This document shows, piece by piece, positions 1 to 64,000 of a stretch of 64,000 nt of DNA. Numbering within the stretch: the stretch's first letter is position 1; the number at the start of each line of letters is the position of its first letter. The notes beneath the pieces were generated by a model. It searched no databases. It was not told where the DNA came from and saw nothing but the letters and a program-made list of their open reading frames with translations. Location: IMG/VR virus record IMGVR_UViG_3300040811_001959. One strand, given 5' to 3'. Made by a program: the position numbers and the translations under genes. The DNA comes from a virus. Its lineage: Duplodnaviria; Caudoviricetes.

Positions 1-1
1 T

Positions 2-1054
2 TTAACTTTTAAAACCGGAACAACGATACAAGAAATTATAGAAGAAGTAGTTATTTTAAGCGATTATGGTCGCACAATTGCAGATGCAAAGCCGGACGGA
101 TATGGAATGATACCTTGGTTCAGGGTCGATGTAGAAGTTTATAATTTAAAAGATACACCGCAAGAAATTAACACAGGAAAACCTCCAAGGTTGTATGTTT
201 ACAGGGTTGTACCGTATAAAGCCCATATAAGTAGATACCAGTCTAGTTCAGAACCTAGTATTACGGCTGCATTACGAAAGCAATGTGCAAAAGAATATAA
301 TTATATTTTTACAGGTGTAAATGATAATGTACTTGAATTTGATATTAATTTTAATAAAGCATTCTATCTTGCAGCCCAACCGTTTGGCGGAATAGATAAA
401 GGTAGTATAAAAAGTGACGAGGAAGATGCAAGGGCAGGTGTCTCGACACAAAAACACAGACCACCTGTGCCGGGTAATATTGCTACAGATTCTTCGTCAG
501 GAAGTAAATCGACAGAAGAAAGTCCAAAAACACAAACAGGATCAGTAGGCGGAGGGCAACCAGACAAACTTAGCACAGGAGTTGCAAGAGATTTTAACGA
601 TGCTCTTCTTAATAGTCCAGTTGATTTAGTAAACACAACTATGACTATTTGGGGTGATCCTTATTTTATAACTGATAGTGGGTATGGTAATTTCCATGCA
701 ATACCTAGTCAAGAGTTTATAAATGTAAATGAGGACGGAACAATGAATTATCAAGATAGTGAAGTGCATATTATTGTAAATTTTAGAACACCGTTTGATA
801 CAAACGCTGATAATGGATTTATGGATTTCAATGGTGTTGGCTTAGAAGATACTGCTGCATATAGTGGTATATATCAGGTTATATCAGTTGTACATAGTTT
901 TGCCGAAGGAAAATTTACACAAAAGTTAAAAATGATTAGGATAAGAAATCAAGAAGGAGTTGATACAAAACAAAAAGCAGATCCTGAAAAAGGCATAATG
1001 AGAGGATTAGATGAATTTGAACAATCTATAATTAATTCTGGAGGTTATTTGTAA
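2..1054 (+). CDS. Baseplate hub-like protein (gp27/Mu gp44/late control D-like C-terminus), 5'-truncated by window edge
   Basis: Frame is open from base 2 (LTFKTGTTIQEIIEEV...) into the listed ORF at 107, so the true start lies upstream of the window. C-terminal TMTIWGDPYF...SGIYQVISVVHSFAEGKFTQKLKMIR resembles hub protein ends. Directly precedes a gp5-like gene. Confidence 0.6.
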   Translation, partial: LTFKTGTTIQEIIEEVVILSDYGRTIADAKPDGYGMIPWFRVDVEVYNLKDTPQEINTGKPPRLYVYRVVPYKAHISRYQSSSEPSITAALRKQCAKEYNYIFTGVNDNVLEFDINFNKAFYLAAQPFGGIDKGSIKSDEEDARAGVSTQKHRPPVPGNIATDSSSGSKSTEESPKTQTGSVGGGQPDKLSTGVARDFNDALLNSPVDLVNTTMTIWGDPYFITDSGYGNFHAIPSQEFINVNEDGTMNYQDSEVHIIVNFRTPFDTNADNGFMDFNGVGLEDTAAYSGIYQVISVVHSFAEGKFTQKLKMIRIRNQEGVDTKQKADPEKGIMRGLDEFEQSIINSGGYL

Positions 1055-3060
1055 TGGCAAGTCAAGGATCTCGTACCCAATATTCTAGGGGGTCTAAACC
1101 AACCTGGATGACAGGAGTCGGCCCTTATGTAGGTAGGGTTACAAATCATTTAGATACAGAATACATGGGTTCAATCGAAGTTGAAATTTTAAAAACAACA
1201 GAAGCTGGTAGTCCAGGAGAAAGTACTGGATATTATATACCTTGTTCATACGTAAGTCCATTTATGGGTAATACTCCACGAAAAGGAGTTGGAAACAATC
1301 CTGGTTATGATTATACGCAAAAAAGTTATGGTTTTTGGGGAGTTCCTCCTGATTTGAATGTAAAAGTTCTAGTATTAATGGCAGAAAATAACTTTGGATA
1401 TGGTTTTTGGATAGGTTGTTTGCAAGACAAATATATGAATTTTATGATGCCAGGTAATGCATCAACAACTTATAGTAACGACCCAGATGGAAAATATACT
1501 GGTAAGATTGTTCCTGTTGGCGAATACAATAAAGTACTAGAAACAGGAACAGGTAATGATCCTACTCAATACATAAAATCTGTAGATAAAGATAGAGCCG
1601 ATATATTAGAGCATCAGGGTTTAACCAAATGGGATGATAATATTGTAGACCAAACTCGAGGAACGACTACTTCTAGTGCTAGAAGAGAGGTTCCTAGTAT
1701 GGTTTTAGGAATCAGTAGTCCAGGACACCCTGATAGACGTAGTGGTAAACCTAAGGCTAGATATGGAGAAAAGTTTGGCGAAACAAATATTCCTTTTAGT
1801 AGATTAGGTGGCACAAGTTTTGTAATGGATGACGGCGATGAAAAAATTCTAAGGAAAAAACCTGCAAACACTGATCCTCCTGAATATGCTTACGTAGAAA
1901 AAAGAGAAACTGACGGAGATGTTGCTTTACCGCATAATGAACTTACGAGATGGCGCACACGAACTGGTCATCAAATAGTAATGCATAATACAGAAGATTT
2001 AATCTACATAATTAACGCCCAAGGCAATGCATGGATTGAATTAACAAGTAATGGAAAAATTGACATTTACACAGATGATAGTGTTAGTATACATTCTGAA
2101 ACTGATTTTAATTTGAAAGCAAATAGAGATATCAACTTAGAAGCCTCTGGTAATGTCAATATTAAAGCTAGAGAGCAAATGCGTTTAGAATCTGGCAATG
2201 CTACCCATTGGAAAGTTGGTACAGCAGAAGTTAAAAAAGATCCTGCACTGAGACCTGAGTTAGGTATTAAGAACGAAGACGGAACATGGAAATGGAATAG
2301 TTTTGAAGATTTACCAACGGTAGAACAACCAGGTGATAATTTGTATATAGATGTAAGTAGAGATGTATATTGGAAGGTAGGAACTCATCCTAAATTAGGG
2401 GATTTTAAATTAGAAATTTCTCAAGATAGTCATACAACTGTTGATAGAGATTTTTTCTTGTTAGCAAAAAATAATATCCATCAGCATTCAAATAAGGCAA
2501 CGTTCCATCTAGCTGATACAACTTTTGATCAAAAGTCTGGAGATGATTTTAAACAGTTTACATCTAAAAATATGCATATAAAAGCAGGTTTAAATATGCG
2601 AATTTATGCAGATACAACAGCAGTTTTAAAATCAAAAGTTTGTTACATAACAGCAATGAATACTAATCATATAAAAGCAGGTAATATTAATTATGTAACG
2701 GCTGGTGCAAGTAATGAATATAATGCACCTATTAATAATATGAGTAAGCTGCAATATTTTGGAAGCGGATCAGCTAAAGGATCAAATGGTATTACAGCGG
2801 ATACTGCAGAACCTGCAATTGATGCATTGTTACCTGAATGTGCTCATCATACTTTTATACCAATACGTATTCCTATGCACGAACCGTATTACAGCCATGA
2901 AAATTTAGAACCTAAAACATTTTATCCAGATAAAACAGATAGTACAATATCAATTGACGATGCGTGTGAATTTGCAATAAAATACGAACAAGAAGAAATA
3001 AAGACTCCTCTAATATTTAACGGAGGAGCTCAAGACGATACATTTAAGAAAGGTAAATGA
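1054..3060 (+). CDS. Baseplate central spike, gp5/VgrG-like (OB-fold plus beta-helix)
   Basis: N-terminal GPYVGRVTNHLDTEYMGSIEVEI...GFWGVPPDLNVKVLV (gp5 OB-fold pattern). RTRTGHQIVMHNTEDLIYIINAQGNAWIELTSNGKIDIY...DINLEASGNVNIKA beta-helix repeats. Lies between hub and gp25-like genes. Confidence 0.8.
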   Translation: MASQGSRTQYSRGSKPTWMTGVGPYVGRVTNHLDTEYMGSIEVEILKTTEAGSPGESTGYYIPCSYVSPFMGNTPRKGVGNNPGYDYTQKSYGFWGVPPDLNVKVLVLMAENNFGYGFWIGCLQDKYMNFMMPGNASTTYSNDPDGKYTGKIVPVGEYNKVLETGTGNDPTQYIKSVDKDRADILEHQGLTKWDDNIVDQTRGTTTSSARREVPSMVLGISSPGHPDRRSGKPKARYGEKFGETNIPFSRLGGTSFVMDDGDEKILRKKPANTDPPEYAYVEKRETDGDVALPHNELTRWRTRTGHQIVMHNTEDLIYIINAQGNAWIELTSNGKIDIYTDDSVSIHSETDFNLKANRDINLEASGNVNIKAREQMRLESGNATHWKVGTAEVKKDPALRPELGIKNEDGTWKWNSFEDLPTVEQPGDNLYIDVSRDVYWKVGTHPKLGDFKLEISQDSHTTVDRDFFLLAKNNIHQHSNKATFHLADTTFDQKSGDDFKQFTSKNMHIKAGLNMRIYADTTAVLKSKVCYITAMNTNHIKAGNINYVTAGASNEYNAPINNMSKLQYFGSGSAKGSNGITADTAEPAIDALLPECAHHTFIPIRIPMHEPYYSHENLEPKTFYPDKTDSTISIDDACEFAIKYEQEEIKTPLIFNGGAQDDTFKKGK

Positions 3061-3503
3061 TGAATCTTACAAATCTTTATAAAGATATTACAATAAAAAA
3101 TGCTAACAAAACGCAAAGATTTAAACCAGGATCAAAAACTTATCGTGGTATAAGCACCATCAATAGTGCTACAAATTCACAATTATACGATCTTGCATTA
3201 ATTAAGCAAGATATTATAAATCATTTTCATATTAGACAAGGAGAAAAGTTATCTGATCCTACATTTGGTACAATTTTATGGGATATTTTGTTTGAACCTT
3301 TAACTCCACAATTAAGAAATTTAATAATTGATAATGTAAACAGAATAATTAGAAGTGACCCAAGGGTTAAAATGGCAAGTGTAATTGTAGATGAATATGA
3401 AAGTGGAATACAAGTTGAGTGTGATTTGATTTACCTTCCTTATAATATACAGGACAAAATGAGATTAGCATTTGATCGCAGAGCTGGATTTTTATCATCG
3501 TAA
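3057..3503 (+). CDS. Baseplate wedge subunit, gp25-like
   Basis: LIKQDIINHFHIRQGEKLSDPTFGTILWDILFEP...IIRSDPRV matches the GPW/gp25 signature; 148 aa; canonical position after the spike. Confidence 0.88.
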   Translation: MMNLTNLYKDITIKNANKTQRFKPGSKTYRGISTINSATNSQLYDLALIKQDIINHFHIRQGEKLSDPTFGTILWDILFEPLTPQLRNLIIDNVNRIIRSDPRVKMASVIVDEYESGIQVECDLIYLPYNIQDKMRLAFDRRAGFLSS

Positions 3504-3522
3504 AATGCGTATTTAATTTGCA

Positions 3523-3530
3523 AATAAATA
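3523..3530 (+). promoter_or_regulatory. T4-late-promoter-like motif (AATAAATA), with AAGGA ribosome-binding site downstream, before the gp6-like gene
   Basis: caAATAAATAcataaAAGGAtttaatATG in a 43-nt intergenic gap; 7/8 match to T4 late consensus TATAAATA. The AT-rich background weakens this. Confidence 0.45.
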
Positions 3531-3546
3531 CATAAAAGGATTTAAT

Positions 3547-6500
3547 ATGGCATCAACTGATAGACAAAATAGATTATTAGTAGCCGAAGACTGGAAAAGA
3601 ATATACCAAAGTTATACAAGTGCAGAATTTCAAAGTTATGATTTTGACAGTCTTCGCAGGGTAATGATAAATTATCTAAGAGAAAAGTATCCTGAAGATT
3701 TTAATGATTATATTGAAAGTTCAGAATATATAGCGTTAATTGACTTAATTGCATTCTTAGGACAAAATTTATCTTTTAGGATTGATTTAAATGCTAGAGA
3801 AAACTTTTTAGAGTTAGCCGAGCGTAGAGAAAGTGTATTACGATTAGCAAGATTACTAAGTTATAGTCCTAAAAGAAATATTTGTGCAAATGGATTATTG
3901 AAAATAACTAGTGTAAGAACAACAGAAAGCATTATTGATTCTAACAATCTAAATTTAGAAGGGCAAAATATTATATGGAATGACCCTAGTAATAATAACT
4001 GGTATGAGCAGTACATTAGAGTGTTAAATGCTGCATTTGATGTCAATAATAAATTTGGACAACCGTATAAAAGTGATACAATTAATAATTTATTAACAGA
4101 AAGATATAGAGTAAATTCATCGCAAACAGGATTACCTATTTTTAATTTTGCAAAATCTATCGATGGTCAGACAGTCAGATTTGAAATAGTTCCTGTTGAT
4201 TTTTCAAACGATATTATTGAAAAAGCACCTTTACCAGGAGATAAATTTAGCCTTTTATACAGAGAAGATGGTATAGGACCTGCTAGTATTAATACTGGAT
4301 TTTTCGTTATGTTTAAACAAGGTACTTTAGATCAAGGAAATTTTACAGTAGAAAGTCCAAATGCTAATCAAATTGTAACTATAGATTCCATTAATATAAA
4401 CAATGACGATGTATGGTTATATTCACTAAATGCAGATACTTCAATAAATGAATTATGGACAAAAGTTGATGCAATTGAAGGAAACAATATAATTTATAAT
4501 GATGTCGGAAAAGATATAAGGAATATTTATTCTGTATTAACCAGGGTTAATGACAGGATTAGTTTAATTTTTTCAGATGGAACTTTTGGTGCGCTTCCTC
4601 AAGGTAATTTTAGAGTTTATTATCGCACAAGTAGAAATTCAAATTTAGTAATAAATCCGAGAGATATGTTAGGCATTGGTATTTCAATTGATTATACAAG
4701 TGCGAGCCAAAAAATTGAAACTTTAAATTTAGTTTTAGAATTACAGTATACAGTTGATAATGCGTCTATAGCAGAGTCTAATGATTCAATAAAGCAAAGA
4801 GCGCCTATGAGTTATTATACACAAAATCGGTTAATTACAGCAGAAGATTATCAGATTGGACCATTATTAGCAAGTACAAAAATTGTAAAAACTAAAAGTA
4901 TTAACAGGTTATCATCTGGCATTTCACGATATATTGATTTGAAAGATGCAACAGGAAAATATAGTAAAACAAATTTATTTGCTACAGACGGAATTTTATA
5001 TAAAGAAATTTTTACAAAAAAATTTAATTTTACTTTTGAAACAGATTTAGATATTGAAAAAGTTTTACTAAATCAAGTCAATCCTTTGTTAAATGCAACA
5101 CAAACGAAAAATTATTATTTTCATGTAGTTGCTGCTATTCCATATGTAGATCAAGGGTTGACTTGGGTAGATGTTTATAATGATGTAAATTACTTTACAG
5201 GGTATTTACAAAATAGCAACAATATTAGACAAGTTTTAGGAACTTTTACCCAGTCTATTTTAAAATTTATTAGGCCTAATAGTTTGTTAAAATTTGTACC
5301 GCCTAACGGTATGCATTTTGATCCAGATGGAAATTTAAAGATTGGTCAAGCAGATTATAAAAATTCAACAAACTATAAATGGGTTAAATGTATAAAATTT
5401 GAAAATGACGGTACTAACGAGCTAGATAATGGCGATGGTCCAGTTTTATTAAATGATTTTATTCCTACTGGTGCAATATTAGCAGAAATTAGACCTTTTG
5501 TATCTCAAATACTTACTGATGATGTAAAAAAAGAAGTAGTGTCATTAATCTTAGCTTATCAAACATTTGGTTTACGATTTGATAGAGGCACTGCTAAATG
5601 GCAAATTATTAAAGAAGAAAATTTAAATGTTGTAGATAACTATAATGAAGGAAAAGCAGGCGACATAACTGGCCAGAAATTAGATTCAACATGGATAATA
5701 AAATTTACAACATCGAGAGAGATATATGATGTTGAGCACAGAGCTGCTAGGTACATATTTGAAAGCGAAAACGAAGTAAATTTTTATTTTGACGAGTCGG
5801 ATAAAATTTATGATAACAGAACTGGAAAAATTATCAAAGATAAAATCTCAGTTCTGTCAATTAATACTTTGCCTTTTTATAATGATCAACAGGGAACAGA
5901 AAATTTTACACAAGATTTCAATTGGCAAATTATGGAATCCTATAGAGATGAATTAGGATATGTAACGAGTGATAAAGTTGCAGTTGAGTTTTTTGACAGT
6001 GACGATGACGGAATATCAGATGATGAAAGTATGTTTGAGGAGATTGTAAATCCTAGTTATAACAATGGATTAAATTCTTTTGTATTTCAAGAAAAATATC
6101 TTTCGGTAAATGGAGTAGAGAGATATAAGCATTTTCCTAATAATAATAATGAAATCATAGTTTTACAAACAAAAAATAATGTAGGACCGCTAAGTCAATA
6201 TGATAATAATCAAATATTTTATTACATTGATACAAATATTTTTCAAAAATTTAATAAAAATCTAAATTTACTTGATACAATAGTTGATTATAAAGCATTT
6301 TTAGGTAGAAATAATTTAAAGTTTCAATATGAACACGCAGCTGATCAATCTGCACGTATCGATCCAAGTCAAACAAACATTGTTGATGTTTACGTGTTAA
6401 CTTCAGATTATGATACTCAATTTAGAAAATATTTGAATAATACTATTACAACAAAACCGTTACCATTATCAAGTGACCAACTTTATGTAAGTTATGGTAC

Positions 6501-6978
6501 CCAATTAAATTCTATTAAATCAATTACAGATGAACTAATATATCATCCTGCCAAATATAGAATAATTTTTGGAAGTAAAGCAGACGAGACATTGCAGGTA
6601 ATATTTAAAGTAATAAAAAATACTGAATTAGTGTTAAATGATAATGAAGTAAAGTCTAGAATAGTAACTTATATAAATCAATTCTTTTCTTTAACAAATT
6701 GGGATTTTGGAGAAACATTTTATTTTTCCGAATTATCAGCTTACATAATTAAAGAAATGGCTCCGGATATTACAACATTATTAATAGTTCCAGTTCAAAT
6801 TGAACAAGTATATGGAAGTCTTTATCAAATAAAATGCGAAGATGACGAATTGTTAATTAGTGGAGCAACAGTAAGCGATATAGAAATTATTGATGAAATT
6901 AGTGCAGATAAAATTAAAGCAACTGGAGCAGTTGTTGTTAGTTCTTATTCAGCAAACACAGGAATACAGTCTTCATAA
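3547..6978 (+). CDS. Baseplate wedge protein, gp6/baseplate-J-like
   Basis: FQSYDFDSLRRVMINYL...DFNDYIESSEYIALIDLIAFLGQNLSFRIDLNARENFLELAERRESVLRLARLLSYSPKR and ESNDSIKQRAPMSYYTQNRLITAEDY are gp6/J-like motifs. C-terminal FSLTNWDFGETFYFSEL. Confidence 0.85.
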   Translation: MASTDRQNRLLVAEDWKRIYQSYTSAEFQSYDFDSLRRVMINYLREKYPEDFNDYIESSEYIALIDLIAFLGQNLSFRIDLNARENFLELAERRESVLRLARLLSYSPKRNICANGLLKITSVRTTESIIDSNNLNLEGQNIIWNDPSNNNWYEQYIRVLNAAFDVNNKFGQPYKSDTINNLLTERYRVNSSQTGLPIFNFAKSIDGQTVRFEIVPVDFSNDIIEKAPLPGDKFSLLYREDGIGPASINTGFFVMFKQGTLDQGNFTVESPNANQIVTIDSININNDDVWLYSLNADTSINELWTKVDAIEGNNIIYNDVGKDIRNIYSVLTRVNDRISLIFSDGTFGALPQGNFRVYYRTSRNSNLVINPRDMLGIGISIDYTSASQKIETLNLVLELQYTVDNASIAESNDSIKQRAPMSYYTQNRLITAEDYQIGPLLASTKIVKTKSINRLSSGISRYIDLKDATGKYSKTNLFATDGILYKEIFTKKFNFTFETDLDIEKVLLNQVNPLLNATQTKNYYFHVVAAIPYVDQGLTWVDVYNDVNYFTGYLQNSNNIRQVLGTFTQSILKFIRPNSLLKFVPPNGMHFDPDGNLKIGQADYKNSTNYKWVKCIKFENDGTNELDNGDGPVLLNDFIPTGAILAEIRPFVSQILTDDVKKEVVSLILAYQTFGLRFDRGTAKWQIIKEENLNVVDNYNEGKAGDITGQKLDSTWIIKFTTSREIYDVEHRAARYIFESENEVNFYFDESDKIYDNRTGKIIKDKISVLSINTLPFYNDQQGTENFTQDFNWQIMESYRDELGYVTSDKVAVEFFDSDDDGISDDESMFEEIVNPSYNNGLNSFVFQEKYLSVNGVERYKHFPNNNNEIIVLQTKNNVGPLSQYDNNQIFYYIDTNIFQKFNKNLNLLDTIVDYKAFLGRNNLKFQYEHAADQSARIDPSQTNIVDVYVLTSDYDTQFRKYLNNTITTKPLPLSSDQLYVSYGTQLNSIKSITDELIYHPAKYRIIFGSKADETLQVIFKVIKNTELVLNDNEVKSRIVTYINQFFSLTNWDFGETFYFSELSAYIIKEMAPDITTLLIVPVQIEQVYGSLYQIKCEDDELLISGATVSDIEIIDEISADKIKATGAVVVSSYSANTGIQSS

Positions 6979-6990
6979 TAAGGATAGTTA

Positions 6991-9900
6991 ATGGCGTATA
7001 AAGATAATCAAACAGATCCAGCATTACCGGCAGATAATTTACCTAGACGAGAAACAGTAAATCATTTACCTAAATATTTTAGGACAGATTTTAATAAAAA
7101 ATTTTTAAATGCTACATTAGATCAAATGGTTCAACCTGGTGTTGTTGAAAAAATAAACGGTTTTTATGGTAAAAAAAATGCAAAAGCTTTTGATGCAAAT
7201 GACAATTATATAAATGATATAACACCAGATAGACAAAATTATCAGTTAGAACCAATTACTATATCTAAAGATAATTTAAACAATATTAATTTTTTTGCAG
7301 ATTATAATGATTATATTAATTTCATTAAAATTAGACATGGAAATTTAGATCATAGTGTTCTTAACAGTCAAGAATATTATTCATGGAATCCCCATATCAA
7401 TTGGGATAAATTCATAAATTTTAGAGAATATTATTGGTTACCAAACGGACCAGAAACAATTACTATTTCTGGTCAATCAAAAGAAGTAGTAAGTGAATAT
7501 ACTGTAAGTTTGCGCGATAATGATGATAATTTTACATATATTTTTACTCCAGATGGATTGACAAATAATCCTAGTCTTACTTTATATAGAGGACAAACTT
7601 ATAGGTTTGATGTAAATACGCCAAATTATCCTATCGCATTTGTTTCAAGAATAACATTTACACCAGGAGAAGAAATTGATGCTGAATATAATTCATCTTT
7701 AATTTATACTAATGGTATTAAAAAAATAGACAGAGATGGCTTAGAAATTACAGCTGATTTTGTTGACGATGGCATAATAGAGTTTGTTGTTCCTGAAGTA
7801 GCACCTGATAATCTTTTTTATATTTCTAAAGATGATCCAAATTTGTCTGGTATTATAAAAATATTTGATGTTGTAGAAAATACTGAAATAAATGTAGATA
7901 AAGAAATTTTAGGAAAAAAGTCATATTTAACAAGCGGTGGCTTTCATTTATCAAATGGAATGAAGATAGAATTTGCAGGAAATGTTTTTCCAGAAGAATT
8001 TAGTACTGGAGAATATTATGTAGAAGGTGTCGGAGAGAAAATTGAGCTTATAGACACAAATAGATTAAAATTGTCTAGTTTATTTGTAGATGATTTAGAA
8101 ATACCGTTTGATGATAACGGGTTTGATCAATATCCATACAGTGAAGCTTTAGGATATGCTGTAAGTAAAGATTATATAACAATTAATAGAAGTTCAATAG
8201 ATGGAAATTTGTGGAGCAAGTACAACCGATGGTTTCATATTGACGTTATAGAACAATCATTAAAAATTAATAATCAAGCAATTGAAATAAATCAAAATTT
8301 AAGGGCAAAAAGACCAATAATTGAATTTGAAAAAAACTTAAAATTGTTTGAGTTTGGAACAGTTGCAAAAAATGATGTTTGGTTAGTAGATGACGTAACA
8401 ACAGATGTTTTTTCTACAATAGAAGGAAGTATTGGTTATAATATTGACGGAGTTGATTTAACTGAAGGTATTAGGATTCTTTTTTTAGCTGACAATGATA
8501 TTTTAGTTAAAGGCAAAATTTTTAAAGTAAAATTTATTACAGTTAACAATAATACTCAAATTACACTTATTGAAGAACCTGATACTAATCCAATTGAAAA
8601 TGAGAATGTATTAGTAAGAGAAGGAAAAACATATAAAAGTAAATCATTGTATTATGACGGAAATGAGTGGAAGATTTGTCAACAAAAAAATAATGTTAAT
8701 CAAGCTCCACTATTTGATATGTATGATTACAATGGAGTGGCATTTACTGATTCAAATGTGTATCCGTTTTCACAATTTAGTGGAAATAAAATTTTTAGTT
8801 ATAAAGAAAGCTCTAATACAATTGACGTTGAATTAGGGTTTGGGTTATCCTATAGAAATATTGTTAATAGTGGCGATATAATATTTGAATTCAATTTATT
8901 ACAAGATAGTTTTCCATTTACAAATAATAATAATCTAGTTACTGAAGTAAAAACTGATATTGGATTTTTAAGAAAATACAGTAGTTTAACTGATTATGTG
9001 TCTGTGAATGGGTGGTCAACTGCTAGTACTAAAACACAACAAGTTGTAATTAGACAATATGTAGTAGAAGATGTAACAAATTTATTTGAAATAGATGTGT
9101 ATGATAATTATATTGATGATAAAGAATTATGGTTACGAGTTTATGTTAATGGAAATATAAAAGAGCTTGATAAAGATTATTTTTTAGAAAGAAATGTAAA
9201 TGATGATCTGTTTATTAATTTTGTTATACCTATAAAATTAAAAGATAATATTATTATAAAAACAAAATATAAAAGTATAAAAAATGATAACGGATATTAT
9301 GAATTACCTTATAGTTTAGAAAGAAATCCTTTAAATGAAAACGTTACAGATTTTACTCTTGGCGAAGTTATAGATCACGGTTCTACTATTGTAGAAGAAA
9401 GTACATCATTTAGAGGAAAATTTCCTGGAAAAAGTAATTTACGAGATTTAGGTAATTTATCTATTTATGGCAGGAAATTTTTAAAACATACCTGTCCATT
9501 AAATTTGTCAATCTATCATTTATTAGATAAAGATGTAAACGTGTTAGCCGCTATTGATAATGCAAACGATTTATACGGAAAATTTAAAAGACAATTTGTA
9601 GAAATAGCTAATGATTTAGGTTACAATGGACCAATTAAAGAGCATGTTGATTTAATATTAGATGAATATACAAAAGGAAAAAACAATAAAGATCCTTATT
9701 TTTTCAGTGATATGGCTGCCAGTAAAGGGGTAATTGTTTACAAAGAAATAATAGTTGATACTGATCAAAGGTATTTTCAATTGTCTAAAATACATAATAA
9801 CAATATGTTGGGTAATAAAGCAGTCAGCGTTTATAGAAATGGTAAACAATTGATCTATGGTCAGGATTATACTTTTAACACTGAAGGATTTGTTGATTTT

Positions 9901-12900
9901 TTTGGATTTAAAAAAGTTGACGATATTATAGAAATATGTGAGTATGACAATACCAATGGATCATATATACCACCTACTCCTACGAAATTAGGTTTGTATC
10001 CTAAATATATTCCAGAAATTTTTATAGATAATACAAATAATAGTTTTATTACTGAAGAAAATAAAGGACCATATAAATTTTATGGACTGCAAAAAAATGA
10101 GCCAAATGACGAAGATATATTAGGATGGTTTTATCCTCTATATTTAGATTATGATTTAGCTTGTATTTCTGATGAAAACAATGAATGTGTTATTATAACT
10201 TTTGCTGGGTTAAATCGTGTTTTTTATATGCCTAAATCTGATCAAAATAAAGGAGCACAAGATTCTATCTATTTTGACGAATGGAACGAAGGAAATGTCT
10301 ACATACAAGGTCATGACGGTAGTTTAGTTTATGCATATAAAGATTTTCGAGATGAATTAATTTTAGAAATAGAAAAAAGAATTTATAACAATATTAAAAT
10401 AAATTATGATACAAATTTGTTTGATATAAATGAAATAATTCCTGGTCGTTATAGAAATACTAATATAACAAGAAGCAGCTTAAATGATCCATTAATTAGT
10501 GACTTTATAAAATGGACAAGATTTATAAATGTTGAATATGCTATGCATCAGTATTTTGATGTTAATAATAGTTTTACTTACAATTATAACGGAAGCAAGT
10601 TAGATAATTACGAAGTGTCTCCTGGGTGGTGGAGACAAATTTATACATACCTTTTTGATACTGATAGACCACACACGCATCCATGGGAAATGCTAGGATT
10701 TAGTATTAAACCAATATGGTGGGATGATCAATATGGAAGTTACCCATATACCTCAGACAATTTATTAATGTGGTCAGATATAGAAAAAGGCATAATTAGA
10801 CAGCCTAATTTTTTTATCAATAAAAAATATACAAGACCAGGCTTAACAAAAATTATTCCTGTTGATAACAAAGGAAATTTAGTAAGTCCTTCTAAATCTG
10901 GTGTAATTAAATATTATGATAAAAAATTAGTTAAAAAATCTTTTGTATTTGGTGACGGGTCTCCTGTTGAAACAGTTTGGAGAAGATCGAGTAATTATAG
11001 ATTTAGTTTGATAAAAAGTTTGATACTTTGTAAGCCTAGTTATGTATTTGGAACAGGGTTCGATAGGGCTAATCAAGTTAGGAATGATTCAGAGCAGATT
11101 ATTTATTTGCCTACACAAAACCATTTTAGGTTACAAGATTTAGTTTTTCCATATGTAGAAAATGAAAATTTTTACACAAGTGGTCTTATTAATTATATTG
11201 CAGAAAATCAAAATACTTTATTTTTTAATAATTATGAAAATTATAGAAACATTTTAGTATCTCTAAATAATCAAATTTCATTTAAAGTTGGAGGATTTAC
11301 CGATAAAGATAAATTTAAATTAATTTTAGATAGTAGAACACCTTTAAATGAAGGAAATGTTTTTATTCCATTAGAAAATTATGATATTTTGTTCTTAAAA
11401 AGTTATCCTATAGATGAATATGTATATAGTGGTGTTGTAATTGAAAAACAAGCCGAAGGATGGTATATTAGCGGTTATGACACAGCTTATTCTAAATTTA
11501 AATACATTCCGATAATACCGAGAGATGCTGATACAACAATAAATGTAGGAGGTATAAGCAAGTCATATGTTACATGGGAAGCTGGTAAAACATATGCAAT
11601 TGACGCTATAGTAAAAGTTGGTGATGATAGTTTTTATAGATGTAAAATTACGCATGTAAGTGGTGATAATTTTGATAATTCTAAATTTGTAACTTTGCCT
11701 AGATTACCTATTGTTGGTGGAGTTGATGCAAAAACTAGGAGATATTTTTCACAAAATGTCGAAGAATTATCTTACGGAACGTTATTATATGATATACAAG
11801 AGGTTGTTGATTTTTTGTATGGTTATGGTCATTATTTAAAAACAGTTGGATTTACATTTGATAGATTTGTAGAAAGCCAGTTAGAAGTTGCAGATTGGAG
11901 CTATGCAGTAAAACAATTTTTATTTTGGACAACTCAAAATTGGGGTGCAGGTTCTTTAATTACAGTGAGTCCAGGTGCAGATAGATTAAATTTTTCTACA
12001 AATTATGGAAGTGTTGGTAATGTAATAGATACTTCCCAAGGTTATTCTATATATAAAGCTGATGGAACAGTGATTAAAACGTCAGAGGTAAACTTTAATA
12101 GAGATAATGATAATAATTTTAGTGTAACAACTACAGGTAATGATGGTATTTATTTTATTAGAATACCCACTAATTATGCAGAGCATGTAGTTATTATAGA
12201 TGATAGAACAGAATTTAATGATATAATATATGAAAAAAATTCAGGATATAGGCAAGAAAGAATTAAGGTAATAGGTTATAGAACAAATGCATGGAAAGGA
12301 TCACTAGATATTCCAGGTTTCTTTTATGATGACGCAAAAGTTAAAGAATGGCAACAATATGTAGCATATAATGTAGGAGATATTGTAAAATATAAAGAAT
12401 TTTATTTTGTAGCTAAAAATAAAATTGATGCAGTTGAGAATTTTGATTTTACGGATTGGAAAAAACTTGATACCTTAAAAGAAGCTGGATTGTACACTAA
12501 TTTTGATTATAGGATAGAACAGTTTAAAGATTTTTATGATTTAGATAGTGATAATTTAGATGTAGAACAACAAAAAATGGCTCAACATTTAATTGGTTAT
12601 CAAAAAAGGAATTATTTACAGAATATTATTAATAATGATGTAAGCCAATTTAAATTTTATCAAGGGTTTATACAAGATAAAGGTTCTAAAAATTCGCTTA
12701 CAAAGCTATTTGATGTTTTAGCAAGTGCAGATAAAGATAGTTTAGAATTTTATGAAGAATGGGCAATTAGGCAAGGAGTTTACGGTGCTGTAGATAATTT
12801 TTATGAATTTGATTTTAAATTAAATGAATCAAAATTTAGATTAACTCCTCAACCTGTTGAAATAAATGTTAACAATAAAGATAATATAGATTTAATTTAT

Positions 12901-15900
12901 AGAATAAATCCAACTGAAGCATATTTTAGTGACGGTAATAGTTCTTCACCGTTTCCGTCTTTCAATAATACAAAAACTTATGTAAAACATGCAGGTTATG
13001 TTTCTCCTAGTGATGTAGATTATACACTTGCAGATTATACAGATTTGTTAAAAGTAAATTTAAATGATATTAAAGTAAACGAATATTTTTGGATAGGTAA
13101 TGATCCAAATGGTTGGAATATATATCAATATAAAAATTATAATAAATTTATCAAATTTGAGGTCATCGGTACAGACAACCTTGCCTTAGAATTTGAATTT
13201 GATATAGAAGATGATTTTCAAATAGGACAAATAGTCGGTGTAAGTAATGTAGAAAAAATTACATTTGTTGGGCAAGATTCTACAGTAATTGCTAATGATT
13301 ATGTAAGTTCTTTTTCAGGCGTTTTTCAAATTACGGATATTCAGATTAATAAGATTATATGTGCATTAACTGATCTAGCATTATTAGTCCAGATTAATAC
13401 AGACTCTTTACAAGGCGATACAACTGGAATAGTAAGTATTTTTTCGTCTGTTAGGGTTTCTAATTTACAAGGATTAGAACAGTTAGTGTTAAAAGATTAT
13501 CAATTAAATAAGAAAATTTGGGTAGACGAAGATGCTGATAAAAATTGGAGTGTATATCAAATTAATCACGAGTTTAAACTTTCTACCTCTGTAACAAATC
13601 CTGCAAAAAATATTACATCGTTTGGAAACAAAATTAGTATTAATGATAGAAATACAGTGTTAGCAATAGCAGATCCTTTACAAAATGACGGAATTGTTTA
13701 TGTTTATACAAGGCCTAGTATAAATCAAAATTGGAAATTATTTCAAATATTATCACCTGAAGAACCAGATAGCGAGTCGTTTAACATTGGTGATAGTGAG
13801 GAAAATGCAGGAATTATTTTTGTTATAACAAATAATAGTGTAGAAAATATAAATTTAGTATACAAAAATGGTGAAAAAATAAATGAAGCAAATTATAGCA
13901 TTAATGTAGAGAATAATCAAGTAATAATGACATCTGCTATTTTAGCAGATGATACTATAACAATATCTTTCCTTAAACACATCATACCTTATAAATTTGG
14001 AGCAAGTCTTGATGTAGAAAATAACAGCAATCATATAATTGTTGGCGCACCGGATGCATCTTATTTAAAAACTAGAATAAAAGGAACTTTTGATCCTACT
14101 ATGAATTATAGTTCAGGAGATATTGTAAATTATGAAGTTCAGGATATTGGAGTAAAAAATTATTATAGGGCATTAGTTGATATATTACCAGAATCTTCTG
14201 CTCAAGAATTTAACGCTTTTTTTAATTATAGTAAATGGTTGTATGATAATAATTTATATTTTGAAAATTCTTACAGTTTTCCATTGTTATTTACAGGAAC
14301 ATACAACGAGAGAGAAGAGACTACTGATCATCTTATTATTAGAATTCCATCTACAGTTTATAATGGTATTAAAGTAGATGATCAAATAGTTTTACACTGG
14401 AACACCCTTACAAATGCCAATCAAACCCAATTAGAATTAGTAGAAAGACAGCCCTTTGATGGATTATACAGTCAAATTGATAATGTTTTCTTGAATAATA
14501 AACATACGATATTGTATAAATTTAGTAAAATTATAAAAGTTGCCAACTCTGCAATATCATTAAGCAAAGGGCAGCAAATAAGTTCTACTACAGCTAATGC
14601 AGAAATAGAGCAGGCAATTAGTATTGGAAACTCAAATGATTTTATAATCTATTTAAAAAATATACAAGGAAGTCTATTACAAGTTGATTCAATAAAGGTT
14701 GGTATACAAATAGTTGGAAACTATGAATTAATTGCGCCCTTAGAAGAAGAATCTATCGTACAAGATGAGTTTGCTGGATTTATTGCAATATCGACTCCGG
14801 CATATACTACAACATATAATAGAACTGATTCAGGTAGAGGATTAATAATTAGAGAATTAATTACAGAAAAAAGTCCAGATCAAAATTTAATTTATAGTAA
14901 CATATTAGAATATGATAATGCTAGTTTGATTAGGATATTGAGTTATGAAGATTATAATTTAAATAATTTAGGAGAATATAATCCTATTACTAAAAATTTA
15001 CGATATTTTTTGATTAGGGCTTCAAAAACATTAACAGATACTTACGTAGATGACTCGATTAATTTTTATTTTAATCAATTACCTAAAACTGTCTCTGTCT
15101 TAAAAGTTAGGAATACAAGATTTACAACTAAACCTGTTGTTGTAAAAGGTGAAACACTTAGACAAAAAAATAATAGTCTTGCTACTGTGACTATTTTTAG
15201 TGATACAGTTGAAATAGATCCTGCAACAATTAATTTTTCTAATCCTGTATATCTTATACAAGTTCAAAATGTAAGCGAAACTTCTTTTAATTTTATAGAT
15301 GATCTTGTTGGTTCTGAGAGTGGTGAATTATTTTGTAGACCTATAGAGGAACCTGTTGTACCTAAATTAGATACTTTAGAAGAAATAGGATTAAACACAA
15401 ATTTACTCATTAATAATAATCTTGATATATGGAATACATGGGATGGATATATTATATATCAAGAAAATAGAACCGATTCAAACGGTTTACCATATGTACC
15501 ATATGCAAAGTATATAGAAGATGGCATAAATTTAACGTCGTTTGATGGCAACAATCCAAATGAAAGAGTCGGTCAAACTATTAGAGAAATTAATGAATCA
15601 GGAAATCCTACAAATAATACAGCAGAGGTAATGTATGTACAACGGATTGGAAATAACAGGTTGATTTTATTTGTTAATAATGTGCAAGGTAATTGGAGGT
15701 TAGGACAAGATCAAGATCAACCTGCTCAATTACAAATGGATGCTCACCCAACCGGACAAGATATTTTTTCACGACTTAATATTTTCAATTTTGACAGAGA
15801 ATTTGGAGTTTCAGTTAATGTTATTTTACCAAGTGAAGATGTAGGTAAATTTTTTGTAATTGATTACGGATCAGAAATACAAGCAATTTTTGATCAAGTT

Positions 15901-18900
15901 ACAGCACAACCAAAAAATATTTTGATTAATCAAGAATATTGGTTTTTTAATAATGAATCGATACAAGGTCTACCTAGATTAGCTGCTTATCCTAATAACA
16001 ATTCTGTTGTTTGGGAAAGGATATATAGTTTGTCAATTGATGACACTGGTACAGCGTCAACTTATGAAAAAGAAGGTGTAGTATTTGTTTATAAAAAAAT
16101 TGGAGCAAAATATCAATTAGTAAAAAGGTTGTTGGGTCCTGATAGACAAAATAATTATAAATGGGGCAGTAATTTAAAAATTGGAAATTTTCAAAATGTT
16201 TCAAAAACATTTATACTTGCTGATAATCCAAAACGTTTATATTTTGTAAAAGATGGAAATGATAATGGTATTGTTTATAATTGGGACTACGCTACAAATA
16301 AGAAATATAAAGGAGTGTATAATGAAAACGAAACATACTTTACTGGAGATATTGTATTTGTTCCTCGTAATGTAACAGAAAATGTATTTTCAAGTGATAT
16401 AGGAATTTTTGATGGAACTTTGTTTGAATCATTAACCAATGGATCTGTAAATGTTTTAAAAAATAACAGTTATGAAATAAATACCGATTACTGGAAATTA
16501 GCCGATGAATTAATTGATTATGTTGGTTTTGTACCAAACAATTCTGGTAATGTGCAGTTAGACTCTACCGACATAAGCACATTATCTGTTGATGGTCTTA
16601 TAAAATTTGGTTTAAATTTTGATATAAGTGATAATGCAGAAGTTTTAGCTGTATTAATAAAATATGATAATACTAACAAAAATAAAATAAGCATTTTCCG
16701 AAATGATCAAGGTTATTATAGATTCAGTCAGATAATAGAAGCAGACACTCCTGAAATAGAGTTTGGTTATAGTTTTGCTTTAAGCAGCGATGGTAACACT
16801 TTAGCAATAGGTGCTCCCTTATTTGATACAAAAAGAATAAATGTTGGTAAGGTGTATGTTTACAAATTAGAAAATACAAAATTTGTTTTGAAGCAAGAAT
16901 TGTCTAGTCCAAATAATGAAATTGAAGAAATGTTTGGAATAACAGTAGATATAAATGATAATTTAATTGCTGTAGGAAGTGCTAATGCAGACATTAAAGT
17001 AGAAACAACGTATGATAGTAATGATACAATTTTTGATAACGGACTGACAACTTTTAAGTATACAAAGTCTGACAAAGGAGCCATATTTGTTTATGATGAT
17101 ATAAATGGACATTACGTGTACGGTAATAAAATTATCTATGATAACCCGTATGCTAATTCTTATGATCTTGGAGAAAATTTTGTATTAAAAAATAAATTTT
17201 TGTATGTTTCTGATCCTAATTATACAAATGAAAATGGTACTATCGGATATGTTTTAAATTATTCTAACATAGAAAATAAATTATACGATAATATAAGTAG
17301 GCAAAAACAAACAGTTGATTTATCAAAAGTAAAGAAAATTTTCCTGTATAATACAAAAACTAAAGAAATAATAAAATATTTAGATTACGTAGATGTATTA
17401 CAAGGAAAATTACCAGGTCCTGCTGAACAAAATATATCATATAAATTATATTATGATCCTGCAATTTACTCAACAGGAGGATCTTCTGTAGTAGTTGATC
17501 CAACGACAGCATGGACGACAGAAAATGTTGGAAAAATTTGGTGGGATTTAAGCACAGTAAAATATTACTATCCTTATATAAACGACATATCGTTTTCTAC
17601 TAATTTTTGGAATAAGCAATTTTTAAATACTAATGTAGATTTATATGAATGGGTAGAAAGTCCATTACTTCCATTAGATTGGAACGAATTGTCAGAAACT
17701 AATGAAGGATATAGTTTAGGAATTACAGGTAGAGCAAAGTATACTGACTCATATACAGAAAAATCAATTTACAACAATGTTACTGATAGAATAGAAAAAA
17801 AGTATTACTTTTGGGTAAAAGATGCCAAAAATATACCAGATTTAGATAACCGGACAATTAGTGCATACAAACTTCAAACATTAATGAAAGACCCATTAAA
17901 CGAAGGGTACGAATTTGTTTCTCTTATTAGTGATAATGAATTTGCAATTTATAATTGTGAAAAATTCTTAAATGATAAGGATGTAGCAATCAGTTTTCAA
18001 ATATATAAAGATACTGATCAACGCATAAACACTCATTTTCATTATGATATAATTACAGAAGATATTGAAACAAATAAAATAAAAGAAAATTTATCTGTAA
18101 AATGGATTGATAGTCTAGTAGGATATGATTTGTATGGTAGGTCTATTCCTGATATATCTATAGGTGAGAAATATCGATATGGCAATTTAACAGAACCAAG
18201 GCAAAGTTGGTTTGTTAATAGGCAACAAGCATTAAAAGAATATGTTCAACGTATAAATCGAGTACTTAAAGAAAATTTAATAGTTGATTCAAAAAATTTA
18301 AAAAATTTATATTTAAAAGATGAATATCCTTTAGAATCATCTAACCAATACGATTTAATTGTAGATAATTTAGATGCATTAAATTTATATGGTATTGCAA
18401 AAGCTGAACAGGCAAGCATAGATATTACGGTTGAAAATGGAAAAGTTGTAAGTGCGAGGATAATAAATCCGGGTCGAGGTTATATAAAAACTCCTACATT
18501 TACAGTTATTGGACAAGGATCTAATCTTGAATTAAATTTTACACTTAATGCTATCGGATCTATAGTTAATGTTGATATTGTAAATGCAGGAGAAAATTAT
18601 AACAATAACGCTAGTGTAGAAATTAGAAAATTTACTGCATTGGTGTTAAATGATGAAACTATAAATGGTAAATGGGCATTATACGAAAGAAATTATACTG
18701 CTAATTCTTGGAATAGGGTTAGAAGTCAAGGATACGATACAAGAGCATATTGGAAATTTATAGATTGGTATAGTACTGGTTATGACAGTACAACTCCTAT
18801 AAATTTTATAATAGATTTTTCTTATCAATTAAATTCTATCAATGATACAATAGGAAATATTGTAAAAATTAATACTATAGGATCAGGTGGATGGTTGCTA

Positions 18901-21900
18901 CTTAAAAAGGTTGATAATCAAGATAATGTTGACTATTCAATTAATTATGAAACTATTGGACGAGAAAATGGTACAATTGAATTTTTAAATACATTGTATG
19001 ATCCGTATGCAGCCTATTATAATTTTGATTTAAAAAGTTTTGATATTAGTTTTTATGACGATCTTCCAACCACAGAGGTAAGAATTATTGCTAATGCAAT
19101 CAAAGATGATATTTTTGTAGATGATTTAGCTATAGAATATAATCGTTTATTTTTTGCAGCTATTAGATATGTTTTATCAGAGCAAGGTTATGTTGATTGG
19201 TTGTTTAAAACAAGTTTTATAAGAGTAAAACATAATGTAGGTAATTTACGTAAAGATGTAACTTTTAACAATGATAATTTACCAAGTTATGAGGACTATG
19301 TCAACGAAGTAAAGCCTTACAAGACAAAAATTAGAGAATATATAAGTTCTTATGAAAAAATTGACAATAATCCATTATTAACAGCAGATTTTGATTTGGC
19401 ACCTGCATATGTTGATAGAGATAAAAGGATATTACCACAACAGATTAAAGTCTTTGGAGATGTTTTGTATGGAGTATCCGACGAACATATGACTTATCCT
19501 AATAAAAATTGGTTAGATAATTGTTATTATGTAGTAACAGACATAAAAATATCTTATTCTGGGTATGGATATAAAACAGTTCCTACTGTTAGATTCGAAG
19601 GCGGCGGTGGTAGTGGCGTTAAAGCAGTTGCATTTTTAGGTGAAAATGGATCAATTGTAAACATAGAAGTTATAGACGAAGGTTCGGGATACTTGCAAGC
19701 GCCGCAAATTTATATTGATGGCGAAACATATAACGATTTTGCTCCTGCTAGGGTAAGTGTTATTTTAGGTAAACCTCTTGTACGTAGTACGTTAACAAAA
19801 ATAAAATTTGATAGGATAGCAAAGACAATTTTTTATAGTAATATCGATGAATCTTATACAGAAATAACTTCAGGATCAAAATATATATTTGATTTATACT
19901 GGCCAATGTCTTTATTGCCAAAAGATGTAAATGTGTACGTAAACGGAGAAAAACTGTTGTTTAGTAGATATAAGTATGAAAATGTATTAGATAATACCAA
20001 GTCATACACTAGGTATCTAGGTAGAGTAACATTGGTAGATGTGCCTAGCAATTATTCTGAGGTGAAAATTGAGTATAAAAAAGATATTAATTTATTGCCA
20101 GCTTTAGATAGGTTAAATTATTATTATTCACCTATAGAAAATCAATTTGGAAATACTCCTAATCAGTTGTTAGACGGTATCGATTACGGAGGTGTTGAAG
20201 TTAAAAGTTTTGGATTTGGTAATACAACCGGATGGGATTCGCATGCATTTTTTGTTAATCAATATGATACATATGATACAACATTTGAAGACCATGTAAA
20301 CACAGTTGGTAAAAATTTACTGTATAACAGCAATATAGGATATAAGATTCAAATAAATTGGACAAATTTTGCAAAGGCAGTTAATGCTTTAGTAAAAGGA
20401 GACAGTGTTGAAATTGATAATCATACATTGTTCTATTCAATATTTAATGTAAACCAATTAGGAGAACCTGTAACAGATCCTTTAGATGGTACAAGTATTT
20501 TAAATGTACTAGATGAATTAGTATCAGAACTGGTACTTGACCAAAACGGAAATGTTGTTTTAGATGAAAACGGCGATGCTTCGTATCAGTTAACACCAAG
20601 AATTACAATACGTAGTGTTGAACAAATATTGTTATATGGATTGAATAGTGTTGATTTAGAAGAACTTGCAATATACAATATTGAAACACAAATAATTCCA
20701 ATTATATCTACATTAACCGGAAGTCAGGTTGAAAATTTAATAAATGAAACAAATTCAGTTTTAAATGATGTAAAATTAATTTTTAAAACACCGTTAGAAG
20801 AAAATGTCCAGTATAATGTTTATTATAATGGATTAAGGATAGATGATATTAATTTTGTAACTGATCCAACTAATATAACTAATCCTAATGCTACACTTGC
20901 TACAATAATAGGCGACGGTTTACAGCAAGAATTGATTTTAAGAGATATAGTTTCTGATTATCAAACAGATGATGTTGTGATACTACGTAAACCTACAAGC
21001 GATGGTAGTTTTTTACCTACTGATTTGGATTATGATACATTACTTGTTGGAGGAAATTTAGATTATACCAATGCTAAAGGAATAGAATCAGCAGATATTG
21101 TTGTAGATGGAGATAATTTTGTAACGCATACTACATCAAAAGGACCTGAAGAAAATGTTCCTGGTTTAGTTCAAGATACATTAGATATAAAAGTTTATGA
21201 AAGACCAATTGTAGGATCTTCTAATATTTTCTCCATGAATTATATAACAGATGGAATTAACAACACTTACAATATTGGAAATTATCCTTTATCTGCAAGA
21301 AATTTAATTGTAAAAATTGACAAAGAAATAGTAACTAATTATTCTGTGAATTCTAACAAAACAATTACATTTAATACCTTATTACCTGCTGGTAAACGTG
21401 TTAATATAACAACATTAGATTACAGTGGTTTTGATGTGTTAGATGTTGATACAATTGAATGTATATTGTCTACGAATATCTTTGTTGTGAATGCAAGATG
21501 GGAAGAAAATTTACAAAGTGAAGTATCTGTAAATGGAAAAGAAATAGACTATGTAATTGTGCCTTCTAATACAGAGTTTAGCGATAGTAGTAATAATATT
21601 TTAATAAAGTTTGGAAAAAACATAAATGTAGGCGATGTTGTACGTTATGTAATTTATTCAAATAAAGAAGGACAAGAAAAACAAAAATTTAGCACAACAT
21701 ATATAGATAATTTTATAGCCGATGGCAGTACTAATATATTTGAATTAACTAAATTACCAGAATTGCAACAACCTGCTGAATGGTATACTATGGTTTTAGT
21801 AAATAATAAATTGTTAAATCCAGGTTATACAGAAACATTTATTTTAACAGATAGTAGAGAATATAATTTGAAATTGCATCAAGTTCCTTTGAGGACTGTA

Positions 21901-23556
21901 AGTTTTTATCAATTAAGGGTGTTTTTAAATGAAAGAGAATTAAAACATACAGACGAATGGACTTATAGTGCTGCAGAATCTTTTGATCCTTTAATACCAG
22001 ATGATCAGCAAGTAGGAAGTATTGTATATCTTGTTGAAGGTATTGGCAACATTGGAGATACATTACGCATTTATATTAATGCATGGGAAGACAGTGTAGA
22101 GTCCGGCGGTGATTATAGATATGGGTACTATGAAAATGGCGAATTTACAGGAACTCCTGGAGTGTTGCACATCAATAAACCTTTAAACGAAGGAGACCTA
22201 ATTAAAGTCTATCAATTTAGCAATCATGATAGTCAAAGGATTGATTGGCAAAGTTTTGATATGGTTGAAAGGACAAAATTAAGTCCTGGGAATATTGATC
22301 AAAGTTATACAAATATTGTTACAGATTTAAATCAAATTTACGTTGCATTTACTTTGCAAAGTGATAAATTTTACGCAATTTATAGGAATGGGTTTAGGGT
22401 AGATGATCAATTTTATGGTACTACTACCCAAGGTAATCAAGCAGCAGAAATTCAAACACCTATTGGTAATGGTACAAATTATTTAAATTTTAATGAAATA
22501 GGATTAAATGTTTTAGCTGGCGATATTGTAAAAGTTGAAGAAATAAATGCTCAAATTAATATAGACCAAGATTCGCAAAATTATTATGAATTTAAACAAT
22601 TACGTAATGGATTGATTCCTTTAAATTATCCTGCTGTAACAGATAGTTATGTGTTTGTAGCTGTAAATGGAAAAATGTTGCATGCCAGTATTGATTACTA
22701 TGTTACAACTGATAAAATGCATGTAAAATTAGCGCAACCTTTGCTAGAGGACGATGTTGTACAAACAATACATTTTAGTAATCCGCAACAAACAAAGAAA
22801 TTTGCATGGAGACAGTTTACTGATATACTTAATAGGAATCATTATAGCATTATAGACGGGCAAAAGAATGTTAGATTAAGACAAGATTTACATTGGTATG
22901 ACAAAGTAATTGTTGTTGATAACGAGGAAGCATTACCTGCTCCTACTTTAGAAAGTAAGTATCCTGGTGTAATATTTATAAATGGCGAAAGGATAGAGTA
23001 TAGAGCAAGACATGGTAATATATTACAACATTTAAGAAGAGGAACATTAGGAACAGGTGTAAAAGATATATATTATTCTGGAACAGAAATTTATGATCAA
23101 TCAATTGATAAGCTTTTACCTTATAAAGATGAAACAATTGTTGTAAATATAGTAGCAGATGGCAATTCGAATGAATTTACATTAGATTTTGTGGCTAATT
23201 CTGTTAACGAGTTTGAAGTTTTTGTAGGAGGTGTAAGACTTAGAAAAACTCCTTTAGAATCATATGAACTTGACACTGTAAACAGAATAAATTATGGAAC
23301 AAACAATGAACATATATCACAGGACTCTCCCGAAGGAGATGTAACATTACCTCCTGAATTTGTTTTAGAAAAAAATATTTTGCGTTTAACAAAAATAGAC
23401 GAAGTTGGAAACAATGTTTATCCCTCAGCAGGAACAGTTATAACCATAATTAGAAAAATTGGAAAAATATGGACAGAAGCAGGACAAAAGTTAGTTGATA
23501 GCGAATCGCCTATTAGTAGAATGATTAGATCAGTTGAAGCTGATTTACCAAGATAA
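6991..23556 (+). CDS. Giant (5,521 aa) virion structural protein, probably gp7-like wedge/adhesin with FG-GAP-like blades, CBM5/12-like repeats and GxGY beta-repeat domains
   Basis: Uninterrupted ORF with RBS AAGGA, in the gp7 position after gp6. FG-GAP-like blades (e.g. EFGYSFALSSDGNTLAIGAPLFD..GKVYVY), W/F-xxxxxY-xxGDIV repeats, GYGYKTVPTVRFEGGGGSGVKAVA-type repeats, and repeated VYxNG...DY and ADGxTNxFxL modules. Confidence 0.7.
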   Translation: MAYKDNQTDPALPADNLPRRETVNHLPKYFRTDFNKKFLNATLDQMVQPGVVEKINGFYGKKNAKAFDANDNYINDITPDRQNYQLEPITISKDNLNNINFFADYNDYINFIKIRHGNLDHSVLNSQEYYSWNPHINWDKFINFREYYWLPNGPETITISGQSKEVVSEYTVSLRDNDDNFTYIFTPDGLTNNPSLTLYRGQTYRFDVNTPNYPIAFVSRITFTPGEEIDAEYNSSLIYTNGIKKIDRDGLEITADFVDDGIIEFVVPEVAPDNLFYISKDDPNLSGIIKIFDVVENTEINVDKEILGKKSYLTSGGFHLSNGMKIEFAGNVFPEEFSTGEYYVEGVGEKIELIDTNRLKLSSLFVDDLEIPFDDNGFDQYPYSEALGYAVSKDYITINRSSIDGNLWSKYNRWFHIDVIEQSLKINNQAIEINQNLRAKRPIIEFEKNLKLFEFGTVAKNDVWLVDDVTTDVFSTIEGSIGYNIDGVDLTEGIRILFLADNDILVKGKIFKVKFITVNNNTQITLIEEPDTNPIENENVLVREGKTYKSKSLYYDGNEWKICQQKNNVNQAPLFDMYDYNGVAFTDSNVYPFSQFSGNKIFSYKESSNTIDVELGFGLSYRNIVNSGDIIFEFNLLQDSFPFTNNNNLVTEVKTDIGFLRKYSSLTDYVSVNGWSTASTKTQQVVIRQYVVEDVTNLFEIDVYDNYIDDKELWLRVYVNGNIKELDKDYFLERNVNDDLFINFVIPIKLKDNIIIKTKYKSIKNDNGYYELPYSLERNPLNENVTDFTLGEVIDHGSTIVEESTSFRGKFPGKSNLRDLGNLSIYGRKFLKHTCPLNLSIYHLLDKDVNVLAAIDNANDLYGKFKRQFVEIANDLGYNGPIKEHVDLILDEYTKGKNNKDPYFFSDMAASKGVIVYKEIIVDTDQRYFQLSKIHNNNMLGNKAVSVYRNGKQLIYGQDYTFNTEGFVDFFGFKKVDDIIEICEYDNTNGSYIPPTPTKLGLYPKYIPEIFIDNTNNSFITEENKGPYKFYGLQKNEPNDEDILGWFYPLYLDYDLACISDENNECVIITFAGLNRVFYMPKSDQNKGAQDSIYFDEWNEGNVYIQGHDGSLVYAYKDFRDELILEIEKRIYNNIKINYDTNLFDINEIIPGRYRNTNITRSSLNDPLISDFIKWTRFINVEYAMHQYFDVNNSFTYNYNGSKLDNYEVSPGWWRQIYTYLFDTDRPHTHPWEMLGFSIKPIWWDDQYGSYPYTSDNLLMWSDIEKGIIRQPNFFINKKYTRPGLTKIIPVDNKGNLVSPSKSGVIKYYDKKLVKKSFVFGDGSPVETVWRRSSNYRFSLIKSLILCKPSYVFGTGFDRANQVRNDSEQIIYLPTQNHFRLQDLVFPYVENENFYTSGLINYIAENQNTLFFNNYENYRNILVSLNNQISFKVGGFTDKDKFKLILDSRTPLNEGNVFIPLENYDILFLKSYPIDEYVYSGVVIEKQAEGWYISGYDTAYSKFKYIPIIPRDADTTINVGGISKSYVTWEAGKTYAIDAIVKVGDDSFYRCKITHVSGDNFDNSKFVTLPRLPIVGGVDAKTRRYFSQNVEELSYGTLLYDIQEVVDFLYGYGHYLKTVGFTFDRFVESQLEVADWSYAVKQFLFWTTQNWGAGSLITVSPGADRLNFSTNYGSVGNVIDTSQGYSIYKADGTVIKTSEVNFNRDNDNNFSVTTTGNDGIYFIRIPTNYAEHVVIIDDRTEFNDIIYEKNSGYRQERIKVIGYRTNAWKGSLDIPGFFYDDAKVKEWQQYVAYNVGDIVKYKEFYFVAKNKIDAVENFDFTDWKKLDTLKEAGLYTNFDYRIEQFKDFYDLDSDNLDVEQQKMAQHLIGYQKRNYLQNIINNDVSQFKFYQGFIQDKGSKNSLTKLFDVLASADKDSLEFYEEWAIRQGVYGAVDNFYEFDFKLNESKFRLTPQPVEINVNNKDNIDLIYRINPTEAYFSDGNSSSPFPSFNNTKTYVKHAGYVSPSDVDYTLADYTDLLKVNLNDIKVNEYFWIGNDPNGWNIYQYKNYNKFIKFEVIGTDNLALEFEFDIEDDFQIGQIVGVSNVEKITFVGQDSTVIANDYVSSFSGVFQITDIQINKIICALTDLALLVQINTDSLQGDTTGIVSIFSSVRVSNLQGLEQLVLKDYQLNKKIWVDEDADKNWSVYQINHEFKLSTSVTNPAKNITSFGNKISINDRNTVLAIADPLQNDGIVYVYTRPSINQNWKLFQILSPEEPDSESFNIGDSEENAGIIFVITNNSVENINLVYKNGEKINEANYSINVENNQVIMTSAILADDTITISFLKHIIPYKFGASLDVENNSNHIIVGAPDASYLKTRIKGTFDPTMNYSSGDIVNYEVQDIGVKNYYRALVDILPESSAQEFNAFFNYSKWLYDNNLYFENSYSFPLLFTGTYNEREETTDHLIIRIPSTVYNGIKVDDQIVLHWNTLTNANQTQLELVERQPFDGLYSQIDNVFLNNKHTILYKFSKIIKVANSAISLSKGQQISSTTANAEIEQAISIGNSNDFIIYLKNIQGSLLQVDSIKVGIQIVGNYELIAPLEEESIVQDEFAGFIAISTPAYTTTYNRTDSGRGLIIRELITEKSPDQNLIYSNILEYDNASLIRILSYEDYNLNNLGEYNPITKNLRYFLIRASKTLTDTYVDDSINFYFNQLPKTVSVLKVRNTRFTTKPVVVKGETLRQKNNSLATVTIFSDTVEIDPATINFSNPVYLIQVQNVSETSFNFIDDLVGSESGELFCRPIEEPVVPKLDTLEEIGLNTNLLINNNLDIWNTWDGYIIYQENRTDSNGLPYVPYAKYIEDGINLTSFDGNNPNERVGQTIREINESGNPTNNTAEVMYVQRIGNNRLILFVNNVQGNWRLGQDQDQPAQLQMDAHPTGQDIFSRLNIFNFDREFGVSVNVILPSEDVGKFFVIDYGSEIQAIFDQVTAQPKNILINQEYWFFNNESIQGLPRLAAYPNNNSVVWERIYSLSIDDTGTASTYEKEGVVFVYKKIGAKYQLVKRLLGPDRQNNYKWGSNLKIGNFQNVSKTFILADNPKRLYFVKDGNDNGIVYNWDYATNKKYKGVYNENETYFTGDIVFVPRNVTENVFSSDIGIFDGTLFESLTNGSVNVLKNNSYEINTDYWKLADELIDYVGFVPNNSGNVQLDSTDISTLSVDGLIKFGLNFDISDNAEVLAVLIKYDNTNKNKISIFRNDQGYYRFSQIIEADTPEIEFGYSFALSSDGNTLAIGAPLFDTKRINVGKVYVYKLENTKFVLKQELSSPNNEIEEMFGITVDINDNLIAVGSANADIKVETTYDSNDTIFDNGLTTFKYTKSDKGAIFVYDDINGHYVYGNKIIYDNPYANSYDLGENFVLKNKFLYVSDPNYTNENGTIGYVLNYSNIENKLYDNISRQKQTVDLSKVKKIFLYNTKTKEIIKYLDYVDVLQGKLPGPAEQNISYKLYYDPAIYSTGGSSVVVDPTTAWTTENVGKIWWDLSTVKYYYPYINDISFSTNFWNKQFLNTNVDLYEWVESPLLPLDWNELSETNEGYSLGITGRAKYTDSYTEKSIYNNVTDRIEKKYYFWVKDAKNIPDLDNRTISAYKLQTLMKDPLNEGYEFVSLISDNEFAIYNCEKFLNDKDVAISFQIYKDTDQRINTHFHYDIITEDIETNKIKENLSVKWIDSLVGYDLYGRSIPDISIGEKYRYGNLTEPRQSWFVNRQQALKEYVQRINRVLKENLIVDSKNLKNLYLKDEYPLESSNQYDLIVDNLDALNLYGIAKAEQASIDITVENGKVVSARIINPGRGYIKTPTFTVIGQGSNLELNFTLNAIGSIVNVDIVNAGENYNNNASVEIRKFTALVLNDETINGKWALYERNYTANSWNRVRSQGYDTRAYWKFIDWYSTGYDSTTPINFIIDFSYQLNSINDTIGNIVKINTIGSGGWLLLKKVDNQDNVDYSINYETIGRENGTIEFLNTLYDPYAAYYNFDLKSFDISFYDDLPTTEVRIIANAIKDDIFVDDLAIEYNRLFFAAIRYVLSEQGYVDWLFKTSFIRVKHNVGNLRKDVTFNNDNLPSYEDYVNEVKPYKTKIREYISSYEKIDNNPLLTADFDLAPAYVDRDKRILPQQIKVFGDVLYGVSDEHMTYPNKNWLDNCYYVVTDIKISYSGYGYKTVPTVRFEGGGGSGVKAVAFLGENGSIVNIEVIDEGSGYLQAPQIYIDGETYNDFAPARVSVILGKPLVRSTLTKIKFDRIAKTIFYSNIDESYTEITSGSKYIFDLYWPMSLLPKDVNVYVNGEKLLFSRYKYENVLDNTKSYTRYLGRVTLVDVPSNYSEVKIEYKKDINLLPALDRLNYYYSPIENQFGNTPNQLLDGIDYGGVEVKSFGFGNTTGWDSHAFFVNQYDTYDTTFEDHVNTVGKNLLYNSNIGYKIQINWTNFAKAVNALVKGDSVEIDNHTLFYSIFNVNQLGEPVTDPLDGTSILNVLDELVSELVLDQNGNVVLDENGDASYQLTPRITIRSVEQILLYGLNSVDLEELAIYNIETQIIPIISTLTGSQVENLINETNSVLNDVKLIFKTPLEENVQYNVYYNGLRIDDINFVTDPTNITNPNATLATIIGDGLQQELILRDIVSDYQTDDVVILRKPTSDGSFLPTDLDYDTLLVGGNLDYTNAKGIESADIVVDGDNFVTHTTSKGPEENVPGLVQDTLDIKVYERPIVGSSNIFSMNYITDGINNTYNIGNYPLSARNLIVKIDKEIVTNYSVNSNKTITFNTLLPAGKRVNITTLDYSGFDVLDVDTIECILSTNIFVVNARWEENLQSEVSVNGKEIDYVIVPSNTEFSDSSNNILIKFGKNINVGDVVRYVIYSNKEGQEKQKFSTTYIDNFIADGSTNIFELTKLPELQQPAEWYTMVLVNNKLLNPGYTETFILTDSREYNLKLHQVPLRTVSFYQLRVFLNERELKHTDEWTYSAAESFDPLIPDDQQVGSIVYLVEGIGNIGDTLRIYINAWEDSVESGGDYRYGYYENGEFTGTPGVLHINKPLNEGDLIKVYQFSNHDSQRIDWQSFDMVERTKLSPGNIDQSYTNIVTDLNQIYVAFTLQSDKFYAIYRNGFRVDDQFYGTTTQGNQAAEIQTPIGNGTNYLNFNEIGLNVLAGDIVKVEEINAQINIDQDSQNYYEFKQLRNGLIPLNYPAVTDSYVFVAVNGKMLHASIDYYVTTDKMHVKLAQPLLEDDVVQTIHFSNPQQTKKFAWRQFTDILNRNHYSIIDGQKNVRLRQDLHWYDKVIVVDNEEALPAPTLESKYPGVIFINGERIEYRARHGNILQHLRRGTLGTGVKDIYYSGTEIYDQSIDKLLPYKDETIVVNIVADGNSNEFTLDFVANSVNEFEVFVGGVRLRKTPLESYELDTVNRINYGTNNEHISQDSPEGDVTLPPEFVLEKNILRLTKIDEVGNNVYPSAGTVITIIRKIGKIWTEAGQKLVDSESPISRMIRSVEADLPR

Positions 23557-23559
23557 ATA
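23552..23559 (+). promoter_or_regulatory. Late-promoter-like motif GATAAATA overlapping the giant gene stop codon
   Basis: aGATAAATAtatacatAGGAtttattATG upstream of 23577; same ATAAATA..cata..AGGA layout as at 3523 and 29898. Confidence 0.4.
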
Positions 23560-23576
23560 TATACATAGGATTTATT

Positions 23577-24191
23577 ATGAATGATATTTTAAAAGAAAAG
23601 TACGGAATTTTAGTCGAAGGATACATTAAAATTTTTGATCCTGAAAGTAAAGAAGTTTACATAGATAAACGTAATGCAATTCATTATGAGAACATGAGTA
23701 TTGCATTAGCTCAAAGTATGGCAAATTCAGGTACGGGATTTTTATATCAGATGGTATTTGGTAATGGAGGAACAAGTGTTGATCCTACAGGTATAATAAC
23801 ATATCTAACACCAAATAGCACAGGAGTTAATGCAAGTCTGTATAATCAAACCTTTAGCAAAGTAATTGACGAGAGCAGTATTAATAATAAGGATCCTTTT
23901 AGGAATAAAACTGAAATTAGGCATGTAAGTGGAACAAATTATACAGATTTGATTGTTTCTTGTTTATTAGATTATGGCGAACCTGAGGGTCAAGATGCCT
24001 TTGATACCGCTGCAACTGCCGACAGTTTGTATGTTTTTGACGAGTTAGGCTTGCAGAGTTATAATCCAAATGGAGAAGGAATGCTAGTTACCCATGTCAT
24101 TTTCCATCCTGTTCAAAAAAGCCTCAATAGATTAATACAGATTGATTACACCGTAAGAATACAAAGCCTATCAGGAATGTTAGGGGAATAA
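23577..24191 (+). CDS. Virion structural protein, possibly fibre-attachment/tail-collar-fibre N-terminal-like fold
   Basis: 204 aa between the giant protein and the fibres. MVFGNGG...LYNQTFSKV...FDELGL...LVTHVIFHPVQKSLNRLIQIDYTVRI resembles fibre-anchoring domains. RBS AGGA. Confidence 0.45.
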   Translation: MNDILKEKYGILVEGYIKIFDPESKEVYIDKRNAIHYENMSIALAQSMANSGTGFLYQMVFGNGGTSVDPTGIITYLTPNSTGVNASLYNQTFSKVIDESSINNKDPFRNKTEIRHVSGTNYTDLIVSCLLDYGEPEGQDAFDTAATADSLYVFDELGLQSYNPNGEGMLVTHVIFHPVQKSLNRLIQIDYTVRIQSLSGMLGE

Positions 24192-24195
24192 TATT

Positions 24196-26301
24196 ATGCC
24201 ATATGAAATAAAATTTACAGACTATGTTAATAAATTACAGATTGTTGTAGAAGATAATACTATCAATAATGAAACATCATTAAAATTGCCTGGCAGGAAT
24301 ACAACATCTTATGGTACAATAATTGCAGAAAATTTTTTACACTTGCTTGAAAATTTTGCATCAACATCTGCACCAAGTGTGCCGGTAGAAGGGCAAATAT
24401 GGTATGATTCATCTGTTGATATTGAACAATTAAAAGTATATAATGGCGTAAATTGGGTTCCAGCTAATGGTGTGAATAAATCTGTTGCAAAACCAAATTT
24501 TGCTCAAGAGGGAGATCTTTGGATTGATAGAGAGAATTTACAGCTTTACATGTACACCGAAGCAAGTTCTTGGGTTCTTATCGGACCAGAGTTTAGTGAA
24601 GGTTTAATTACTGGCGCAACTCCACGAGTAACTCTCGGTATAGATAATTTAAATTATAATTTTTTACAAATTGATGTAAATTCATCTCCTGTTGCTATCA
24701 TATCTAATAAAGAATTTACTCCAAAAGCAAAAATTGATGGTTTTACTACTATATATCCTGGTATGAATTTATCAACAAAAAAATTAGCAGGTGAAAACAA
24801 TTTAAAATACATAGGGACAGCAGAAAAAGCAGAAGCATTATATGTTGCTAATGAAGTTGTACCAGCAGGAAATTTTTTGCGAGCAGATAAAGTTAACACA
24901 ACCTCGTTTGCAATAAATGTTTTAAATAATGACGGAGTAAATTTTGGTATTAATAATGAATTTACTGTTGGTATAGATGGAACAAATGCAGTTCTAAAAA
25001 ATAATGTTTCAGGTTCTGCAATTGCTATAAAAACAAGATTTGGCGGATTATATAGTACTGTAATGACAGTTGATTCAAGCAAGAAAGTTGGCATTAATAC
25101 AAGTAATCCTGATGTTGAATTAGAAATTTCAGGAGATTTAAAATTAAGTATACCAGTAGATAATCCAAATAAAGGTAAATTAATTGTAAGTAATGTAGAA
25201 GATAGTAATAGTTTGATTAACACAGGATCAATTGTAACCTATGGCGGAATTGGCATAGCTAAAAGTGTTTCAATTGGTGGCAATTTGTATATGCCTAATA
25301 CCGAAACAAGTATAATTGAAGTAAATAAAGTTCTACCTGCTAAGGATGCAGATGAATTAATTGGAACGCAGGAATCTTATCTTGGTAGTGAGACTTTAAG
25401 GTATAACGGAATATTTGCAAAACGTTTTTATGGAGATTTAGAAGGTAATGTTACTGGTTCAGTAACAGGTAGGGCAGGTTCTGCAAATAAATTAGCAAAG
25501 TCATCGGCATTTTCTTTTATAGGCGATTTAGAGATAGATGCCGAAAGTAATAATAACGAAACTACAGTGTCTTTTACCGGAACCGGTGAAGCTGTAATAT
25601 TTCCGGTAAGCATTGCAAAAGAATTTATTGGTAATAAAGCCGAAGTAGAAACTACTCAAATCGACGATGAAGTTTTATTGAATAGAATTAGAGAAGATAT
25701 CGGGCTTAAAAAGATTAGTGTAGAAAATTTATTAGCAAGTGTTCCAATAATGCCAATAGGAACGATTGTTCCTTATGCAGGAAAATCAGCACCAACTGGT
25801 TGGTTATTGTGCAATGGACAACAGGTAAGAGTTACTGATTATGAAAGATTGTTTGCAATAATTAAATATACATACTTAGCCCAAGAACTTGTAACATTAG
25901 GGTTTTTTGCCGTTCCAGACCTAAGAGGTAGATTTCCGTTAGGAGTTCATAATATGGGAAATTTGATTCCAACAGATACAAGAATTACAAATCCAATCGC
26001 TGAACAATTAGGCGCAACAAGCGGAACAGAAACAAAAGTTTTATCAAAAGAAAATTTACCAGATCACGAACATTCTTTGCAATACCAAGATCACAATTTT
26101 TATGCAGTTAATCAACAAGACTTCTTTGTTCAGGATAGTGCGATAAAAGATTATCCTTATTATGAACAAATAGGCCAAGATACAGGTTATGCTGTTGATA
26201 AAACTTCAGGAATTGAAACCCAAGAAACTACAATTTTTAGCCAACCTTTTGACGTAATGAATCCGTTTTTGGTTTTAAATTATATTATATATGCAGGATA
26301 A
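24196..26301 (+). CDS. Tail fibre protein with phage tail-collar domain
   Basis: MPIGTIVPYAGKSAPTGWLLCNGQQV...LFAII...FAVPDLRGRFPLG is the collar signature; ends VMNPFLVLNYII; GDLEGNVTGSVTG repeats; N-terminus shared with the next two genes. Confidence 0.85.
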   Translation: MPYEIKFTDYVNKLQIVVEDNTINNETSLKLPGRNTTSYGTIIAENFLHLLENFASTSAPSVPVEGQIWYDSSVDIEQLKVYNGVNWVPANGVNKSVAKPNFAQEGDLWIDRENLQLYMYTEASSWVLIGPEFSEGLITGATPRVTLGIDNLNYNFLQIDVNSSPVAIISNKEFTPKAKIDGFTTIYPGMNLSTKKLAGENNLKYIGTAEKAEALYVANEVVPAGNFLRADKVNTTSFAINVLNNDGVNFGINNEFTVGIDGTNAVLKNNVSGSAIAIKTRFGGLYSTVMTVDSSKKVGINTSNPDVELEISGDLKLSIPVDNPNKGKLIVSNVEDSNSLINTGSIVTYGGIGIAKSVSIGGNLYMPNTETSIIEVNKVLPAKDADELIGTQESYLGSETLRYNGIFAKRFYGDLEGNVTGSVTGRAGSANKLAKSSAFSFIGDLEIDAESNNNETTVSFTGTGEAVIFPVSIAKEFIGNKAEVETTQIDDEVLLNRIREDIGLKKISVENLLASVPIMPIGTIVPYAGKSAPTGWLLCNGQQVRVTDYERLFAIIKYTYLAQELVTLGFFAVPDLRGRFPLGVHNMGNLIPTDTRITNPIAEQLGATSGTETKVLSKENLPDHEHSLQYQDHNFYAVNQQDFFVQDSAIKDYPYYEQIGQDTGYAVDKTSGIETQETTIFSQPFDVMNPFLVLNYIIYAG

Positions 26302-26309
26302 TTAAAAAA

Positions 26310-28328
26310 ATGAGTTATAGAATAAATCGCACTGACGGTGAATTATTAATTGATTTAACAGATGGTATTATAGATAGTAGTGCAACTGATTTAGTATTAA
26401 TTGGTAGGAATTATAAAGGTTTTGGTGAATGGGTAAATGAAAATTTTGTTAAATTGTTAGAAAATTTTGCGTCAACATCACAACCGCCGCATCCTTTGAC
26501 TGGGCAATTATGGTATGATAAAAGTGTAGGTAGATTAAAAATTTTTAACGGATCGTCATTTAGATCTGCAACAGGAACTATAGTAAATTCTTCTCTTCCA
26601 AACGATTTAATTGAAGGTGACATTTGGATTGATAATAAAAATAATAGATTATATCTATATGACGGGACAGACCTAACTCTAGTTGGTCCTACGTACGATG
26701 CAGGTCAAGGAAAAACAGGTTTTGAATCTCGCACACAAATTGATGTGAATAACGTATCTAGAACGGTATTATTGATGTATTTAGGCGGCGTATTATATGG
26801 AATATACTCGCCTGAACAAATGTTAATTCCTTATCAGTATAGTATAAATGGTTTAGAAGCCGATCAAAATGACACCCAAAATCCCAAAAGACAGCGATTG
26901 AAAAAAGGATTTAATTTAGCTAGGCCTAGTATTGAAACAGGCACAGAAGGTTTTTGGTATCACGGAACTGCTGTTAATGCAAAGTATTTAATTGATAATA
27001 ACGGAAATAAAAAAACAAGTGTTAGCTTTTTGCCAACAGATGGAAATGGAGAAACAACAGGCAGTTTAAAAATAAAAAATAGTTCAGGTTTAACAATTGC
27101 AAAAGGAGATAAACCATTTGTTGAATTTAAAATTATAGGAACAACAGTTTTTGTTCAAAATTTAGAAATAAATGGTGATTATGGAGTACGTGTAAAAAAT
27201 AGCCAATTTCCTAATAATTATTTAGATGCATTTAAGATAGACTCTTCTTTGTATAAAATAAGTTTATGGCCTGGGTTGCCTACAAATTTATTAAGCACAA
27301 CACCTAGTTTAGACATGTATGGAGATCTGAATGTAACAGGAAATATTTCTGTTGAAGGTAGTTTAAGTGTACAAGGCGACTTAACATATATCAATTCGCA
27401 AGATTTACAAATAGAAGATAAAACAATAGAATTGGCAGTAAGTTCTAATGGTGTAAATTTGCCAGACGTTGATTTAGATGGTGGTGGCATAGTATTAAAA
27501 GGATCCGAAGGCGATAAAACGTTACTTTATAATGATTCTTTAAAAGCATGGGCAACAAATCAAAATATTCACCTTGAAGTTAGTGTTGATAATCCTACTC
27601 CGTCGATAAAAATAGACGGAAAAACAATCTTAACTGAAACTGAATTACAATACGTTACAACAGCCGCAGATTTAACTTCGGTTGGAACTTTAACAAGTTT
27701 AACAGTTGATGATATAAACATTGATTCAGCAGCTATAACAAGGATAAATGGCACAGGAATTACAATAGATTCAAATGGCGGCAATATTGATGTAAGCAAT
27801 GAAAACATAGTAAATTTAAAAACCCAGGTATGGCCCGCAACATATTCAAATCCTGATATGCGGAATTGGGCATCTACAATAGAATATGTTGACAGGGCAG
27901 TACAAGGCAAAGAAATATTATTATCAATTGATATCAATGGATTGATCATTGACGGTGATCCCGATAATACTCCTTTTTATGAAGGAACAATTGATAATAT
28001 AAGACAGGTATTGAATTATATGTTACCTATTGAAGAATCATTGATAGGAACACGGGTAAAAATATTAGGAACTAGGATAAAAGATATTACTGCTGTATTT
28101 GGAATAACAGTTTCTGAAGAAGATGATACAGTTTTACAAAAATCAAGGGTATCAGTACGAAATGTTGATAATAGTTCAACAGTTTCGGTAATACAAGACA
28201 TAGTTAGTAACCCTGCATTTGCAGGAACAACTACTAATATAGATATAGAAATTGAAAGATTTATATATTCTTATCAAAGCGACGGATTGCGTTGGAATAA
28301 TACCGGAGTAATTAGGGTTACAGTTTAA
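26310..28328 (+). CDS. Tail fibre protein, paralog 2
   Basis: N-terminal LIGRNYKGFGEWVNENFVKLLENFA...GQLWYD aligns with both neighbours; GDLNVTGNISVEGSLSVQGD fibre beta-repeats. Confidence 0.75.
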   Translation: MSYRINRTDGELLIDLTDGIIDSSATDLVLIGRNYKGFGEWVNENFVKLLENFASTSQPPHPLTGQLWYDKSVGRLKIFNGSSFRSATGTIVNSSLPNDLIEGDIWIDNKNNRLYLYDGTDLTLVGPTYDAGQGKTGFESRTQIDVNNVSRTVLLMYLGGVLYGIYSPEQMLIPYQYSINGLEADQNDTQNPKRQRLKKGFNLARPSIETGTEGFWYHGTAVNAKYLIDNNGNKKTSVSFLPTDGNGETTGSLKIKNSSGLTIAKGDKPFVEFKIIGTTVFVQNLEINGDYGVRVKNSQFPNNYLDAFKIDSSLYKISLWPGLPTNLLSTTPSLDMYGDLNVTGNISVEGSLSVQGDLTYINSQDLQIEDKTIELAVSSNGVNLPDVDLDGGGIVLKGSEGDKTLLYNDSLKAWATNQNIHLEVSVDNPTPSIKIDGKTILTETELQYVTTAADLTSVGTLTSLTVDDINIDSAAITRINGTGITIDSNGGNIDVSNENIVNLKTQVWPATYSNPDMRNWASTIEYVDRAVQGKEILLSIDINGLIIDGDPDNTPFYEGTIDNIRQVLNYMLPIEESLIGTRVKILGTRIKDITAVFGITVSEEDDTVLQKSRVSVRNVDNSSTVSVIQDIVSNPAFAGTTTNIDIEIERFIYSYQSDGLRWNNTGVIRVTV

Positions 28329-28342
28329 GATTAGGAAATTAA

Positions 28343-29902
28343 ATGGCGTATATTATCAATACATATAACAACGCACAATTAGCAATTGTGCAGGATGGAA
28401 CAATAGATCAAACTACTGATTTAAAATTGGTAGGAAAAAATTATGCAGGGTATGGAGAAATACAAAATGAAAATTTTGTTTTTTTATTAGAAAATTTTGC
28501 CGGCTTGACTGAACCACCGAAGGCAATTGTAGGGCAAATTTGGTTTGATACTGCAAATAGTAAATTAAAATTTTATGATGGATTTCAATGGAGGATTGCA
28601 GGCGGTGCATTTACTTCTGATGAACAACCTGCTGGATTAAGTATAGGAGATTTTTGGTGGGATACAAACAATGAACAATTATATGCATATAATGGAACTG
28701 AATGGATATTAATAGGACCTCAAGGTATTGGCGAAGGAGTAACGCAATTTCAAAGTAGAGAAATTAAAGATAGTGTAAGTCCATTTCCATTACGACCTGT
28801 TATAGTAAGTATTGTCGATGATGAAATTATACATATAATAAGTTCTATAGATTTTACTATTCATCCTGACGAACAAACAAATTATCCTGGTTTTGATAAA
28901 ATCCATCAAGGATTAACATTAAAAAATACGATTAATTCAACAAATGGAGTTACAAGCACTCAGCATAGATGGTGGGGAACAGCTTCAAACTCGGATAGAT
29001 TAGATGGATTAACGGCAGATAAATTTATACAAATAGCAGATCCAAGTTTTGATTTTGAAGTAAGTTTTGCCGATGCTGGTATAAAGATTGGCAATGATAA
29101 CGATTTACGGATTAGGATTGTAAATGATAATGTAGCTAATTTTGCAAATGAACAAGGCACAGAAATGATTTTCCAGGTGCTAGATGAAAATTTACAAATT
29201 GCAATGCCACTTAGATTTAAAGCTGATGCTGTTTTACCTGGATATGTAAGTAATTATACGAACCCAAATATTTTTTCTGGAACAAGGAATGTAGATATTG
29301 GAGCAGACTCTAATAAATTTATCAATGTCTATGCAAATAATTTTCGAGGTGTTGCTGACAGTGCTGATTTATTAAAAGGAAGATATATAGATTCTAATAG
29401 TGATCCTGCAACAGAGTATATGGAAGCTAATGTGAGTCATGTTGCAAATACTAGAACCATTGTAGTAAGAGATCATACAGGAACTATCCAAGGTACATTG
29501 TTTGATGGAACTGCTACAGCGGCACAATATGCAGATTTAGCTGAAAATTATGCATCAGATAAAGATTATGAACCTGGAACAGTGCTTGTAATAGGAGGAA
29601 CCGCAGAAGTAACAGAATCTGCTGAATATTGTAGCACAAAGGTTGCAGGCGTTGTATCTACAAATCCTGCTTATCTAATGAATAAAGAATGTGCAGGTGT
29701 AGCAGTTGCTTTAAAAGGCAGGGTTCCTTGTAAAGTAGTTGGAAAAACGAAAAAAGGAGATTTTTTAATTACATCACACATTGTTGGAGTTGCAACGGCT
29801 GCTGATACAATGTCTGCAATGCCTCATTCGGCTTGTATAATAGGAAAATCACTAGAGGAAAAAAATTCAGACGAGATTGGGATTATTGAAATTTTTATAT
29901 AA
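28343..29902 (+). CDS. Tail fibre protein, paralog 3, with C-terminal intramolecular-chaperone (peptidase G2-like) domain
   Basis: Shared N-terminus (LVGKNYAGYGEIQNENFVFLLENFA...GQIWFD). C-terminal YADLAENY...PGTVLVIGG...VAGVVSTNPAYLMN...VALKGRVPCKV...KGDFLITS...IIGKSLE pattern. Confidence 0.72.
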   Translation: MAYIINTYNNAQLAIVQDGTIDQTTDLKLVGKNYAGYGEIQNENFVFLLENFAGLTEPPKAIVGQIWFDTANSKLKFYDGFQWRIAGGAFTSDEQPAGLSIGDFWWDTNNEQLYAYNGTEWILIGPQGIGEGVTQFQSREIKDSVSPFPLRPVIVSIVDDEIIHIISSIDFTIHPDEQTNYPGFDKIHQGLTLKNTINSTNGVTSTQHRWWGTASNSDRLDGLTADKFIQIADPSFDFEVSFADAGIKIGNDNDLRIRIVNDNVANFANEQGTEMIFQVLDENLQIAMPLRFKADAVLPGYVSNYTNPNIFSGTRNVDIGADSNKFINVYANNFRGVADSADLLKGRYIDSNSDPATEYMEANVSHVANTRTIVVRDHTGTIQGTLFDGTATAAQYADLAENYASDKDYEPGTVLVIGGTAEVTESAEYCSTKVAGVVSTNPAYLMNKECAGVAVALKGRVPCKVVGKTKKGDFLITSHIVGVATAADTMSAMPHSACIIGKSLEEKNSDEIGIIEIFI

Positions 29903-29905
29903 ATA
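29898..29905 (+). promoter_or_regulatory. T4-type late promoter consensus TATAAATA
   Basis: Exact TATAAATA overlapping the fibre-3 stop, followed by AGGAG (29917-29921) 8 nt before ATG 29930. Confidence 0.6.
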
Positions 29906-29929
29906 ACACATAATATAGGAGTTTTTTTG

Positions 29930-30859
29930 ATGGTCACACTTTCAACAGGAGTTTCATCAGGAGGATCAATTGATGCAGCTAATTATAACTTATTACAAAC
30001 TGAAGTAGCACAAATTTTAGGAACTGGGTCAGGCGATAAAGGGTATGGACAAGCATTAAGTAGCAGTCAAGTCACAGCAAATGATATTGTTCAAGGTGTA
30101 GACGGAGACTTAGTTACAGCAGCACAAATGGATTACTTGCGATCTGATATTGAAAAATGTTGGAAGCATCAAGTTTCGACGGGATTTGCATTAGGTGATA
30201 TATCTCCTGGAGATTGGATCACGGCTGGGTCAGCAAGTACAAGTGGCGCATATAATCAATATTTTTCGTATGTGACCAGTATTGTTAATAACAGATTATT
30301 GTTAGCAACTGGACAGTATACTGATACTTTACAGCAGAATAATTCTGTTCCTATTAACTGGACATCGCAGAGATCTGCAGAATATACAGTAGATTTTGGA
30401 ACTGCAGAAGCAATGCGATTCTTTTTTAACTCAGGCGGTCAAATTCAGTTTACATGGTCAACAGGTAATTCAGGAACAGGGGCATCTGCTAGTAAAAATA
30501 TAAGTTGGGCAAATTTCTTAAACACGGTTCCATACACGTCTACCTATGCAACATATACAAATTATACTTCTAGTTGGGTAGCAAAAATAAACACTGGAGT
30601 AGGTGGTTCAGGGGTTTACGCTGAAAATAAAGCAATTCTATATGTAAGACTTATAGATAGTAATACAACCATTGCTTATCAATGGGTTTTACAAGATCTT
30701 GATACAGGCGACGATACTACGCCAAATGACGGTTGGAATTATAAAACTGATGAACCAGTTACATTGCCTATTAATTGTAGACTAACAACTAGAACTGCAA
30801 CTGGAAGTTATGTATCACGAACTGCACCAACTGCATCCAATACTTCTCCATGGTCTTAA
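29930..30859 (+). CDS. Ser/Thr/Gly-rich putative virion protein
   Basis: About a quarter Ser+Thr by hand count. ATG 29930 is preferred over TTG 29927 because of AGGAG spacing. Follows the fibres and a late promoter. Confidence 0.55.
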   Translation: MVTLSTGVSSGGSIDAANYNLLQTEVAQILGTGSGDKGYGQALSSSQVTANDIVQGVDGDLVTAAQMDYLRSDIEKCWKHQVSTGFALGDISPGDWITAGSASTSGAYNQYFSYVTSIVNNRLLLATGQYTDTLQQNNSVPINWTSQRSAEYTVDFGTAEAMRFFFNSGGQIQFTWSTGNSGTGASASKNISWANFLNTVPYTSTYATYTNYTSSWVAKINTGVGGSGVYAENKAILYVRLIDSNTTIAYQWVLQDLDTGDDTTPNDGWNYKTDEPVTLPINCRLTTRTATGSYVSRTAPTASNTSPWS

Positions 30860-31207
30860 GTGGATGATAAATTACAAAAAGCATTAGAATTTTCTAATTA
30901 TCTAATTACATTTAACGAACAAAAAACTGTATTACAAGAACATTTTAAAGATAATATAGTTTACTACTATAATGGCGCTAAGTTTACTATTACATTAGAA
31001 TTGTTGAGTTATTGCAAATCTTGTGTTGATAGTAATAGGCATAGTGAAATTTTAGTTGATGATAATTGTATACCTTTTAAAATTGATATTGCACCATTTT
31101 ATTTTTCTATTTTAAATTTGTATAATGATTCAAAAGAAAAGTATTTTGAAGAATATTCAAAGTTGATTAAATCACGAACAGTAAAAACTATTGTAGACTA
31201 TGAGTAA
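30860..31207 (+). CDS. Hypothetical protein, possibly fibre-assembly chaperone-like
   Basis: GTG start immediately after the upstream TAA; overlaps the next gene. ILVDDNCIPFKID loosely resembles fibre-chaperone (DUF4376-type) motifs. Confidence 0.4.
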   Translation: MDDKLQKALEFSNYLITFNEQKTVLQEHFKDNIVYYYNGAKFTITLELLSYCKSCVDSNRHSEILVDDNCIPFKIDIAPFYFSILNLYNDSKEKYFEEYSKLIKSRTVKTIVDYE

Positions 31208-32030
31208 AGGCATTTTACTCTTTGCTTTCAATAATAAAATTGATTATATAAAACAGGCATGTTTTTTTGCAATAACAGCAAAAGAATTTTTAAACTTACC
31301 TGTGAGCGTTGTAACTGATGATATTTCATATGCATCTAAGTTTGAAAAATATTTTGATAAAATAGTTCTTTTTGACAATCTAAAAGAAACTAATTATAAA
31401 GTTTATTTTAATGGTACAAGTTCTGAAAAATTAAATTTTAAAAATTCGGCTAGATGCCATTCATATGATTTAACTCCTTATAATGAAACTTTAGTAATAG
31501 ATACTGATGTATTATTAGGCAATAAGATTTTCCGCGAATGTTATAATTCAATTGGTGATTTTTTAATTTATGATATTGCTTATTTTTTAAATGATATTAA
31601 AGGCGCTGAAATAGAATATTGTAATGATGTAGGAATAAAGTTTTATTGGGCTACGGCATTTTTCTTTAGGAAAACTATAGAAAATAAAATATTTTTTGAT
31701 TTACTAAAGCATATTCAAGATAATTGGAATCATTACAGATTTAATTATAAAATAGATCAAACATATTTTAGGAATGATTATGCATTTAGTATTGCAATTC
31801 ATATTATGAATGGTTTTGGTATAGGAAATTTTGCTAATCCTATGCCTGGAAAACTTTATTTTTTATCAGATAGAGAATATATTGTTGATTATAACAAAAA
31901 TAGTTTTTTATTTTTATTACAAGATAAATTGACAGAACAATATTTTTTAAGTAGAACGAAAAATTTTAATGTACATGTATTAAATAAATTCAGTTTAGAT
32001 AAAATTGTAAATAAAAATATCAATGAATAA
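31200..32030 (+). CDS. GT-A fold glycosyltransferase-like protein (GT8-like)
   Basis: GILLFAFN..DY.....LNLPVSVVTD start; PYNETLVIDTDV DxD motif after a hydrophobic strand; RNDYAFSIA. Confidence 0.65.
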   Translation: MSKGILLFAFNNKIDYIKQACFFAITAKEFLNLPVSVVTDDISYASKFEKYFDKIVLFDNLKETNYKVYFNGTSSEKLNFKNSARCHSYDLTPYNETLVIDTDVLLGNKIFRECYNSIGDFLIYDIAYFLNDIKGAEIEYCNDVGIKFYWATAFFFRKTIENKIFFDLLKHIQDNWNHYRFNYKIDQTYFRNDYAFSIAIHIMNGFGIGNFANPMPGKLYFLSDREYIVDYNKNSFLFLLQDKLTEQYFLSRTKNFNVHVLNKFSLDKIVNKNINE

Positions 32031-32832
32031 TGGTTTTTTAATTTATGCATCAGGTATTGACTACATAAAACAAGCCTATCTGTGTGGACTAAGTATAAAA
32101 AAATGTAATAATTATCCAATTTCTCTTGTTACAACAGATGATACTTATATTACAGAAAAAATTAAAAATTTTTTTGATAAAATTATTATTGTTCTACCGG
32201 ATTTAAATCATCGTTATCATATCAGTAATAGGTCGTCTTTGTATTTTTTATCTCCATATGAAAATACAATTGTTTTTGATAGTGATACAATTATATTAGA
32301 AAATTTTGATAAAAAATGGCAAGAATTATATGATCAAAATTTCATATACTATCCTACAGATGCATTTACGTATAGAAATGTCAAGGTAACAAATGATTTT
32401 TATAGGAAAGCATTTGTTGATAATAATTTGCCTAATATTTACACAGGTTGTTATTTTTTTAAAAAATGTAATGAAAGCGATAAATTTTATAGCTTATTAA
32501 AAATAGTTGCAGATAATTGGCCTGAATTTTACAAAATATATTTAGGCAAGGATAAATTAAATTTACCTAGTATGGATATTTTGACAGCTATTACAGATAA
32601 AATGTTAAAAGTAAATAGTATTAAACAAAAATCTTTTTTTAAATTTATTCATATGAAAAATAGAATTCAAGACTGGAAAATTAATGCAAATTCATGGTTA
32701 GATACAATTCCTTATTATATTAATGATGATAGTGAATTATTTGTCGGAAACCATAAACAGAGTGGAGTATTTCATTATGTTATTAATGATTTTTGTAACG
32801 ATTTTATAATTGATACATTTGAAAAATTATGA
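32023..32832 (+). CDS. GT-A fold glycosyltransferase-like protein, paralog of the upstream gene
   Basis: GFLIYASG.DY....YPISLVTTD; SPYENTIVFDSDT DxD motif; SMDILTAI aligns with the paralog's NDYAFSIA. Confidence 0.65.
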   Translation: MNNGFLIYASGIDYIKQAYLCGLSIKKCNNYPISLVTTDDTYITEKIKNFFDKIIIVLPDLNHRYHISNRSSLYFLSPYENTIVFDSDTIILENFDKKWQELYDQNFIYYPTDAFTYRNVKVTNDFYRKAFVDNNLPNIYTGCYFFKKCNESDKFYSLLKIVADNWPEFYKIYLGKDKLNLPSMDILTAITDKMLKVNSIKQKSFFKFIHMKNRIQDWKINANSWLDTIPYYINDDSELFVGNHKQSGVFHYVINDFCNDFIIDTFEKL

Positions 32833-33359
32833 ACTTTTACGTTTCTTATTTTGCAGATTCAAAAGAAGTCTGGCAATTTAGCAATGTACAGCCAGATAGT
32901 GATGATTTTATTGTAATTAATAAAATAGAAGATTTAGGAGGATTAGACGTAAGGAAAGATTGTATAACAAATTACAAAGTTAATTATGATAGTTTATTTG
33001 ACAAATATTATATAACAAGTAAAGTAGATGTAAGTAAAAATACTAGTTTTATAGAAATTAAAGAATTTGTGTATGCAGATATATTTATTGTTCAAGATTT
33101 TAAATCAAATAAATGGAAATTTATTTTATCAGATCAATGCCAAATAGATGATAATCCTGAAAAATTATATTTTTCAATATGTCAAAATAATAATCCTAAT
33201 ATTTTAATTAGATTAATTGAAATTAATTTTGATACTTTATATTATAGTAAAGAAATATTATTTCCTTTTCAGTATGAAATTGAAAATGATAAGGAAAAAA
33301 TAAGTATTTTTACGCACTATACTTCAATTAACTATTCTTATAAAAAAAATTATGAATAA
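32829..33359 (+). CDS. Hypothetical protein
   Basis: 176 aa, ATGA overlap with the upstream gene and 8-nt overlap with the downstream gene; no recognisable motif. Confidence 0.55.
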   Translation: MNFYVSYFADSKEVWQFSNVQPDSDDFIVINKIEDLGGLDVRKDCITNYKVNYDSLFDKYYITSKVDVSKNTSFIEIKEFVYADIFIVQDFKSNKWKFILSDQCQIDDNPEKLYFSICQNNNPNILIRLIEINFDTLYYSKEILFPFQYEIENDKEKISIFTHYTSINYSYKKNYE

Positions 33360-35898
33360 TATATTTAAAATTGCAGAACATGATGTAATTTTTTTGTCTT
33401 ATGACGAACCAAATGCTGAAAAGAACTATGCAGATTTATTAACAAAAATACCCTGGGCTAAACGAATACACGGGGTACATGGTTCAGATTCTGCACATAA
33501 AGAATGTGCAAAGATAAGTGAAACAGAAAGATTAATAGTTATAGACGGTGATAATATTGTTGATAGTAATTTTGTAAACGAGGAAATAAAATTTAAAAAA
33601 AATGTTGATATAACAAAAAATGTAATCAGTTGGCCAGGTAGGAATATTATCAATGGGTTAATATATGGTAATGGTGGTATAAAATGTTGGCATAAGCAAA
33701 CTTTACTAGATATAAAGACGCATGAAAATGCCGATCCAGATAACATACATGCACAGGTTGATTTTTGTTGGGATATAGAATATATTACAATGCAAAAGTC
33801 TATGAGTGTTGTAGAAAATAACTTTACACCTCAACAAGCATGGCGAGCTGGCTTTAGAGAAGGTGTGAAAATGTGTTTATTAGAAGGTGTTAAACCGTCT
33901 ATAGAAGAATTTAATAAAATACATTGGAAAAATTTGCATAGATTATACATATGGTGTATGACAGGACAAGATGTAAAAAATGGAATATATGCTATATTAG
34001 GCGCTAGGCAAGGTTTGTACAAGACTATGTGTACCGATTGGAATTTTATAAATGTTAGAGATTTTGCTTATTTAAATTCTTTATGGAATGACGAATTAGC
34101 AGGTATAGATGAAGATAGTGCTGTTGATCTCGCACAACAGGTCGGAGATAAAATTAAACAGCATTTAGATATACCTATTTCTAGCTTGCCATTAAGCGTA
34201 GATCAAAGCAAATTTTATAAAACTACATTTACAAATAGCGTTAGACCAAAGCATCCTTCGTTAGCTACTGATAAAGAAACAGCAAGTTATGATATTGTAA
34301 TGATAACATATAATGAATTAAATGGTACAGAAAATTACAATAGATTAAAAGACAGATTTACAAATGTAAAAAGGATTCATAAAGTAAAAGGAATACATCA
34401 AGCTCATATAGCAGCCGCAGAGATATGCGAGACTGATATGATGTGGGTAGTAGATGGTGATGCAGAAATTGTAGAAGATTTTTGTTTTGATTATATAGTT
34501 CCTGATAATGAAAAACAATTTGTACATGTTTGGCGCAGTCGAAATCCTATAAATGATCTAGAATATGGGTATGGTGGAGTAAAATTGTTACCTACAGATA
34601 TGACACGTAATATGGATTTATCAAAACCCGATATGACTACAAGCATAAGTAGACATTTTAAGAAAATGAATGAAGTAAGTAATTACACTAGATTTAATAC
34701 AGATGAATTTACTACCTGGCGTAGTGCGTTTAGAGAGTGTTGTAAGTTAGCAAGTGCAGTAATTGATAGACAAAAGCAAAAAGAAACAGATGAAAGATTA
34801 GAACGTTGGTGCAGTGATTATGGAAAAGATAGACCATTTGGAGAAGATGCAATCAAAGGCGCTAATCAAGGTAAAGAATATGGCATTAAAAATTGTGGAG
34901 ATATTGAAGAATTATCAAAAATAAATGATTTTGATTGGTTAAAAATTAAATTTCAAGAATTTAACAATGTAAAAGTAGATAGTATAAATGTTCCTAAAGA
35001 AGTAAATAAAAATATTGAATTTTTACATGGTTTACACGAGTATTGTTTATATAAATCTGAAAAAAAAGTTGCAGAAAATATAGATTATGTTTTAAATATT
35101 GCTTATTCTAATGATCCAGTTAGAGCTATTATAAATTATTTTTTGCCTAAAGCAATGTATAATTCTTTAGAGCAAGGAACGTTAATTGATGATTTAATTT
35201 TATACTGTTTGACTAATAATGATGGAAAAAACACTAGATATTTTAGATTTGTGAGAGATTTTGTAAAAAAAGGAAAAAATTTAAAAATTTTGTCTGATGC
35301 ATTTAGTCGTAGTCAAATGCGTAGTAAAATTTGGTTAGTTGACGAATTATCTAAAATTAATAAAAATTTTGATAACATAGTTTTATTAGCAGGATGGTAT
35401 GGTCAGTTAATTGATTTATTTGGAAATCAAAGTATAAATGAAATTACTTTTGCAAAATTTAGAAATATAGAACTTGACAAAGATTGTTGTTTAGAAAGTG
35501 ATTACAATTTTAATTTACGTAGATTAGAGGGTCATAAAGTTAAAGCAATAAATGTAGATATTAATAATCTTACCCTACATGAAAATGGTTATGAATGGGA
35601 AATTGAAAATTTTAAAACTGAAGAAAAATATTTAGAGAAATTTTTACCAGATTTAATAATTAACACAAGCTCAGAACATATGACAACAGAATGGTTCAAT
35701 CAAATACGTTTTAAAAAATGGACAAAAAAACCTCTGGTTGTTATCCAAAATAATAATTTTTTCGGAATACCTGAACATGTAAACTGTGTACATAGTATTG
35801 ATCATATGAAAAAAGTATTTCCTATGGAAAAAATATTATTCGAAGGAGAATTACAACTTAAAGGATATAAACGTGTTATGTTAATAGGGTATGCATGA
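33352..35898 (+). CDS. Fusion: two tandem GT-A (GT2-like) domains plus a C-terminal SAM-dependent methyltransferase-like domain
   Basis: Repeat 1 DVIFLSYDEPNA..RIHGVHG...LIVIDGD...AWRAGFREGVK. Repeat 2 DIVMITYNELNG..RIHKVKG...MWVVDGD...TWRSAFRECCK. C-terminal IVLLAGWYG...IELD...VDIN...DLIINTSSEH Rossmann pattern. Confidence 0.7.
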   Translation: MNNIFKIAEHDVIFLSYDEPNAEKNYADLLTKIPWAKRIHGVHGSDSAHKECAKISETERLIVIDGDNIVDSNFVNEEIKFKKNVDITKNVISWPGRNIINGLIYGNGGIKCWHKQTLLDIKTHENADPDNIHAQVDFCWDIEYITMQKSMSVVENNFTPQQAWRAGFREGVKMCLLEGVKPSIEEFNKIHWKNLHRLYIWCMTGQDVKNGIYAILGARQGLYKTMCTDWNFINVRDFAYLNSLWNDELAGIDEDSAVDLAQQVGDKIKQHLDIPISSLPLSVDQSKFYKTTFTNSVRPKHPSLATDKETASYDIVMITYNELNGTENYNRLKDRFTNVKRIHKVKGIHQAHIAAAEICETDMMWVVDGDAEIVEDFCFDYIVPDNEKQFVHVWRSRNPINDLEYGYGGVKLLPTDMTRNMDLSKPDMTTSISRHFKKMNEVSNYTRFNTDEFTTWRSAFRECCKLASAVIDRQKQKETDERLERWCSDYGKDRPFGEDAIKGANQGKEYGIKNCGDIEELSKINDFDWLKIKFQEFNNVKVDSINVPKEVNKNIEFLHGLHEYCLYKSEKKVAENIDYVLNIAYSNDPVRAIINYFLPKAMYNSLEQGTLIDDLILYCLTNNDGKNTRYFRFVRDFVKKGKNLKILSDAFSRSQMRSKIWLVDELSKINKNFDNIVLLAGWYGQLIDLFGNQSINEITFAKFRNIELDKDCCLESDYNFNLRRLEGHKVKAINVDINNLTLHENGYEWEIENFKTEEKYLEKFLPDLIINTSSEHMTTEWFNQIRFKKWTKKPLVVIQNNNFFGIPEHVNCVHSIDHMKKVFPMEKILFEGELQLKGYKRVMLIGYA

Positions 35899-36122
35899 AT
35901 TTAGAAAATTTTAGTCTAAGAAAGCTACAAAAAGAAAGTTCTCGTGCGTTAGCTACAATAGAAGCAACAAATAATAATATATACCAATTTAATAAGAATG
36001 CACATCACGATAGTCAAAATTGGTATAAAACTGTAATTAAATGGTATGTAAAAGAATATGGAGGATTACCCAGTGAAGTAGGTCCTGGAAAAGAGATCAA
36101 GCTTTTAACAGAAAATGTATAA
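35895..36122 (+). CDS. Small hypothetical protein (75 aa)
   Basis: ATGA overlap upstream and 8-nt overlap with the radical SAM gene; fills the gap exactly. Confidence 0.6.
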   Translation: MNLENFSLRKLQKESSRALATIEATNNNIYQFNKNAHHDSQNWYKTVIKWYVKEYGGLPSEVGPGKEIKLLTENV

Positions 36123-37182
36123 TTACAAAGATATAAAAACAATTCATTTAGAAATAACACAAAATTGTCAAGCTTCATGTCCTATGTGTGATAGGAATCA
36201 AAACGGCGGTGCATTAAATCCTCACATAAACTTAGATGAATTAACAATTAATGATGTAAAAAATATATTCACACCGGATTTTATTTCTCAATTATCTACA
36301 ATGTATATGTGCGGTAATTTAGGCGATCCTATTGTTGCTCGTGATACATTAGAGGTTTTTGAATATTTTAGGAGTAATAATCCTAAAATGTGGTTAAGTA
36401 TGAACACAAATGCAGGAGCTAGAGATGAGAATTGGTGGCAAGAGCTTGCTAAAATTTATGGCAGGATGGGAGCTGTTATTTTTAGTGTAGACGGCCTACA
36501 GGATACTAATCATATTTATAGGCAAGGTGTAGTTTGGGAAAATGTAGAACGGTCTATGCGTAGCTTTACAAGTGCAGGAGGAAGAGGACGTTGGGACTTT
36601 TTAATTTTTGATCATAACCAACATCAAGTAGAAGAAGCGGAGCGTTTAAGTAAAGAATGGGGTTTTGAAAAATTTATTAAGAAAAAAACTGGAAGATTTG
36701 TAACCGCAAATGTTGAAGCAAAGGAAACACATCAAGCAGTAAATAAAAAAGGTAAAAAAACTGCCGAACTTGCAAAACCCAAAGACGAATTTCAAAATAC
36801 TGCTGTAAAAAAGTTGCCTACAATATTAGAAAAGTATGGAAGTATGGACAGCTATTATGATGTTGTTCCGATAAATTGTAAAGTAAAAAATGAAGGCAGT
36901 TTATTTATAACAGCAGAAGGTTTAGCTCTACCTTGTTGTTGGACAGCTGGCCGGATGTATAAATGGTGGCATGAAGATCCTAAAACAGAACAGATTTGGC
37001 ATTTTATTAAAGATAAATCGTTAATTGATGCAAAAAAAGGCCTGAAAAAAGTTTTTGAATCAAGTGTTTTTAAAGATATCGAAAATAGTTGGAGTAAAAA
37101 AAATTGCAAAGAAGGAAAATTAAAAGTTTGTGCAATTAAATGCGGAAAAGAATTTGATCCTTTTACTGCTCAATTTAAATAG
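36115..37182 (+). CDS. Radical SAM protein with C-terminal twitch/SPASM-like Cys region
   Basis: HLEITQNCQASCPMC (CxxxCxxC), MCGNLGDP, FSVDGL; C-terminal PINCK...FITAEGLALPCCW...VCAIKCG. Confidence 0.88.
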   Translation: MYNYKDIKTIHLEITQNCQASCPMCDRNQNGGALNPHINLDELTINDVKNIFTPDFISQLSTMYMCGNLGDPIVARDTLEVFEYFRSNNPKMWLSMNTNAGARDENWWQELAKIYGRMGAVIFSVDGLQDTNHIYRQGVVWENVERSMRSFTSAGGRGRWDFLIFDHNQHQVEEAERLSKEWGFEKFIKKKTGRFVTANVEAKETHQAVNKKGKKTAELAKPKDEFQNTAVKKLPTILEKYGSMDSYYDVVPINCKVKNEGSLFITAEGLALPCCWTAGRMYKWWHEDPKTEQIWHFIKDKSLIDAKKGLKKVFESSVFKDIENSWSKKNCKEGKLKVCAIKCGKEFDPFTAQFK

Positions 37183-37185
37183 TAT

Positions 37186-38454
37186 ATGTGTGGATTTTAT
37201 TTTACGAATATAAAACCTAAAAATTTTTATTTTTTAGATGTTATATCAAGAGGTTTAGATTATTGTGTTTTTGACTCCAATGATTATTTTGCTATACAAA
37301 GCGTGTTGCCTTGTGTTAATACAATAGATTTTACAATTTATGAAAGTAAAGAATATTTGTTTTTATATACAGGAGAAATTTACAATTATGATAGGAATTT
37401 TAATTCAGACACAGAAATGTTTTTTTATGATTTAATCCATAATAGAAATATTTCTAATTATAATGGTATGTATGCTTATGTGTTATACAATAAAAAAACA
37501 AAAAATATAAAATATGGCAGAGATAAAACAGGACAAATTCCCTTATTTGTTTATAATAAAGCAGGACAAATTATTATATCTAACACAATTAAAAGTATTG
37601 TTAAATCAATATCTCCAAGTTTGAATACAAATAGTTTGTTATTATGGAAAAAATCTAAACATTATATATTTAATGAGACACCTTGGCAAGATATATATCT
37701 AGTTCCTCCGTCAAGTACTGAAAGACTTGTTAACTCTAAAAAGACAATCAAAGAAACATTTCAAGAATTACAATTAGATTATGTATCAAAATTATCTGCT
37801 GCATCTATAAATAGTGGCGGTGTAGATAGTGGTATTGTTAGTAAATGGTTTGGACAATTTGAAGTTGCAATCAATCATGTTGGCAAAGACTTTGTAAGTA
37901 ATAAATTATCTTTTGCATTTGATGTAGAAGAAGACGAATGGATAGATTATGTAAATAATTTTATTCAAGATGTGTATCTTTTTCCTTACACGTGGAGTTG
38001 GGTAGGTTATTATATTTTAGGTAAAAAATTGCAAAAAAAAATTAATATTTTATACACTGGCGAAGGAGCAGATGAAATATTTGGCGGTTATCCAGGATAT
38101 GCAAAAGGTGAGAGAACTCCTTACTCTGATTATTTTCCGATTTATGGGAAAAATTTTTTAGTAGAAAATAAGTTAAGTGATCAAAAATATTTTATACCAA
38201 TTGCTACTATGGGAGCAAACTTAGCATTGGGTAATTTTTGTATAGAGGCAAGATCTCCATTCCTAGACAGACGTTTTTTGAATAATAAAAATTATTACAA
38301 AGAAAATGATAAGAAAATTTTGAAAGAATATTACAAAGAATTGTATAAAAAAGATTATTCAGCGAAGCAAGGATTTGCTGGATTTCCAGATGAGTATGGA
38401 AAAAATACAAGTTGGAAAGATGCATGTTTTGAACAGTTAAAAACACTTATTTAA
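37186..38454 (+). CDS. Asparagine synthetase B-like amidotransferase/amide ligase
   Basis: N-terminal MCG, GEIYN, RDKTGQIPLF, PP-loop SGGVDSG, TGEGADEIFGGY, EARSPFLD. Confidence 0.82.
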   Translation: MCGFYFTNIKPKNFYFLDVISRGLDYCVFDSNDYFAIQSVLPCVNTIDFTIYESKEYLFLYTGEIYNYDRNFNSDTEMFFYDLIHNRNISNYNGMYAYVLYNKKTKNIKYGRDKTGQIPLFVYNKAGQIIISNTIKSIVKSISPSLNTNSLLLWKKSKHYIFNETPWQDIYLVPPSSTERLVNSKKTIKETFQELQLDYVSKLSAASINSGGVDSGIVSKWFGQFEVAINHVGKDFVSNKLSFAFDVEEDEWIDYVNNFIQDVYLFPYTWSWVGYYILGKKLQKKINILYTGEGADEIFGGYPGYAKGERTPYSDYFPIYGKNFLVENKLSDQKYFIPIATMGANLALGNFCIEARSPFLDRRFLNNKNYYKENDKKILKEYYKELYKKDYSAKQGFAGFPDEYGKNTSWKDACFEQLKTLI

Positions 38455-38472
38455 TAATTAGGAATATCAATT

Positions 38473-39144
38473 ATGTCAAAAGGTAAAGTTACAGCATTTA
38501 TTCCTTGTAGAAAAGGAAGTACACGGTTAGGATTTGATAAACAATTAAGTTTATTTGCAAATACTACAACATTACTAGATATAAAAGTACAGCAACTTTT
38601 AGAAGCAAAAAAAATAGATAATGTTGTGCTTTCTACTGACGATGAAAAAATTTTTGAAAAGTTTAATAATATTGATAGAGTTTCTGTTTTTGAAAGAGAT
38701 AAAAAATTTTTAGAACTAACAGATGCAAATCATTTTGCAGATATAGCAGTTTCGCATATAAACGAAGGAAATATTTTAATAACTCATTGTACAGTACCTT
38801 TTTTTTCTAGATATGACGATGTAATTACATTTTTTAATGAAAACAATTTAGAATGTGTTATAACTGGTCGTAAAGTTGGCCATATGGTAGTAGAAAATAA
38901 TAAGATAGTAAATTGGGATATACAAAACAAAGGAGTTTGGCCACAAACTCAAAAATTACCGAATTGGTTTGAATTTTGTACTGCTGTAGAACCTCTTATG
39001 AGTTTTGATTTAATGAATAATTTAAGAAGTAGATTAAGTAATAAAATAAGTATTTTTGAAGTAAATGATTTAGAAGCATTTGATATAGATTATTTAGAAC
39101 AATGGCGTATTGCAGAAGAGATATGGAAAGCAAAGCAGAAATAA
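38473..39144 (+). CDS. Cytidylyltransferase, NeuA/KdsB (CMP-nonulosonate/Kdo synthetase) family
   Basis: AFIPCRKGSTRL..KQ, VVLSTDD, ITHCTVPF, FDIDYLEQWRIAE. Confidence 0.82.
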   Translation: MSKGKVTAFIPCRKGSTRLGFDKQLSLFANTTTLLDIKVQQLLEAKKIDNVVLSTDDEKIFEKFNNIDRVSVFERDKKFLELTDANHFADIAVSHINEGNILITHCTVPFFSRYDDVITFFNENNLECVITGRKVGHMVVENNKIVNWDIQNKGVWPQTQKLPNWFEFCTAVEPLMSFDLMNNLRSRLSNKISIFEVNDLEAFDIDYLEQWRIAEEIWKAKQK

Positions 39145-39911
39145 ATTTTTTTAATAAAATTTTTAAAATAGGGTTTACTGATCCTTCTTTTAAAAAAGTA
39201 AGTTTTGATTATGCTGATTGGTGTACTTGGTTAGATAAACACGATGTTTACTTAGCTAAAATTATGCCAAATACTATAGATTCTATGCATGATTATTTTT
39301 ATAAAAATAAATATTATCCAAAAAATTTTTACAATAATGATTTTACTTTTTTTAATAGCTTACGCACAGAAGACGCACAAGATAAAATAAATAAAGTAAT
39401 AATTAATGCAATTAGTTTGCGATTGCAACCTGTTTTCAGTCCGCCTATAGTACATTATCATTTAAATTGGTTGCATCCAGGTAAAACGCTGGTAAGGGCT
39501 GCGGGTTTAATTAATAGGGCATGCCCTTGTTTGTTTATTGTAGAAAAAGGTGTTATAGTAAAAAATAAATCTTTCATACTTAAAAAACAATTACATAATT
39601 TAGAAGAAATTTTATCTTTATATAATGGAAATGAAACATTAGGATCTTTTTTTCAAAAAAATAATAAGGTAATTTTACAATTGCAATCTTTTACAGGGCA
39701 TTATGATAAAAAAGATAAAAATAATTGGATTGAATATCCTAAAAATTTAAATTGGAATGCATATTGGGATTATCTTGAAAAGTTAACAAAAAATTATAAT
39801 ACAGATCAAATTATTAAATTTATTCATAAAGTTTCAAATAGGACTGTAGTGTTGCATAATTACCCTAAAGTATTTCCTAAGGCTTTTATTTTTAATAATT
39901 TTTTTGAATAA
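39123..39911 (+). CDS. Hypothetical protein with HPGxT..RA motif (possible ParB/Srx-like fold)
   Basis: FSPPIV...LHPGKTLVRAAGL. Start placed at ATG 39123 (track gives 39102) to reduce overlap with the upstream gene. Confidence 0.5.
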   Translation: MESKAEINFFNKIFKIGFTDPSFKKVSFDYADWCTWLDKHDVYLAKIMPNTIDSMHDYFYKNKYYPKNFYNNDFTFFNSLRTEDAQDKINKVIINAISLRLQPVFSPPIVHYHLNWLHPGKTLVRAAGLINRACPCLFIVEKGVIVKNKSFILKKQLHNLEEILSLYNGNETLGSFFQKNNKVILQLQSFTGHYDKKDKNNWIEYPKNLNWNAYWDYLEKLTKNYNTDQIIKFIHKVSNRTVVLHNYPKVFPKAFIFNNFFE

Positions 39912-39931
39912 TTTGAAAAATTAATATAGGA

Positions 39932-40792
39932 ATGGATATAAAAATTTTAAAAAAAAGATTAAACGAACAATTTTATAAAGAGTATGACAGATATATCTTG
40001 CCTTATTATAAATTAACAGGAATAAAAGAAGATAAACAAAAAAGTTTTCGTGAATACATGCATACTTTTGTTGATAATAAGGTTGATTTAGTTAGATATG
40101 ATAATTTAGATTGGTATCCAGATAATCGTTATGTTCGAACCAGATCGTATTATAATCAGTGGATAAATTTTTTTGCAGCAAATGATTTAAACTTTTTTAA
40201 AGTTTTTAAAGATGAAGCTTGTCATAGGCACGCAAGGCAACATATAGAACTTTCCTGTGACTTATTAACAAATGAACCTACAGTTTTTCCTGTACGTATA
40301 TTACCTGAGAGAGTTCATCCAGGTAATACTTTGATTAGGGCTTGTAAATTTTTGCAAAAGCCTTTGACTGTTTTAAGGGTGAGTTCTAAAGAATTTGTTG
40401 ATAATGGAATAATAATTAAAGAATGTAAGTCTTTAGATGATATACAGCAATGTTATGGCGATAAAAAAATCTTTGCTTGGTTTTATAACAAACAAAAAAC
40501 GTATGGTTTACAAGTAGTGGTATTTCATTCAAATTGGACACAATTTGATGAAAATGGAAATTTAAGATGGAGAAGTGATTTTAAATTAGATGGAAAATCA
40601 ATATATCCTTTGCACAAATTTTTAGATTATTTAATTGATCAAACAAATTCTTTAAAAAAATGCCAAAAAATACAGTTTACTTACAGTGGTAAAAATTATA
40701 CGTTAAACAATCCTATTAATAAACAATTGTCTAGAAAGATTTTTTTAGATGCTATTAAATGGGGAAATCAAAATTTAACATCAAATTGGTAA
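39932..40792 (+). CDS. Hypothetical protein with HPGxT..RA motif, paralog of the upstream gene
   Basis: VFPVRI...VHPGNTLIRACKFL; downstream segments LDDIQQCY vs LEEILSLY and LQVVVFH vs LQLQSFT also align. Confidence 0.55.
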   Translation: MDIKILKKRLNEQFYKEYDRYILPYYKLTGIKEDKQKSFREYMHTFVDNKVDLVRYDNLDWYPDNRYVRTRSYYNQWINFFAANDLNFFKVFKDEACHRHARQHIELSCDLLTNEPTVFPVRILPERVHPGNTLIRACKFLQKPLTVLRVSSKEFVDNGIIIKECKSLDDIQQCYGDKKIFAWFYNKQKTYGLQVVVFHSNWTQFDENGNLRWRSDFKLDGKSIYPLHKFLDYLIDQTNSLKKCQKIQFTYSGKNYTLNNPINKQLSRKIFLDAIKWGNQNLTSNW

Positions 40793-40839
40793 CTTAACTT
40801 TTTATATTATCACAAATTAATTAACAAATTGTATTATAT

Positions 40840-40847
40840 AATAAGTA
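40840..40847 (+). promoter_or_regulatory. Late-promoter-like motif AATAAGTA, 4 nt before ATG, with no Shine-Dalgarno
   Basis: Sits in the largest gap of the island (59 nt): ...tatAATAAGTAcagtATG. 6/8 match to TATAAATA. Confidence 0.35.
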
Positions 40848-40851
40848 CAGT

Positions 40852-42243
40852 ATGGCAAAAGTATCTAATACATTTTGTATCCTTCCATGGGTACATTTAA
40901 GCACAAGACCAGACGGCTCTATGAGAGTTTGTTGCACAGCAAATGCAAGTTCAGTTGGACCTACTAATGATAAAGAATATGGAGGACAAATTGGTATTTT
41001 AAAAACTGAAGATGGCAAACCTAATAATTTAAATGTAAGTGATTTTGTAAGCAGCTGGAACAGTACATATATGAAAAATGTACGAAAACAAATGTTAAAT
41101 GGAGAAATACCACCTAGTTGTATAAAATGCTTCAAGGAAGAAGAAGCAGGACATAATAGCAAAAGAATGTGGGAAACACGGTATTGGAGCGAAAGAGTAA
41201 ATGTTGATAAATTAATTGCAGATACAAATGCGGACGGAAGTGTTCCTCCACAACTTACATATATTGATTTGAGATTTGGAACTAAATGTCAACTTGCTTG
41301 TGTGATGTGTTCACCACATGATAGTTCTGGTTGGATAAATGATTGGCAAGCAATATATCCGCAAATAGAAAATGTTTCTTTAAAAGAAACTATGCAATGG
41401 AAAGACAAAGGTAGTTATAATGGTAGTAGTTATAACTGGCATAAAAATAATCCAATATTTTGGGATCAGTTCTATGAACAAATTCCTAATATGCAACAAA
41501 TATATTTTGCAGGAGGCGAGAGTTTAATCATTGAAGAACATTATGATATATTAGAACAGTGTATAAAACAGGGTTATGCAAAAGATTTAGAATTACGTTA
41601 TAATTCAAATGGGGTCGAATGGAGAGATGATTTATTTGATCTATGGAAAGAATTTAAATTAGTAAGATTTCATTATAGTGTTGATAGCATTAAAGAAATG
41701 AATGACTATATTAGATATCCTAGTCAATGGAATAGAACTGAAGAAGTATTTCATTTGTTAGATACTGAGACTAGCAATAATGTAGAAGTTACAATAGCTT
41801 GTGCGGTCCAAGCTTTAAATATATTTTATATACCTGATTTTATAAAATGGAAACTACAGCAAAAATTTAACAAAGTAAATATGTGGCCTTTTGGTGCAGG
41901 TGGTGTAAATTATCATTTTGTTTATCATCCTCCGCATCTAAACGTTAAAATATTGCCAAAATGGTTTAAAGAAAAATGTCGTAAAAAGTATGAAGAGTTT
42001 TATCCCTGGTGGGAAGAGAACTGGGAATTAGGAATTCCTGCTTGGTATAAAGGAAAAGTTCAATATGCTGATTGGCGTAATGCCGGTTACGGAATTAGTA
42101 GATTAGAAGGAATGCTTCAATTTATGGAGTCGGAAGATTGGAGTTTAAGATTGCCAGAAACACGAGAATTTTTACAAAAGTGTAATAAACAAAGGAATTT
42201 AGATTTTAATACAATCTTTCCAGACATGGATAAGGTGTTTTAA
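40852..42243 (+). CDS. Radical SAM protein with N-terminal twitch domain
   Basis: FCILPWVHL..RPDGSMRVCC...CIKCF (twitch), DLRFGTKCQLACVMC, YFAGGES, YSVDS. Confidence 0.88.
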   Translation: MAKVSNTFCILPWVHLSTRPDGSMRVCCTANASSVGPTNDKEYGGQIGILKTEDGKPNNLNVSDFVSSWNSTYMKNVRKQMLNGEIPPSCIKCFKEEEAGHNSKRMWETRYWSERVNVDKLIADTNADGSVPPQLTYIDLRFGTKCQLACVMCSPHDSSGWINDWQAIYPQIENVSLKETMQWKDKGSYNGSSYNWHKNNPIFWDQFYEQIPNMQQIYFAGGESLIIEEHYDILEQCIKQGYAKDLELRYNSNGVEWRDDLFDLWKEFKLVRFHYSVDSIKEMNDYIRYPSQWNRTEEVFHLLDTETSNNVEVTIACAVQALNIFYIPDFIKWKLQQKFNKVNMWPFGAGGVNYHFVYHPPHLNVKILPKWFKEKCRKKYEEFYPWWEENWELGIPAWYKGKVQYADWRNAGYGISRLEGMLQFMESEDWSLRLPETREFLQKCNKQRNLDFNTIFPDMDKVF

Positions 42244-42265
42244 AAAATTAAAGATTAAGGAAAAA

Positions 42266-43078
42266 ATGTTTATTTTTCGTAAAAAGGATAAAAATGTCCC
42301 AGATAAAAATGTCTCAGATATAAAGTATCTAGATAAAAAAATTAGGATATATGGATGTAGTTTTACTTATGGAGTATGGCAAAAATATACAAAAGATGGA
42401 GCCCCACTATCACCACACACTGAGTCTTGGACAGGTTTTTTTGCAAAATTACTTCCTGAATACCAAATTATAAATTATGCTACACCGGGTTGCAGTGTAA
42501 AATGGGTGACTTATTTGTTTAATAAATTTAAAAAAAAATATCCAAATGATATACACATTACTCAAATACCACTTTTAGGAAGGCATAATTGGTGGGAAGA
42601 TGATTTATCTATTGAAGATATATACACGCCTTACAAGTATGAAGATATACCAAATTTAACAAAACATCGGCGAAATCACCGATATAGTCACCAACTATCT
42701 CCTTCAATACTTGAAAATTCTCAGCATTTTATACGCCCGTTTCGTATATGGACTAAACAAGAAATATCACGCTGGGGCAAAATGTATTTTGGTGGATTGG
42801 TTAATTTGGATCTTGAATTTATGGTTTGGTCATATTTTTTATATGATCATGCTGATTTTGCTTTTCATCAAAAAGGCCTCCAAGATTTTCCTGGCATGCT
42901 GAAAAGCGATAGTGATTATAAAAAACAAAATTTTATTTCTTTTTGGAATGCAATTGAACAAGAGCCAAGCTTAACAACTTACCTAGATTATATAGTAGAC
43001 GATGGACATCATTTAAATCCAGTAGCATTAGAATTTCAAGCTAATTGGGTATATCAAAATATAAAAAATTTATTATAA
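42266..43078 (+). CDS. SGNH/GDSL-fold hydrolase/acyltransferase-like protein
   Basis: Block I IYGCSFTYG, block II NYATPGCS, block V DDGHHLNP. Confidence 0.65.
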   Translation: MFIFRKKDKNVPDKNVSDIKYLDKKIRIYGCSFTYGVWQKYTKDGAPLSPHTESWTGFFAKLLPEYQIINYATPGCSVKWVTYLFNKFKKKYPNDIHITQIPLLGRHNWWEDDLSIEDIYTPYKYEDIPNLTKHRRNHRYSHQLSPSILENSQHFIRPFRIWTKQEISRWGKMYFGGLVNLDLEFMVWSYFLYDHADFAFHQKGLQDFPGMLKSDSDYKKQNFISFWNAIEQEPSLTTYLDYIVDDGHHLNPVALEFQANWVYQNIKNLL

Positions 43079-43080
43079 TT

Positions 43081-43986
43081 ATGGAAAGAGAAAAGCGAAG
43101 ATATCCTTTTGTACGGATAAACAATGAAGAAGAAATTGCGAATCATAAACATTATTTTTTAGATTACGAGCATCATCTAGTAGATTTAAAAAATATTAAT
43201 GTAATTCATGATATAGCATCTAAGTTACAGCCTGTTCGCACAGAAGAGGATGTGTTTACTAAGGAAGAACTAGATTGGATTTATGGTTTTGCATTTAGTA
43301 GGTGTAACACTGTAAGGAATAATGATAATGGAACAATTTTTGTAAGTGGCAATTTACAAGGAGTTTATGAAAAATTTAAAGATAAAATTAATTACCTAAT
43401 TCCAGGAGCAGATAAATCTCCAGTAGTAGGAGGAAATTATTTTATTACTCCTACTCAGTATGGGTTGCATAATGACAGTACAAGAGAAAATGACTGGAAA
43501 GATAGTTTAAAATTTATGGCAATAGATGGTAATATTAGGAAATATGTACCATGGAGAAATATAATTATTCCAATTTTTACAGGACCAGCTGATATCGAAT
43601 CGCATGCTATATTTTTTAAACAAAGGCACATTGATTATGCTCATGTATATCATCATGGCGTGAATCCTAACAAGAAAATTGCAACAACGTATCCAATTGT
43701 AAAAGATTATAGCACAATTAAGTTCCATTTATTAGGAAATCTTATACAAGAAGGAGAAAAAAATCTTGTTCCTTACGATAAAGAACATCATGAAAAATAT
43801 TTATATTATACTCCCTATAAAAGATTAACAGGACTCGAAGTAGAATCAACAGTAATGTGGAAACCTGGTTGCCCTATTGTTTTTGATGCTTTTCAACTAC
43901 ACGCAACTAATAAAGGATTTGAAAATAAAATGTGGGATTTAAAAATGGGGTTACTATTAACATTTTTACGTAAAGTTGATATATAG
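43081..43986 (+). CDS. Fe(II)/2OG dioxygenase-like (DSBH) protein
   Basis: YGLHNDS (HxD) and distal FDAFQLHAT. ATG 43081 follows the upstream stop at 43078 (track start 43045 overlaps). Confidence 0.6.
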   Translation: MEREKRRYPFVRINNEEEIANHKHYFLDYEHHLVDLKNINVIHDIASKLQPVRTEEDVFTKEELDWIYGFAFSRCNTVRNNDNGTIFVSGNLQGVYEKFKDKINYLIPGADKSPVVGGNYFITPTQYGLHNDSTRENDWKDSLKFMAIDGNIRKYVPWRNIIIPIFTGPADIESHAIFFKQRHIDYAHVYHHGVNPNKKIATTYPIVKDYSTIKFHLLGNLIQEGEKNLVPYDKEHHEKYLYYTPYKRLTGLEVESTVMWKPGCPIVFDAFQLHATNKGFENKMWDLKMGLLLTFLRKVDI

Positions 43987-43990
43987 TCAA

Positions 43991-46411
43991 ATGAATAATA
44001 TTAATGAAAAAATAATTTGTCCTGCAGTATGGGATCATTTATGTGTTAATACAAATGGCCATAACAGATTATGTTGTAATTCTAAAACTAGAGATTCCGA
44101 TACATTTTTGTACAATCTTGATAATCATTGGAACAAATATAGACTTGATATTAAACAGCAAATGTTAGCAGGTATTAAACCAAAAGAATGCAATTCTTGT
44201 TGGGATAAAGAGAAGAATAATATTACTAGTTTAAGAGAAACATTAGTAGAAAGATATAAGTTTTATAATTGGTGGGATGATTTTGTAAACTCTATTAACA
44301 TTCATAAAAAGTATCCTACAGAATGGGATTTAAAATTAGGAAATTTTTGTAATCTTAGTTGTAGAATGTGTAACAGTTATAGCAGCAGTAAATATGCAAC
44401 TGAATTAAAAAAAATATACAAAGAAACTGGATATGATTATGGTATAGATCCAAATGAAAGATATTTTGAACAATTAGAATGGTATAATTCAGATCTTTTT
44501 TATGACATTTTTAAAAAATCAGTAGATAATGGTTTAAAAGCCATTAAATTTACAGGAGGAGAACCATTGATGGTGCCTAATGTAAAAAAAATGATAGATT
44601 ATTGCATTAAAACCAATGTAGCTAAAAATGTAGAATTAAAAATTATTACCAATGCTACGCTTTTAGATGATGAATGGGTTGATAAATTTAAGAATTTTAA
44701 AGATGTGATTTTAAATTGTTCAGTTGATGGAGTTGGTGATATTTTTGAGTATATAAGACATCCTGCAAGTTGGGATACAGTTTATAAAAATTTGAATAAT
44801 CTTAAAGAAATAAAAACAAAAAATATAGTTTTTACAATTTCTTTCACTATGCAAATTTATAATATATTGCAATTACAAAAAATGATTATGTTAAGGAGAG
44901 AATTAAATGCACAAACTGTAAATGTAATACCTTTATCTGAGCCAAATTATTTTGATGCAAAAAATGCTCCGTTATTTTTAAAAAAACAAGCTATAGAACA
45001 AATTGATGGTATAGTAACAAAAAATCATTTCGAAGAAAGATTTGTAAACAATGCCAGAAGTAAAATTAACCAACAAGCTGATTCTAATGTTAACCAACTT
45101 TACAGTAAGTTAGTAAGTATTACCGAGCTTAAAGATAAGTATAAAAATCAAGATATATATAGTACTGAATTAGGTGAGGTTTTTTTGAAAATAAAACAAA
45201 TTGCAGAAAATGTAGATACAAATACTAAAAAAATTGGGAAGACATTTTGTGTCTTACCTTGGACTCATATAGCAACAAACTCAAATGGTAATCTTAGAGT
45301 TTGTTGTAATTCTGTATCCGGTAAAAATTTAATAAGGAAACCTAATGACGAGCCTTATAAGATATATAAGAAGGGAGAAGTAGTAGAAGCGTGGAATAGT
45401 GATTACTATAAAAATTTGAGGAAGCAATTTTTAAATGACGAAGTGCCTGACATATGCACAAGATGTTTTGATTTAGAAAAAAATGGCGTAAAAAGTCCAA
45501 GAAATGGATGGAATGAAAATTACTATGACGAAAATGCATTATATGAAGAAAATGCACCATTCAAAATAAAATATGTAGATATAAGATTAGGAAATCTTTG
45601 CAATTTAAAATGTAGGATGTGTAATCCCTATTCTAGTAATCAATGGGTAAAAGAATGGAAATTATTAGAAAAAGATTTTTTAGATACTGAGTTAGATAGA
45701 CTTGAACAATTGAACTGGCCAGAAAAATCTGCATTATGGGATAATTTAAAATTAGTTGCAAACGATGTTGTTATGATTTATCTTACTGGAGGAGAACCTA
45801 CTATAATAAAAGAACAACATAAATTATTAGATTATTTTTTAGATAACAATTTAGCAAAGAATGTTAAATTAAAATATAATACTAATCTAACAAATATTCC
45901 GCATCATTTATTAGATAAATGGAAAAAATTTAAAAATGTTCAAGTAAATTGTTCCATTGATGCTATTGGATCATTGGATAGATACATTAGGTATCCGAGT
46001 GATTGGAATACTATTGCAGAAAATTTTCAAATTGTAAAAAATTTAGAAAATTGCACAATAGAAGTACATTGTACTGTTCAAATGTATAATATTATGAGGC
46101 TATATGAAATTTTGGATTGGACAATGCAACAAAGAACAAAAATATATTTAAATGTGCTTCATCATCCGGATTATTTAAGTGTTAAAGTTTTGCCTAATGA
46201 ATTCAAAAAAATTATTTCAAAAAAATTACAAGAATTTACTTATATCAAAACTGTACCCGGTTTAATAAATTACATAAATTCAGATGATTGGTATAATAGT
46301 TTATTCCAAAAATTTGTCAAAAAAACCAAAATTATAGATTTCGAAAGGAATCAAAATTTTTTAGATCATGTGCCTGAATTTGAACAGTATTTTAAAACAG
46401 AAACTTTATGA
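43991..46411 (+). CDS. Tandem double N-terminal-twitch radical SAM protein (two complete units)
   Basis: Unit 1 CPAVW..NTNGHNRLCC..CNSC..LGNFCNLSCRMC..FTGGEP. Unit 2 FCVLPW..NSNGNLRVCC..CTRC..LGNLCNLKCRMC..LTGGEP. No stop between them. ATG 43991 preferred to TTG 43976. Confidence 0.88.
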   Translation: MNNINEKIICPAVWDHLCVNTNGHNRLCCNSKTRDSDTFLYNLDNHWNKYRLDIKQQMLAGIKPKECNSCWDKEKNNITSLRETLVERYKFYNWWDDFVNSINIHKKYPTEWDLKLGNFCNLSCRMCNSYSSSKYATELKKIYKETGYDYGIDPNERYFEQLEWYNSDLFYDIFKKSVDNGLKAIKFTGGEPLMVPNVKKMIDYCIKTNVAKNVELKIITNATLLDDEWVDKFKNFKDVILNCSVDGVGDIFEYIRHPASWDTVYKNLNNLKEIKTKNIVFTISFTMQIYNILQLQKMIMLRRELNAQTVNVIPLSEPNYFDAKNAPLFLKKQAIEQIDGIVTKNHFEERFVNNARSKINQQADSNVNQLYSKLVSITELKDKYKNQDIYSTELGEVFLKIKQIAENVDTNTKKIGKTFCVLPWTHIATNSNGNLRVCCNSVSGKNLIRKPNDEPYKIYKKGEVVEAWNSDYYKNLRKQFLNDEVPDICTRCFDLEKNGVKSPRNGWNENYYDENALYEENAPFKIKYVDIRLGNLCNLKCRMCNPYSSNQWVKEWKLLEKDFLDTELDRLEQLNWPEKSALWDNLKLVANDVVMIYLTGGEPTIIKEQHKLLDYFLDNNLAKNVKLKYNTNLTNIPHHLLDKWKKFKNVQVNCSIDAIGSLDRYIRYPSDWNTIAENFQIVKNLENCTIEVHCTVQMYNIMRLYEILDWTMQQRTKIYLNVLHHPDYLSVKVLPNEFKKIISKKLQEFTYIKTVPGLINYINSDDWYNSLFQKFVKKTKIIDFERNQNFLDHVPEFEQYFKTETL

Positions 46412-47793
46412 AAGTAACAAACGCCATTGTAAATATTGCAAATGATAGCAATAATGTAGGATTTTTATTTTGGAATGATTATTATATAAATAGGAAAAAG
46501 TATAAATTCCATGCAAAGTACGCAACAGAATTAATGAATTTAACAATAACTACTACTAATGCCTCGTTTGATCAAAATATAAATTTTATAACAACAAATA
46601 ATATTAATGAAGGATTGCAATTTTATAAAAAATTAAATTTTGAAGTAGTTATAGTACAAACTCCTGGTCATATTTTAAAAGGTAATTTTTTAACTGAATT
46701 ATTAAATTATACTAATACCTTAGATTGGTCTTTAATTGGACATATCTTAGATAAAGGTAATTGGTTAACACTTCATGATCAATGTTTTGTAATAAATTTA
46801 ACAAAATTTTTTGACAACGAATTAGATTTTAATATAGAAAAGCAAAATTTACTTGTTCCGTTATATGATCGAAGTTTTGATAATTTTCACGATAATTATA
46901 CTCCTAAGTTTGTAAAATTTAATAATAATTTTAGCAAAATGCAAGTAGGGTTTGCAGCAAATATTTTATCAAAGTCTTTATTAACTAATTCGTTACATAT
47001 TTTTCCTGAAAGTATAAGAAATACCAAAACCCATCTTTATCCTGAAAATGATATGCATTATGAAGATTGGAATGGCATAGGATTAACTGATGTTAAAGGT
47101 AATCAGTTATCTCAATTAACTAAAATTATTGAAAATCATGCAAATCCTAAAAGCAGGCAAATTCATTTTTTTAACAATGAAAGTTGTAACATAGATAGAA
47201 TTAAAAAGTTTACAAAAAAAGAAAAATTTGAAAACTTAATTGTTCCTGCTAGTGGATTTTATGCTAATCAATTCTTAAAACATTTTGATGTTAAAAAAAT
47301 TATATTTTTTGATATAATGCCTGACATTTTAAATATTAAAAAAGAATTAGACAAAATATGGGACGGTTCACAAGAAAAATTAGATGAAATCAGTTATAAA
47401 CACAAAGATATAATATTTGATAGTAGTAAGGAAAAAAAATTAAAGGATATGTATGTAAATGATTTATATAGTTTTACTAAATATAAAGAAGTTTTAAAAG
47501 AATATGTAGAGATTGATATTATTCAATTGCCTGAAAGATTTGTAGACATTGTTCCTAAAAATGGAGACACGTTTATATGGTTAAATTCTATTTACACTTA
47601 TTGGTATAATCTTTGGTTACATAAGCCACACAACATTGTAGAATCATATATAACATTGATGAAGTCTTTAGCTAAAAATAAAAATAAAATTTGGATAGAA
47701 GTAAAAGATCCGTTAGGAGGATATAAACTATTTGAAAAAAATGATTTTTTCCTGGATTATGCTTATAAAAGTGGTTATTCATTATGGACTTAA
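46408..47793 (+). CDS. Hypothetical protein; possible degenerate GT-A-like N-terminus plus SAM-binding Rossmann-like C-terminus
   Basis: N-half LIGHILD...LHDQCFVINL...RSFDNFHDNYTP; C-half LIVPASGF...IIFFDIMP...IDII...FIWLNSI. Confidence 0.4.
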   Translation: MKVTNAIVNIANDSNNVGFLFWNDYYINRKKYKFHAKYATELMNLTITTTNASFDQNINFITTNNINEGLQFYKKLNFEVVIVQTPGHILKGNFLTELLNYTNTLDWSLIGHILDKGNWLTLHDQCFVINLTKFFDNELDFNIEKQNLLVPLYDRSFDNFHDNYTPKFVKFNNNFSKMQVGFAANILSKSLLTNSLHIFPESIRNTKTHLYPENDMHYEDWNGIGLTDVKGNQLSQLTKIIENHANPKSRQIHFFNNESCNIDRIKKFTKKEKFENLIVPASGFYANQFLKHFDVKKIIFFDIMPDILNIKKELDKIWDGSQEKLDEISYKHKDIIFDSSKEKKLKDMYVNDLYSFTKYKEVLKEYVEIDIIQLPERFVDIVPKNGDTFIWLNSIYTYWYNLWLHKPHNIVESYITLMKSLAKNKNKIWIEVKDPLGGYKLFEKNDFFLDYAYKSGYSLWT

Positions 47794-48416
47794 AACAATT
47801 AGCAAAGCTAAGATGTGCATGGGTAAAAATGAATTATGAAGTGCCATCATCAGATATATTATTTGAATTTAAACGAATACAACATTTATTAGTAAATCAT
47901 CGCACAGATTATTCTTACGGTTGGCAAAGTTTAACTTTGCATGGGCATAATTTACATTGGACAGAAGCTATAGATAAATATCCTGGATATGAAGATCAAA
48001 TTGATTCTAATTTCGATTATCACTGGACTGAGCTAGCAAAGGAATGTCCGATTACCACAGAGTTTATTAGTTCTCTACCATATAGTAAATTACATAGGGT
48101 AAGATTTATGCTTTTACGTAAAGGTGGTTATATTAGGTTCCATAGAGATACAGACAAATTAACATTATCACCATTGAATATAAGCATAAACAATCCTAAA
48201 AATTGTTCTTTTATTGTATATGATGATATTTTAGATATTGAAAAAACTATTCCTTTTGATGATAGTACTAGTTTTCATGTAAATATTGGTTTACGACATG
48301 CGGTTTTTAATAATTCTAATGAAGACAGACTGCATATTATAGTTCATGGTAATCATATAAAAGATTTTAATTTAATATGTCAAAATTTAATTGTTAATTA
48401 TGATAAGGAAATATGA
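47784..48416 (+). CDS. Aspartyl/asparaginyl beta-hydroxylase (AspH/LpxO)-family 2OG oxygenase
   Basis: RVRFMLLRKGGYIRFHRD...LNISINNP..C.F...NIGLRHAVFNNSNEDRLHIIVH. Confidence 0.78.
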   Translation: MDLKQLAKLRCAWVKMNYEVPSSDILFEFKRIQHLLVNHRTDYSYGWQSLTLHGHNLHWTEAIDKYPGYEDQIDSNFDYHWTELAKECPITTEFISSLPYSKLHRVRFMLLRKGGYIRFHRDTDKLTLSPLNISINNPKNCSFIVYDDILDIEKTIPFDDSTSFHVNIGLRHAVFNNSNEDRLHIIVHGNHIKDFNLICQNLIVNYDKEI

Positions 48417-49582
48417 TAGATAAAGATACTTTTTGCTATGTTCCTTTTAAAGAATTATATTTTGAGGAATTGTATGGAGGAAATATAAGGAGTTGTTGCA
48501 TACAAGATATAAAAGACGAAATAGATAGTAATGATGTTTTTGAAAATGATCCAAATATATGGTTTTTAAAAGCAAACAAGCGTATAAAACAATTGCGTAC
48601 AGCTTTTGTTAAAGGCCAAAAACCAAAAGAATGTTGGAGATGTTGGAAATTAGAAGATGATAATGCAGTAAGTTATAGACAAAAATGGAATAGGCGGTAT
48701 CAGAATGAAACTAGAGCCGTCAGCTTACGAGTTATAGATATACGATTAAGCAATAAGTGCAATTTGCAGTGTAAGATGTGTGGTCCGCACTTTAGCGATC
48801 AAATAGGAAAAAATGTTTTAGAAGCAGTTAAACATACCAATTATAAAAATGAATTTCATAATAATAATTTTAGGCCTACAGATAATAAATTATTATTTAA
48901 TTTAAAAAATAGTCTTCCTCAAAATAAAACTATAGAAAAAATAAAATTAGGCGGCGGCGAACCTATGATTATGGATGAAGTTGAAGATTTTTTACAGGCT
49001 TTGGTTGAAAAAGGTAGGACAGATTTAGATATTTTTGTTTTAAGTAATTGTACAACAATTAAAACAAGTATAATAGATATATTAACAAAATTTAATAAAG
49101 TTGAAATAAGCTGTAGTATTGATGGAGTAGGTAAGTGGATAGAATACCAAAGATTTCCATGTAGTTGGAAAAGTATCGAAAGAAATTTTAAAAGGTTACA
49201 AGATGCAGGAATTACCGCAACCCTAACCCCTTGTTTTTCAATGCTAAATATTTTAGGATTAGCAGAATATATTGACTGGGTAAATTCGTTAGGCATTGTT
49301 TATACATCATTTAATGAAGTTCATTTTCCTAGTTGTTTGCATTGGTCAGTGATTCCTATAGATTTTAGGAAAGACTTAAACGATAGGTTAGAAAATATTT
49401 CTTTTAAGGTGCCTAGATCAGAACATTTATTTACAAGTATAAAGCATAGATTAAAAACTGAGCATAGGCTATTAACAGATGCCGAAAAAGATACGTTAAG
49501 GAATAAAATATTATTATGGGATTATAACAATAAAATTAAATTTAAAGATTTTGTACCTTTTTACAGAGAATTAAATTTATGA
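48413..49582 (+). CDS. Radical SAM protein with N-terminal twitch domain
   Basis: FCYVPF...RSCC...CWRCW; DIRLSNKCNLQCKMC; KLGGGEP; CSIDG. Confidence 0.88.
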   Translation: MIDKDTFCYVPFKELYFEELYGGNIRSCCIQDIKDEIDSNDVFENDPNIWFLKANKRIKQLRTAFVKGQKPKECWRCWKLEDDNAVSYRQKWNRRYQNETRAVSLRVIDIRLSNKCNLQCKMCGPHFSDQIGKNVLEAVKHTNYKNEFHNNNFRPTDNKLLFNLKNSLPQNKTIEKIKLGGGEPMIMDEVEDFLQALVEKGRTDLDIFVLSNCTTIKTSIIDILTKFNKVEISCSIDGVGKWIEYQRFPCSWKSIERNFKRLQDAGITATLTPCFSMLNILGLAEYIDWVNSLGIVYTSFNEVHFPSCLHWSVIPIDFRKDLNDRLENISFKVPRSEHLFTSIKHRLKTEHRLLTDAEKDTLRNKILLWDYNNKIKFKDFVPFYRELNL

Positions 49583-50817
49583 ATTCACAAAAAAACATTG
49601 TTTGTAGTAAGATGTGGACAGATATAAATGTTAGAATACCATATAAAAGTATTATCAATTGTTGTAAAAAAGATAACACAGTTGTATCTTTAGAAGAAAT
49701 ACAAGAAAAAGGTATAGATGTTTTTCATTTTAGGAAAGAAGAGTATGATGACAAAAAGCATTTTGTAGAAAATAATTGGTTTCCAAAAAATTGTAGAAAT
49801 TGCGAACAAAATTGGCCAAATAGTATTTGGAATAGGTGGAATAAATGGAGAGAAAAAACAACGGATGAAGTAGCAGAATTTCCTTTACTGTCATTGGAAA
49901 ATAATATGACAGAATATATTGAAATTATGTTGTCTACAGTTTGCAATCAAACATGTATGTATTGTGGAAGTCATACAAGTAGTCTCTGGGCAGAGTTAGA
50001 AGGGCTAAAACAAACTGAAGATACAGAATATTTAAACCTAGTTTTAGGAAATATTTATGAATTTGTAGATAAAAAACAAATAGATAATGTTACTTATAAT
50101 TTTTTAGGTGGTGAGCCATTTTTAGATCTACGATTTAATAGTGTACTAGATAATCTTGTTAATATACATAAAAAAAATAATACACATATTGCCAGATTGT
50201 TAATAACTACAAATTTAAATATAAAAAGAAAAATTTTACAAAATTTTTTGTCCAAGTGGAACTCGTATAATTTAGATAAAACAAAGTTAGTAATATGTCC
50301 AAGTATTGATAGGATTGGGCGTATGGGGGAAATAATTAGAGATGGTTTAAATTTTAATTTATTTGATAGCAATATAGATTTGTTATGTGATTATGCAAAA
50401 AGAAATAATAATTTTAGGATTAGTTGGTCGCCAGCAATTAATTTGTTAAGTATTTCTGGTCACTTAGAATTGCTGCGTTATATTGAAAACAAATGTTCTA
50501 ATATGAATAGCGTTCACCAATGGACTATAGGAGAAAATTTCATAAATGGTCCTTTACCTATGCATCCCGGTTTAGCACCAGAAAGTTATAAAAATTACAT
50601 GGACGAATCTATGCAATTATTAAAAAATCACGAACACTTAAAACGACATATGCACTGGTGTAAGTACATAAAAAACATGATAGGAACAAAAAGGCAATCA
50701 AGTACATTAAATGGTGCTGCAAAATGGTATAAAGAAAAAGGAAAAATTAAAAGTATAAATTATTTTTCGGTATTTCCTTTTCTAGATGAAATTTTAAATA
50801 CAAATGCAAATGAATAA
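49579..50817 (+). CDS. Radical SAM protein with N-terminal twitch domain (divergent)
   Basis: VCSKMW...NCC...CRNC; EIMLSTVCNQTCMYC; NFLGGEPF; ITTN; PSID. Confidence 0.85.
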   Translation: MNSQKNIVCSKMWTDINVRIPYKSIINCCKKDNTVVSLEEIQEKGIDVFHFRKEEYDDKKHFVENNWFPKNCRNCEQNWPNSIWNRWNKWREKTTDEVAEFPLLSLENNMTEYIEIMLSTVCNQTCMYCGSHTSSLWAELEGLKQTEDTEYLNLVLGNIYEFVDKKQIDNVTYNFLGGEPFLDLRFNSVLDNLVNIHKKNNTHIARLLITTNLNIKRKILQNFLSKWNSYNLDKTKLVICPSIDRIGRMGEIIRDGLNFNLFDSNIDLLCDYAKRNNNFRISWSPAINLLSISGHLELLRYIENKCSNMNSVHQWTIGENFINGPLPMHPGLAPESYKNYMDESMQLLKNHEHLKRHMHWCKYIKNMIGTKRQSSTLNGAAKWYKEKGKIKSINYFSVFPFLDEILNTNANE

Positions 50818-51427
50818 TAATAGATTAGTTACTTTTGGTTGTAGCATTACTAAAGGAAGTGGTTTGTCTGACGTAACAGATAACAATTCTCATTCTATGT
50901 ATGCTTGGCCTAAAATATTAGCAGATAAGTTAAAACTTGAATGTGAAAATAAAGGGCATGGAGGAGCATCTAATAAACAGATTTCGCATGATATTTTTAC
51001 CTTTAATTTCCATCTAACTGATGTTGTGATAATTTTATGGTCTCATTGTGATAGATATGTTTTTTTTAAAGATAACTATGAATATCAAACTTTTGGACCA
51101 TGGAAAATTGATAAATTAAGTCGTATTTTCTATAAAAAATTTTGGAATAGGTATGATGGTGTTTATTCAACATTAATACATATGAATGCAGTAAATAGAT
51201 ATTTAGAAAATTTAAACTTAAAATATTATAATTTTTTATTAGACCGTCTTTACATAGAGGGAACTATAAGTAATAAAAAAACTCTGCAAAATTTGTATAA
51301 TAGTTTAAATGTGCAGCCAATTGATTTTGTGCCTTATAGAAATTATGGCGAGGCTCCTGACGGTCATCCAAATGAAATATGCCATTTGAAATTTGCTGAA
51401 GCAATATTTCCGTTAATAAAAGTGTGA
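50804..51427 (+). CDS. SGNH/GDSL-fold hydrolase/acyltransferase-like protein
   Basis: LVTFGCSITKG, NKGHGGASN, PDGHPNE..H. Confidence 0.7.
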   Translation: MQMNNNRLVTFGCSITKGSGLSDVTDNNSHSMYAWPKILADKLKLECENKGHGGASNKQISHDIFTFNFHLTDVVIILWSHCDRYVFFKDNYEYQTFGPWKIDKLSRIFYKKFWNRYDGVYSTLIHMNAVNRYLENLNLKYYNFLLDRLYIEGTISNKKTLQNLYNSLNVQPIDFVPYRNYGEAPDGHPNEICHLKFAEAIFPLIKV

Positions 51428-51430
51428 ATT

Positions 51431-52552
51431 ATGAATACTAATCTACAATGGTCTAGTTATGATTTTACAAAAATACCATTTGATAATTTAGTCCAAGTTG
51501 GTCAACGAACACTATTATATAGAGATCTTTTTACAGTCTCGTGGTTATTAGGTAGATATTGTAATTATCGCTGTTCTTATTGTTGGCCATATGCAAGATC
51601 AAATACAAAAGATCACAGGCCTACAAAATTATGTCTATTAACTATAGATGAAATAAAGAAGCAGGCTAGGAATAATGGATTTAATAGTTTTCATTTTAGT
51701 TTGTCTGGCGGAGAGCCTACATTCCATCCAGGATATTTAGACATTCTAAAATATCTTGCAGATGATGTTTCTAACACAAATTATACAAGTATACATATGA
51801 CTAGTAATTGTTCTAGACCGATGGAATGGTTTAAACAGTATGTTGAATATGCAAAACCATTTCATAGGGCAAGTATTACTGCAAGTTTACATACTGAACA
51901 TGTTTGCACAAAAGAACAGATGCAAGATTTTGCAGATAAATTAATTTTATGTCAAGAAAACGATATACAAATTACAATTAATCAAGTAATGGTGCCAGAA
52001 TGGTTTGACAGAGATTGGGAAAATGCATTGTTTTTTCACGAACAAGGAATAAATGTAACACTTAAACCACAGAGCGATCCTACTGCTAGTCGTGTTGTTG
52101 ATGGGTATACAGATGAACAGCTAAAAAAATTATGGAATGGAATGCCGCAGCGTGCCTATACAGAATCTAAGCGTAAATGGCAAGATCGTCCAAAACCAGC
52201 ATACGATATCAATCCAGGAATAATGGGTAAGAATGATGCAAGTGTTCCTTGGCATATGCAAGTAGAATTTACTGATAAAGATGGAAAAAAATGGTACATG
52301 GACCAGGCAGAACGCTTTAATGCTTTTAATTTTAACAAATTTAAAGGCTGGAGTTGTAATGCAGGTTATCAAGGTATTATAATCCGTGAACCTGACGGAA
52401 GTGTGAAAAGGAGTTATAGTTGCCATGATGTTCCTTTAGGAAATATTGAAACTGGATTTAAATTATTTAAAAAACCAGAATTTTGTATAACTGACAGTTG
52501 TGTGTCAAGTGCCGACAGTAAAATACCCAAAGTAAAGATATGGAACTTGTAA
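51431..52552 (+). CDS. Radical SAM protein with C-terminal twitch-like Cys region
   Basis: WLLGRYCNYRCSYC, SLSGGEPT, MTSN; C-terminal WSCNAG...PDGSV..SYSC...C..DSCVSSAD. Confidence 0.88.
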   Translation: MNTNLQWSSYDFTKIPFDNLVQVGQRTLLYRDLFTVSWLLGRYCNYRCSYCWPYARSNTKDHRPTKLCLLTIDEIKKQARNNGFNSFHFSLSGGEPTFHPGYLDILKYLADDVSNTNYTSIHMTSNCSRPMEWFKQYVEYAKPFHRASITASLHTEHVCTKEQMQDFADKLILCQENDIQITINQVMVPEWFDRDWENALFFHEQGINVTLKPQSDPTASRVVDGYTDEQLKKLWNGMPQRAYTESKRKWQDRPKPAYDINPGIMGKNDASVPWHMQVEFTDKDGKKWYMDQAERFNAFNFNKFKGWSCNAGYQGIIIREPDGSVKRSYSCHDVPLGNIETGFKLFKKPEFCITDSCVSSADSKIPKVKIWNL

Positions 52553-53061
52553 AAGAAATTGATTTTAATGTAGATATTAAAAAATTACAGATTCTCACAT
52601 CACAATATTTGAATCACAGTTTTGTAATAAGAATGAATGGATTTTCTATACAGCATAGAAAAGCAGTTGTAGATCCTTGGAATTTTGTTGACGGACTAGA
52701 GAGTGGCAAATTATATCAAAATTTTTCAGAAAAAGAATTTTCAAAAATAAATGAAAAGTTTATTAATACAGAGTTTGAAAGGATTATTAATTATTTTTCT
52801 TTATTTAGGACAAGGATTATGATTATGTATAGAAAAACTTGTTATAGTCTACATCAAGACGCAACTTGGAGACTTCACGTACCAATTATTACTGATGATA
52901 ATTGTTTCTTTTATTTTCCAAAACATAAACAAGATTTCAGGTTAGAACAAGGCAAGGCATATCTGGTAAATACAACGGAAAAACATACATTTGTTAATAG
53001 CTCAAATGATCAACGAGTTCATTTAGTTGGATGTATAGATATTAAGGATTATTTATGTTAG
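52540..53061 (+). CDS. AspH/LpxO-family 2OG oxygenase
   Basis: RTRIM.M..K.CYSLHQD..WRLHVPIIT...C.F...YLVNTTEKHTFVN.S...RVHLV. Confidence 0.78.
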   Translation: MELVKEIDFNVDIKKLQILTSQYLNHSFVIRMNGFSIQHRKAVVDPWNFVDGLESGKLYQNFSEKEFSKINEKFINTEFERIINYFSLFRTRIMIMYRKTCYSLHQDATWRLHVPIITDDNCFFYFPKHKQDFRLEQGKAYLVNTTEKHTFVNSSNDQRVHLVGCIDIKDYLC

Positions 53062-53837
53062 ATATTTTATTTGATACAAGACGCACTGTTAGATTATTTT
53101 TAAATGACCCAGTACCAGAAGATGATGTAGACAAAATTATAGCAGCAGCAAAAAAAGCACCTAGTAAAAATTGTTTATATCCATATAATATAATGGCGCT
53201 TACTAACAGTGAGGAAGGTAAGAAAGTAAAACAACATCTTTGTCGCAATGTTTGTTTGTGTATTTGGGATATAGATAAAGATGCTCAATACCCAGCATTT
53301 GATTTTGACCGAAACTCTATAACAACTCCTAAAATAAGAATGCGGCAAGAGTTAAAGCAAATAGAAGCTCCGTTAACACTTGCGTTTGTAGGGCAATGGA
53401 TATCTGATCGAAATGAAAAAGATAATTTTTTTACTACAAAAGATCAAATGGATAAATTTACATTTGAAAATATAGTTAAAAACGGTAATATTGAATTATT
53501 AACAAGAGTAATTAGAGATTGCATGTTATCTTGTAGTTGGGCACAATTAAAAGCACAAGAATTAGGGTATGATACTGCTTTTGTAGGTATTGGTGGACAA
53601 CATGAAAATTCTGAAGTAAATAAAAACGGCGTAGTTACTCTAGGAGATGATGAAAATATCATTATACTTCTTTGTATTGGCAAAGAAGATAAAACAAGAT
53701 GGGAAGGCGTAAGATGTCAGGAAACAAAAAGAAGAGTACTTAATGAAGAAATTACGGAAATACATTTTTACGAAAAAAGAAGGCCAGGTCAAGCGAAATT
53801 TCACGGGAATCCAGAATCTAAAATAATTACAATTTAA
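53055..53837 (+). CDS. Nitroreductase-family flavoprotein
   Basis: RRTVRLF...PVP...IIAAAKKAPSKNC.YP; AQLKAQELGYDTAFVG; LLCIGK. Confidence 0.75.
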   Translation: MLDILFDTRRTVRLFLNDPVPEDDVDKIIAAAKKAPSKNCLYPYNIMALTNSEEGKKVKQHLCRNVCLCIWDIDKDAQYPAFDFDRNSITTPKIRMRQELKQIEAPLTLAFVGQWISDRNEKDNFFTTKDQMDKFTFENIVKNGNIELLTRVIRDCMLSCSWAQLKAQELGYDTAFVGIGGQHENSEVNKNGVVTLGDDENIIILLCIGKEDKTRWEGVRCQETKRRVLNEEITEIHFYEKRRPGQAKFHGNPESKIITI

Positions 53838-53848
53838 AGTAATAAACT

Positions 53849-54502
53849 ATGCATCCAAGAAATGATAGTACAAATAGATTTAATTTGTTTGAAAAATTTG
53901 CTGGAGATTATAAAAATAAAAAAATATTAGATTATGGAGGAAATAGAGGAAATTTATTATATTTTAGTCAAGGTAAAATTAGAGAAGAAAACTATACGTG
54001 CATCGATATTGAAAAAGAGGCAATAGAATCTGGAAAAATTGAATTTCCAAATGCTGATTTTATACACTATAATCTTTTTAGTCCTATGTATAATGGAGGC
54101 AATATAGATGAGCCTTTTCCTATATTAGAACAAAAATTTGACATTTGTTTTGCATATAGTGTCTTTACACATACTGATTTTTTTACTTTTCAGCAAACAA
54201 TAAAACATTTACAAAAAATTTGTGATAGATTGATAATATCCTTTGTAAATAATAATAACATTGCAATGAAGAAATGGGTACATAATAAACGGTGTAATGA
54301 ATATGGAAGTTGTATTGAATTAAATTTAAATAAAAATTATAATTATCTAATTAACAATAATAAAATTATTAAAAACCAAAAAATTTATACTTTACCCGAA
54401 CGTTATTTTTTTACATTTTATGATAATACCTTTATTCAACTAACGTTTGACTCTGATGTTTTTTTGAATAATGCAGGACAAGATTTTGTATTAATTAATT
54501 AG
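53849..54502 (+). CDS. Class I SAM-dependent methyltransferase
   Basis: ILDYGGNRG (motif I), YTCIDI, FDICFAYSVFTH. Confidence 0.8.
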   Translation: MHPRNDSTNRFNLFEKFAGDYKNKKILDYGGNRGNLLYFSQGKIREENYTCIDIEKEAIESGKIEFPNADFIHYNLFSPMYNGGNIDEPFPILEQKFDICFAYSVFTHTDFFTFQQTIKHLQKICDRLIISFVNNNNIAMKKWVHNKRCNEYGSCIELNLNKNYNYLINNNKIIKNQKIYTLPERYFFTFYDNTFIQLTFDSDVFLNNAGQDFVLIN

Positions 54503-54509
54503 ATGTAAG

Positions 54510-55310
54510 ATGAATATCGAAAAATTAAATCCTTTTGGACTATTAGTAAACGATCTAAATCTATATAAAGACTATAATTTTCTAGTAGAAAATTTAGAAA
54601 TTCTTATTTGGAAAAACGGATTTGTTTGTATAAAGAAACTAGATACGCATTGGAGTGTAATTAACAATATAGCTCATATATTAGGAAATGTTGCTGTTGC
54701 ATCACCTGTTGATCATCATGAATGTATCTTTGTAGGACAAATTACAGGACAAAAAAATGAGGACGGAACACCAAAAGGACGTATGGGTAAATCTACTGAA
54801 ATAGGTTGGCATAGTGATAATTGTGTTACCAAAACTCTTGCTCCATTTATATTGTTCCAAGGTATAGAAAATTTACATAATGGAACACAACAGTATCTAA
54901 GCAATAATATGGTTTTTGCTAGTTTAAGTGAAGCTGACAAAGATGAACTTAGACAAGCAGAAGGAAATTTTTATTTTAATCATGACGTGTTCCAAAATGA
55001 TTTAGAGGACTTAATAAAGCCGCATAGTAATTGGAAAAAAATTGTTATAGAAGACCCTTATGGAAATGAAGGTTTATTTTTTCCACATTTATTTTGTACA
55101 GGAATTAAAGGAACATCTAATAATAATTACTATTTTAATTTACTTCAAACAAAATTTAAAGAAGCAAAAATTTATGAACACAAATGGGATATTGGTGATT
55201 TGTTTATAACAGAAAGTTTATTTACTCAACACAGACGCCCGCCGACCGATAATCCTAATAGATTACTATATAGAGTTAATTGTGGTAAGGAGTATAGATG
55301 GACAAAATAA
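54510..55310 (+). CDS. TauD/TfdA-family Fe(II)/2OG dioxygenase
   Basis: LNPFG...GFVCIK, IGWHSD, FASLSE, HKWDIGDLFI..SLFTQHRR...RLLYR. Confidence 0.8.
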   Translation: MNIEKLNPFGLLVNDLNLYKDYNFLVENLEILIWKNGFVCIKKLDTHWSVINNIAHILGNVAVASPVDHHECIFVGQITGQKNEDGTPKGRMGKSTEIGWHSDNCVTKTLAPFILFQGIENLHNGTQQYLSNNMVFASLSEADKDELRQAEGNFYFNHDVFQNDLEDLIKPHSNWKKIVIEDPYGNEGLFFPHLFCTGIKGTSNNNYYFNLLQTKFKEAKIYEHKWDIGDLFITESLFTQHRRPPTDNPNRLLYRVNCGKEYRWTK

Positions 55311-55978
55311 TTACATATATGGATCTTGTTAATCTTTACATTCCTAACAAAGAAAAAGTTGCACAAGAAATATTATCTTTACCAGATGATGATTGGTACT
55401 GGATTAAATTTCATGGTGCATGGATGTGTAGTTTATATAATGCTAGGCCTGATGTTGGCTGGTTTGAACAATACAGTTTTAATCCTAATTTACCAAAAGA
55501 ATCAGCATCTGTTGTTGCTTTACGTGACTACATTTTTCCTTATATTGGTGGAGTTGGGAATGTTACGGTTATTAAAACGAAACCTGGAGAAATGTTGAAA
55601 GATCATGTGGATAGTGCGCCAGCAGAAGTTGGTGGCATGCAACATAAATTTAGATGGGTTGTTAAAGGCAAAAAAAAGAATACACTTTATTTTTTTGATG
55701 AAAATAGTAATAAACATTTCTATGCACCACAGACTGATGCATATGTTATAAACGGTTCGCATCCCCATGGTATGATTAATACAGGTAGTGATATCAAATT
55801 GACTGTTTGTATAGGATCTCCTTGGAAACCTAACAAAGAATATCATAGTAACATTGAAAGTTTATTGTATACTTGCATACCATTTCCAAAAGAAATTAAA
55901 AAAGAATGGAACGATCCTAGATTCTATAATGAAAATAAAATAGGTTTAGGTGTTACAGAGTTTAAGCAGAAGCTTTGA
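55298..55978 (+). CDS. AspH-like/DSBH Fe(II) oxygenase
   Basis: VTVIKTKPGEMLKDHVD (HxD)...KFRWVV...YVINGSHPHGMIN. Confidence 0.62.
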   Translation: MDKIITYMDLVNLYIPNKEKVAQEILSLPDDDWYWIKFHGAWMCSLYNARPDVGWFEQYSFNPNLPKESASVVALRDYIFPYIGGVGNVTVIKTKPGEMLKDHVDSAPAEVGGMQHKFRWVVKGKKKNTLYFFDENSNKHFYAPQTDAYVINGSHPHGMINTGSDIKLTVCIGSPWKPNKEYHSNIESLLYTCIPFPKEIKKEWNDPRFYNENKIGLGVTEFKQKL

Positions 55979-58145
55979 AAGGATTTAGTTGGACATTAAT
56001 ATTTTTTGAAATTTTAAGTCTTGCACTAGAGACATAATCTTTTACATTAATATCATCTTCTTGCAAGATATTTTCAAGAATATCTTCTGCACTTTCGAAG
56101 TAAGTATCTTTAGGATAGAATATTCCTATTCTACTTATGTAATGATTTGTACCTTGTTTATTTGTGTATGTTCCTTCGGGATAATAAAATGCATTTTGTT
56201 TATTAAACATAAATTCATGTCCACCTGCAATATAATATAAGAATACTTCCCGAGTAACAGAATGTCGAGAGATCTTAGTATTTCCAGCAGTTTCTATATT
56301 AGCATCATAAGTTGTAGTGTATTTTAACAGAATACCTTTTGTAAAATAATCAATCCAACTATATTTTGTTGTAAAATTAGTTGTAAATTCAGTTTGTTCT
56401 CCGTCAATAAGAATATTTTTATTAAATTGTATAAGGTCTAACAATAACTCTTTATCTACTTGTTTATAAGTTTCTAAGAAAAACTTTGTAATTTGTTCGT
56501 AAAAATGATTTTTTCTTTCTTTTGTGCCATGTAAAAATAACCAAGCATTTGAATATCTGTGAAATTTTAATTTGTCTTTTTGATAAGGAAACCAAAGAGG
56601 TACATTTTTTTGTCTATCACGAACAGCATCTTCTTTACTTGCTAACAAAGTATCAAAAAAATCTTTATCGCCTTTTGTTTGGAACCAGTAAATAATTTTT
56701 TCAATCATATCGCATGCTTCGATATTATACTCATTTTGTAAATATCTTCCTACATAAAATATTGTTCTGCCTAACCATAATATTTGAATTAAATCACGTA
56801 CATGTCTAATATATCTCATATCCTCTCTTGTTATTGTACTTGTACTTCCAATAATATAAGCAAATTCTTTTTCATCTTGATATGGACTAGGTCCTTGTTC
56901 AAATTCGTCCCATTCTAAATTGTAAATAGTTTCATGTTTTTTTAAACTTATTTCACTGTTTTCTAACCATGCTAATTTGTAAACATTTATTTCTAGTGGA
57001 TTAAATTTTAACAATTTGCTCATTCCTTGTAGAAAACTTTCTTTTGTTTCTAACGGCATTCCCATAATCATTTCATGGTAATAAGGTAATCCCTTTTTTG
57101 TAAAGTTTTGTGCAATCCATTCAAAATCTTTTGTAATACTAAGGTTATCTCTTCTAATTGCTTGTAATGTAGGAGTATGCAAACTTTGTAAACTAAAAGT
57201 TGCTCCACTTCTACTAAAATCAAATTTTTCTAATATTTCTGCAATACGCAGGACTCTTTCTTTATTATTTTTTGCATAGGTAATTGCTGTTGTATGTAAC
57301 TTAGGATTAGGATGATTTAATTTTGCTTTAATTAAATATTTTGCAATATCTAAATCTCTATGTAATATACCAAAATTTGCATCTGATAACATTATTTCGT
57401 GTACATTTCCTACATACCAATCAATTTCGTCTTTAATACGTTTCATGCTAAATCGTCTTAATTTTTCTTCTAGTCCCCAATCACAGAATGTGCAAGTATA
57501 AGGACAACCTCTATTAGTTTCTAATACACCTTGTATTTGTATATCTTTAGGTAATTGTGCAATTAAATCATCATATAGTCCCAATGCACAAGCACTAGGA
57601 TAATCTAGTTCTGCTTTATGATTTAAATATCTCCTTATAGACTGCTTGCTAATAATTTTTCCATTTGCAGTTTTAGTAAAACAGTCATTAAAATAATGTG
57701 ACTTGTATATTGTCTTTTCGGCAAGTATTTCTCTTAGTATCATTTCTAATGCTACTTCGCCTTCGCTGTTAACGTAATATTCAAACTGTGGATTATCTGA
57801 TACAAATTTTTCAAAACGTTTAGGGTCTTGCGGAACTTCATTTCCGCCTACGATTATTTTTACATTAGGATATTTTTCTTTTATTGCTTTTGTAAGTTTT
57901 ATAGACCGGTTTTTATTCCACATATATAAGCTAACAAGAATCACATCAGGCGCACCTTTATGGTCAATTTCTGTAAGTAATTCCATAACACTTGTTTCAG
58001 GTTTATGATACGTTGCCCACCCTGTAAAATTAATATTTCTATACACATCATCTACCGTAGATATGTAACTTAATAGCGTTCCAATACTTACAGGTAAAGT
58101 AACGGTGTAGTGAGCACTTAGTTGAATACCAAAAACGTTAAGCAA
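55962..58145 (-). CDS. Cobalamin (B12)-binding radical SAM protein, class B methyltransferase-like architecture
   Basis: B12 domain VILVSLYMWN...IIVGGNEV...EGE; LETNRGCPYTCTFCDWG; LSDANFG; FSLQS. TTG start with GGAG 6 nt upstream. Confidence 0.88.
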   Translation of the reverse strand: MLNVFGIQLSAHYTVTLPVSIGTLLSYISTVDDVYRNINFTGWATYHKPETSVMELLTEIDHKGAPDVILVSLYMWNKNRSIKLTKAIKEKYPNVKIIVGGNEVPQDPKRFEKFVSDNPQFEYYVNSEGEVALEMILREILAEKTIYKSHYFNDCFTKTANGKIISKQSIRRYLNHKAELDYPSACALGLYDDLIAQLPKDIQIQGVLETNRGCPYTCTFCDWGLEEKLRRFSMKRIKDEIDWYVGNVHEIMLSDANFGILHRDLDIAKYLIKAKLNHPNPKLHTTAITYAKNNKERVLRIAEILEKFDFSRSGATFSLQSLHTPTLQAIRRDNLSITKDFEWIAQNFTKKGLPYYHEMIMGMPLETKESFLQGMSKLLKFNPLEINVYKLAWLENSEISLKKHETIYNLEWDEFEQGPSPYQDEKEFAYIIGSTSTITREDMRYIRHVRDLIQILWLGRTIFYVGRYLQNEYNIEACDMIEKIIYWFQTKGDKDFFDTLLASKEDAVRDRQKNVPLWFPYQKDKLKFHRYSNAWLFLHGTKERKNHFYEQITKFFLETYKQVDKELLLDLIQFNKNILIDGEQTEFTTNFTTKYSWIDYFTKGILLKYTTTYDANIETAGNTKISRHSVTREVFLYYIAGGHEFMFNKQNAFYYPEGTYTNKQGTNHYISRIGIFYPKDTYFESAEDILENILQEDDINVKDYVSSARLKISKNINVQLNPFKASA

Positions 58146-58671
58146 AAAATTCTCCGTTACAATATTTTTTGTATACTTCTTTATATGATTCTTTTAAGTC
58201 AAATTGTAAACTATATCTATTATATTCTTTATTGCAAACAGCATGCAAAACTTTGGCGTCAAATACAATTACCTTACCTGTATAATCTATATCAAACCAT
58301 TCTGATTTATCATTATGATAAAATTTAATTGGCTCGTATACCTCATTAGTATATATAGGAAAGATTACAGCAGTATAGCGTTCTGTATCTCTATGGATAG
58401 TAGGCCCATTATATGGAGGAAATTTTAATAGTTGAGTTGTTGTGTAATCAAGGTAAGGAAAATTTAGACTTTTACGTATTGTTTTTATAGGTTCTTTATT
58501 TTGTAAATCCGCATAATACCTATATGTTACACCAGTAAAGTTATCAATAGTGTATTTCGTTTCATCCCATCTGGGCGGAATATAACTATCCCAGTTGCCA
58601 ATATTATAAACTATGTTAGCTAATTTTTTAATATCATAATTAAATTCAAATGTAAAACATACTTTATTCAT
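58138..58671 (-). CDS. Small Fe(II)/2OG-type DSBH oxygenase-like protein
   Basis: LKFPPYNGPTIHRD (HxD)...AVIFP...VFDAKVLHAVCN..R.SLQ. Confidence 0.62.
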   Translation of the reverse strand: MNKVCFTFEFNYDIKKLANIVYNIGNWDSYIPPRWDETKYTIDNFTGVTYRYYADLQNKEPIKTIRKSLNFPYLDYTTTQLLKFPPYNGPTIHRDTERYTAVIFPIYTNEVYEPIKFYHNDKSEWFDIDYTGKVIVFDAKVLHAVCNKEYNRYSLQFDLKESYKEVYKKYCNGEFFA

Positions 58672-59395
58672 TAAAAACTACTTCAATCGTTTTTTGGGTT
58701 GCTTCTTCATTATATTTACAATAAACTCCACGTTCTTTTTTATAATTGAGTGTATTTTTGTGCCATGTATCTATACCAGGTTTACTAAAACTATGATGAG
58801 TTTCAGGCCATATGGTTATTTTACAATTTGTTAATTTTTGATAATCTAAATCATAAAAAGCTGGAGTCCAATTATCTAATTCTCCTACAAATATATGAAC
58901 ATTGTGATTGCGTATTTGATATATTTCTTGCGGTAATACAGTTGGTTTTAAACCTGGATACAAACAATAACTGTTATTCCAATAATTAGGATTATCATTT
59001 TGTTGTAGCCATAATGCTGCTGTACCACCATCTGAAAACCCTACTGCTTTACTATTAGTTATATCTGCGAAAGGTATAATTTTTTGTTTATTGAGAAGGT
59101 ATTCGTATGTCTTTATTTGATCCTTAGCACGTTGTTCTGGATCAACTCTAAATTCTTCCATACTTTCCCAGTTTTGTTTGTATATGCCTCTGTTGCTATA
59201 ACTGTCAACAATAATAACTGTATAATCTAATTTAAATGCATGGTTAATCCATAAATCTTCATTACTACTAATTCCTCCACTGCCGTGTATCAACCAAACG
59301 CAAGGTTGTTTTTTAATATTTTGATTATTTGTTTTAATCATAACAGCAATATCATCAATGGAAAAAAAAGAGGTTTTACAAACTGTTACAGTCAT
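58664..59395 (-). CDS. Dienelactone-hydrolase-like alpha/beta hydrolase
   Basis: LIHGSGG, GFSDGG (GxSxG nucleophile elbow), GELDNWTP (acid), HHSF (His). Start moved to 59395, giving an ATGA overlap with the upstream gene. Confidence 0.75.
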   Translation of the reverse strand: MTVTVCKTSFFSIDDIAVMIKTNNQNIKKQPCVWLIHGSGGISSNEDLWINHAFKLDYTVIIVDSYSNRGIYKQNWESMEEFRVDPEQRAKDQIKTYEYLLNKQKIIPFADITNSKAVGFSDGGTAALWLQQNDNPNYWNNSYCLYPGLKPTVLPQEIYQIRNHNVHIFVGELDNWTPAFYDLDYQKLTNCKITIWPETHHSFSKPGIDTWHKNTLNYKKERGVYCKYNEEATQKTIEVVFNE

Positions 59396-59853
59396 TTTAG
59401 TCTCATTACATATTGATATTCGCCATAATGCATTAGATCGTGCGTGACAGTCCAATTATATTCGCTTTTTTTTGCAAAATATTCAAATAATTTTGGATTG
59501 AATTCTCTACTAAGCCATATGTCTTTGTAGCCCAATGACTGTGCATATTTTACACTTTGGGATAATGTTTCTAAACCTCTAGCTAAATCATCGCTTTTAG
59601 ATCCAAAGTTATATGCTCTATCTCTAGTATGCCTACTCATTATTCTAATAGACCCATTGTATTGCGGACGTTCTATACCTGCACTATAATAAATCATTTT
59701 ATTATTATCATACCCCATTCTAGCAAATTTCGTATGTTCAAAAAGAGGTCTTTCTAAATAATTACTTGCTAACTTATGATCTGCGTTTTTAGAAAATAAT
59801 TCTTTAATTTTATTTATATGCAATTCTATCGGTTCTAAGTGCCATGTAATCAT
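59392..59853 (-). CDS. Possible GNAT-fold acyltransferase
   Basis: IRIMSRH...GLETLSQSVKYAQSLGYKDIWLSRE resembles GNAT motifs A/B. Start moved to 59853 (ATGA overlap). Confidence 0.4.
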   Translation of the reverse strand: MITWHLEPIELHINKIKELFSKNADHKLASNYLERPLFEHTKFARMGYDNNKMIYYSAGIERPQYNGSIRIMSRHTRDRAYNFGSKSDDLARGLETLSQSVKYAQSLGYKDIWLSREFNPKLFEYFAKKSEYNWTVTHDLMHYGEYQYVMRLK

Positions 59854-60461
59854 AGGTCTTGAATGTCTTCTACACCATTTAAGCTCCACATAAGAGCAAC
59901 TCGAGGGTTGTTACTCATGTTAATTACAGCATGTGGATATCCAATGTTAAGGAAATAAGCATTACCGTTTTCTAGATTATATGCTTCTAATTTCTCTTCA
60001 CGTTTAAATAAATTAATAACTTGCTTATCTCCGTAAATAGGTACAATACATCTGACAGCATAATTTACATTATAATCAACATGGAATGGAATATTTTTTC
60101 CTGGAGCAAGTTTTGTTATTCTAATTCTGCTTGCTGGTGCTTTAAATTGTGTAATTATTTTTTCGAAATAACTGCCTTTGTAATCTTGTGTAGGAACATT
60201 ATATAAATGTTCCTCCTTACGTATTAGTCTTTCTTTAATACTAGTAGTATAAGGTAATACCTCACTAGGTGTAGTTAAATTAATTTGTTCGAAGTTGTCA
60301 TAAACATGATCAACTAATTCCATATGATTATCGCATAGCATTGGATTTGCTGTTCTTACATCCACAAATTTTTCTGCGATGTTGTTAAAAGCAGTTTGTA
60401 ATTTTTGTAAATCAATATTTAAATTATATTTATGAATACTAGGTAAGCATTTTTTGTTCAT
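59850..60461 (-). CDS. AspH/LpxO-family 2OG oxygenase
   Basis: RIRITKLAPGKNIPFHVD...RCIVPI...YFLNIGYPHAVINMS..PRVALM. Start moved to ATG 60461 (AGGA 7 nt upstream). Confidence 0.8.
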   Translation of the reverse strand: MNKKCLPSIHKYNLNIDLQKLQTAFNNIAEKFVDVRTANPMLCDNHMELVDHVYDNFEQINLTTPSEVLPYTTSIKERLIRKEEHLYNVPTQDYKGSYFEKIITQFKAPASRIRITKLAPGKNIPFHVDYNVNYAVRCIVPIYGDKQVINLFKREEKLEAYNLENGNAYFLNIGYPHAVINMSNNPRVALMWSLNGVEDIQDL

Positions 60462-61230
60462 TATATATTCCTGATAAACAGAGTCTTGCTGTGGTTCCGC
60501 TACGTCTAAATTTTTTATACTCTTCTCTAGTGCTTGTAGCAAGCCAAACACTATCACTAGGAACAATTTCTAATTCTTTACAAATAGTTTTTTGTCTATT
60601 ATTTAATAAATTATATACAAAGTCAACATCAAAATTTTTGATAATAGCTTCACTAACTTTATTCGCAAAATAGTTATAATACTTTGCACTATGTATTAAA
60701 GTATCTAATTTAAGATCTTTTTGTTTTGTAAATATCCAACCAGTTCTTATATTTCTAATCCCAAATGGTTTAGAAAAACTATAAAATACATATTCAACAT
60801 TTTTAGGCAAGTTTATTTTTTTTATTTTAGTACTACCAATGTATGCTAAATCTACTACAGTAGGCGTGTTCTCAGGAATGTTTATAAAATTTCCATTTAT
60901 TGCACTTGGAACACTTATGTACTTAATACATTTATCGTACTTATCTCCTTTAGGTTGTATCCATTGATAATCTCCTTTGTCCATGTAGACAGTCCGGTTA
61001 TCTTGATAATACCACCAATTTAAGCCTTCAGTTATCCCGTTCATTGGATAAACATAAAAGTCTTTTAAATTTACTATAGGTTGCAACCAATCAATAATAT
61101 TTGTTTTATATTTGTCTACACCATCAAAGTCTGGTTTAATTTTTTCTATAACTTTCTTTACTTCGGGTAAAACATTTGTTCTTACTGCAAGACTTTGTGC
61201 ATGTAATACATTATTATAATGAATAGTCAT
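60439..61230 (-). CDS. PLP-dependent fold-type I enzyme (class I/II aminotransferase, HisC/CobD-like), short
   Basis: NGITEG, GDYQW, SVPSAINGN, VVDLAY (PLP-Asp), YSFSKPFG..NIRTGW (Schiff-base Lys). Confidence 0.72.
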   Translation of the reverse strand: MTIHYNNVLHAQSLAVRTNVLPEVKKVIEKIKPDFDGVDKYKTNIIDWLQPIVNLKDFYVYPMNGITEGLNWWYYQDNRTVYMDKGDYQWIQPKGDKYDKCIKYISVPSAINGNFINIPENTPTVVDLAYIGSTKIKKINLPKNVEYVFYSFSKPFGIRNIRTGWIFTKQKDLKLDTLIHSAKYYNYFANKVSEAIIKNFDVDFVYNLLNNRQKTICKELEIVPSDSVWLATSTREEYKKFRRSGTTARLCLSGIYNEQKMLT

Positions 61231-62191
61231 AGTGAACTCTATCTTGGGTTTTATACCAAAATGTTGCTCTTAATAATTCTCTTTCTACGTGATCTGGAAC
61301 ACCGTGGTCTCTACGGTGAACACCAGTTAATTGATCTGCTATAACAATATCAGTCTCTTGCCATTCGTGTATATAGTGATACTTAGTGTCTATTAATAAA
61401 TCTTGTTTTAATTTATTGTAAATTTCTAAAGCATCGTCTACAGGATTATAATTTTCGTCAACAATATTTTCTATATTTATGTAATTAAAAAATAATCCTA
61501 CTGCACCAATAGGATGTCTTGGCGATAATCTATTGTATCCTTCGAATTGGTACCTTCCTTTTTTGTATAAGTGACTATTAGCAGGATCAAAATTTACTGC
61601 ATTATGTATGGATTGTGTTTTCGCATTTTCATTTATTTGATGATTTAAATTATGTTCTAATGTATCTTTTGCTGCTTTGCCTGCTAGTGCAAGTCCCGTT
61701 CCTGCTCTGTGTAAATTAATAGCTCTTTTTTCAAATGTTTTATTTTCATCATATGTCCATTTCGTATATAAAGTTTTATAACGTTTTTGTAAATCTTTTG
61801 GCAGTGTTTTAAAGTACGGTATGGTATTAGAATATGTAGTAGGACTGCATTCTTTTTGGTCGATCGGAATCTTATGACCGTATATACTTACAACTTCGTG
61901 ACTGTCTTGTGTATATAATATATTTGAATGCCAGTCTATATCATGCTTGCCAAATAAACCTTTATGCCCGTGCTCGTCAACTGCCTGATTATTTACACGC
62001 CAAAAAATTGGAAATTCTTTATAAGCACACCAAACTTTAGGGTGTTGATGATAACCTACATCTAATAAAAAGTTATTGTATTGTGACAAACTCATACCGT
62101 GGTCTCGCATTACAACAATACCAACATCTTTTAATAGTTTAACAATTTTTTCTCTATCTGTACTTTTTGTAAATGCTACTACTTCGCTCAT
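61214..62191 (-). CDS. TauD/TfdA-family dioxygenase with atypical HxN metal motif
   Basis: GIVVMRD, GLFG..DIDWHSN, YFKTLP..L, HEWQETDIVIADQ...VHRR...RELLR. Confidence 0.75.
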   Translation of the reverse strand: MSEVVAFTKSTDREKIVKLLKDVGIVVMRDHGMSLSQYNNFLLDVGYHQHPKVWCAYKEFPIFWRVNNQAVDEHGHKGLFGKHDIDWHSNILYTQDSHEVVSIYGHKIPIDQKECSPTTYSNTIPYFKTLPKDLQKRYKTLYTKWTYDENKTFEKRAINLHRAGTGLALAGKAAKDTLEHNLNHQINENAKTQSIHNAVNFDPANSHLYKKGRYQFEGYNRLSPRHPIGAVGLFFNYINIENIVDENYNPVDDALEIYNKLKQDLLIDTKYHYIHEWQETDIVIADQLTGVHRRDHGVPDHVERELLRATFWYKTQDRVHYDYSL

Positions 62192-62710
62192 CTAATTCTC
62201 TAATAAATATTCTATATTTTGTTTAAATTGAATAGTACAACTTACTCTTGGATAGTTATCATGGTTCATGCATACTTGATGCGGTTCTAATACACGCATT
62301 GCAACCGCTTTGTTTAAAACAAAGTAATCCACTTCTTCTAAATTATTAGTATCTAATTCGTAAGCTGTGACACCGTTTGATTGTTTTATCTTACTTACCT
62401 TACCTGTATTTTTGTAATATTTTGTTACAGTATCATTACAATTCATAATAGGAAAGGTTATACGAACAGGTTTTTGGTCAGTGTCTATATGTACATTTCC
62501 CTGACGTGTATGCGAAACGAATATACCTGCAAATTCAATATCCCATTCGAATAGATTTTTGACTTGTGGAAAGTTTTCTAAAAGATAATCTGTAGCAAGT
62601 CTCCAATTTCCCTCACCTTTTTTAATCAGATGCGGATTTTCTAGCAGGTATTTTTTAATATCTTCTGCTAAATTTTTGTACTTTATGTCTAGATATTTGT
62701 AATATATCAT
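62192..62710 (-). CDS. Small Fe(II)/2OG-type DSBH oxygenase-like protein
   Basis: GNVHIDTD (HxD), RITFPIMNC, MRVLEPHQV....RVSCTI. Confidence 0.65.
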   Translation of the reverse strand: MIYYKYLDIKYKNLAEDIKKYLLENPHLIKKGEGNWRLATDYLLENFPQVKNLFEWDIEFAGIFVSHTRQGNVHIDTDQKPVRITFPIMNCNDTVTKYYKNTGKVSKIKQSNGVTAYELDTNNLEEVDYFVLNKAVAMRVLEPHQVCMNHDNYPRVSCTIQFKQNIEYLLEN

Positions 62711-63282
62711 ATAATATTTACTTTGTGATGGTCTTTATGATTGCCTTCCCAAGGAGCAATAAAATTTAGCCATATGTTATTGATAGGACCTTCTGCATTG
62801 TGACCCCATAAATTTAATGCACCAAACCCAATATAAGAAAGTAAATAAATTATGCCTAAAACAACAAATGCTTCAATGCCAAAGAGAAATGTAAATAGTA
62901 GTAAGCTTGTCCAATACAAAACATGTCTATGTTTGTGAAAAAACATAACCCTTGGATTTCTAAGCATATCGTTTAAAAATCTACGTGGAATATGGTCAAC
63001 ATGCCATAAACTAAAAAGTATTACATACCAAGAGTGTAAATTCTTGTTGTGCGGGTCTAAATCTGTATCACTGTATGTATGATGCATACGGTGAATTCCT
63101 ACCCATGTTAGTGGCGATCTGCCACCACATAGTAAACCACAATATAAAATTACTATTTCTTGCCAAGGTTTTGCATAGAATTCATGATGAGAAAAGTAAC
63201 GATGATATCCATATGTAATACCAATTGAAACAATTAGGATATACATTACATAAGCAAATAATATTAAGTATAAAATTTCCAT
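62707..63282 (-). CDS. Membrane fatty-acid desaturase (delta-9-like), compact
   Basis: His boxes GYHRYFSH, HRMHH(TYSD..DPH) and EGNHKDHH; hydrophobic segments at the N-terminus and before box 3. Confidence 0.85.
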   Translation of the reverse strand: MEILYLILFAYVMYILIVSIGITYGYHRYFSHHEFYAKPWQEIVILYCGLLCGGRSPLTWVGIHRMHHTYSDTDLDPHNKNLHSWYVILFSLWHVDHIPRRFLNDMLRNPRVMFFHKHRHVLYWTSLLLFTFLFGIEAFVVLGIIYLLSYIGFGALNLWGHNAEGPINNIWLNFIAPWEGNHKDHHKVNII

Positions 63283-63287
63283 ACAAA

Positions 63288-63320
63288 TATTTATTTGTAT
63301 TATGTGAGTAGTTACTTATT
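63288..63320 (-). promoter_or_regulatory. Two late-promoter-like motifs (AATAAGTA at 63320-63313, AATAAATA at 63295-63288) heading the minus-strand operon
   Basis: Minus strand reads cAATAAGTAactactcacataatacaAATAAATAtttgtATG. The CAAATAAATA 10-mer is identical to that at 3521-3530. Confidence 0.45.
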
Positions 63321-63325
63321 GCTGA

Positions 63326-64000
63326 TTAAGCGATTGTTGTGTCTTGATTTGCTATTACTACCCAGCCAGTTGTACCATATATTAATGTTATAGTTTGATT
63401 TATAGCAGTAAATGTAATTGTAGTACCATTTGCAAATGTAGCTGGCTCTACTGTTCCATTGCCACTACTTCCTACCATGCTTAATATTTTAAGTTGACCT
63501 GCTGTGCCGTTTGCAAGAGTATATGCATCAGTTCCTGTTGTTGTAATTTCCGTAACTAAGGTTTCTAGGTCAATTGTACCTGGACCAGTTAAAGTTTGCA
63601 CACCGCCAATATACCCGCCAGCTGCTGTTATATTTCCAGCAACATGTAGTTTTGTAGCAGGAGCATAAACACCAATACCAAGATTTCCACTGTTGTTTAA
63701 AATTAATGTATTGCTTTCAGGAAAGGATCCTTGACTATCACCAATAACCCAGTACATCGATGTACGTCCGCCACCGAAAAATGATTCTACTATTTCACCG
63801 TTTATATCATATCTAGAGAAATATATTCGACCTCTGTCACTGTTTTGCGATGACATATCAACTATATCTTCAGTTGCTATTAAATTTAGTATAGGCCCGT
63901 TTGTTGGTACTAGAATTTTTATGTCAGCAGTCGGCGTCATTGTAAGAGAACCAGTTAAGTCACCCGAAAGATTACCAGTAACATCACCAGTAACATCACC
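63326..64000 (-). CDS. Tail-fibre-like protein, 5'-truncated by window edge
   Basis: Frame stays open from 63940 to base 64000, adding GDVTGDVTGNLSGDLTGSLT. Contains GNLGIGVYAPATKLHVAGNI (fibre repeat) and a Thr/Gly-rich C-terminal beta domain. Confidence 0.7.
   Translation of the reverse strand, partial: GDVTGDVTGNLSGDLTGSLTMTPTADIKILVPTNGPILNLIATEDIVDMSSQNSDRGRIYFSRYDINGEIVESFFGGGRTSMYWVIGDSQGSFPESNTLILNNSGNLGIGVYAPATKLHVAGNITAAGGYIGGVQTLTGPGTIDLETLVTEITTTGTDAYTLANGTAGQLKILSMVGSSGNGTVEPATFANGTTITFTAINQTITLIYGTTGWVVIANQDTTIA
63974..64000. repeat. 12-bp tandem repeat (ACCAGTAACATC x2 plus ACC) encoding GDVT repeats
   Basis: Directly visible at the window end; coding repeat of the fibre gene. 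Confidence 0.8.

Follow-up and report, generated by a model that had tools for sequence, protein, structure and literature searches.

The window, the whole 64,000-nt stretch of DNA that was analysed, belongs to an uncultured marine jumbo myovirus of about 320–340 kb, of the Rak2/Atu_ph07/XacN1 type, and it contains a 32-kb island directly downstream of the tail-fibre genes. The plus-strand part of the island (31200–55978) comprises 24 long ORFs and a conserved 75-aa ORF, and the minus-strand part (55962–63282) comprises nine ORFs. Most of these genes overlap or abut, the largest plus-strand gap being 59 nt, a layout that matches the 25 plus-strand and nine minus-strand genes with little intergenic DNA of the original prediction. 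The features are as follows.

24196..29902, plus strand: three tail-fibre genes, left flank (PHROG tail fibre families; paralogy)
24196–26301, plus strand: fibre gene 1, tail collar domain (Pfam Collar, 1e-15)
26310–28328, plus strand: fibre gene 2
28343–29902, plus strand: fibre gene 3
29898..29926, plus strand: late-promoter-like TATAAATA, then AGGAG, upstream of w29927
29927..31207, plus strand: w29927 and w30860 (synteny; composition)
31200..33359, plus strand: g1 and g2, paralogous GT8-like GT-A glycosyltransferases (GTs) with a DxD motif, and g3 (176 aa)
33352..35898, plus strand: g4, core gene, 848 aa, two GT-A domains and a C-terminal class I SAM methyltransferase domain
35895..36122, plus strand: p75, 75-aa protein translationally coupled to g4 and g5
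36115..37182, plus strand: g5, core gene, radical SAM (rSAM), Cys-rich C-terminus (Pfam, NCBIfam)
37186..40792, plus strand: variable cassette with AsnB-like amidotransferase (g6/g7 with the next), CMP-sugar-type cytidylyltransferase and paralogs g8/g9
40852..42243, plus strand: g10, core gene, N-terminal-twitch rSAM (NF033640)
42266..51427, plus strand: tailoring block g11–g18, namely g11 SGNH-like, g12 HxD..H protein, g13 double N-twitch rSAM, g14, g15 Asp/Asn-hydroxylase-type, g16 and g17 N-twitch rSAMs, g18 SGNH-like
51431..52552, plus strand: g19, core gene, rSAM, Cys-rich C-terminus (Pfam, 3.6e-14)
52540..55978, plus strand: g20 Asp/Asn-hydroxylase-type, g21 nitroreductase, g22 methyltransferase-like, g23 TauD-type, g24 cupin-like
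55962..63282, minus strand: nine-gene operon g25–g33, namely g25 B12-rSAM (KedN5-like), g26, DLH hydrolase, g28, g29 Asp/Asn-hydroxylase-type, g30 PLP-like, g31 TauD-type, g32, g33 desaturase-like membrane protein
63326..64000, minus strand: g34, partial fibre-like ORF, Ser/Thr- and Gly-rich (right flank)

Fibre or virion genes had been proposed on both flanks. The left one is certain, with the baseplate, a 5521-aa protein and three fibres sharing an N-terminal domain, and the right one consists of the partial ORF g34, which has no PHROG match, resembles hypothetical proteins of HTVC008M and Melnitz, and has a counterpart in G004 matching cyanophage tail-fibre and structural proteins. Similarly, of the late-promoter-like motifs thought to head both operons, the plus-strand one is exact (TATAAATA with AGGAG before 29927), whereas only AATAAATA was found upstream of 63282. 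The TATAAATA motif occurs eight times in the window against 26.8 expected, and is therefore depleted there. Gene coupling is unbroken downstream of the exact motif and RBS at w29927, and small contigs from one metatranscriptome fall on the fibre genes, w29927 and g5.

The order of fibres, Ser/Thr-rich protein, 115-aa ORF, GT8 pair, GT-A/GT-A/methyltransferase protein and rSAMs was recovered in 12 IMG/VR viral contigs, one of them a complete 344-kb phage, and in the cultured Ralstonia phage RsoM2USA, in which the module lies downstream of virion-confirmed structural genes and contains a GDP-mannose 4,6-dehydratase. As anticipated, all relatives examined have the island next to their fibre module and vary by combining a fixed core with differing cassettes; the fibre linkage has been kept across large evolutionary distances. 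The pair w29927 (310 aa, fibre-like, Ser+Thr 24%) and w30860 (115 aa) always precedes the GT8 pair, in the 12 viral contigs, L063 and RsoM2USA (w30860 in the last), and we regard them as a candidate acceptor and a candidate helper, respectively. The g1/g2 profile (A4) matched glycogenin (GT8; E 1.6e-6), and the Atlas lead also pointed to GT8. Between L087 and the window, w29927, w30860, g1, g2 and g3 share 33–51% identity, below the 67–71% of the fibres; the core genes g4, g5, g10 and g19 are 91–95% identical. There are thus two divergence classes, a fast front unit and a slow core. L087 lacks the 37186..40792 cassette, g5 being followed directly by g10; G004 retains g28, g29, g30 and g33; and L011 again has the B12-rSAM, g24, AspH, desaturase and TauD types.

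Identity in relatives is 84–92% for g4 and 88–93% for g5, and g19 reaches 94–95% in G003 and G004. The AF2 model of g4 (pLDDT 89) has tandem GT-A domains and a class I methyltransferase domain, and its nearest predicted structural matches (Foldseek) are Mimivirus R699 and LH3, both of which glycosylate proteins, and the polymerase K4CP, in addition to methyltransferases. R699 is the top match, at 9–10% identity, and the resemblance of the model to it is confined to the fold level.

The enzyme content of the island largely agrees with the original prediction. The eight rSAM domains were all recovered, each with a CxxxCxxC motif and one of them (g17) weak. The curated cut-off of NF033640, an N-terminal twitch rSAM subfamily that carries no function assignment, was passed by g10 (410 bits; cut-off 170), both halves of g13 and g16, g17 falling below it; g5, g19 and g25 are rSAMs of other lineages. 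Five of the roughly nine Fe/2OG oxygenases are firm by Pfam and the other four are suggested by weak hhalign scores or motifs.

36115 (g5), 40852 (g10), 43976 (g13, two), 48413 (g16), 49579 (g17, weak) and 51431 (g19), plus strand: rSAM domains
55962 (g25), minus strand: rSAM domain with B12-binding domain
47784 and 52540, plus strand, and 59850, minus strand: Fe/2OG, Asp_Arg_Hydrox (Pfam)
54510, plus strand, and 61214, minus strand: Fe/2OG, TauD (Pfam)
55298, plus strand (E 0.0014), and 58138, minus strand (E 0.046): Fe/2OG, weak hhalign support
43045, plus strand, and 62192, minus strand: Fe/2OG, HxD...H motif alone

At least four GT-A domains had been called, and four were found (g1, g2 and two in g4, by the glycogenin profile and the g4 model). 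Pfam identified the AsnB-like enzyme (which retains Cys2), CTP_transf_3 (NeuA-like), the nitroreductase and the DLH hydrolase. The remaining assignments are softer: two SGNH proteins (E 0.03–0.06 and motifs), the PLP enzyme g30 (E 0.0025 and an SFSK motif), the desaturase g33 (His-box motifs and three hydrophobic segments) and, among the methyltransferases, g22, which is below Pfam cut-offs, the g4 domain being present in the model. The proposed GNAT-like gene found no support in the island. Only g33 has hydrophobic segments among the island proteins, family searches of the island yielded no flippase, polymerase or ligase, and the cytidylyltransferase is the sole sugar-nucleotide synthesis gene in the window.

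The core is also present in chromosomes of Bdellovibrionota (predatory Bdellovibrio-type bacteria), amid GT2 genes, with identities of 41–45% for g5, 57–66% for g19 and about 60% for g10, which has more than 2200 homologs. Bdellovibrio sp. HCB2-146 carries g5-, g19- and g10-like genes amid five GT2 genes, one GT7C-like gene and one GNAT gene, adjoining a 1959-aa Peptidase_S74 fibre-like protein, and a Bacteriovoracaceae chromosome has ten rSAM genes with three GT2 genes and a PMT_2-like gene. A recognised GT lies within 10 kb in 44 of the 65 Bdellovibrionota loci, and the rSAM core is therefore tied to GTs outside phages. This context, together with linkage to fibre rather than replication genes and the lack of any hydroxymethylase, kinase or DNA-GT family in the island, makes it extremely improbable that the island hypermodifies phage DNA bases, an alternative named in the original prediction, even though phage base hypermodification employs GTs, rSAM, PLP and Fe/2OG enzymes.

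In Bdellovibrionales, a recurrent GT2-GT2-NTwi-NTwi operon is closed by an MFS transporter, which fits a small exported product. The product might then be a free or lipid-bound small molecule made during infection, for example a glycolipid, a tailored glycoside or a compound resembling an aminoglycoside. The minimal chromosomal core (L084) has no fibre or other acceptor gene nearby, the L002 rSAM array adjoins a Trp halogenase and an AMP-binding enzyme, and desaturase-like, SGNH-like, DLH, KedN5-like B12-rSAM and TauD types are frequent in secondary metabolism. However, a small molecule leaves two features unexplained, namely that the genes have long kept a strict position, coupled behind the fibre genes, and that g1/g2 have diverged as much as w29927; moreover, the phage island contains no carrier protein, PKS/NRPS or exporter. 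We consider this explanation distinctly unlikely.

The best Foldseek matches of g10 are the RiPP maturases SkfB, CteB and SuiB. Peptide maturation is the typical role of twitch/SPASM rSAMs, the substrates of Asp/Asn beta-hydroxylases are proteins, and RiPP clusters also contain AsnB-like, nitroreductase and B12-rSAM enzymes. Direct modification of protein by the rSAM and Fe/2OG enzymes of the island is therefore conceivable, with the GTs secondary; it would introduce crosslinks, epimerisation, methylation or hydroxylation into fibre proteins or a RiPP-like peptide such as p75, which lies immediately upstream of g5 and is conserved in ten loci (58–96% identity). However, the g10 matches are all weak (E 1e-6 to 1e-3, TM 0.3–0.4) and extend equally to viperin, MoaA, DesII and BlsE, neither a protease nor an RRE/PqqD domain came to light in the island, p75 is missing from loci that keep the core (those of Bdellovibrionota, L001 and L003), and the bacterial rSAMs are in operons with GT2 genes. 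Direct protein modification thus has little probability.

Since the core lies beside fibre genes in jumbo phages and within GT loci in bacteria, the product is most likely a coat of extensively modified sugars, probably destined for the fibres. We tentatively favour, at somewhat less than even confidence for the whole, a cytoplasmic pathway, probably expressed late, in which a glycan is built, tailored and attached to fibre proteins. Its glycan component has good support: of the polymer or ligand originally proposed for tail or capsid proteins, or for envelope remodelling, the glycan-type chemistry stood (GT8/GT-A, GT2 context, RsoM2USA dehydratase), whereas we infer the virion acceptor, presumably the fibre proteins. 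The absence of export machinery counts for this reading, as do the GT content, the tie between rSAM core and GTs outside phages, the conserved fibre linkage, the two divergence classes, the exact motif before w29927 with the coupling behind it, and the metatranscriptome contigs. Against it stand L084, the MFS-closed operon, the RiPP maturases among the weak predicted matches of g10, the single sugar-nucleotide synthesis gene and the recurrence of the desaturase-like membrane protein with the core; to our knowledge, some 30 enzymes also far exceed the needs of any known virion glycan.

Beyond the enzyme families and folds, synteny, conservation and GT association observed above, we infer in what order the steps occur, which chemistry the individual rSAMs perform and that expression is late. 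The front unit would initiate sugar attachment on a fibre protein, and g4 would extend and methylate the sugar, on whose unactivated C–H bonds three distinct rSAMs (g5, N-twitch g10 and g19) may act. In the swappable cassettes, g6 and g7 would serve amidation and the activation of an ulosonic-type sugar as its CMP derivative, the Fe/2OG enzymes hydroxylation, the SGNH-like and DLH proteins the handling of O-acyl groups, the B12-rSAM C-methylation, the nitroreductase redox steps and g33 possibly the addition of a lipid-like moiety.

The same glycan chemistry could instead target the envelope of the infected cell (LPS core, O-chain or capsule), blocking superinfection or changing receptors. GT8 includes LPS core transferases active at the cytoplasmic membrane face, the lipid A hydroxylase LpxO belongs to the Asp_Arg_Hydrox family, and the cytidylyltransferase could supply CMP-Kdo-like donors. 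Envelope remodelling is also the published reading of GT8-rich host-recognition clusters, proposed for the GTs of pelagimyophage fibre regions (PMC7029224). However, no lipid-carrier GT, flippase, polymerase or ligase was found in the island, only one protein is membrane-bound, and phages whose hosts are unrelated (marine, Ralstonia) have retained the same gene order beside the fibres, which is unexpected for enzymes matched to one host surface. We therefore regard an envelope target as rather unlikely.

Turning to known systems, viral GTs of mycobacteriophages and chloroviruses (for example, the PBCV-1 Vp54 glycans) attach sugars to capsid or tail proteins within the cytoplasm, independently of host export machinery, and mycobacteriophage GT genes lie beside structural genes. 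These systems have one to six GTs and few sugar enzymes, and we know of none that has arrays of rSAM genes or a set of some 30 tailoring enzymes. Bacterial loci for O-antigen or capsule (Wzx/Wzy or ABC type) share with the island GTs, a CMP-sugar cytidylyltransferase, an AsnB-like amidotransferase, methyltransferases, acyl-handling enzymes and cassette-like variation, but the island has neither the phosphoglycosyl transferase that initiates synthesis there nor a flippase, polymerase, ligase or ABC exporter, and we know of no parallel among them for its rSAM and Fe/2OG density. RiPP clusters (sactipeptides, proteusins) resemble the island in combining multiple twitch/SPASM-type rSAMs with Fe/2OG hydroxylases, a B12-rSAM methyltransferase and a short ORF beside an rSAM, whereas the island has neither an RRE nor a leader peptidase or transporter, its twitch domain is N-terminal and the bacterial partners are GT2 genes. 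Mycobacteriophage virion glycosylation was reportedly described by Freeman et al. in 2023.

The Mimivirus fibril/collagen modification enzymes (L230 hydroxylase/GT and R699 glucosyltransferase) decorate the virion's own surface fibres and, like the island, combine an Fe/2OG hydroxylase with GT-A domains (PMC9546862, PMC12279948), but they include no rSAM enzymes, and the island phage's fibres have no collagen-like repeats. The host-recognition cluster (HRC) described for pelagimyophages and cyanomyophages (Zaragoza-Solas et al. 2020, PMC7029224) is also a large variable marine-myophage region with tail fibres, GT8-type GTs, rSAM cassettes and Asp/Asn hydroxylases. However, its phages are T4-like and of about 150 kb rather than Rak2/XacN1-type jumbo phages, it was read as host O-chain modification, and a GT-A/methyltransferase and three-rSAM core with a bacterial counterpart was not described; no g10 ortholog was found in the cultured pelagimyophage HTVC008M at E 1e-10. 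Fibre-linked hypervariable regions with rSAM cassettes and GTs in marine myophages, and a T4-like genome with 12 rSAM genes, had already been published without a function (PMC7029224, PMC5332604), so the novelty first suggested for the island was overstated. What is new relative to these two studies is the single membrane protein without flippase or polymerase, the conserved core with its bacterial counterpart, the preserved fibre-to-rSAM order and the contrast in identity between core and fibres.

The predicted gene layout was recovered in the window, and nearly all ORFs of the island abut or overlap their neighbours. The features concerned are as follows.

6991–23556 (+): one 5521-aa ORF, with the gp6-like wedge protein on one side and the fibres on the other
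28343–29902 (+): third tail fibre
29927–31207 (+): w29927 (Ser/Thr-rich, fibre-like) and w30860
31200–55978 (+): 24 long ORFs (g1–g24) plus the 75-aa ORF p75
33352–35898 (+): g4, core gene
35895–36122 (+): p75, coupled to g4 and g5
36115–37182 (+): g5, core gene
40852–42243 (+): g10, core gene
51431–52552 (+): g19, core gene
55962–63282 (−): nine ORFs (g25–g33)

The window is AT-rich, the GC content of the island being 24–33%. Genes for a baseplate hub, wedge proteins, a gp6-like wedge protein of 1143 aa, the 5521-aa protein and three tail fibres that are paralogs of one another occupy the left part of the window. The gp6-like protein is nearest (about 35% identity) to those of jumbo myoviruses of 337–490 kb (Atu_ph07, Phosso, SCTP-2 and the Rak2/GAP32 group), an identical copy occurs in a 16-kb IMG/VR fragment with a rated completeness of 5%, and one distant relative has a complete genome of 344 kb that bears terminal repeats. 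Taken together, these observations indicate that the predicted source is an uncultured jumbo phage of roughly 320–340 kb. DNA near-identical to the window was present in at least 16 metagenome studies (estuary, seawater), and a megablast search of the island against GenBank phages gave no match. Fibre or virion genes had been expected on both sides of the island; this was borne out on the left, but the right flank is an incomplete fibre-like ORF, supported only indirectly. The C-terminal quarter of the 5521-aa protein is 50–60% identical across relatives, and a virion-confirmed structural protein of 2541 aa occupies the same position in the cultured Ralstonia phage RsoM2USA, the likeness being one of position. 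By eye only, the C-terminus of the third fibre (segment ADLAENY...) resembles an autocleaving intramolecular chaperone domain. Collagen-like repeats that might serve as hydroxylation or glycosylation sites were sought in the fibres and none was found.

Late-promoter-like motifs had been assigned to both operons. The exact sequence TATAAATA, with AGGAG, lies before w29927, but only a one-mismatch version precedes g33. Over the whole window TATAAATA occurred 8 times versus 26.8 expected from shuffles, every shuffle yielding at least 8; such a shortage would be expected of a motif with a working (late) promoter role in the phage. The RNA trace of the island consisted of contigs from one metatranscriptome.

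All eight predicted radical SAM (rSAM) domains were identified with Pfam and NCBIfam, and each carries the CxxxCxxC motif. Scores exceeded the PF04055 cut-off (29.5 bits) for g10, g13 (twice), g16, g19 and g25, whereas g5 (27.2 bits) and g17 (18.1 bits) fell below it, both being backed by NCBIfam. Five of the eight domains belong to the N-twitch subfamily NF033640 (N_Twi_rSAM), defined by a score of at least 170 bits and a twitch Cys set N-terminal of the rSAM core: those of g10 (410 bits), the two halves of g13 (660 bits over two stretches), g16 (250 bits) and, below the cut-off, g17 (132 bits). The g25 protein combines B12-binding and rSAM domains (class B rSAM), but its score of 194.5 bits against NF033712, versus the 700 or more required, does not place it among the KedN5-type rSAM C-methyltransferases. 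The AF2 model of g10 was confident, and its Foldseek neighbours were weak and mixed (RiPP maturases, anSME, viperin, MoaA, DesII and BlsE), so that the predicted fold is non-committal as to substrate. PDB sequence searches with g4 and g10 returned no match.

The GT-A glycosyltransferases (GTs) of the original prediction also held, g1 and g2 by profile and g4 by structure model. The g1/g2 profile (13 homologs) matched glycogenin-1/2 over about 110 residues (E 1.6e-6 to 1e-5), with a DxD motif in which D103 is invariant and D101 nearly so; because Pfam itself gave no match, these proteins are at best distant members of GT8. The g4 model (pLDDT 89) contains two GT-A domains and a class I MTase domain, and g4 is thus a predicted dual-domain GT-A transferase. 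Its best Foldseek matches were the Mimivirus collagen glucosyltransferase R699 (4.6e-6), the chondroitin polymerase K4CP (5.9e-6) and LH3 (8.6e-5), and its C-terminal domain matched the TehB, NRMT and PsoF MTases. No Pfam model exists for the g4-type GT-A domain, whose family is very large (2251 clusters at 50% identity), and some proteins of 1500–2200 aa match the domain in 9–14 stretches (P0133, P0164 and P0271).

The AsnB-like amidotransferase begins with MCGF (Cys2) and matches GATase_7 (1.6e-10) and Asn_synthase (4.5e-9), in agreement with its initial assignment, and is predicted to be a divergent paralog rather than AsnB itself, since its TIGR01536 score (76.7 bits) lies under the equivalog cut-off of 267. 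The NeuA-like protein is a member of the cytidylyltransferase family PF02348 (CTP_transf_3; 38.1 bits versus a cut-off of 22.6), but the subfamily models PseF and KdsB gave only 19–27 bits against cut-offs of about 200. Of about nine proposed Fe/2OG oxygenases, three were recovered as Asp/Asn-hydroxylase-type and two as TauD-type, the other four showing weak hhalign scores or motifs only; an AspH profile gave no hhalign support for g12 and g32. Pfam searches identified the nitroreductase and the hydrolase (DLH), the SGNH, PLP and MTase (g22) assignments had weak matches only, and the GNAT-like one was left without support. The putative desaturase g33, only 191 aa long, has the His boxes HRYFSHH, HRMHHTYSDTDLDPHN and HKDHH and three hydrophobic segments, but matched neither PF00487 nor any other Pfam family at E ≤ 10. 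Sixteen orphan ORFs were compared with PHROGs and, up to E 10, with Pfam; nothing usable came out for g3, g8, g9, g12, g14, g28, g32, p75, w29927 and w30860. The p75 protein is conserved over its full length (58–96%) in ten marine loci; Bdellovibrionota and some of the phage arrays lack it.

More than 2200 homologs of g10 were found, including more than 120 non-redundant sequences at 78% identity or above, every one from marine data; no g10 ortholog was present in the GenBank phage collection searched. Contigs bearing g10 carry arrays of rSAM genes, one IMG/VR contig having nine N-twitch genes and seven other rSAM-like matches. On a 322-kb marine contig (L002, 19763–21413), a Trp-halogenase-family gene and an AMP-binding enzyme follow the rSAM array. 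A search with w29927 retrieved 12 viral contigs sharing one gene order: giant protein, w23577, fibres, w29927, w30860, g1, g2, (g3), g4, p75, g5 and g10. The suspected synteny of island and fibres was thereby upheld, tail fibres being contiguous with GTs and rSAM cassettes whose content differs between relatives: the viral relative L087 lacks g6–g9, the number of N-twitch genes varies, and the relative G004 keeps part of the − strand operon (g28, g29, g30, g33 and a g34-like gene). Identities with L087 were 67–71% for the fibres, 33–51% for w29927, w30860, g1, g2 and g3, and 91–95% for g4, p75, g5 and g10, and g19 was 94–95% identical in two relatives. At four-fold sites, divergence from L087 was 0.22–0.31 for g4, p75, g5 and g10 versus 0.44–0.53, about twice as much, for the flanking fibre genes. 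Because the core is low in both protein and four-fold-site divergence, it appears to be under purifying selection and also to have been shared more recently, in a cassette-like manner, which suggests recent exchange between phage lineages.

In RsoM2USA (344 kb), a module consists of the fibre-like ORF355, a w30860-like gene, g1, g2, a g3-sized ORF, a GT-A, an N-twitch-like rSAM, a second GT-A and an MTase-like gene; in the GenBank record (L105) this GT8/GT-A/rSAM/MTase block (ORF347–355) is labelled entirely as hypothetical proteins. The module is preceded by baseplate genes and by the virion-confirmed structural proteins ORF361 and ORF356, and ORF358, within the structural module, is a GDP-mannose 4,6-dehydratase (GMD) (PMC8504454).

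A scan for g10 relatives in one genome per prokaryotic species yielded 255 relatives, and the 78 loci kept were mostly from Bdellovibrionota (51–63% identity). The g10 ortholog has g5-like and g19-like neighbours in 39 of the 50 orthologous loci, and g4-type GT-A and g4C-type genes often accompany them. A prophage origin of these copies was rejected, since on a complete chromosome (L084, the minimal bacterial locus) the core set is flanked by a ribosomal-protein operon and housekeeping genes. Five GT2 genes, one GT7C-like gene and a GNAT are interspersed among the core set of the isolate Bdellovibrio sp. HCB2-146, and a Bacteriovoracaceae chromosome has ten rSAM genes, three GT2 and one PMT_2-like gene. 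The GT2/rSAM cluster of HCB2-146 is adjoined (L085, 17278–21377) by a protein of 1959 aa that has the Peptidase_S74 chaperone domain and is similar to phage tail spikes or fibres, echoing the fibre linkage of the phages. A second recurrent Bdellovibrionales operon, among housekeeping genes, encodes an unknown 580-aa protein, GT2, GT2/GT7C, two N-twitch rSAMs and an MFS transporter (L069, 5607–13945; also L066, L070, L077, L078 and L081). This MFS gene, the recurrence of a desaturase-like gene and the minimal locus, which has no fibre gene, are consistent with an exported small glycoside or glycolipid as the product, a reading that we consider unlikely.

In a quick tree, in which basal forks are open and outgroups long, the phage g10 sequences and MAG-binned contigs of eight other phyla grouped in a single clade (SH-aLRT 98), next to several deep-branching clades of Bdellovibrionota. 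MAGs of Bacteroidota, Pseudomonadota, Verrucomicrobiota, Chloroflexota and Actinomycetota include contigs with rSAM arrays (L006–L008, L045, L050, L055, L059 and L061); since these cluster with phage sequences in the g10 tree, they are probably phage contigs mis-binned into bacterial MAGs.

The strongest functional clue is the coupling of rSAM enzymes to GTs. As these families are repeatedly coupled in two unrelated genomic settings, and given the GT8, GT-A/MTase, cytidylyltransferase, AsnB-like enzyme and the RsoM2USA GMD, the gene content points to glycan assembly and tailoring, modification of DNA by the island being unlikely. Direct modification of a protein by the rSAM enzymes, a reading that we regard as unlikely, would be compatible with the non-committal fold neighbours of g10 and with the presence of p75. 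As a small ORF, p75 would be a candidate RiPP precursor, but its conservation spans the whole protein and some loci that keep the core lack it, and no RRE, peptidase or transporter families were found among the island genes with Pfam and NCBIfam.

Searches of the 34 genes with Pfam and NCBIfam found no initiating phosphoglycosyl transferase and no flippase, ABC exporter, polymerase or ligase family, and hydrophobic segments were found in no island protein except g33. The glycan pathway is thus predicted to be cytoplasmic, and an autonomous O-antigen-type export pathway (Wzx/Wzy or ABC) was rejected for want of membrane machinery. Similar regions have been read as remodelling the host envelope (PMC7029224), and the GT8 and LpxO-type families would fit such a target; however, the membrane steps are missing from the island and the synteny is independent of the host, and we find this unlikely. 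We favour the fibre proteins as candidate glycan acceptors, because the place of the island after the fibre genes does not change among phages whose hosts are unrelated, the front unit (w29927, w30860 and g1–g3) is more divergent than the fibres themselves, and translational coupling continues from the late-type promoter-like motif. The first candidate would be w29927 (24% Ser+Thr). A broader proposal, that the core is an undescribed radical-chemistry pathway producing a new class of modified glycan, installed on adhesion fibres by both jumbo phages and Bdellovibrionota, with the phage copy derived from a single transfer and then expanded to 8–16 rSAM genes per genome, is an unlikely one.

Few glycan-tailoring rSAM enzymes have been described, and to our knowledge none acts on a virion. 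The g10 family is abundant in the sea and expanded to 8–16 copies per phage genome, and in these phages few genes are as well conserved as the core. Should the product coat the tail fibres, host recognition, resistance to proteases or escape from defences in large marine phages would have a further, chemical layer, and the curated family NF033640 would gain a function. A wholly new route of glycan tailoring is less likely. [quoted passage not shown] HCB2-146 offer tractable models. Literature searches found no paper on the conserved core of GT-A/MTase and three rSAMs or its extreme conservation, on its occurrence in jumbo phages (one cultured) or its Bdellovibrionota counterpart, or giving NF033640 any function. 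A T4-like genome with 12 rSAM genes is already on record (PMC5332604), as is a fibre-linked hypervariable region of pelagimyophages containing rSAM cassettes and GT8 genes (PMC7029224). With its fibres, GTs, rSAM genes and variable content, the island corresponds to the hypervariable host-recognition cluster of marine myophages (PMC7029224).

Follow-up and report, generated by a model that had tools for sequence, protein, structure and literature searches.

An array of N-terminal-twitch radical SAM domains in a glycosyltransferase-linked gene string of a T4-like jumbo phage

We found that four ORFs of an estuarine/marine T4-like jumbo phage carry five radical SAM (rSAM) domains of the NF033640 type, in which a cysteine-rich domain lies ahead of the barrel. 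The genes lie in a string whose backbone is syntenic across related viral loci, and which encodes a protein of glycosyltransferase (GT) fold and a gene pair with a GT8 profile match. Other phages have such arrays as well. The explanation that we favour, to which we give a little less than an even chance, is that the phage makes a glycan or glycoconjugate with glycosyltransferases of its own, and that radical enzymes expressed late tailor it in a combinatorial manner. The window, i.e., the whole stretch of T4-like phage DNA that was analysed, has a length of 64,000 nucleotides.

Family membership and domain architecture

The NCBIfam scan matched ORFs B, C, D, and E full-length to NF033640 (N_Twi_rSAM), whose curated cut-off is a whole-protein HMM score of 170 bits. 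The core N-terminal-twitch enzyme, rSAM B (40852..42243; genes are on the + strand unless stated), reached 410 bits over positions 1–397 of the 398 of the profile. rSAM C (43976..46411) scored 660 bits, split into two stretches, and fuses two N-twitch domains, C1 and C2 (~43991–45205 and 45206–46411); its start is either TTG at 43976 or ATG at 43991, the one chosen by gene callers (806 aa), and other phages carry the two halves as distinct neighbouring genes. rSAM D (48413..49582) exceeded the cut-off with 250 bits, whereas rSAM E (49579..50817) fell below it with 132 bits, yet covered positions 3–397 of the profile. Given this coverage and the eight cysteines described below, all of which it keeps, rSAM E is best regarded as a divergent relative of NF033640, not as a curated member.

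In the alignment of the five domains, eight cysteines are invariant (C9, C27, C28, C90, C93, C146, C150, and C153, in B numbering), and in 5/5 domains the first five precede the CxxxCxxC motif formed by the last three. Across 117 family sequences, each of the five N-terminal cysteines is either invariant or kept in no less than 90%. The GGE motif is invariant across B, C1, C2, D, and E, and the D/E-hydrophobic-x-L/F-G/S-x-x-CxxxCxxC motif is present in all five. An initial annotation, made from the DNA letters, had described five domains with the cysteine domain before the barrel and had listed these two motifs; the scan and the alignment agree with it, and the NCBIfam N-terminal twitch family that it mentioned does exist, with the ORFs assigned to it by HMM. 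The S-S-x-W motif that it considered common to the five domains is exact only in B and E, approximate in C2, and absent from C1 and D.

In Pfam, SPASM (PF13186) was found on residues 425–497 of C, at the front of the second domain (26.7 bits vs a cut-off of 21.5), and the precomputed annotations of rSAM B orthologues list PF13186 ahead of PF04055. The latter was above the cut-off in B, C, and D, and below it in E (18 bits). Since SPASM/twitch domains are defined as C-terminal extensions (PMC9012708), the N-terminal position of the cysteine domain makes the five domains a permuted variant of this architecture, in which, as judged from the sequence, ~110 residues with five cysteines stand ahead of the AdoMet-radical barrel. 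CxxxCxxC, GGE, and the barrel of the AF2 model (Z of about 11 to rSAM structures; pLDDT 93 for rSAM B) place the enzymes in the radical SAM superfamily. We infer their Fe–S content, and the N-terminal domain presumably binds one auxiliary [4Fe-4S] cluster. Furthermore, several polar residues outside the clusters are invariant or nearly so family-wide (R78, E97, S103, R105, N253, D278, and R288), and in our reading they may form a common substrate handle.

Two further rSAM enzymes of the conserved backbone, identified from NCBIfam, Pfam, and motifs, flank the array. rSAM A (36115..37182; median identity across loci 65%) has a cysteine-rich C-terminal tail (C255-x18-C274C275 ... C331, C339, C343), and rSAM F (51431..52552; 79–84% identity in related loci) has four C-terminal cysteines (C309-x21-C331 ... 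C352-x4-C357). The initial annotation placed an auxiliary domain at the C-terminus of both. The cysteine spacing is coherent with this, but Pfam found no SPASM in A or F, and the profile comparison of their tails with the N-twitch domain was not significant (E 0.03–0.14).

Organisation of the gene string

The array lies in a tightly packed, co-directional gene string of ~26 kb (29927–55978), located after the tail-fibre genes. The T4-type late-promoter-like motif TATAAATA, a putative signal, is found at 29898..29905 (+), 22 nt upstream of ORF 29927; neither of the two other + strand copies stands directly ahead of a gene. The motif is depleted in the window (8 found vs 26.8 expected, with every shuffle giving at least 8). 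Its position at the head of the string, together with its depletion elsewhere, suggests that the string is probably transcribed late. RNA-library contigs from three studies are identical to short parts of 29927, rSAM B, and 42266; as DNA carry-over is possible and gaps in coverage carry no meaning, we do not take these contigs to prove transcription. No tRNA genes were found within the window.

The first gene (29927..30859; 12-sequence alignment) encodes a Ser/Thr/Gly-rich protein of 310 aa without Pfam or PHROG match, which related phages also have behind their fibre genes and which is a candidate structural protein or target. It is followed by two paralogous GT8-like glycosyltransferases with DxD motifs (31200–32030 and 32023–32832), in which D101 and D103 are invariant and whose family profile matches glycogenin-1 (E=1.6e-5) across the DxD region. 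For the 848-aa backbone protein (33352..35898), phmmer and profile searches of the PDB were empty and the fold search alone was informative: the AF2 model, with confident domains at 1–120, 310–540, and 650–848, has two GT-A-like domains and a C-terminal class-I methyltransferase fold. Foldseek matched it to RmlT, WrtF, SunS/ThuS, LH3, and TehB-type methyltransferases, with Mimivirus R699 (9e92) also among the fold matches.

The next ORF, x75 (35895..36122; 75 aa), which external pipelines predict as a gene, overlaps both neighbours, and is probably translationally coupled to them. It is the only recurrent small ORF (73 of the 160 viral loci surveyed; 61/80 in one survey), and it is conserved over its whole length, without cysteines or repeats. 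An atlas search returned only unnamed viral clusters with sub-threshold scores, and the complex prediction of rSAM A with x75 (score 0.00) was neutral for or against binding.

After rSAM A come an asparagine-synthase-like amidotransferase (37186..38454; Pfam GATase_7 and Asn_synthase, with all the NCBIfam asparagine synthase models far below their cut-offs) and a CMP-sugar-type cytidylyltransferase (38473..39144; CTP_transf_3, weak PseF/KdsB similarity). Among the N-twitch genes stand a putative SGNH-hydrolase-like protein (42266..43078; GCSFTYG motif only), an HxD...H protein that by eye resembles 2OG oxygenases, without Pfam match (43045..43986), whose homologues precede C1/C2 orthologues in other phages, a 461-aa protein unassigned to a family by HMM (46408..47793), and an Asp/Arg-hydroxylase-family 2OG oxygenase (47784..48416; Pfam PF05118), with homologues in 33/80 loci. 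The 461-aa protein is a recurrent cassette partner, accompanying an N-twitch rSAM and a hydroxylase in 27/80 loci. A second putative SGNH-like protein (50804..51427; GCSITKG motif only) precedes rSAM F.

The string continues with an Asp/Arg hydroxylase (52540–53061), a nitroreductase-family flavoenzyme (53055–53837), a methyltransferase below Pfam cut-offs (53849–54502; best Methyltransf_12, 25.3 bits vs 30), and a TauD-family dioxygenase (54510–55310), the other three being Pfam assignments. Convergent with it, on the − strand, is a B12-binding rSAM similar to the KedN5-family C-methyltransferases (55962..58145; NF033712, 194 bits vs a cut-off of 700). ORFs 39102, 39932, 42266, 43045, 46408, 50804, and 55298 had no HMM match. 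The window also holds a dienelactone-hydrolase-family gene, a weak aminotransferase match, and, by eye, a desaturase-like ORF. The initial annotation had set the array next to GTs and oxygenases: the oxygenases are indeed interleaved with the rSAM genes (from Pfam, one by eye), whereas the GTs are located upstream (31200–32832 and 33352–35898), and the unannotated ORFs inside 40852–50817 have no GT match.

Recurrence in viruses and bacteria

The order 33352, x75, rSAM A, rSAM B, variable cassettes, and rSAM F recurs in 160 related viral loci, with a mean of 8 rSAM domains per locus among the 80 closest. Of 80 diverse loci, 41 show synteny of 33352 with A, B, and F, and B is linked to these three genes even where its own identity is only 41–45%. 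In the best 80 of 239 viral contigs, rSAM B is 77–91% identical. Together with the GT8 pair, this backbone represents an old conserved module. The typical inserted cassette consists of an N-twitch rSAM, a 2OG hydroxylase, and uncharacterised partners. Against deposited phages, megablast of the array cluster was empty, and the only tblastn matches of rSAM B, none above 26% identity, came from jumbo phages of Vibrio and Ralstonia. Each paralogue or domain of the window is closer to relatives in other phages than to the other window copies; thus the paralogues are old lineages, and recent tandem duplication is ruled out as the origin of the array.

The NF033640-type family comprises 6,138 clusters at 50% identity scoring E ≤ 1e-30, has a far higher density in viral collections than in cellular ones, and consists mostly of metagenomic members from estuarine or marine samples, as the initial annotation had stated for uncultured aquatic sequences. 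Cellular members are mostly chromosomal tandem arrays of Bdellovibrionota, with 7–11 rSAMs and no evident peptide genes. The Bdellovibrionota members are genuinely chromosomal. The family was found outside housekeeping operons. Among cellular-array neighbours, rSAM accounted for 27/109 and GT2 for only 2/109; some Bdellovibrionota arrays adjoin a gene for GT2 (L109) or for AsnB (L140), and in a few cellular loci, L113 (Paenibacillus) and L118 among them, family members have ACP-like ORFs and ketosynthase domains as neighbours.

The phage context that the initial annotation offered as new for the family holds for this T4-like phage and for a mostly viral family, but it was partly known: the hypervariable host recognition cluster of pelagimyophages contains radical SAM cassettes accompanied by GT8 and LPS-type genes (Zaragoza-Solas et al. 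2020, PMC7029224). Not identified in that work on the pelagimyophage/cyanomyophage cluster are the rSAM family, the 33352-x75-A-B-F backbone, the permuted architecture, and the Bdellovibrionota arrays.

Candidate substrates and reactions

No characterised family member was found in the PDB, in AlphaFold DB names, or in the literature, where no paper citing NF033640 was retrieved; this matches the initial description of a family without known reaction. PDB sequence and fold searches gave generic barrel matches only, and the full-length matches in AlphaFold DB were all unnamed. Scores for MoaA, anSME, or PqqE membership were at most 62 bits, vs 250–660 for NF033640; with this and the lack of housekeeping operons, the conditions that would have refuted the initial annotation did not hold. 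The sequence and fold matches listed were dominated by tied generic rSAM barrels and did not include BtrN. The phage enzymes resemble BtrN-type twitch enzymes in the barrel with CxxxCxxC and GGE, in a single extra SPASM/twitch cysteine domain, and in having enough cysteines, by prediction, to ligate one auxiliary [4Fe-4S] cluster fully; they differ in the N-terminal position of this domain and in its five invariant cysteines, including a CC pair. BtrN and certain other twitch-domain radical SAM enzymes act on sugars or cyclitols.

In our leading hypothesis, which is based on gene association, each paralogue would address a different glycan position. A glycan or glycoconjugate would be assembled by the phage glycosyltransferases and then tailored by the rSAM paralogues. 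Each paralogue would abstract a hydrogen atom at its own sugar or position, and the second electron would pass to the auxiliary cluster, in the way that has been proposed for BtrN. Oxidation, epimerisation, dehydration, or C–C/C-methyl chemistry could result, and cassette swaps would vary the surface chemistry between phages. We infer substrate class, reaction type, and target (virion or host envelope) through guilt by association throughout. Several lines point to a glycan: the deep linkage of B to A, F, and the GT-A and methyltransferase fold of 33352; the glycogenin-matching pair, sharing the string with the cytidylyltransferase and the AsnB-like amidotransferase; the family-wide polar residues; the GT8/LPS-type genes beside rSAM cassettes in PMC7029224; and the GT2 and AsnB genes near some Bdellovibrionota arrays. 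The motif heading the string is coherent with late expression. Counting against a glycan are the lack of a complete nucleotide-sugar synthesis pathway within the window, of GT-family matches inside 40852–50817, and of a recurrent GT neighbour in most cellular arrays, as well as the score of rSAM E below the family cut-off.

The nearest solved structures bear on a different possibility, which we consider unlikely, that the rSAMs, together with the oxygenases, nitroreductase, methyltransferase, and B12-rSAM, act directly on virion proteins (tail fibres, a 5521-aa giant protein, x75, or the product of 29927) and modify their side chains or backbones in a RiPP/proteusin-like manner. Indeed, the best PDB sequence-profile match is SkfB (E=8.7e-12), and SkfB, CteB, and anSME (Z 10.7–11.2) tie in fold with the other top matches, so that the sactisynthases SkfB (6efn) and CteB (5wgg), SuiB (5v1q), and anSMEcpe (4k36) are best profile or joint-best fold matches. 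Moreover, the enzyme mix is like peptide-tailoring sets: oxygenases of the Asp/Asn-hydroxylase family, a nitroreductase, and a B12-rSAM are just as typical of peptide tailoring. The cluster comes immediately after the fibre genes and has their orientation, and proteins are the substrates of glycogenin-type GT8 and of SunS/ThuS-type GTs. However, with these maturases only the barrel aligns (model residues ~126–430), at 9–17% identity, and no RRE, C-terminal SPASM, or nearby precursor peptide was found for the phage enzymes. Many peptide-modifying SPASM enzymes carry an RRE at the N-terminus, which here is occupied by the cysteine domain; no HMM flagged such a recognition domain, although remote RREs could escape. 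No leader/core-type precursor family was found in the 160 viral loci, x75 being atypical, which also speaks for a glycan, and the Bdellovibrionota arrays are without evident peptide genes.

BlsE (7vob, cytosylglucuronate decarboxylase; Z 11.3), viperin (10.8), and MoaA (10.3) share the barrel and give weak HMM matches, prokaryotic viperin and MoaA being second-tier ones, and their substrates are nucleosides or nucleotide-linked; the scores are far below the family cut-offs (MoaA, 62 vs 284 bits), and the auxiliary domain is placed differently. BlsE, a sugar/nucleoside-sugar enzyme tied with the others, supports a glycan substrate, while viperin and MoaA suit a chemistry on a free metabolite, nucleotide, lipid, or carrier-bound intermediate. 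Rather than decorating a surface, the product would then be antimicrobial, resemble a cofactor, or manipulate the host. This we regard as quite improbable. ACP-like ORFs and ketosynthase domains near some cellular members, cellular arrays mostly without GT neighbours, and the dienelactone-hydrolase, aminotransferase, and desaturase-like matches would agree with it, but the location in the structural and host-recognition region and the tight GT-fold linkage across distant phages would be hard to explain, and cassette hypervariability fits surface diversification better than a fixed pathway.

Within the tailoring of a phage-built glycan, we also count the variant in which the chemistry alters the O-chain, LPS, or capsule of the host envelope and so blocks superinfection, as proposed for the glycosyltransferases of the pelagimyophage region (PMC7029224). 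LPS/capsule loci typically contain GT8, AsnB-like, and Kdo/Pse-type cytidylyltransferase genes, but a late structural string with a late-promoter-like motif would suit virion assembly over early exclusion, and we give this variant a low probability.

Chloroviruses, mimivirus (in its fibrils), and mycobacteriophages have virus-encoded virion glycosylation, likewise with viral GTs and sugar-modifying enzymes near structural genes; to our knowledge none of these systems includes radical SAM arrays, and for the present phage virion glycosylation is a prediction. Several of the most difficult reactions in biology are catalysed by auxiliary-cluster radical SAM enzymes, most families of which have no known function. 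This very large family is concentrated in abundant marine/estuarine phages, as the variable part of a presumed host-recognition region. A broader proposal, tentative and rather doubtful, is that permuted rSAM cassettes are a combinatorial kit with which large marine phages and, independently, Bdellovibrionota rewrite a virion-attached glycan or fibre surface. If true, host-recognition chemistry would be diversified enzymatically, beyond the mutation of fibre sequences, and carbohydrates or proteins would prove to be substrates of new radical SAM reactions. The genomic logic, i.e., a GT-linked backbone, swappable cassettes, and probably late expression, makes the function testable and guides co-expression and the choice of targets. 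If the product decorates virions, the array would represent a new route to phage surface variation and a source of new enzymology.

Family assignment and domain architecture

The N-twitch radical SAM ORFs of the window were compared with the NCBIfam family NF033640 (N_Twi_rSAM; cut-off 170 bits), and the matches span the full length of the profile. ORF B (40852-42243) scored 410 bits, ORF C (43976-46411, matched in two stretches) 660 bits and ORF D (48413-49582) 250 bits; ORF E (49579-50817), with 132 bits, fell below the cut-off. In the alignment, the five domains (C contains two, C1 and C2) present eight invariant cysteines and an invariant GGE. In the numbering of B, C9, C27, C28, C90 and C93 come first, followed by the radical SAM triad C146/C150/C153, and across 117 diverse members of the family each of these eight is invariant or reaches at least 90% conservation. 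The S-S-x-W motif that the initial annotation attributed to all five domains is exact only in B and E.

SPASM and twitch domains have been defined as C-terminal extensions, twitch being the truncated form that binds one auxiliary cluster, and the cluster of BtrN is ligated by four Cys (PMC9012708). Since the cysteine domain here is N-terminal, the family represents a permuted variant of this arrangement. The Pfam SPASM model gave an above-cut-off match at the front of C2. The other two radical SAM ORFs of the window, A (36115) and F (51431), had been described as carrying the same domain at the C-terminus; this held for the cysteine spacing only, as neither matched Pfam SPASM and the profile comparisons were not significant.

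Stand-alone proteins of ~100 aa with a twitch-like C...CC...C pattern were also observed within viral radical SAM clusters (L047:20450-20755, L058:7231-7521, and L060:13781-14077). Judging from these sequences, the cysteine domain may be a separate polypeptide in some viral clusters, which could account for the origin of the N-twitch permutation.

The phage gene string and its partner genes

The window phage is a T4-like myovirus of low GC content (about 28%). Its products include gp25, a hub resembling gp5 and a wedge protein resembling gp6 (36% identity to Agrobacterium jumbo phage Atu_ph07); it also has fibre genes of the tail-collar type and a giant ORF of 5,521 aa. Metagenomes of estuary, seawater and marine plankton from at least ten studies contain near-identical DNA. 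The giant ORF (6991-23556, +), flanked on one side by the wedge gene of the baseplate and on the other by the fibre genes, may be the counterpart of the giant 'VrlC' of pelagimyophage host recognition clusters (PMC7029224).

From 29927 to 55978 every gene lies on the + strand, and the genes abut or overlap, with a maximal gap of about 60 nt. The sequence TATAAATA, the core of T4-type late promoters, is about three-fold depleted in the window (8 copies vs 26.8 expected, with at least 8 in every shuffle), which fits a late-promoter role with avoidance elsewhere. Only one of its three + strand copies, at 29898-29905, lies just before a gene start, 22 nt upstream of ORF 29927, the head of the string. 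This placement suggests that the string would be expressed late, together with the structural genes. Three metatranscriptome libraries contained short contigs with full identity to stretches of 29927, B and ORF 42266, which weakly supports transcription, since DNA carry-over is possible.

Among the partner genes, the family profile of ORFs 31200 and 32023 matched the GT8 enzyme glycogenin (E=1.6e-5), with the DxD region covered by the match. The model of ORF 33352 is patchy (mean pLDDT 61), with three confident regions matching GT-A glycosyltransferases (RmlT, WrtF, SunS/ThuS, LH3, and Mimivirus R699) and also class-I methyltransferases of the TehB type; sub-threshold atlas leads agree with this. 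Glycosyltransferase (GT) genes, which the initial annotation placed beside the array, lie upstream of the interval that it described (40852-50817), inside which no unannotated ORF matches a GT family.

Pfam matches among the neighbours include an AsnB-like amidotransferase, a CMP-sugar-type cytidylyltransferase, three Asp/Arg-hydroxylase-family oxygenases, two TauD dioxygenases, a nitroreductase-family protein and a dienelactone hydrolase; a methyltransferase and an aminotransferase matched more weakly, below the cut-offs. Seven ORFs of the string had no family match whatsoever. Between the cytidylyltransferase gene and B we observed a paralogous pair (39102-39911 and 39932-40792, +) sharing an HPGxTL(V/I)RA motif; neither ORF was matched by Pfam, NCBIfam or PHROGs. 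A 75-aa ORF, x75 (35895-36122, +), overlaps the 3' end of 33352 on one side and the start of A on the other. It has no family match and is strongly conserved over its entire length (ATNNNIxQFNKxAHHNSxNWY...YGDLPSxxGPGKD).

Convergent with the string, the minus-strand block 55962-63282 encodes a B12-binding radical SAM protein resembling KedN5 (NCBIfam match below its cut-off), a dienelactone hydrolase, an Asp/Arg hydroxylase, a TauD protein, several HxD...H proteins, a weak aminotransferase match and, as judged by eye, a histidine-box (desaturase-like) membrane protein. Given these tailoring enzymes, the island reaches past the + strand string.

Conserved backbone, cassettes and family distribution

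Relatives of B numbered 2,213 at E <= 1e-10, with 78-94% identity among the 120 matches listed; in IMG/VR they lie on 239 contigs, the best 80 of the 239 at 77-91% identity. Synteny was compared in the 80 closest B loci and in 80 more diverse ones. The backbone starts with fibre-like genes and the 29927 family, followed by two GT8-like genes, 33352, x75, A, variable genes, B, variable genes, and F. Identity across loci is about 80% for B and F, with a median of 65% for A, and the 33352-A-B-F linkage is retained even in lineages whose B identity drops to 41-45%. The 80 closest loci contain a mean of 8 CxxxCxxC domains each (range 2-14), of which a mean of 3.5 (range 1-7) have the N-twitch cysteine signature. 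One recurrent cassette is a trio composed of an N-twitch radical SAM protein, a protein similar to ORF 46408, and an Asp/Arg hydroxylase.

For each of the five domains, the closest relative is found in another phage (B 91%, C1 51%, C2 59%, D 40%, and E 41% identity); the paralogues within the window share at most 32% identity. In the tree, every window domain groups with sequences of other phages in a supported clade. The array is thus an assembly of old lineages rather than a recent duplication. The halves of C occur elsewhere as two separate, adjacent genes (46-51% and 52-59% identity).

A five-domain profile searched against 1.84 billion cluster representatives retrieved 20,486 at E <= 1e-3 (6,138 with the stricter limit of 1e-30), many of them two-domain fusions. 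Using the same alignment, relatives made up 592/599 of the pattern matches listed for IMG/VR and 135/600 of those listed for a far larger genome collection. Cellular members are mostly from Bdellovibrionota MAGs, some on megabase-sized contigs, in tandem arrays of up to 11 radical SAM genes. These are flanked by the housekeeping genes for UvrA, Pol I, DnaX, Mfd, EF-G and FtsH, and are therefore truly chromosomal. Further radical SAMs account for 27/109 cellular neighbours and no other gene type recurs; F-like, A-like, hydroxylase-like and 33352-like genes are present in some cellular loci. In the family tree, the cellular sequences are dispersed over 23 clades among the viral ones.

In three Bdellovibrionota MAG loci (L140, L106, and L082), 7-11 radical SAM genes, many of them N-twitch, form tandem arrays on the chromosome; the array of L140 adjoins a homologue of asparagine synthase, an arrangement shared with the phage. 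Two loci labelled as Gammaproteobacteria and Neisseriaceae MAGs (L081 and L102) are probably mis-binned phage contigs, since both contain x75 together with the backbone of the phage loci.

The N-twitch family was already catalogued as NF033640, and a 2020 paper (PMC7029224) had pointed out radical SAM cassettes in this region of the phages, so in that respect the finding is not categorically new. New are the assignment of these cassettes to the permuted N-twitch family, the conserved 33352-x75-A-B-F backbone, the mainly viral distribution with additional Bdellovibrionota arrays, and the old-lineage structure of the arrays.

Nearest known enzymes and possible substrates

The AlphaFold2 model of B, built on a 117-sequence alignment, was confident (pLDDT 93, pTM 0.92). 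Solved structures align to it only over the barrel (residues about 133-430; Foldseek TM about 0.3-0.36), with BlsE, CteB, SkfB, viperin, anSME and MoaA tied at Z 10.3-11.3; the top PDB sequence-profile match was SkfB (E=8.7e-12). Every AlphaFold DB entry that matched over the full length (TM 0.75-0.78) is an uncharacterised protein, viral sequences make up 96-100% of the nearest ESM Atlas clusters, and no paper citing NF033640 was found in the literature. Neither of the two objections that the initial annotation had anticipated holds: these proteins do not group with anSME, PqqE or MoaA, and housekeeping operons are not where the family occurs.

Sactisynthases and anSME are among the enzymes with the nearest barrels, and the set of accessory enzymes would suit peptide tailoring equally well, as expected if virion proteins were modified directly. 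However, this seems rather unlikely, as no precursor-peptide family was found in the clusters; in 73 viral loci, x75 was the one small ORF that recurred. The similarity to viperin and MoaA, and the ACP and ketosynthase neighbours found in a few bacteria, would agree with free-metabolite chemistry, which we consider improbable. Small ORFs resembling acyl carrier proteins adjoin family members in L113 (Paenibacillus sp.) and in L118, so that some bacteria may have a carrier-linked pathway.

The reading that we tentatively favour is radical tailoring of a phage-built glycan or glycoconjugate, given that B, A and F have been linked since ancient times to the double glycosyltransferase-methyltransferase gene 33352 and the GT8 genes, and given the same lack of a precursor-peptide family. 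This linkage, within a probably late structural string, is the strongest functional clue. The target may be either the virion or the host envelope, which has been proposed for the glycosyltransferases of this region (PMC7029224). In such glycan tailoring, the auxiliary cluster would act as electron acceptor, as proposed for BtrN, and the exchange of cassettes between phages would be the source of diversity.

Follow-up and report, generated by a model that had tools for sequence, protein, structure and literature searches.

In an uncultured marine T4-like phage, nine enzyme genes located directly 3' of a tail-fibre gene represent the form that a conserved, phage-specific enzyme module takes in one lineage; the core of the module probably builds an acylated small molecule or a lipid. 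More specifically, the module may modify an acyl chain and attach it to an amine; the resulting N-acyl product would be hydroxylated, unsaturated and methyl-branched, and we give this reading a probability of about 0.4. The nine genes encode enzymes of recognisable families or folds, are tightly coupled in translation, and contain a core that is inherited together and recurs in dozens of related phages.

Operon Organisation

The window analysed here is a 64,000-nt stretch of the phage genome. The original prediction of a nine-gene minus-strand operon at 55962-63282 was verified, with all nine open reading frames present (g1 to g9, Table 1), as was its claim that every junction overlaps or abuts. 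Three junctions are ATGA overlaps of 4 nt (g1/g2, g5/g6 and g6/g7), only g2 and g3 abut, and the other overlaps are longer (17 nt at g3/g4, 23 nt at g4/g5, and 8 nt at both g7/g8 and g8/g9). The start codon of g9 is TTG, with GGAG 6 nt upstream, and the GC skew goes negative exactly across the g1-g9 block. Eight of the nine enzyme families proposed beforehand were recovered by profile or structure searches, while g2 is assigned from motifs only.

Table 1. Genes of the operon and its two neighbours.
Gene	Position	Strand	Length (aa)	Assignment	Place in module	Basis
Fibre gene, 3' part	63326..64000	-		Mtd_N-type fibre, family f9	upstream	f9 HMM 2.5e-21
g1	62707..63282	-	191	Minimal membrane di-iron desaturase, SCD1/DesC (delta-9) type	core	Profile and His boxes
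g2	62192..62710	-	172	Probable double-stranded beta-helix (2OG/Fe) oxygenase	accessory	Motifs only
g3	61214..62191	-	325	TauD/TfdA-family dioxygenase	accessory	Pfam TauD 5.4e-14
g4	60439..61230	-	263	Trimmed fold-type I PLP enzyme, class I/II aminotransferase-like	core	AF2 model, Foldseek
g5	59850..60461	-	203	Soluble AspH-like (PF05118) hydroxylase	core	Pfam Asp_Arg_Hydrox
g6	59392..59853	-	153	GNAT-fold protein, new phage-restricted family	signature gene	AF2 model
g7	58664..59395	-	243	Dienelactone-hydrolase-type alpha/beta hydrolase	accessory	Pfam DLH
g8	58138..58671	-	177	AspH-like/cupin oxygenase		Atlas features, motifs
g9	55962..58145	-	727	Cobalamin-dependent radical SAM, KedN5/TokK/CysS clade		Pfam, NCBIfam, PDB
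Last gene of convergent arm	55298..55978	+	226	HxD...H oxygenase-like	3' neighbour	17-nt overlap with 3' end of g9

The description of the operon as self-contained does not hold. The fibre gene lies 43 nt upstream on the same strand, a convergent arm overlaps the 3' end of g9, and some of the genes occur on either arm in relatives. The module would be better pictured as acting alongside the convergent radical-SAM/oxygenase arm than as a closed unit. Transmembrane segments are found in g1 only (residues 1-26 and 121-159). The other eight proteins are soluble and have no hydrophobic N-terminal segment in a hydropathy scan, which is not a signal-peptide predictor. One membrane protein with eight soluble ones would suit a chemistry that takes place in the cytoplasm and finishes at the membrane.

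Co-Inheritance of the Core

Co-occurrence was counted in 27 dereplicated phage loci, all of which carry g6. Both g1 and g5 are present in every one of them, and g6 never occurs without these two; g4 is found in 25 and a KedN5/TokK-type B12 radical SAM enzyme in 18, several of the loci that lack one or the other being truncated. The linkage of g1, g5 and g6 spans approximately 53-88% identity of the g6 protein and two gene orders, and the stop and start codons overlap. A failure of the genes to co-occur in other genomes had been named in advance as evidence against the prediction. What recurs is the core (g1, g4, g5 and g6, usually with g8 and g9) and not all nine genes; since the core co-occurs elsewhere, the prediction stands in this respect.

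It is highly improbable that the genes share no pathway and are independent auxiliary metabolic genes held together by a hypervariable region only, such as a desaturase that adjusts membrane fluidity, comparable to the vFADs of cyanophages, together with assorted oxygenases. Island content does vary strongly between phages, g2, g3 and g7 are gained and lost between loci, and viruses are known to encode active DesC-like desaturases as stand-alone genes (PMC5776448). However, independent genes would not be expected to show the invariable linkage of g1, g5 and g6, or the replacement of a missing GNAT by a second one, and g1 is far from the host-like DesC.

The Acyltransferase and Its Stand-In

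A GNAT-like fold had been called for g6, with structure prediction proposed as the check, and the fold is borne out by an AF2 model with a pLDDT of 95. The model has 192 Foldseek matches at E <= 0.001 and 147 chains at VIA Z >= 8, all of them GNAT-type folds among the matches listed. The VIA Z is 12.0 to 1xeb, 11.2 to LasI and 10.2 to FeeM, yet LasI, FeeM and plain acetyltransferases fall within one unit of each other, and acetyl- and long-chain acyl-transferases cannot be distinguished by the modelled structure. The parallel drawn with OlsB is not supported, as neither OlsB-type nor other Pfam acyltransferase models match g6; nor does anything in Pfam, PHROG or NCBIfam. A search of metagenomes gave 213 g6 proteins (cluster representatives at 90% identity), and the g6 profile found one full-length cluster among 1.84 billion representatives. 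The family is absent from 50,697 GenBank phage records.

Loci without g6 have a Pfam Acetyltransf_1 protein beside the AspH gene instead (L052 and the cultured phage Mosig). In L052, this second-family GNAT follows the AspH gene, in the position of g6, and shares 47% identity with the N-acetyltransferase of Mosig, the gene of which adjoins the Mosig AspH gene. Since a missing g6 is replaced by a second GNAT, the acyltransferase step seems to be required in the module. Locus L049, which carries a distant relative of g6, has kept AspH, TauD and B12 radical SAM partners but lacks both a desaturase and a PLP gene; a fatty-acyl desaturase is thus not always needed for the GNAT step.

Desaturase, PLP Enzyme and Hydroxylase

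The g1 family profile (A2) matches mouse SCD1 at 8.8e-21 (4ymk) and human SCD1 at 3.7e-20, and the metal ligands (HRxxxH, HRxHH, HxxHH, N157 and H161) show no variation across 22 sequences. Because the protein of the window falls below the Pfam FA_desaturase threshold, g1 is, to judge from its sequence, far from host-like DesC. To our knowledge, all characterised members of the stearoyl-CoA/DesC family act on fatty-acyl chains. An OlsE-type enzyme had been suggested, but g1 is of the SCD type and not an FA_hydroxylase.

For g4, the AF2 model (pLDDT 90.7) has at least 500 Foldseek matches at E <= 0.001, all aminotransferase-type, with TAA1, HisC, CobD and C-S lyases at the top. Residues S151, S153, K154, D127, A129, Y130, N114, R162 and R249, which include the SxSK and D-x-A-Y motifs, are invariant; the PLP lysine and the carboxylate-binding arginine are thus both retained.

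The best-conserved protein of the set is g5, with a mean column identity of 71% (17 sequences). It matches Asp_Arg_Hydrox at 2.9e-6 (27.7 bits against a cut-off of 22.6), and its closest solved relative, by a weak match, is the small-molecule beta-hydroxylase Cpz10 (7v4f, E 0.0044). LpxO and OlsC have a membrane anchor; the likeness to them that had been proposed for g5 is not sustained, since g5 has no transmembrane segment and no NCBIfam model matches its family.

The B12 Radical SAM Pair

The nearest named Atlas clusters of g8 are viral Asp_Arg_Hydrox proteins (0.95, 189/256 features shared), and it has the motifs H93-x-D95, H144 and RxS. It lies directly upstream of a g9-type enzyme in the window and in L019, L052, L053 and L054. 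In g9, Pfam finds B12-binding (9.6e-8) and Radical_SAM (3.3e-9) domains, and CxxxCxxC is present. Its best sequence matches are the C-methyltransferases of carbapenem (TokK/ThnK), cystobactamid (CysS) and kedarcidin (KedN5) synthesis: the NCBIfam KedN5 family scores 2.5e-57, with BchE second at 4e-12, and the PDB entries TokK and CysS score 2.5e-56 and 5.7e-35. The match spans both domains and the overall length is similar. With 194.5 bits where the KedN5 cut-off is 700, g9 falls far short of membership in that family and counts as a relative only. The B12 enzymes of six other loci with the quartet of g1, g4, g5 and g6 likewise always match KedN5 best (1e-42 to 1e-51). The suggested parallel with HpnP-type lipid (hopanoid) methylases is lost, with HpnR at an E of only 1e-4.

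TokK and CysS methylate pantetheine- or carrier-tethered small molecules, and do so iteratively. Unlike these enzymes, g9 is phage-encoded, and its neighbourhood lacks NRPS, PKS and beta-lactam genes. A relative from Streptomyces (32% identity) is encoded in an NRPS cluster that also includes AMP-binding and CmlA-type enzymes. In phage contig L051, a TRAP organic-acid transporter and an AMP-binding ligase occupy the slot between the fibre gene and the g9-type gene, and this cassette points to small carboxylic-acid substrates.

Accessory Genes

The three accessory genes, g2, g3 and g7, are lineage-specific additions. No Pfam or PHROG model matches g2, which has the motifs H74-x-D76, H144 and R155-x-S157; it aligns only weakly with the AspH5 profile (E 0.028), although the motifs are in register, and its Atlas score of 0.89 serves as a lead only. 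It is restricted to close relatives, and the L054 homologue (49% identity) is located on the convergent arm. In g3, H-S-N replaces the usual HxD, so that the canonical carboxylate ligand is absent, which counts against the acyl-tailoring reading; in an alignment of 17 island TauD-like proteins, this WHSN/WHAN/WHCN clade lines up with the canonical WHSD of the protein at 54510-55310. The DLH match of g7 is 2e-6 (28 bits against a cut-off of 21), with GFSDG as the nucleophile motif. A sequence search found no solved relative of g7, and the gene is seen in L009, L010 and L054 only.

The Fibre Gene and Modification of a Virion Protein

The island is always located among fibre genes and adjoins SPASM/twitch radical SAM enzymes of the peptide-modifying kind, here on the convergent arm. 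This raises the possibility, which we consider unlikely, that the enzymes modify a virion protein post-translationally, most likely the upstream Mtd_N-type fibre or another fibre of the island, and that hydroxylation, methylation and acylation (possibly lipidation) tune its adsorption or stability. By clustering, 12 of the 27 loci have an f9 fibre directly upstream of the desaturase, and the count is 13 with the window's own fibre, which is truncated, did not cluster and was assigned by its HMM match; L051, L052 and L054 also have one. Full-length members of the f9 family carry PF18454 (Mtd_N). The gap between fibre gene and g1 contains no exact late-promoter box, so that the operon has none of its own there. 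PF05118, the family of g5, bears the name of a protein-hydroxylase family, which counts against the acyl-tailoring reading, and tail-collar proteins have been proposed as substrates of linked beta-hydroxylases (Iyer et al., PMC2938197).

However, in approximately half of the loci the gene directly upstream of the quartet is not an f9-family fibre, no precursor-like small ORF was found in the tightly packed operon, and the transporter and ligase of L051 imply a small imported acid. We know of no SCD-type desaturase, class I/II aminotransferase or TokK/CysS/KedN5-type methylase that acts on proteins, which further weakens this explanation.

The Convergent Arm and Glycoconjugate Synthesis

The convergent plus-strand arm has many radical SAM genes as well as CTP_transf_3 and Asn_synthase-type genes. 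A homologue of its last gene likewise follows the B12 enzyme in L002-L005 and L009, and the families of g5 (AspH5), g4 (PLP4), g2 and the B12 radical SAM enzyme are found on either arm, depending on the relative. Both arms (31.2-63.3 kb) could therefore be one glycoconjugate or glycolipid pathway that decorates the virion or the infected cell surface, with glycosyltransferases, a cytidylyltransferase, an amidotransferase and radical SAM sugar tailoring from the plus arm and the N-acyl or lipid part from the minus arm. The 17-nt overlap of the two arms, the glycosyltransferase genes that adjoin the module in L053, and the usual presence of GNAT and PLP enzymes in amino-sugar pathways agree with such a pathway.

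Overall, this is nevertheless improbable. As originally claimed, there is no glycosyltransferase within the g1-g9 block, and no nucleotide-sugar enzyme was found on the minus arm either. L015 and similar loci hold the quartet in a bounded operon without glycosyltransferase genes. In addition, g4 resembles amino-acid aminotransferases (TAA1, HisC), with no sugar aminotransferase among the best 50 of its matches, and we know of no role for a desaturase in glycan synthesis.

Comparison with Known Systems

In aminolipid and N-acyl amino acid systems (OlsB/OlsC/OlsE, FeeM and LuxI-type AHL synthases), a similar logic is encountered, with a GNAT-fold N-acyltransferase, a PF05118-type hydroxylase (OlsC, LpxO) and a membrane di-iron enzyme working on one acylated amine. 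In contrast, g6 is not matched by the sequence models of these systems, g5 is soluble and small, g1 is not OlsE-type, and the phage set includes two further enzymes, of the PLP and B12 radical SAM types.

Marine T4-like cyanophages encode the experimentally active DesC-like membrane desaturases vFAD-I/II, which are of the delta-9 type (Roitman et al. 2017, PMC5776448); delta-9 activity on C16 chains was measured there for a related DesC-like enzyme from a virus. As that paper describes them, the vFADs are close to picocyanobacterial DesC and are treated as single auxiliary genes, whereas g1 is minimal, below the Pfam model and strictly linked to GNAT, AspH and PLP genes. Also comparable are the Syn9-type cyanophage dioxygenase/halogenase clusters and fibre-linked oxygenase islands (Iyer et al. 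2010, PMC2938197), which share tandem diverse 2OG oxygenases, T4-like marine phages as carriers and proposed peptide or secondary-metabolite substrates. The text of that paper does not mention a desaturase, and mentions aminotransferases and radical SAM enzymes for bacterial neighbourhoods only, not for the phage clusters; the present module differs in having a defined, co-inherited core.

The cultured relative Pelagibacter phage Mosig EXVC030M (MT647606) has one block next to its fibres (Mosig_00072-00081), known from annotation alone, with an AspH protein (69% identity to g5), an aminotransferase (46%), an FA_desaturase (32%), TauD and an N-acetyltransferase. It differs in its Acetyltransf_1-like protein in place of a g6-family GNAT, in the lack of a B12 radical SAM enzyme, and in additional peroxiredoxin, FMN reductase and methylase genes. 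The combination had been thought undescribed in a phage; five of these gene types are thus already deposited for Mosig, although we found no paper that discusses the block. The island is a variant of phage tailoring-enzyme islands already known, and the g6 family is new.

Proposed Pathway

Under the preferred reading of acyl tailoring and N-acylation, the order of steps is pure inference. The PLP enzyme g4 would make or interconvert an amino acid or 2-oxo acid, and an alpha-carboxylate substrate would fit its conserved C-terminal arginine. This acid, or else the acyl chain, would be hydroxylated by g5. The GNAT would N-acylate the amine from an acyl-CoA or acyl-carrier thioester; it counts against this reading that the operon of the window contains no acyl carrier protein or acyl-CoA ligase. 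A double bond would be introduced into the acyl chain by the membrane desaturase g1, and g9 with g8 would add one or more C-methyl groups and a hydroxyl. In the lineage of the window, g2 and g3 may carry out extra oxidations, and the hydrolase g7 may trim or release the product.

Such a product would belong with the lipo-amino acids or acyl-amines. Its synthesis would probably coincide with fibre-gene expression late in infection, and it might serve as a free metabolite, enter the host membrane as a lipid, or be placed on the virion surface.

Setting and organisation of the enzyme operon

The window has a G+C content of 24-36% (about 29% over most of its length), and its best deposited relative is Mosig, the cultured T4-like Pelagibacter phage EXVC030M. 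Plus-strand genes reach position 55978, and coding strand and GC skew flip over 55962-64000. Within it, 55962-63282 is filled without gaps by nine minus-strand ORFs (Table), which encode, in order, a mini-desaturase (g1), a probable oxygenase (g2), a TauD protein (g3), a PLP enzyme (g4), an AspH-like protein (g5), a GNAT protein (g6), a DLH hydrolase (g7), an AspH-like/cupin protein (g8) and a B12 radical SAM enzyme (g9). Only g1 has membrane segments. The tight coupling of the nine genes, as originally noted, was confirmed: ATGA overlaps form three of the junctions, one pair of genes abuts, and the remaining junctions overlap by 17, 23, 8 and 8 nt.

The further proposal that the operon is self-contained did not hold, because a same-strand fibre gene lies 43 nt upstream of g1 with no exact T4-type late box (TATAAATA) in the gap, the 3' ends of g9 and the convergent gene overlap by 17 nt, and gene families switch between the two arms in related phages. 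No terminator-like site was found at the junction of the arms, and a scan of the sequence for sigma-70 promoters and terminators gave no excess over shuffles. The late box seems to be avoided in the window as a whole, with 8 copies against 26.8 +/- 4.7 expected from shuffles; one of these copies is located inside g6. In metatranscriptome run X24, coverage is limited to short contigs of low depth on g1, g2, g3 and g6, and since DNA carry-over is possible these are not counted as evidence of expression. Elsewhere in the window, a single ORF encoding 5521 aa precedes the tail-collar fibre genes.

The convergent arm is rich in radical SAM, AspH, TauD, nitroreductase, methyltransferase and sugar-related genes. 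It is conceivable, if rather unlikely, that the operon and this arm together form one large glycoconjugate pathway.

Coordinates of features in the window and in related phage contigs
Feature	Location	Strand
Nine-gene operon, g1-g9	55962-63282	minus
Truncated Mtd_N-type fibre gene	63326-64000	minus
Convergent arm	31.2-56 kb	plus
Last gene of convergent arm	55298-55978	plus
Overlap of g9 and convergent gene	55962-55978	
TauD paralogue of g3	54510-55310	
Late box inside g6	59811-59818	minus
5521-aa ORF	6991-23556	plus
TRAP transporter and ligase	L051:5501-9410	
Second desaturase paralogue	L029:10464-11216	
Sulfotransfer_2 gene	L013:13684-14235	
RVT_1 gene	L053:201-2559	
Peptidase_S8 gene	L052:3754-5808	
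624-aa AspH-type gene	L054:5411-7285	
AAA_5/DUF2201 pair	L006:3960-6543	
AAA_5/DUF2201 pair	L009:565-1713	
AAA_5/DUF2201 pair	L051:1-2290	
AAA_5/DUF2201 pair	L052:1-689	

A core conserved in related phages

The co-occurrence of these genes in other genomes was borne out. All nine are present in the same order in a 182-kb IMG/VR contig (74-87% protein identity), and another phage contig, L054, keeps eight of the nine (30% identity for g1, 46-74% for g3-g9), with a g2 homologue on the convergent arm. Metagenomes of many studies, sampled from estuaries, seawater and salt marshes, contain near-identical DNA. A search with the g6 family recovered 43 phage loci, 27 of which, with g6 proteins less than 95% identical to each other, make up the dereplicated set. 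The g1 and g5 families both occur in all 27 loci, g4 in 25 and the B12 radical SAM enzyme in 18, several of the rest ending at contig edges; g8 travels with g9, while g2, g3 and g7 are confined to close relatives. Two gene orders are seen, either desaturase-PLP-AspH-GNAT or desaturase-GNAT with the remaining genes on the convergent arm, and one common layout has the g5, g4 and B12 enzyme genes on the opposite strand. With such counts before us, we regard it as very unlikely that the block is a collection of unrelated auxiliary genes.

The GNAT gene can be exchanged. Both the phage contig L052 and Mosig have the desaturase, PLP and AspH genes and no g6; another GNAT (Pfam Acetyltransf_1) adjoins the AspH gene. 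The two Acetyltransf_1 copies are 47% identical, and that of L052 occupies the place of g6 after AspH. That one GNAT stands in for another is the strongest indication that the chemistry includes the transfer of an acyl or acetyl group as an integral step. Homology between g6 and the Mosig acetyltransferase was not called (hhalign E 0.0043, probability 8%). A further contig, L049, has a distant g6 relative with AspH, TauD and B12 partners, without the desaturase. Given the partial version in Mosig, the gene set is not unique to this phage; no discussion of the Mosig module was found in the literature.

An Mtd_N fibre gene of family f9 lies just before the desaturase in 12 of the 27 loci, and the window's own fibre, assigned by HMM, brings the count to 13. 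That the fibre gene adjoins the module in about half of the loci would fit enzymes that modify the adjacent fibre, whereas the packed operon has no free small ORF for a RiPP-type precursor peptide; we consider fibre modification improbable.

Several other genes are found in these islands. A Sulfotransfer_2 family (PF03567, 5.6e-7) is present in 17 loci, and an SDR-like gene and a methyltransferase recur with it in islands carrying the g1, g4, g5 and g6 families; all three are absent from the window. In contig L053, a reverse transcriptase gene (RVT_1) directly precedes a desaturase of the g1 family, and a diversity-generating retroelement associated with neighbouring Mtd-type fibres may account for it. 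In L052, a 684-aa subtilisin-like Peptidase_S8 is encoded between the Mtd_N fibre and the desaturase, and in L054, whose operon is otherwise syntenic, an insertion between AspH and GNAT encodes a 624-aa protein that ends in an Asp_Arg_Hydrox domain and has a large, unassigned N-terminal part. Most relatives have AAA_5 (CobS/MoxR-like) and DUF2201 (CobT/VWA-like) genes a few genes upstream of the module's fibre.

The desaturase and the GNAT protein

The g1 family profile matches stearoyl-CoA desaturase 1, SCD1 (4ymk, 8.8e-21; 4zyo, 3.7e-20). All three histidine boxes and the extra Asn/His ligands of the SCD1/DesC di-iron site are present, and the ligands (H27, H32, H64, H67, H68, N157, H161, H182, H185 and H186) show no variation among 22 sequences and align with those of SCD1. 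PF00487 is precomputed on g1 homologues, with the g1 of the window alone falling below Pfam. In contrast to SCD1/DesC desaturases, which have a four-helix membrane domain and a cytosolic cap in about 270-360 aa, g1 has 191 aa, aligns only to SCD1 residues 78-280, and crosses the membrane with a single TM segment at the N-terminus and a single hairpin. The original comparison with OlsE must be given up, since OlsE is an FA_hydroxylase di-iron enzyme whereas g1 matches SCD1-type desaturases and not FA_hydroxylase. Fatty-acyl chains are the substrates of the SCD family. Activity has been shown for viral DesC-like desaturases (PMC5776448). In three contigs (L029, L032 and L035) the GNAT gene is followed immediately (about +550 after g6) by a second desaturase paralogue of 250 aa, which shares 26-27% identity with g1. 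Complex prediction for g1 and g6 from family alignments gave a score of 0.00, which is uninformative either way on binding.

The GNAT assignment of g6 was upheld by structure prediction: the model (pLDDT 95) has a GNAT fold, with 192 Foldseek hits at E <= 0.001, and a VIA search gave 147 chains at Z >= 8 with a top Z of 12.0, all 50 listed rows (Z >= 9.5) being GNAT-type folds. By sequence, g6 has no Pfam, NCBIfam or PDB match. R77, F83 and G84 are invariant in the beta4-alpha3 loop, where the classical Q/R-x-x-G-x-G/A CoA motif is not present. No acyltransferase sequence model matches g6, and the fold alone neither discriminates an OlsB-type N-acyltransferase nor separates acetyl from long-acyl donors. 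The family is, judged by its sequences, very isolated. It comprises 213 metagenome proteins (cluster representatives at 90% identity), its profile found one full-length cluster among 1.84 billion representatives, and it is absent from 50,697 GenBank phage records. Among 185,579 species genomes there was one match, on a 6.9-kb MAG contig carrying the g1, g4, g5 and g6 families, which is probably binned phage DNA.

The aminotransferase-like enzyme and the oxygenases

The g4 model (pLDDT 90.7) is a trimmed class I/II aminotransferase fold, with 263 aa against the 330-430 aa of the matched two-domain structures; its PF00155 score of 17.5 bits is under the 19.7 cut-off. Residues K154, D127, N114, R162 and R249, corresponding to the PLP Lys, Asp and Asn and to the phosphate and carboxylate Arg, are invariant or nearly so, and K154 aligns with the TAA1 lysine motif. 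A cobalamin-linker role was considered on account of a CobD match and the cobS/cobT-like genes upstream of the fibre in relatives, and was rejected since CobD is level with HisC, TAA1 and C-S lyases among the structural matches. A route of the sphingolipid type, by way of serine palmitoyltransferase and ceramide synthase, is unsupported, since the top matches of g4, whether by sequence or by fold, include no alpha-oxoamine synthase.

Pfam supports TauD for g3, Asp_Arg_Hydrox for g5, DLH for g7, and B12-binding and radical SAM domains for g9; g7 has no PDB match by sequence. LpxO and OlsC are membrane-associated, whereas g5 (PF05118) has no TM segment, and its family has no NCBIfam match, so the proposed OlsC/LpxO likeness fails. 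Among proteins of solved structure, g5 is closest to Cpz10, the beta-hydroxylase of caprazamycin, although the match is weak. The g3 protein matches PF02668 (5.4e-14), with H-x-N at residues 88-90 in place of the HxD/E of the facial triad; several sister clades in related phages have WHSN, WHAN or WHCN, and a paralogue on the convergent arm keeps the canonical H-S-D. The metal site of the H-x-N proteins may be altered. The g2 assignment is based on an HxD...H...RxS motif and a weak profile alignment only, and for g8 both Atlas features and motifs indicate an AspH-like protein.

The B12 radical SAM enzyme and an alternative cassette

The g9 gene starts with TTG, has GGAG 6 nt upstream, and encodes an N-terminus that is conserved in orthologues. 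PF02310 (9.6e-8), PF04055 (3.3e-9) and a CxxxCxxC motif are present. The nearest matches are the KedN5 family (2.5e-57), TokK (2.5e-56) and CysS (5.7e-35); the score against the KedN5 model, the best match by 45 orders of magnitude, is 194.5 bits with a cut-off of 700, which makes g9 a relative outside the curated family. KedN5 is also the best match of all six B12 enzymes taken from other layouts, and a Streptomyces relative of g9 sits in an NRPS cluster. Enzymes of the TokK/CysS/KedN5 type methylate, one group after another, small molecules that are tethered to a carrier or to pantetheine. The suggested parallel with the hopanoid methylase HpnP fails: HpnR matches at 1e-4, and HpnP is not among the models listed.

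Contig L051 is syntenic with the window, with a cobS-like gene, DUF2201, the Mtd_N fibre, a g9 orthologue (52% identity) and the convergent arm all kept. Where the window has g1-g8, L051 has a complete TRAP transporter (DctP, DctQ and DctM) and a 373-aa AMP-binding ligase, which points to small carboxylic-acid chemistry in the slot between fibre and g9. We are not aware of an earlier account of a TRAP transporter encoded by a phage.

A possible acyl-amine pathway and its significance

The original idea of an acyl-amine pathway survives in outline, without its analogies to OlsC/LpxO, OlsE and HpnP. In this outline, the module would make or tailor an amine and N-acylate it from a thioester, and the product would be desaturated, hydroxylated and C-methylated; both the sequence in which this happens and the final acceptor are inferred. 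The enzyme families, the g9 clade, SCD chemistry, the L051 slot and the GNAT replacement favour this reading, while the blindness of the GNAT fold to acetyl versus long acyl, the desaturase-free L049 and the persistent fibre context count against it; we put its probability at roughly 40%.

The large oxygenase and radical SAM islands that marine T4-like phages carry beside their fibre genes were already recognised in the first cyanophage genomes, and to our knowledge none of them has been linked to a product or substrate. One such island is here reduced to a co-inherited core of mini-desaturase, mini-aminotransferase, AspH-like hydroxylase, GNAT and TokK-like B12 enzyme. This core is widespread, going by the 213 g6 matches, is small enough to express, and has a partial counterpart in a cultured system, Mosig on Pelagibacter HTCC1062.

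More tentatively still, and with the odds against it, marine T4-like phages might make a specialised N-acyl lipid or signal, such as a lipo-amino acid, an AHL-like molecule or a branched unsaturated aminolipid, by means of a pared-down SCD-type desaturase, a GNAT family confined to phages and a B12 radical SAM enzyme that methylates iteratively. Such a product would serve to remodel the envelope of the host, to keep out other phages or to signal, or would be attached as a lipid anchor to the adjacent fibre. If the product is indeed a phage-made lipid or acylated metabolite, the core would also yield unusually small SCD-type desaturases and PLP enzymes for enzymology, and would extend the chemistry that viruses direct in very abundant ocean bacteria by a new class.
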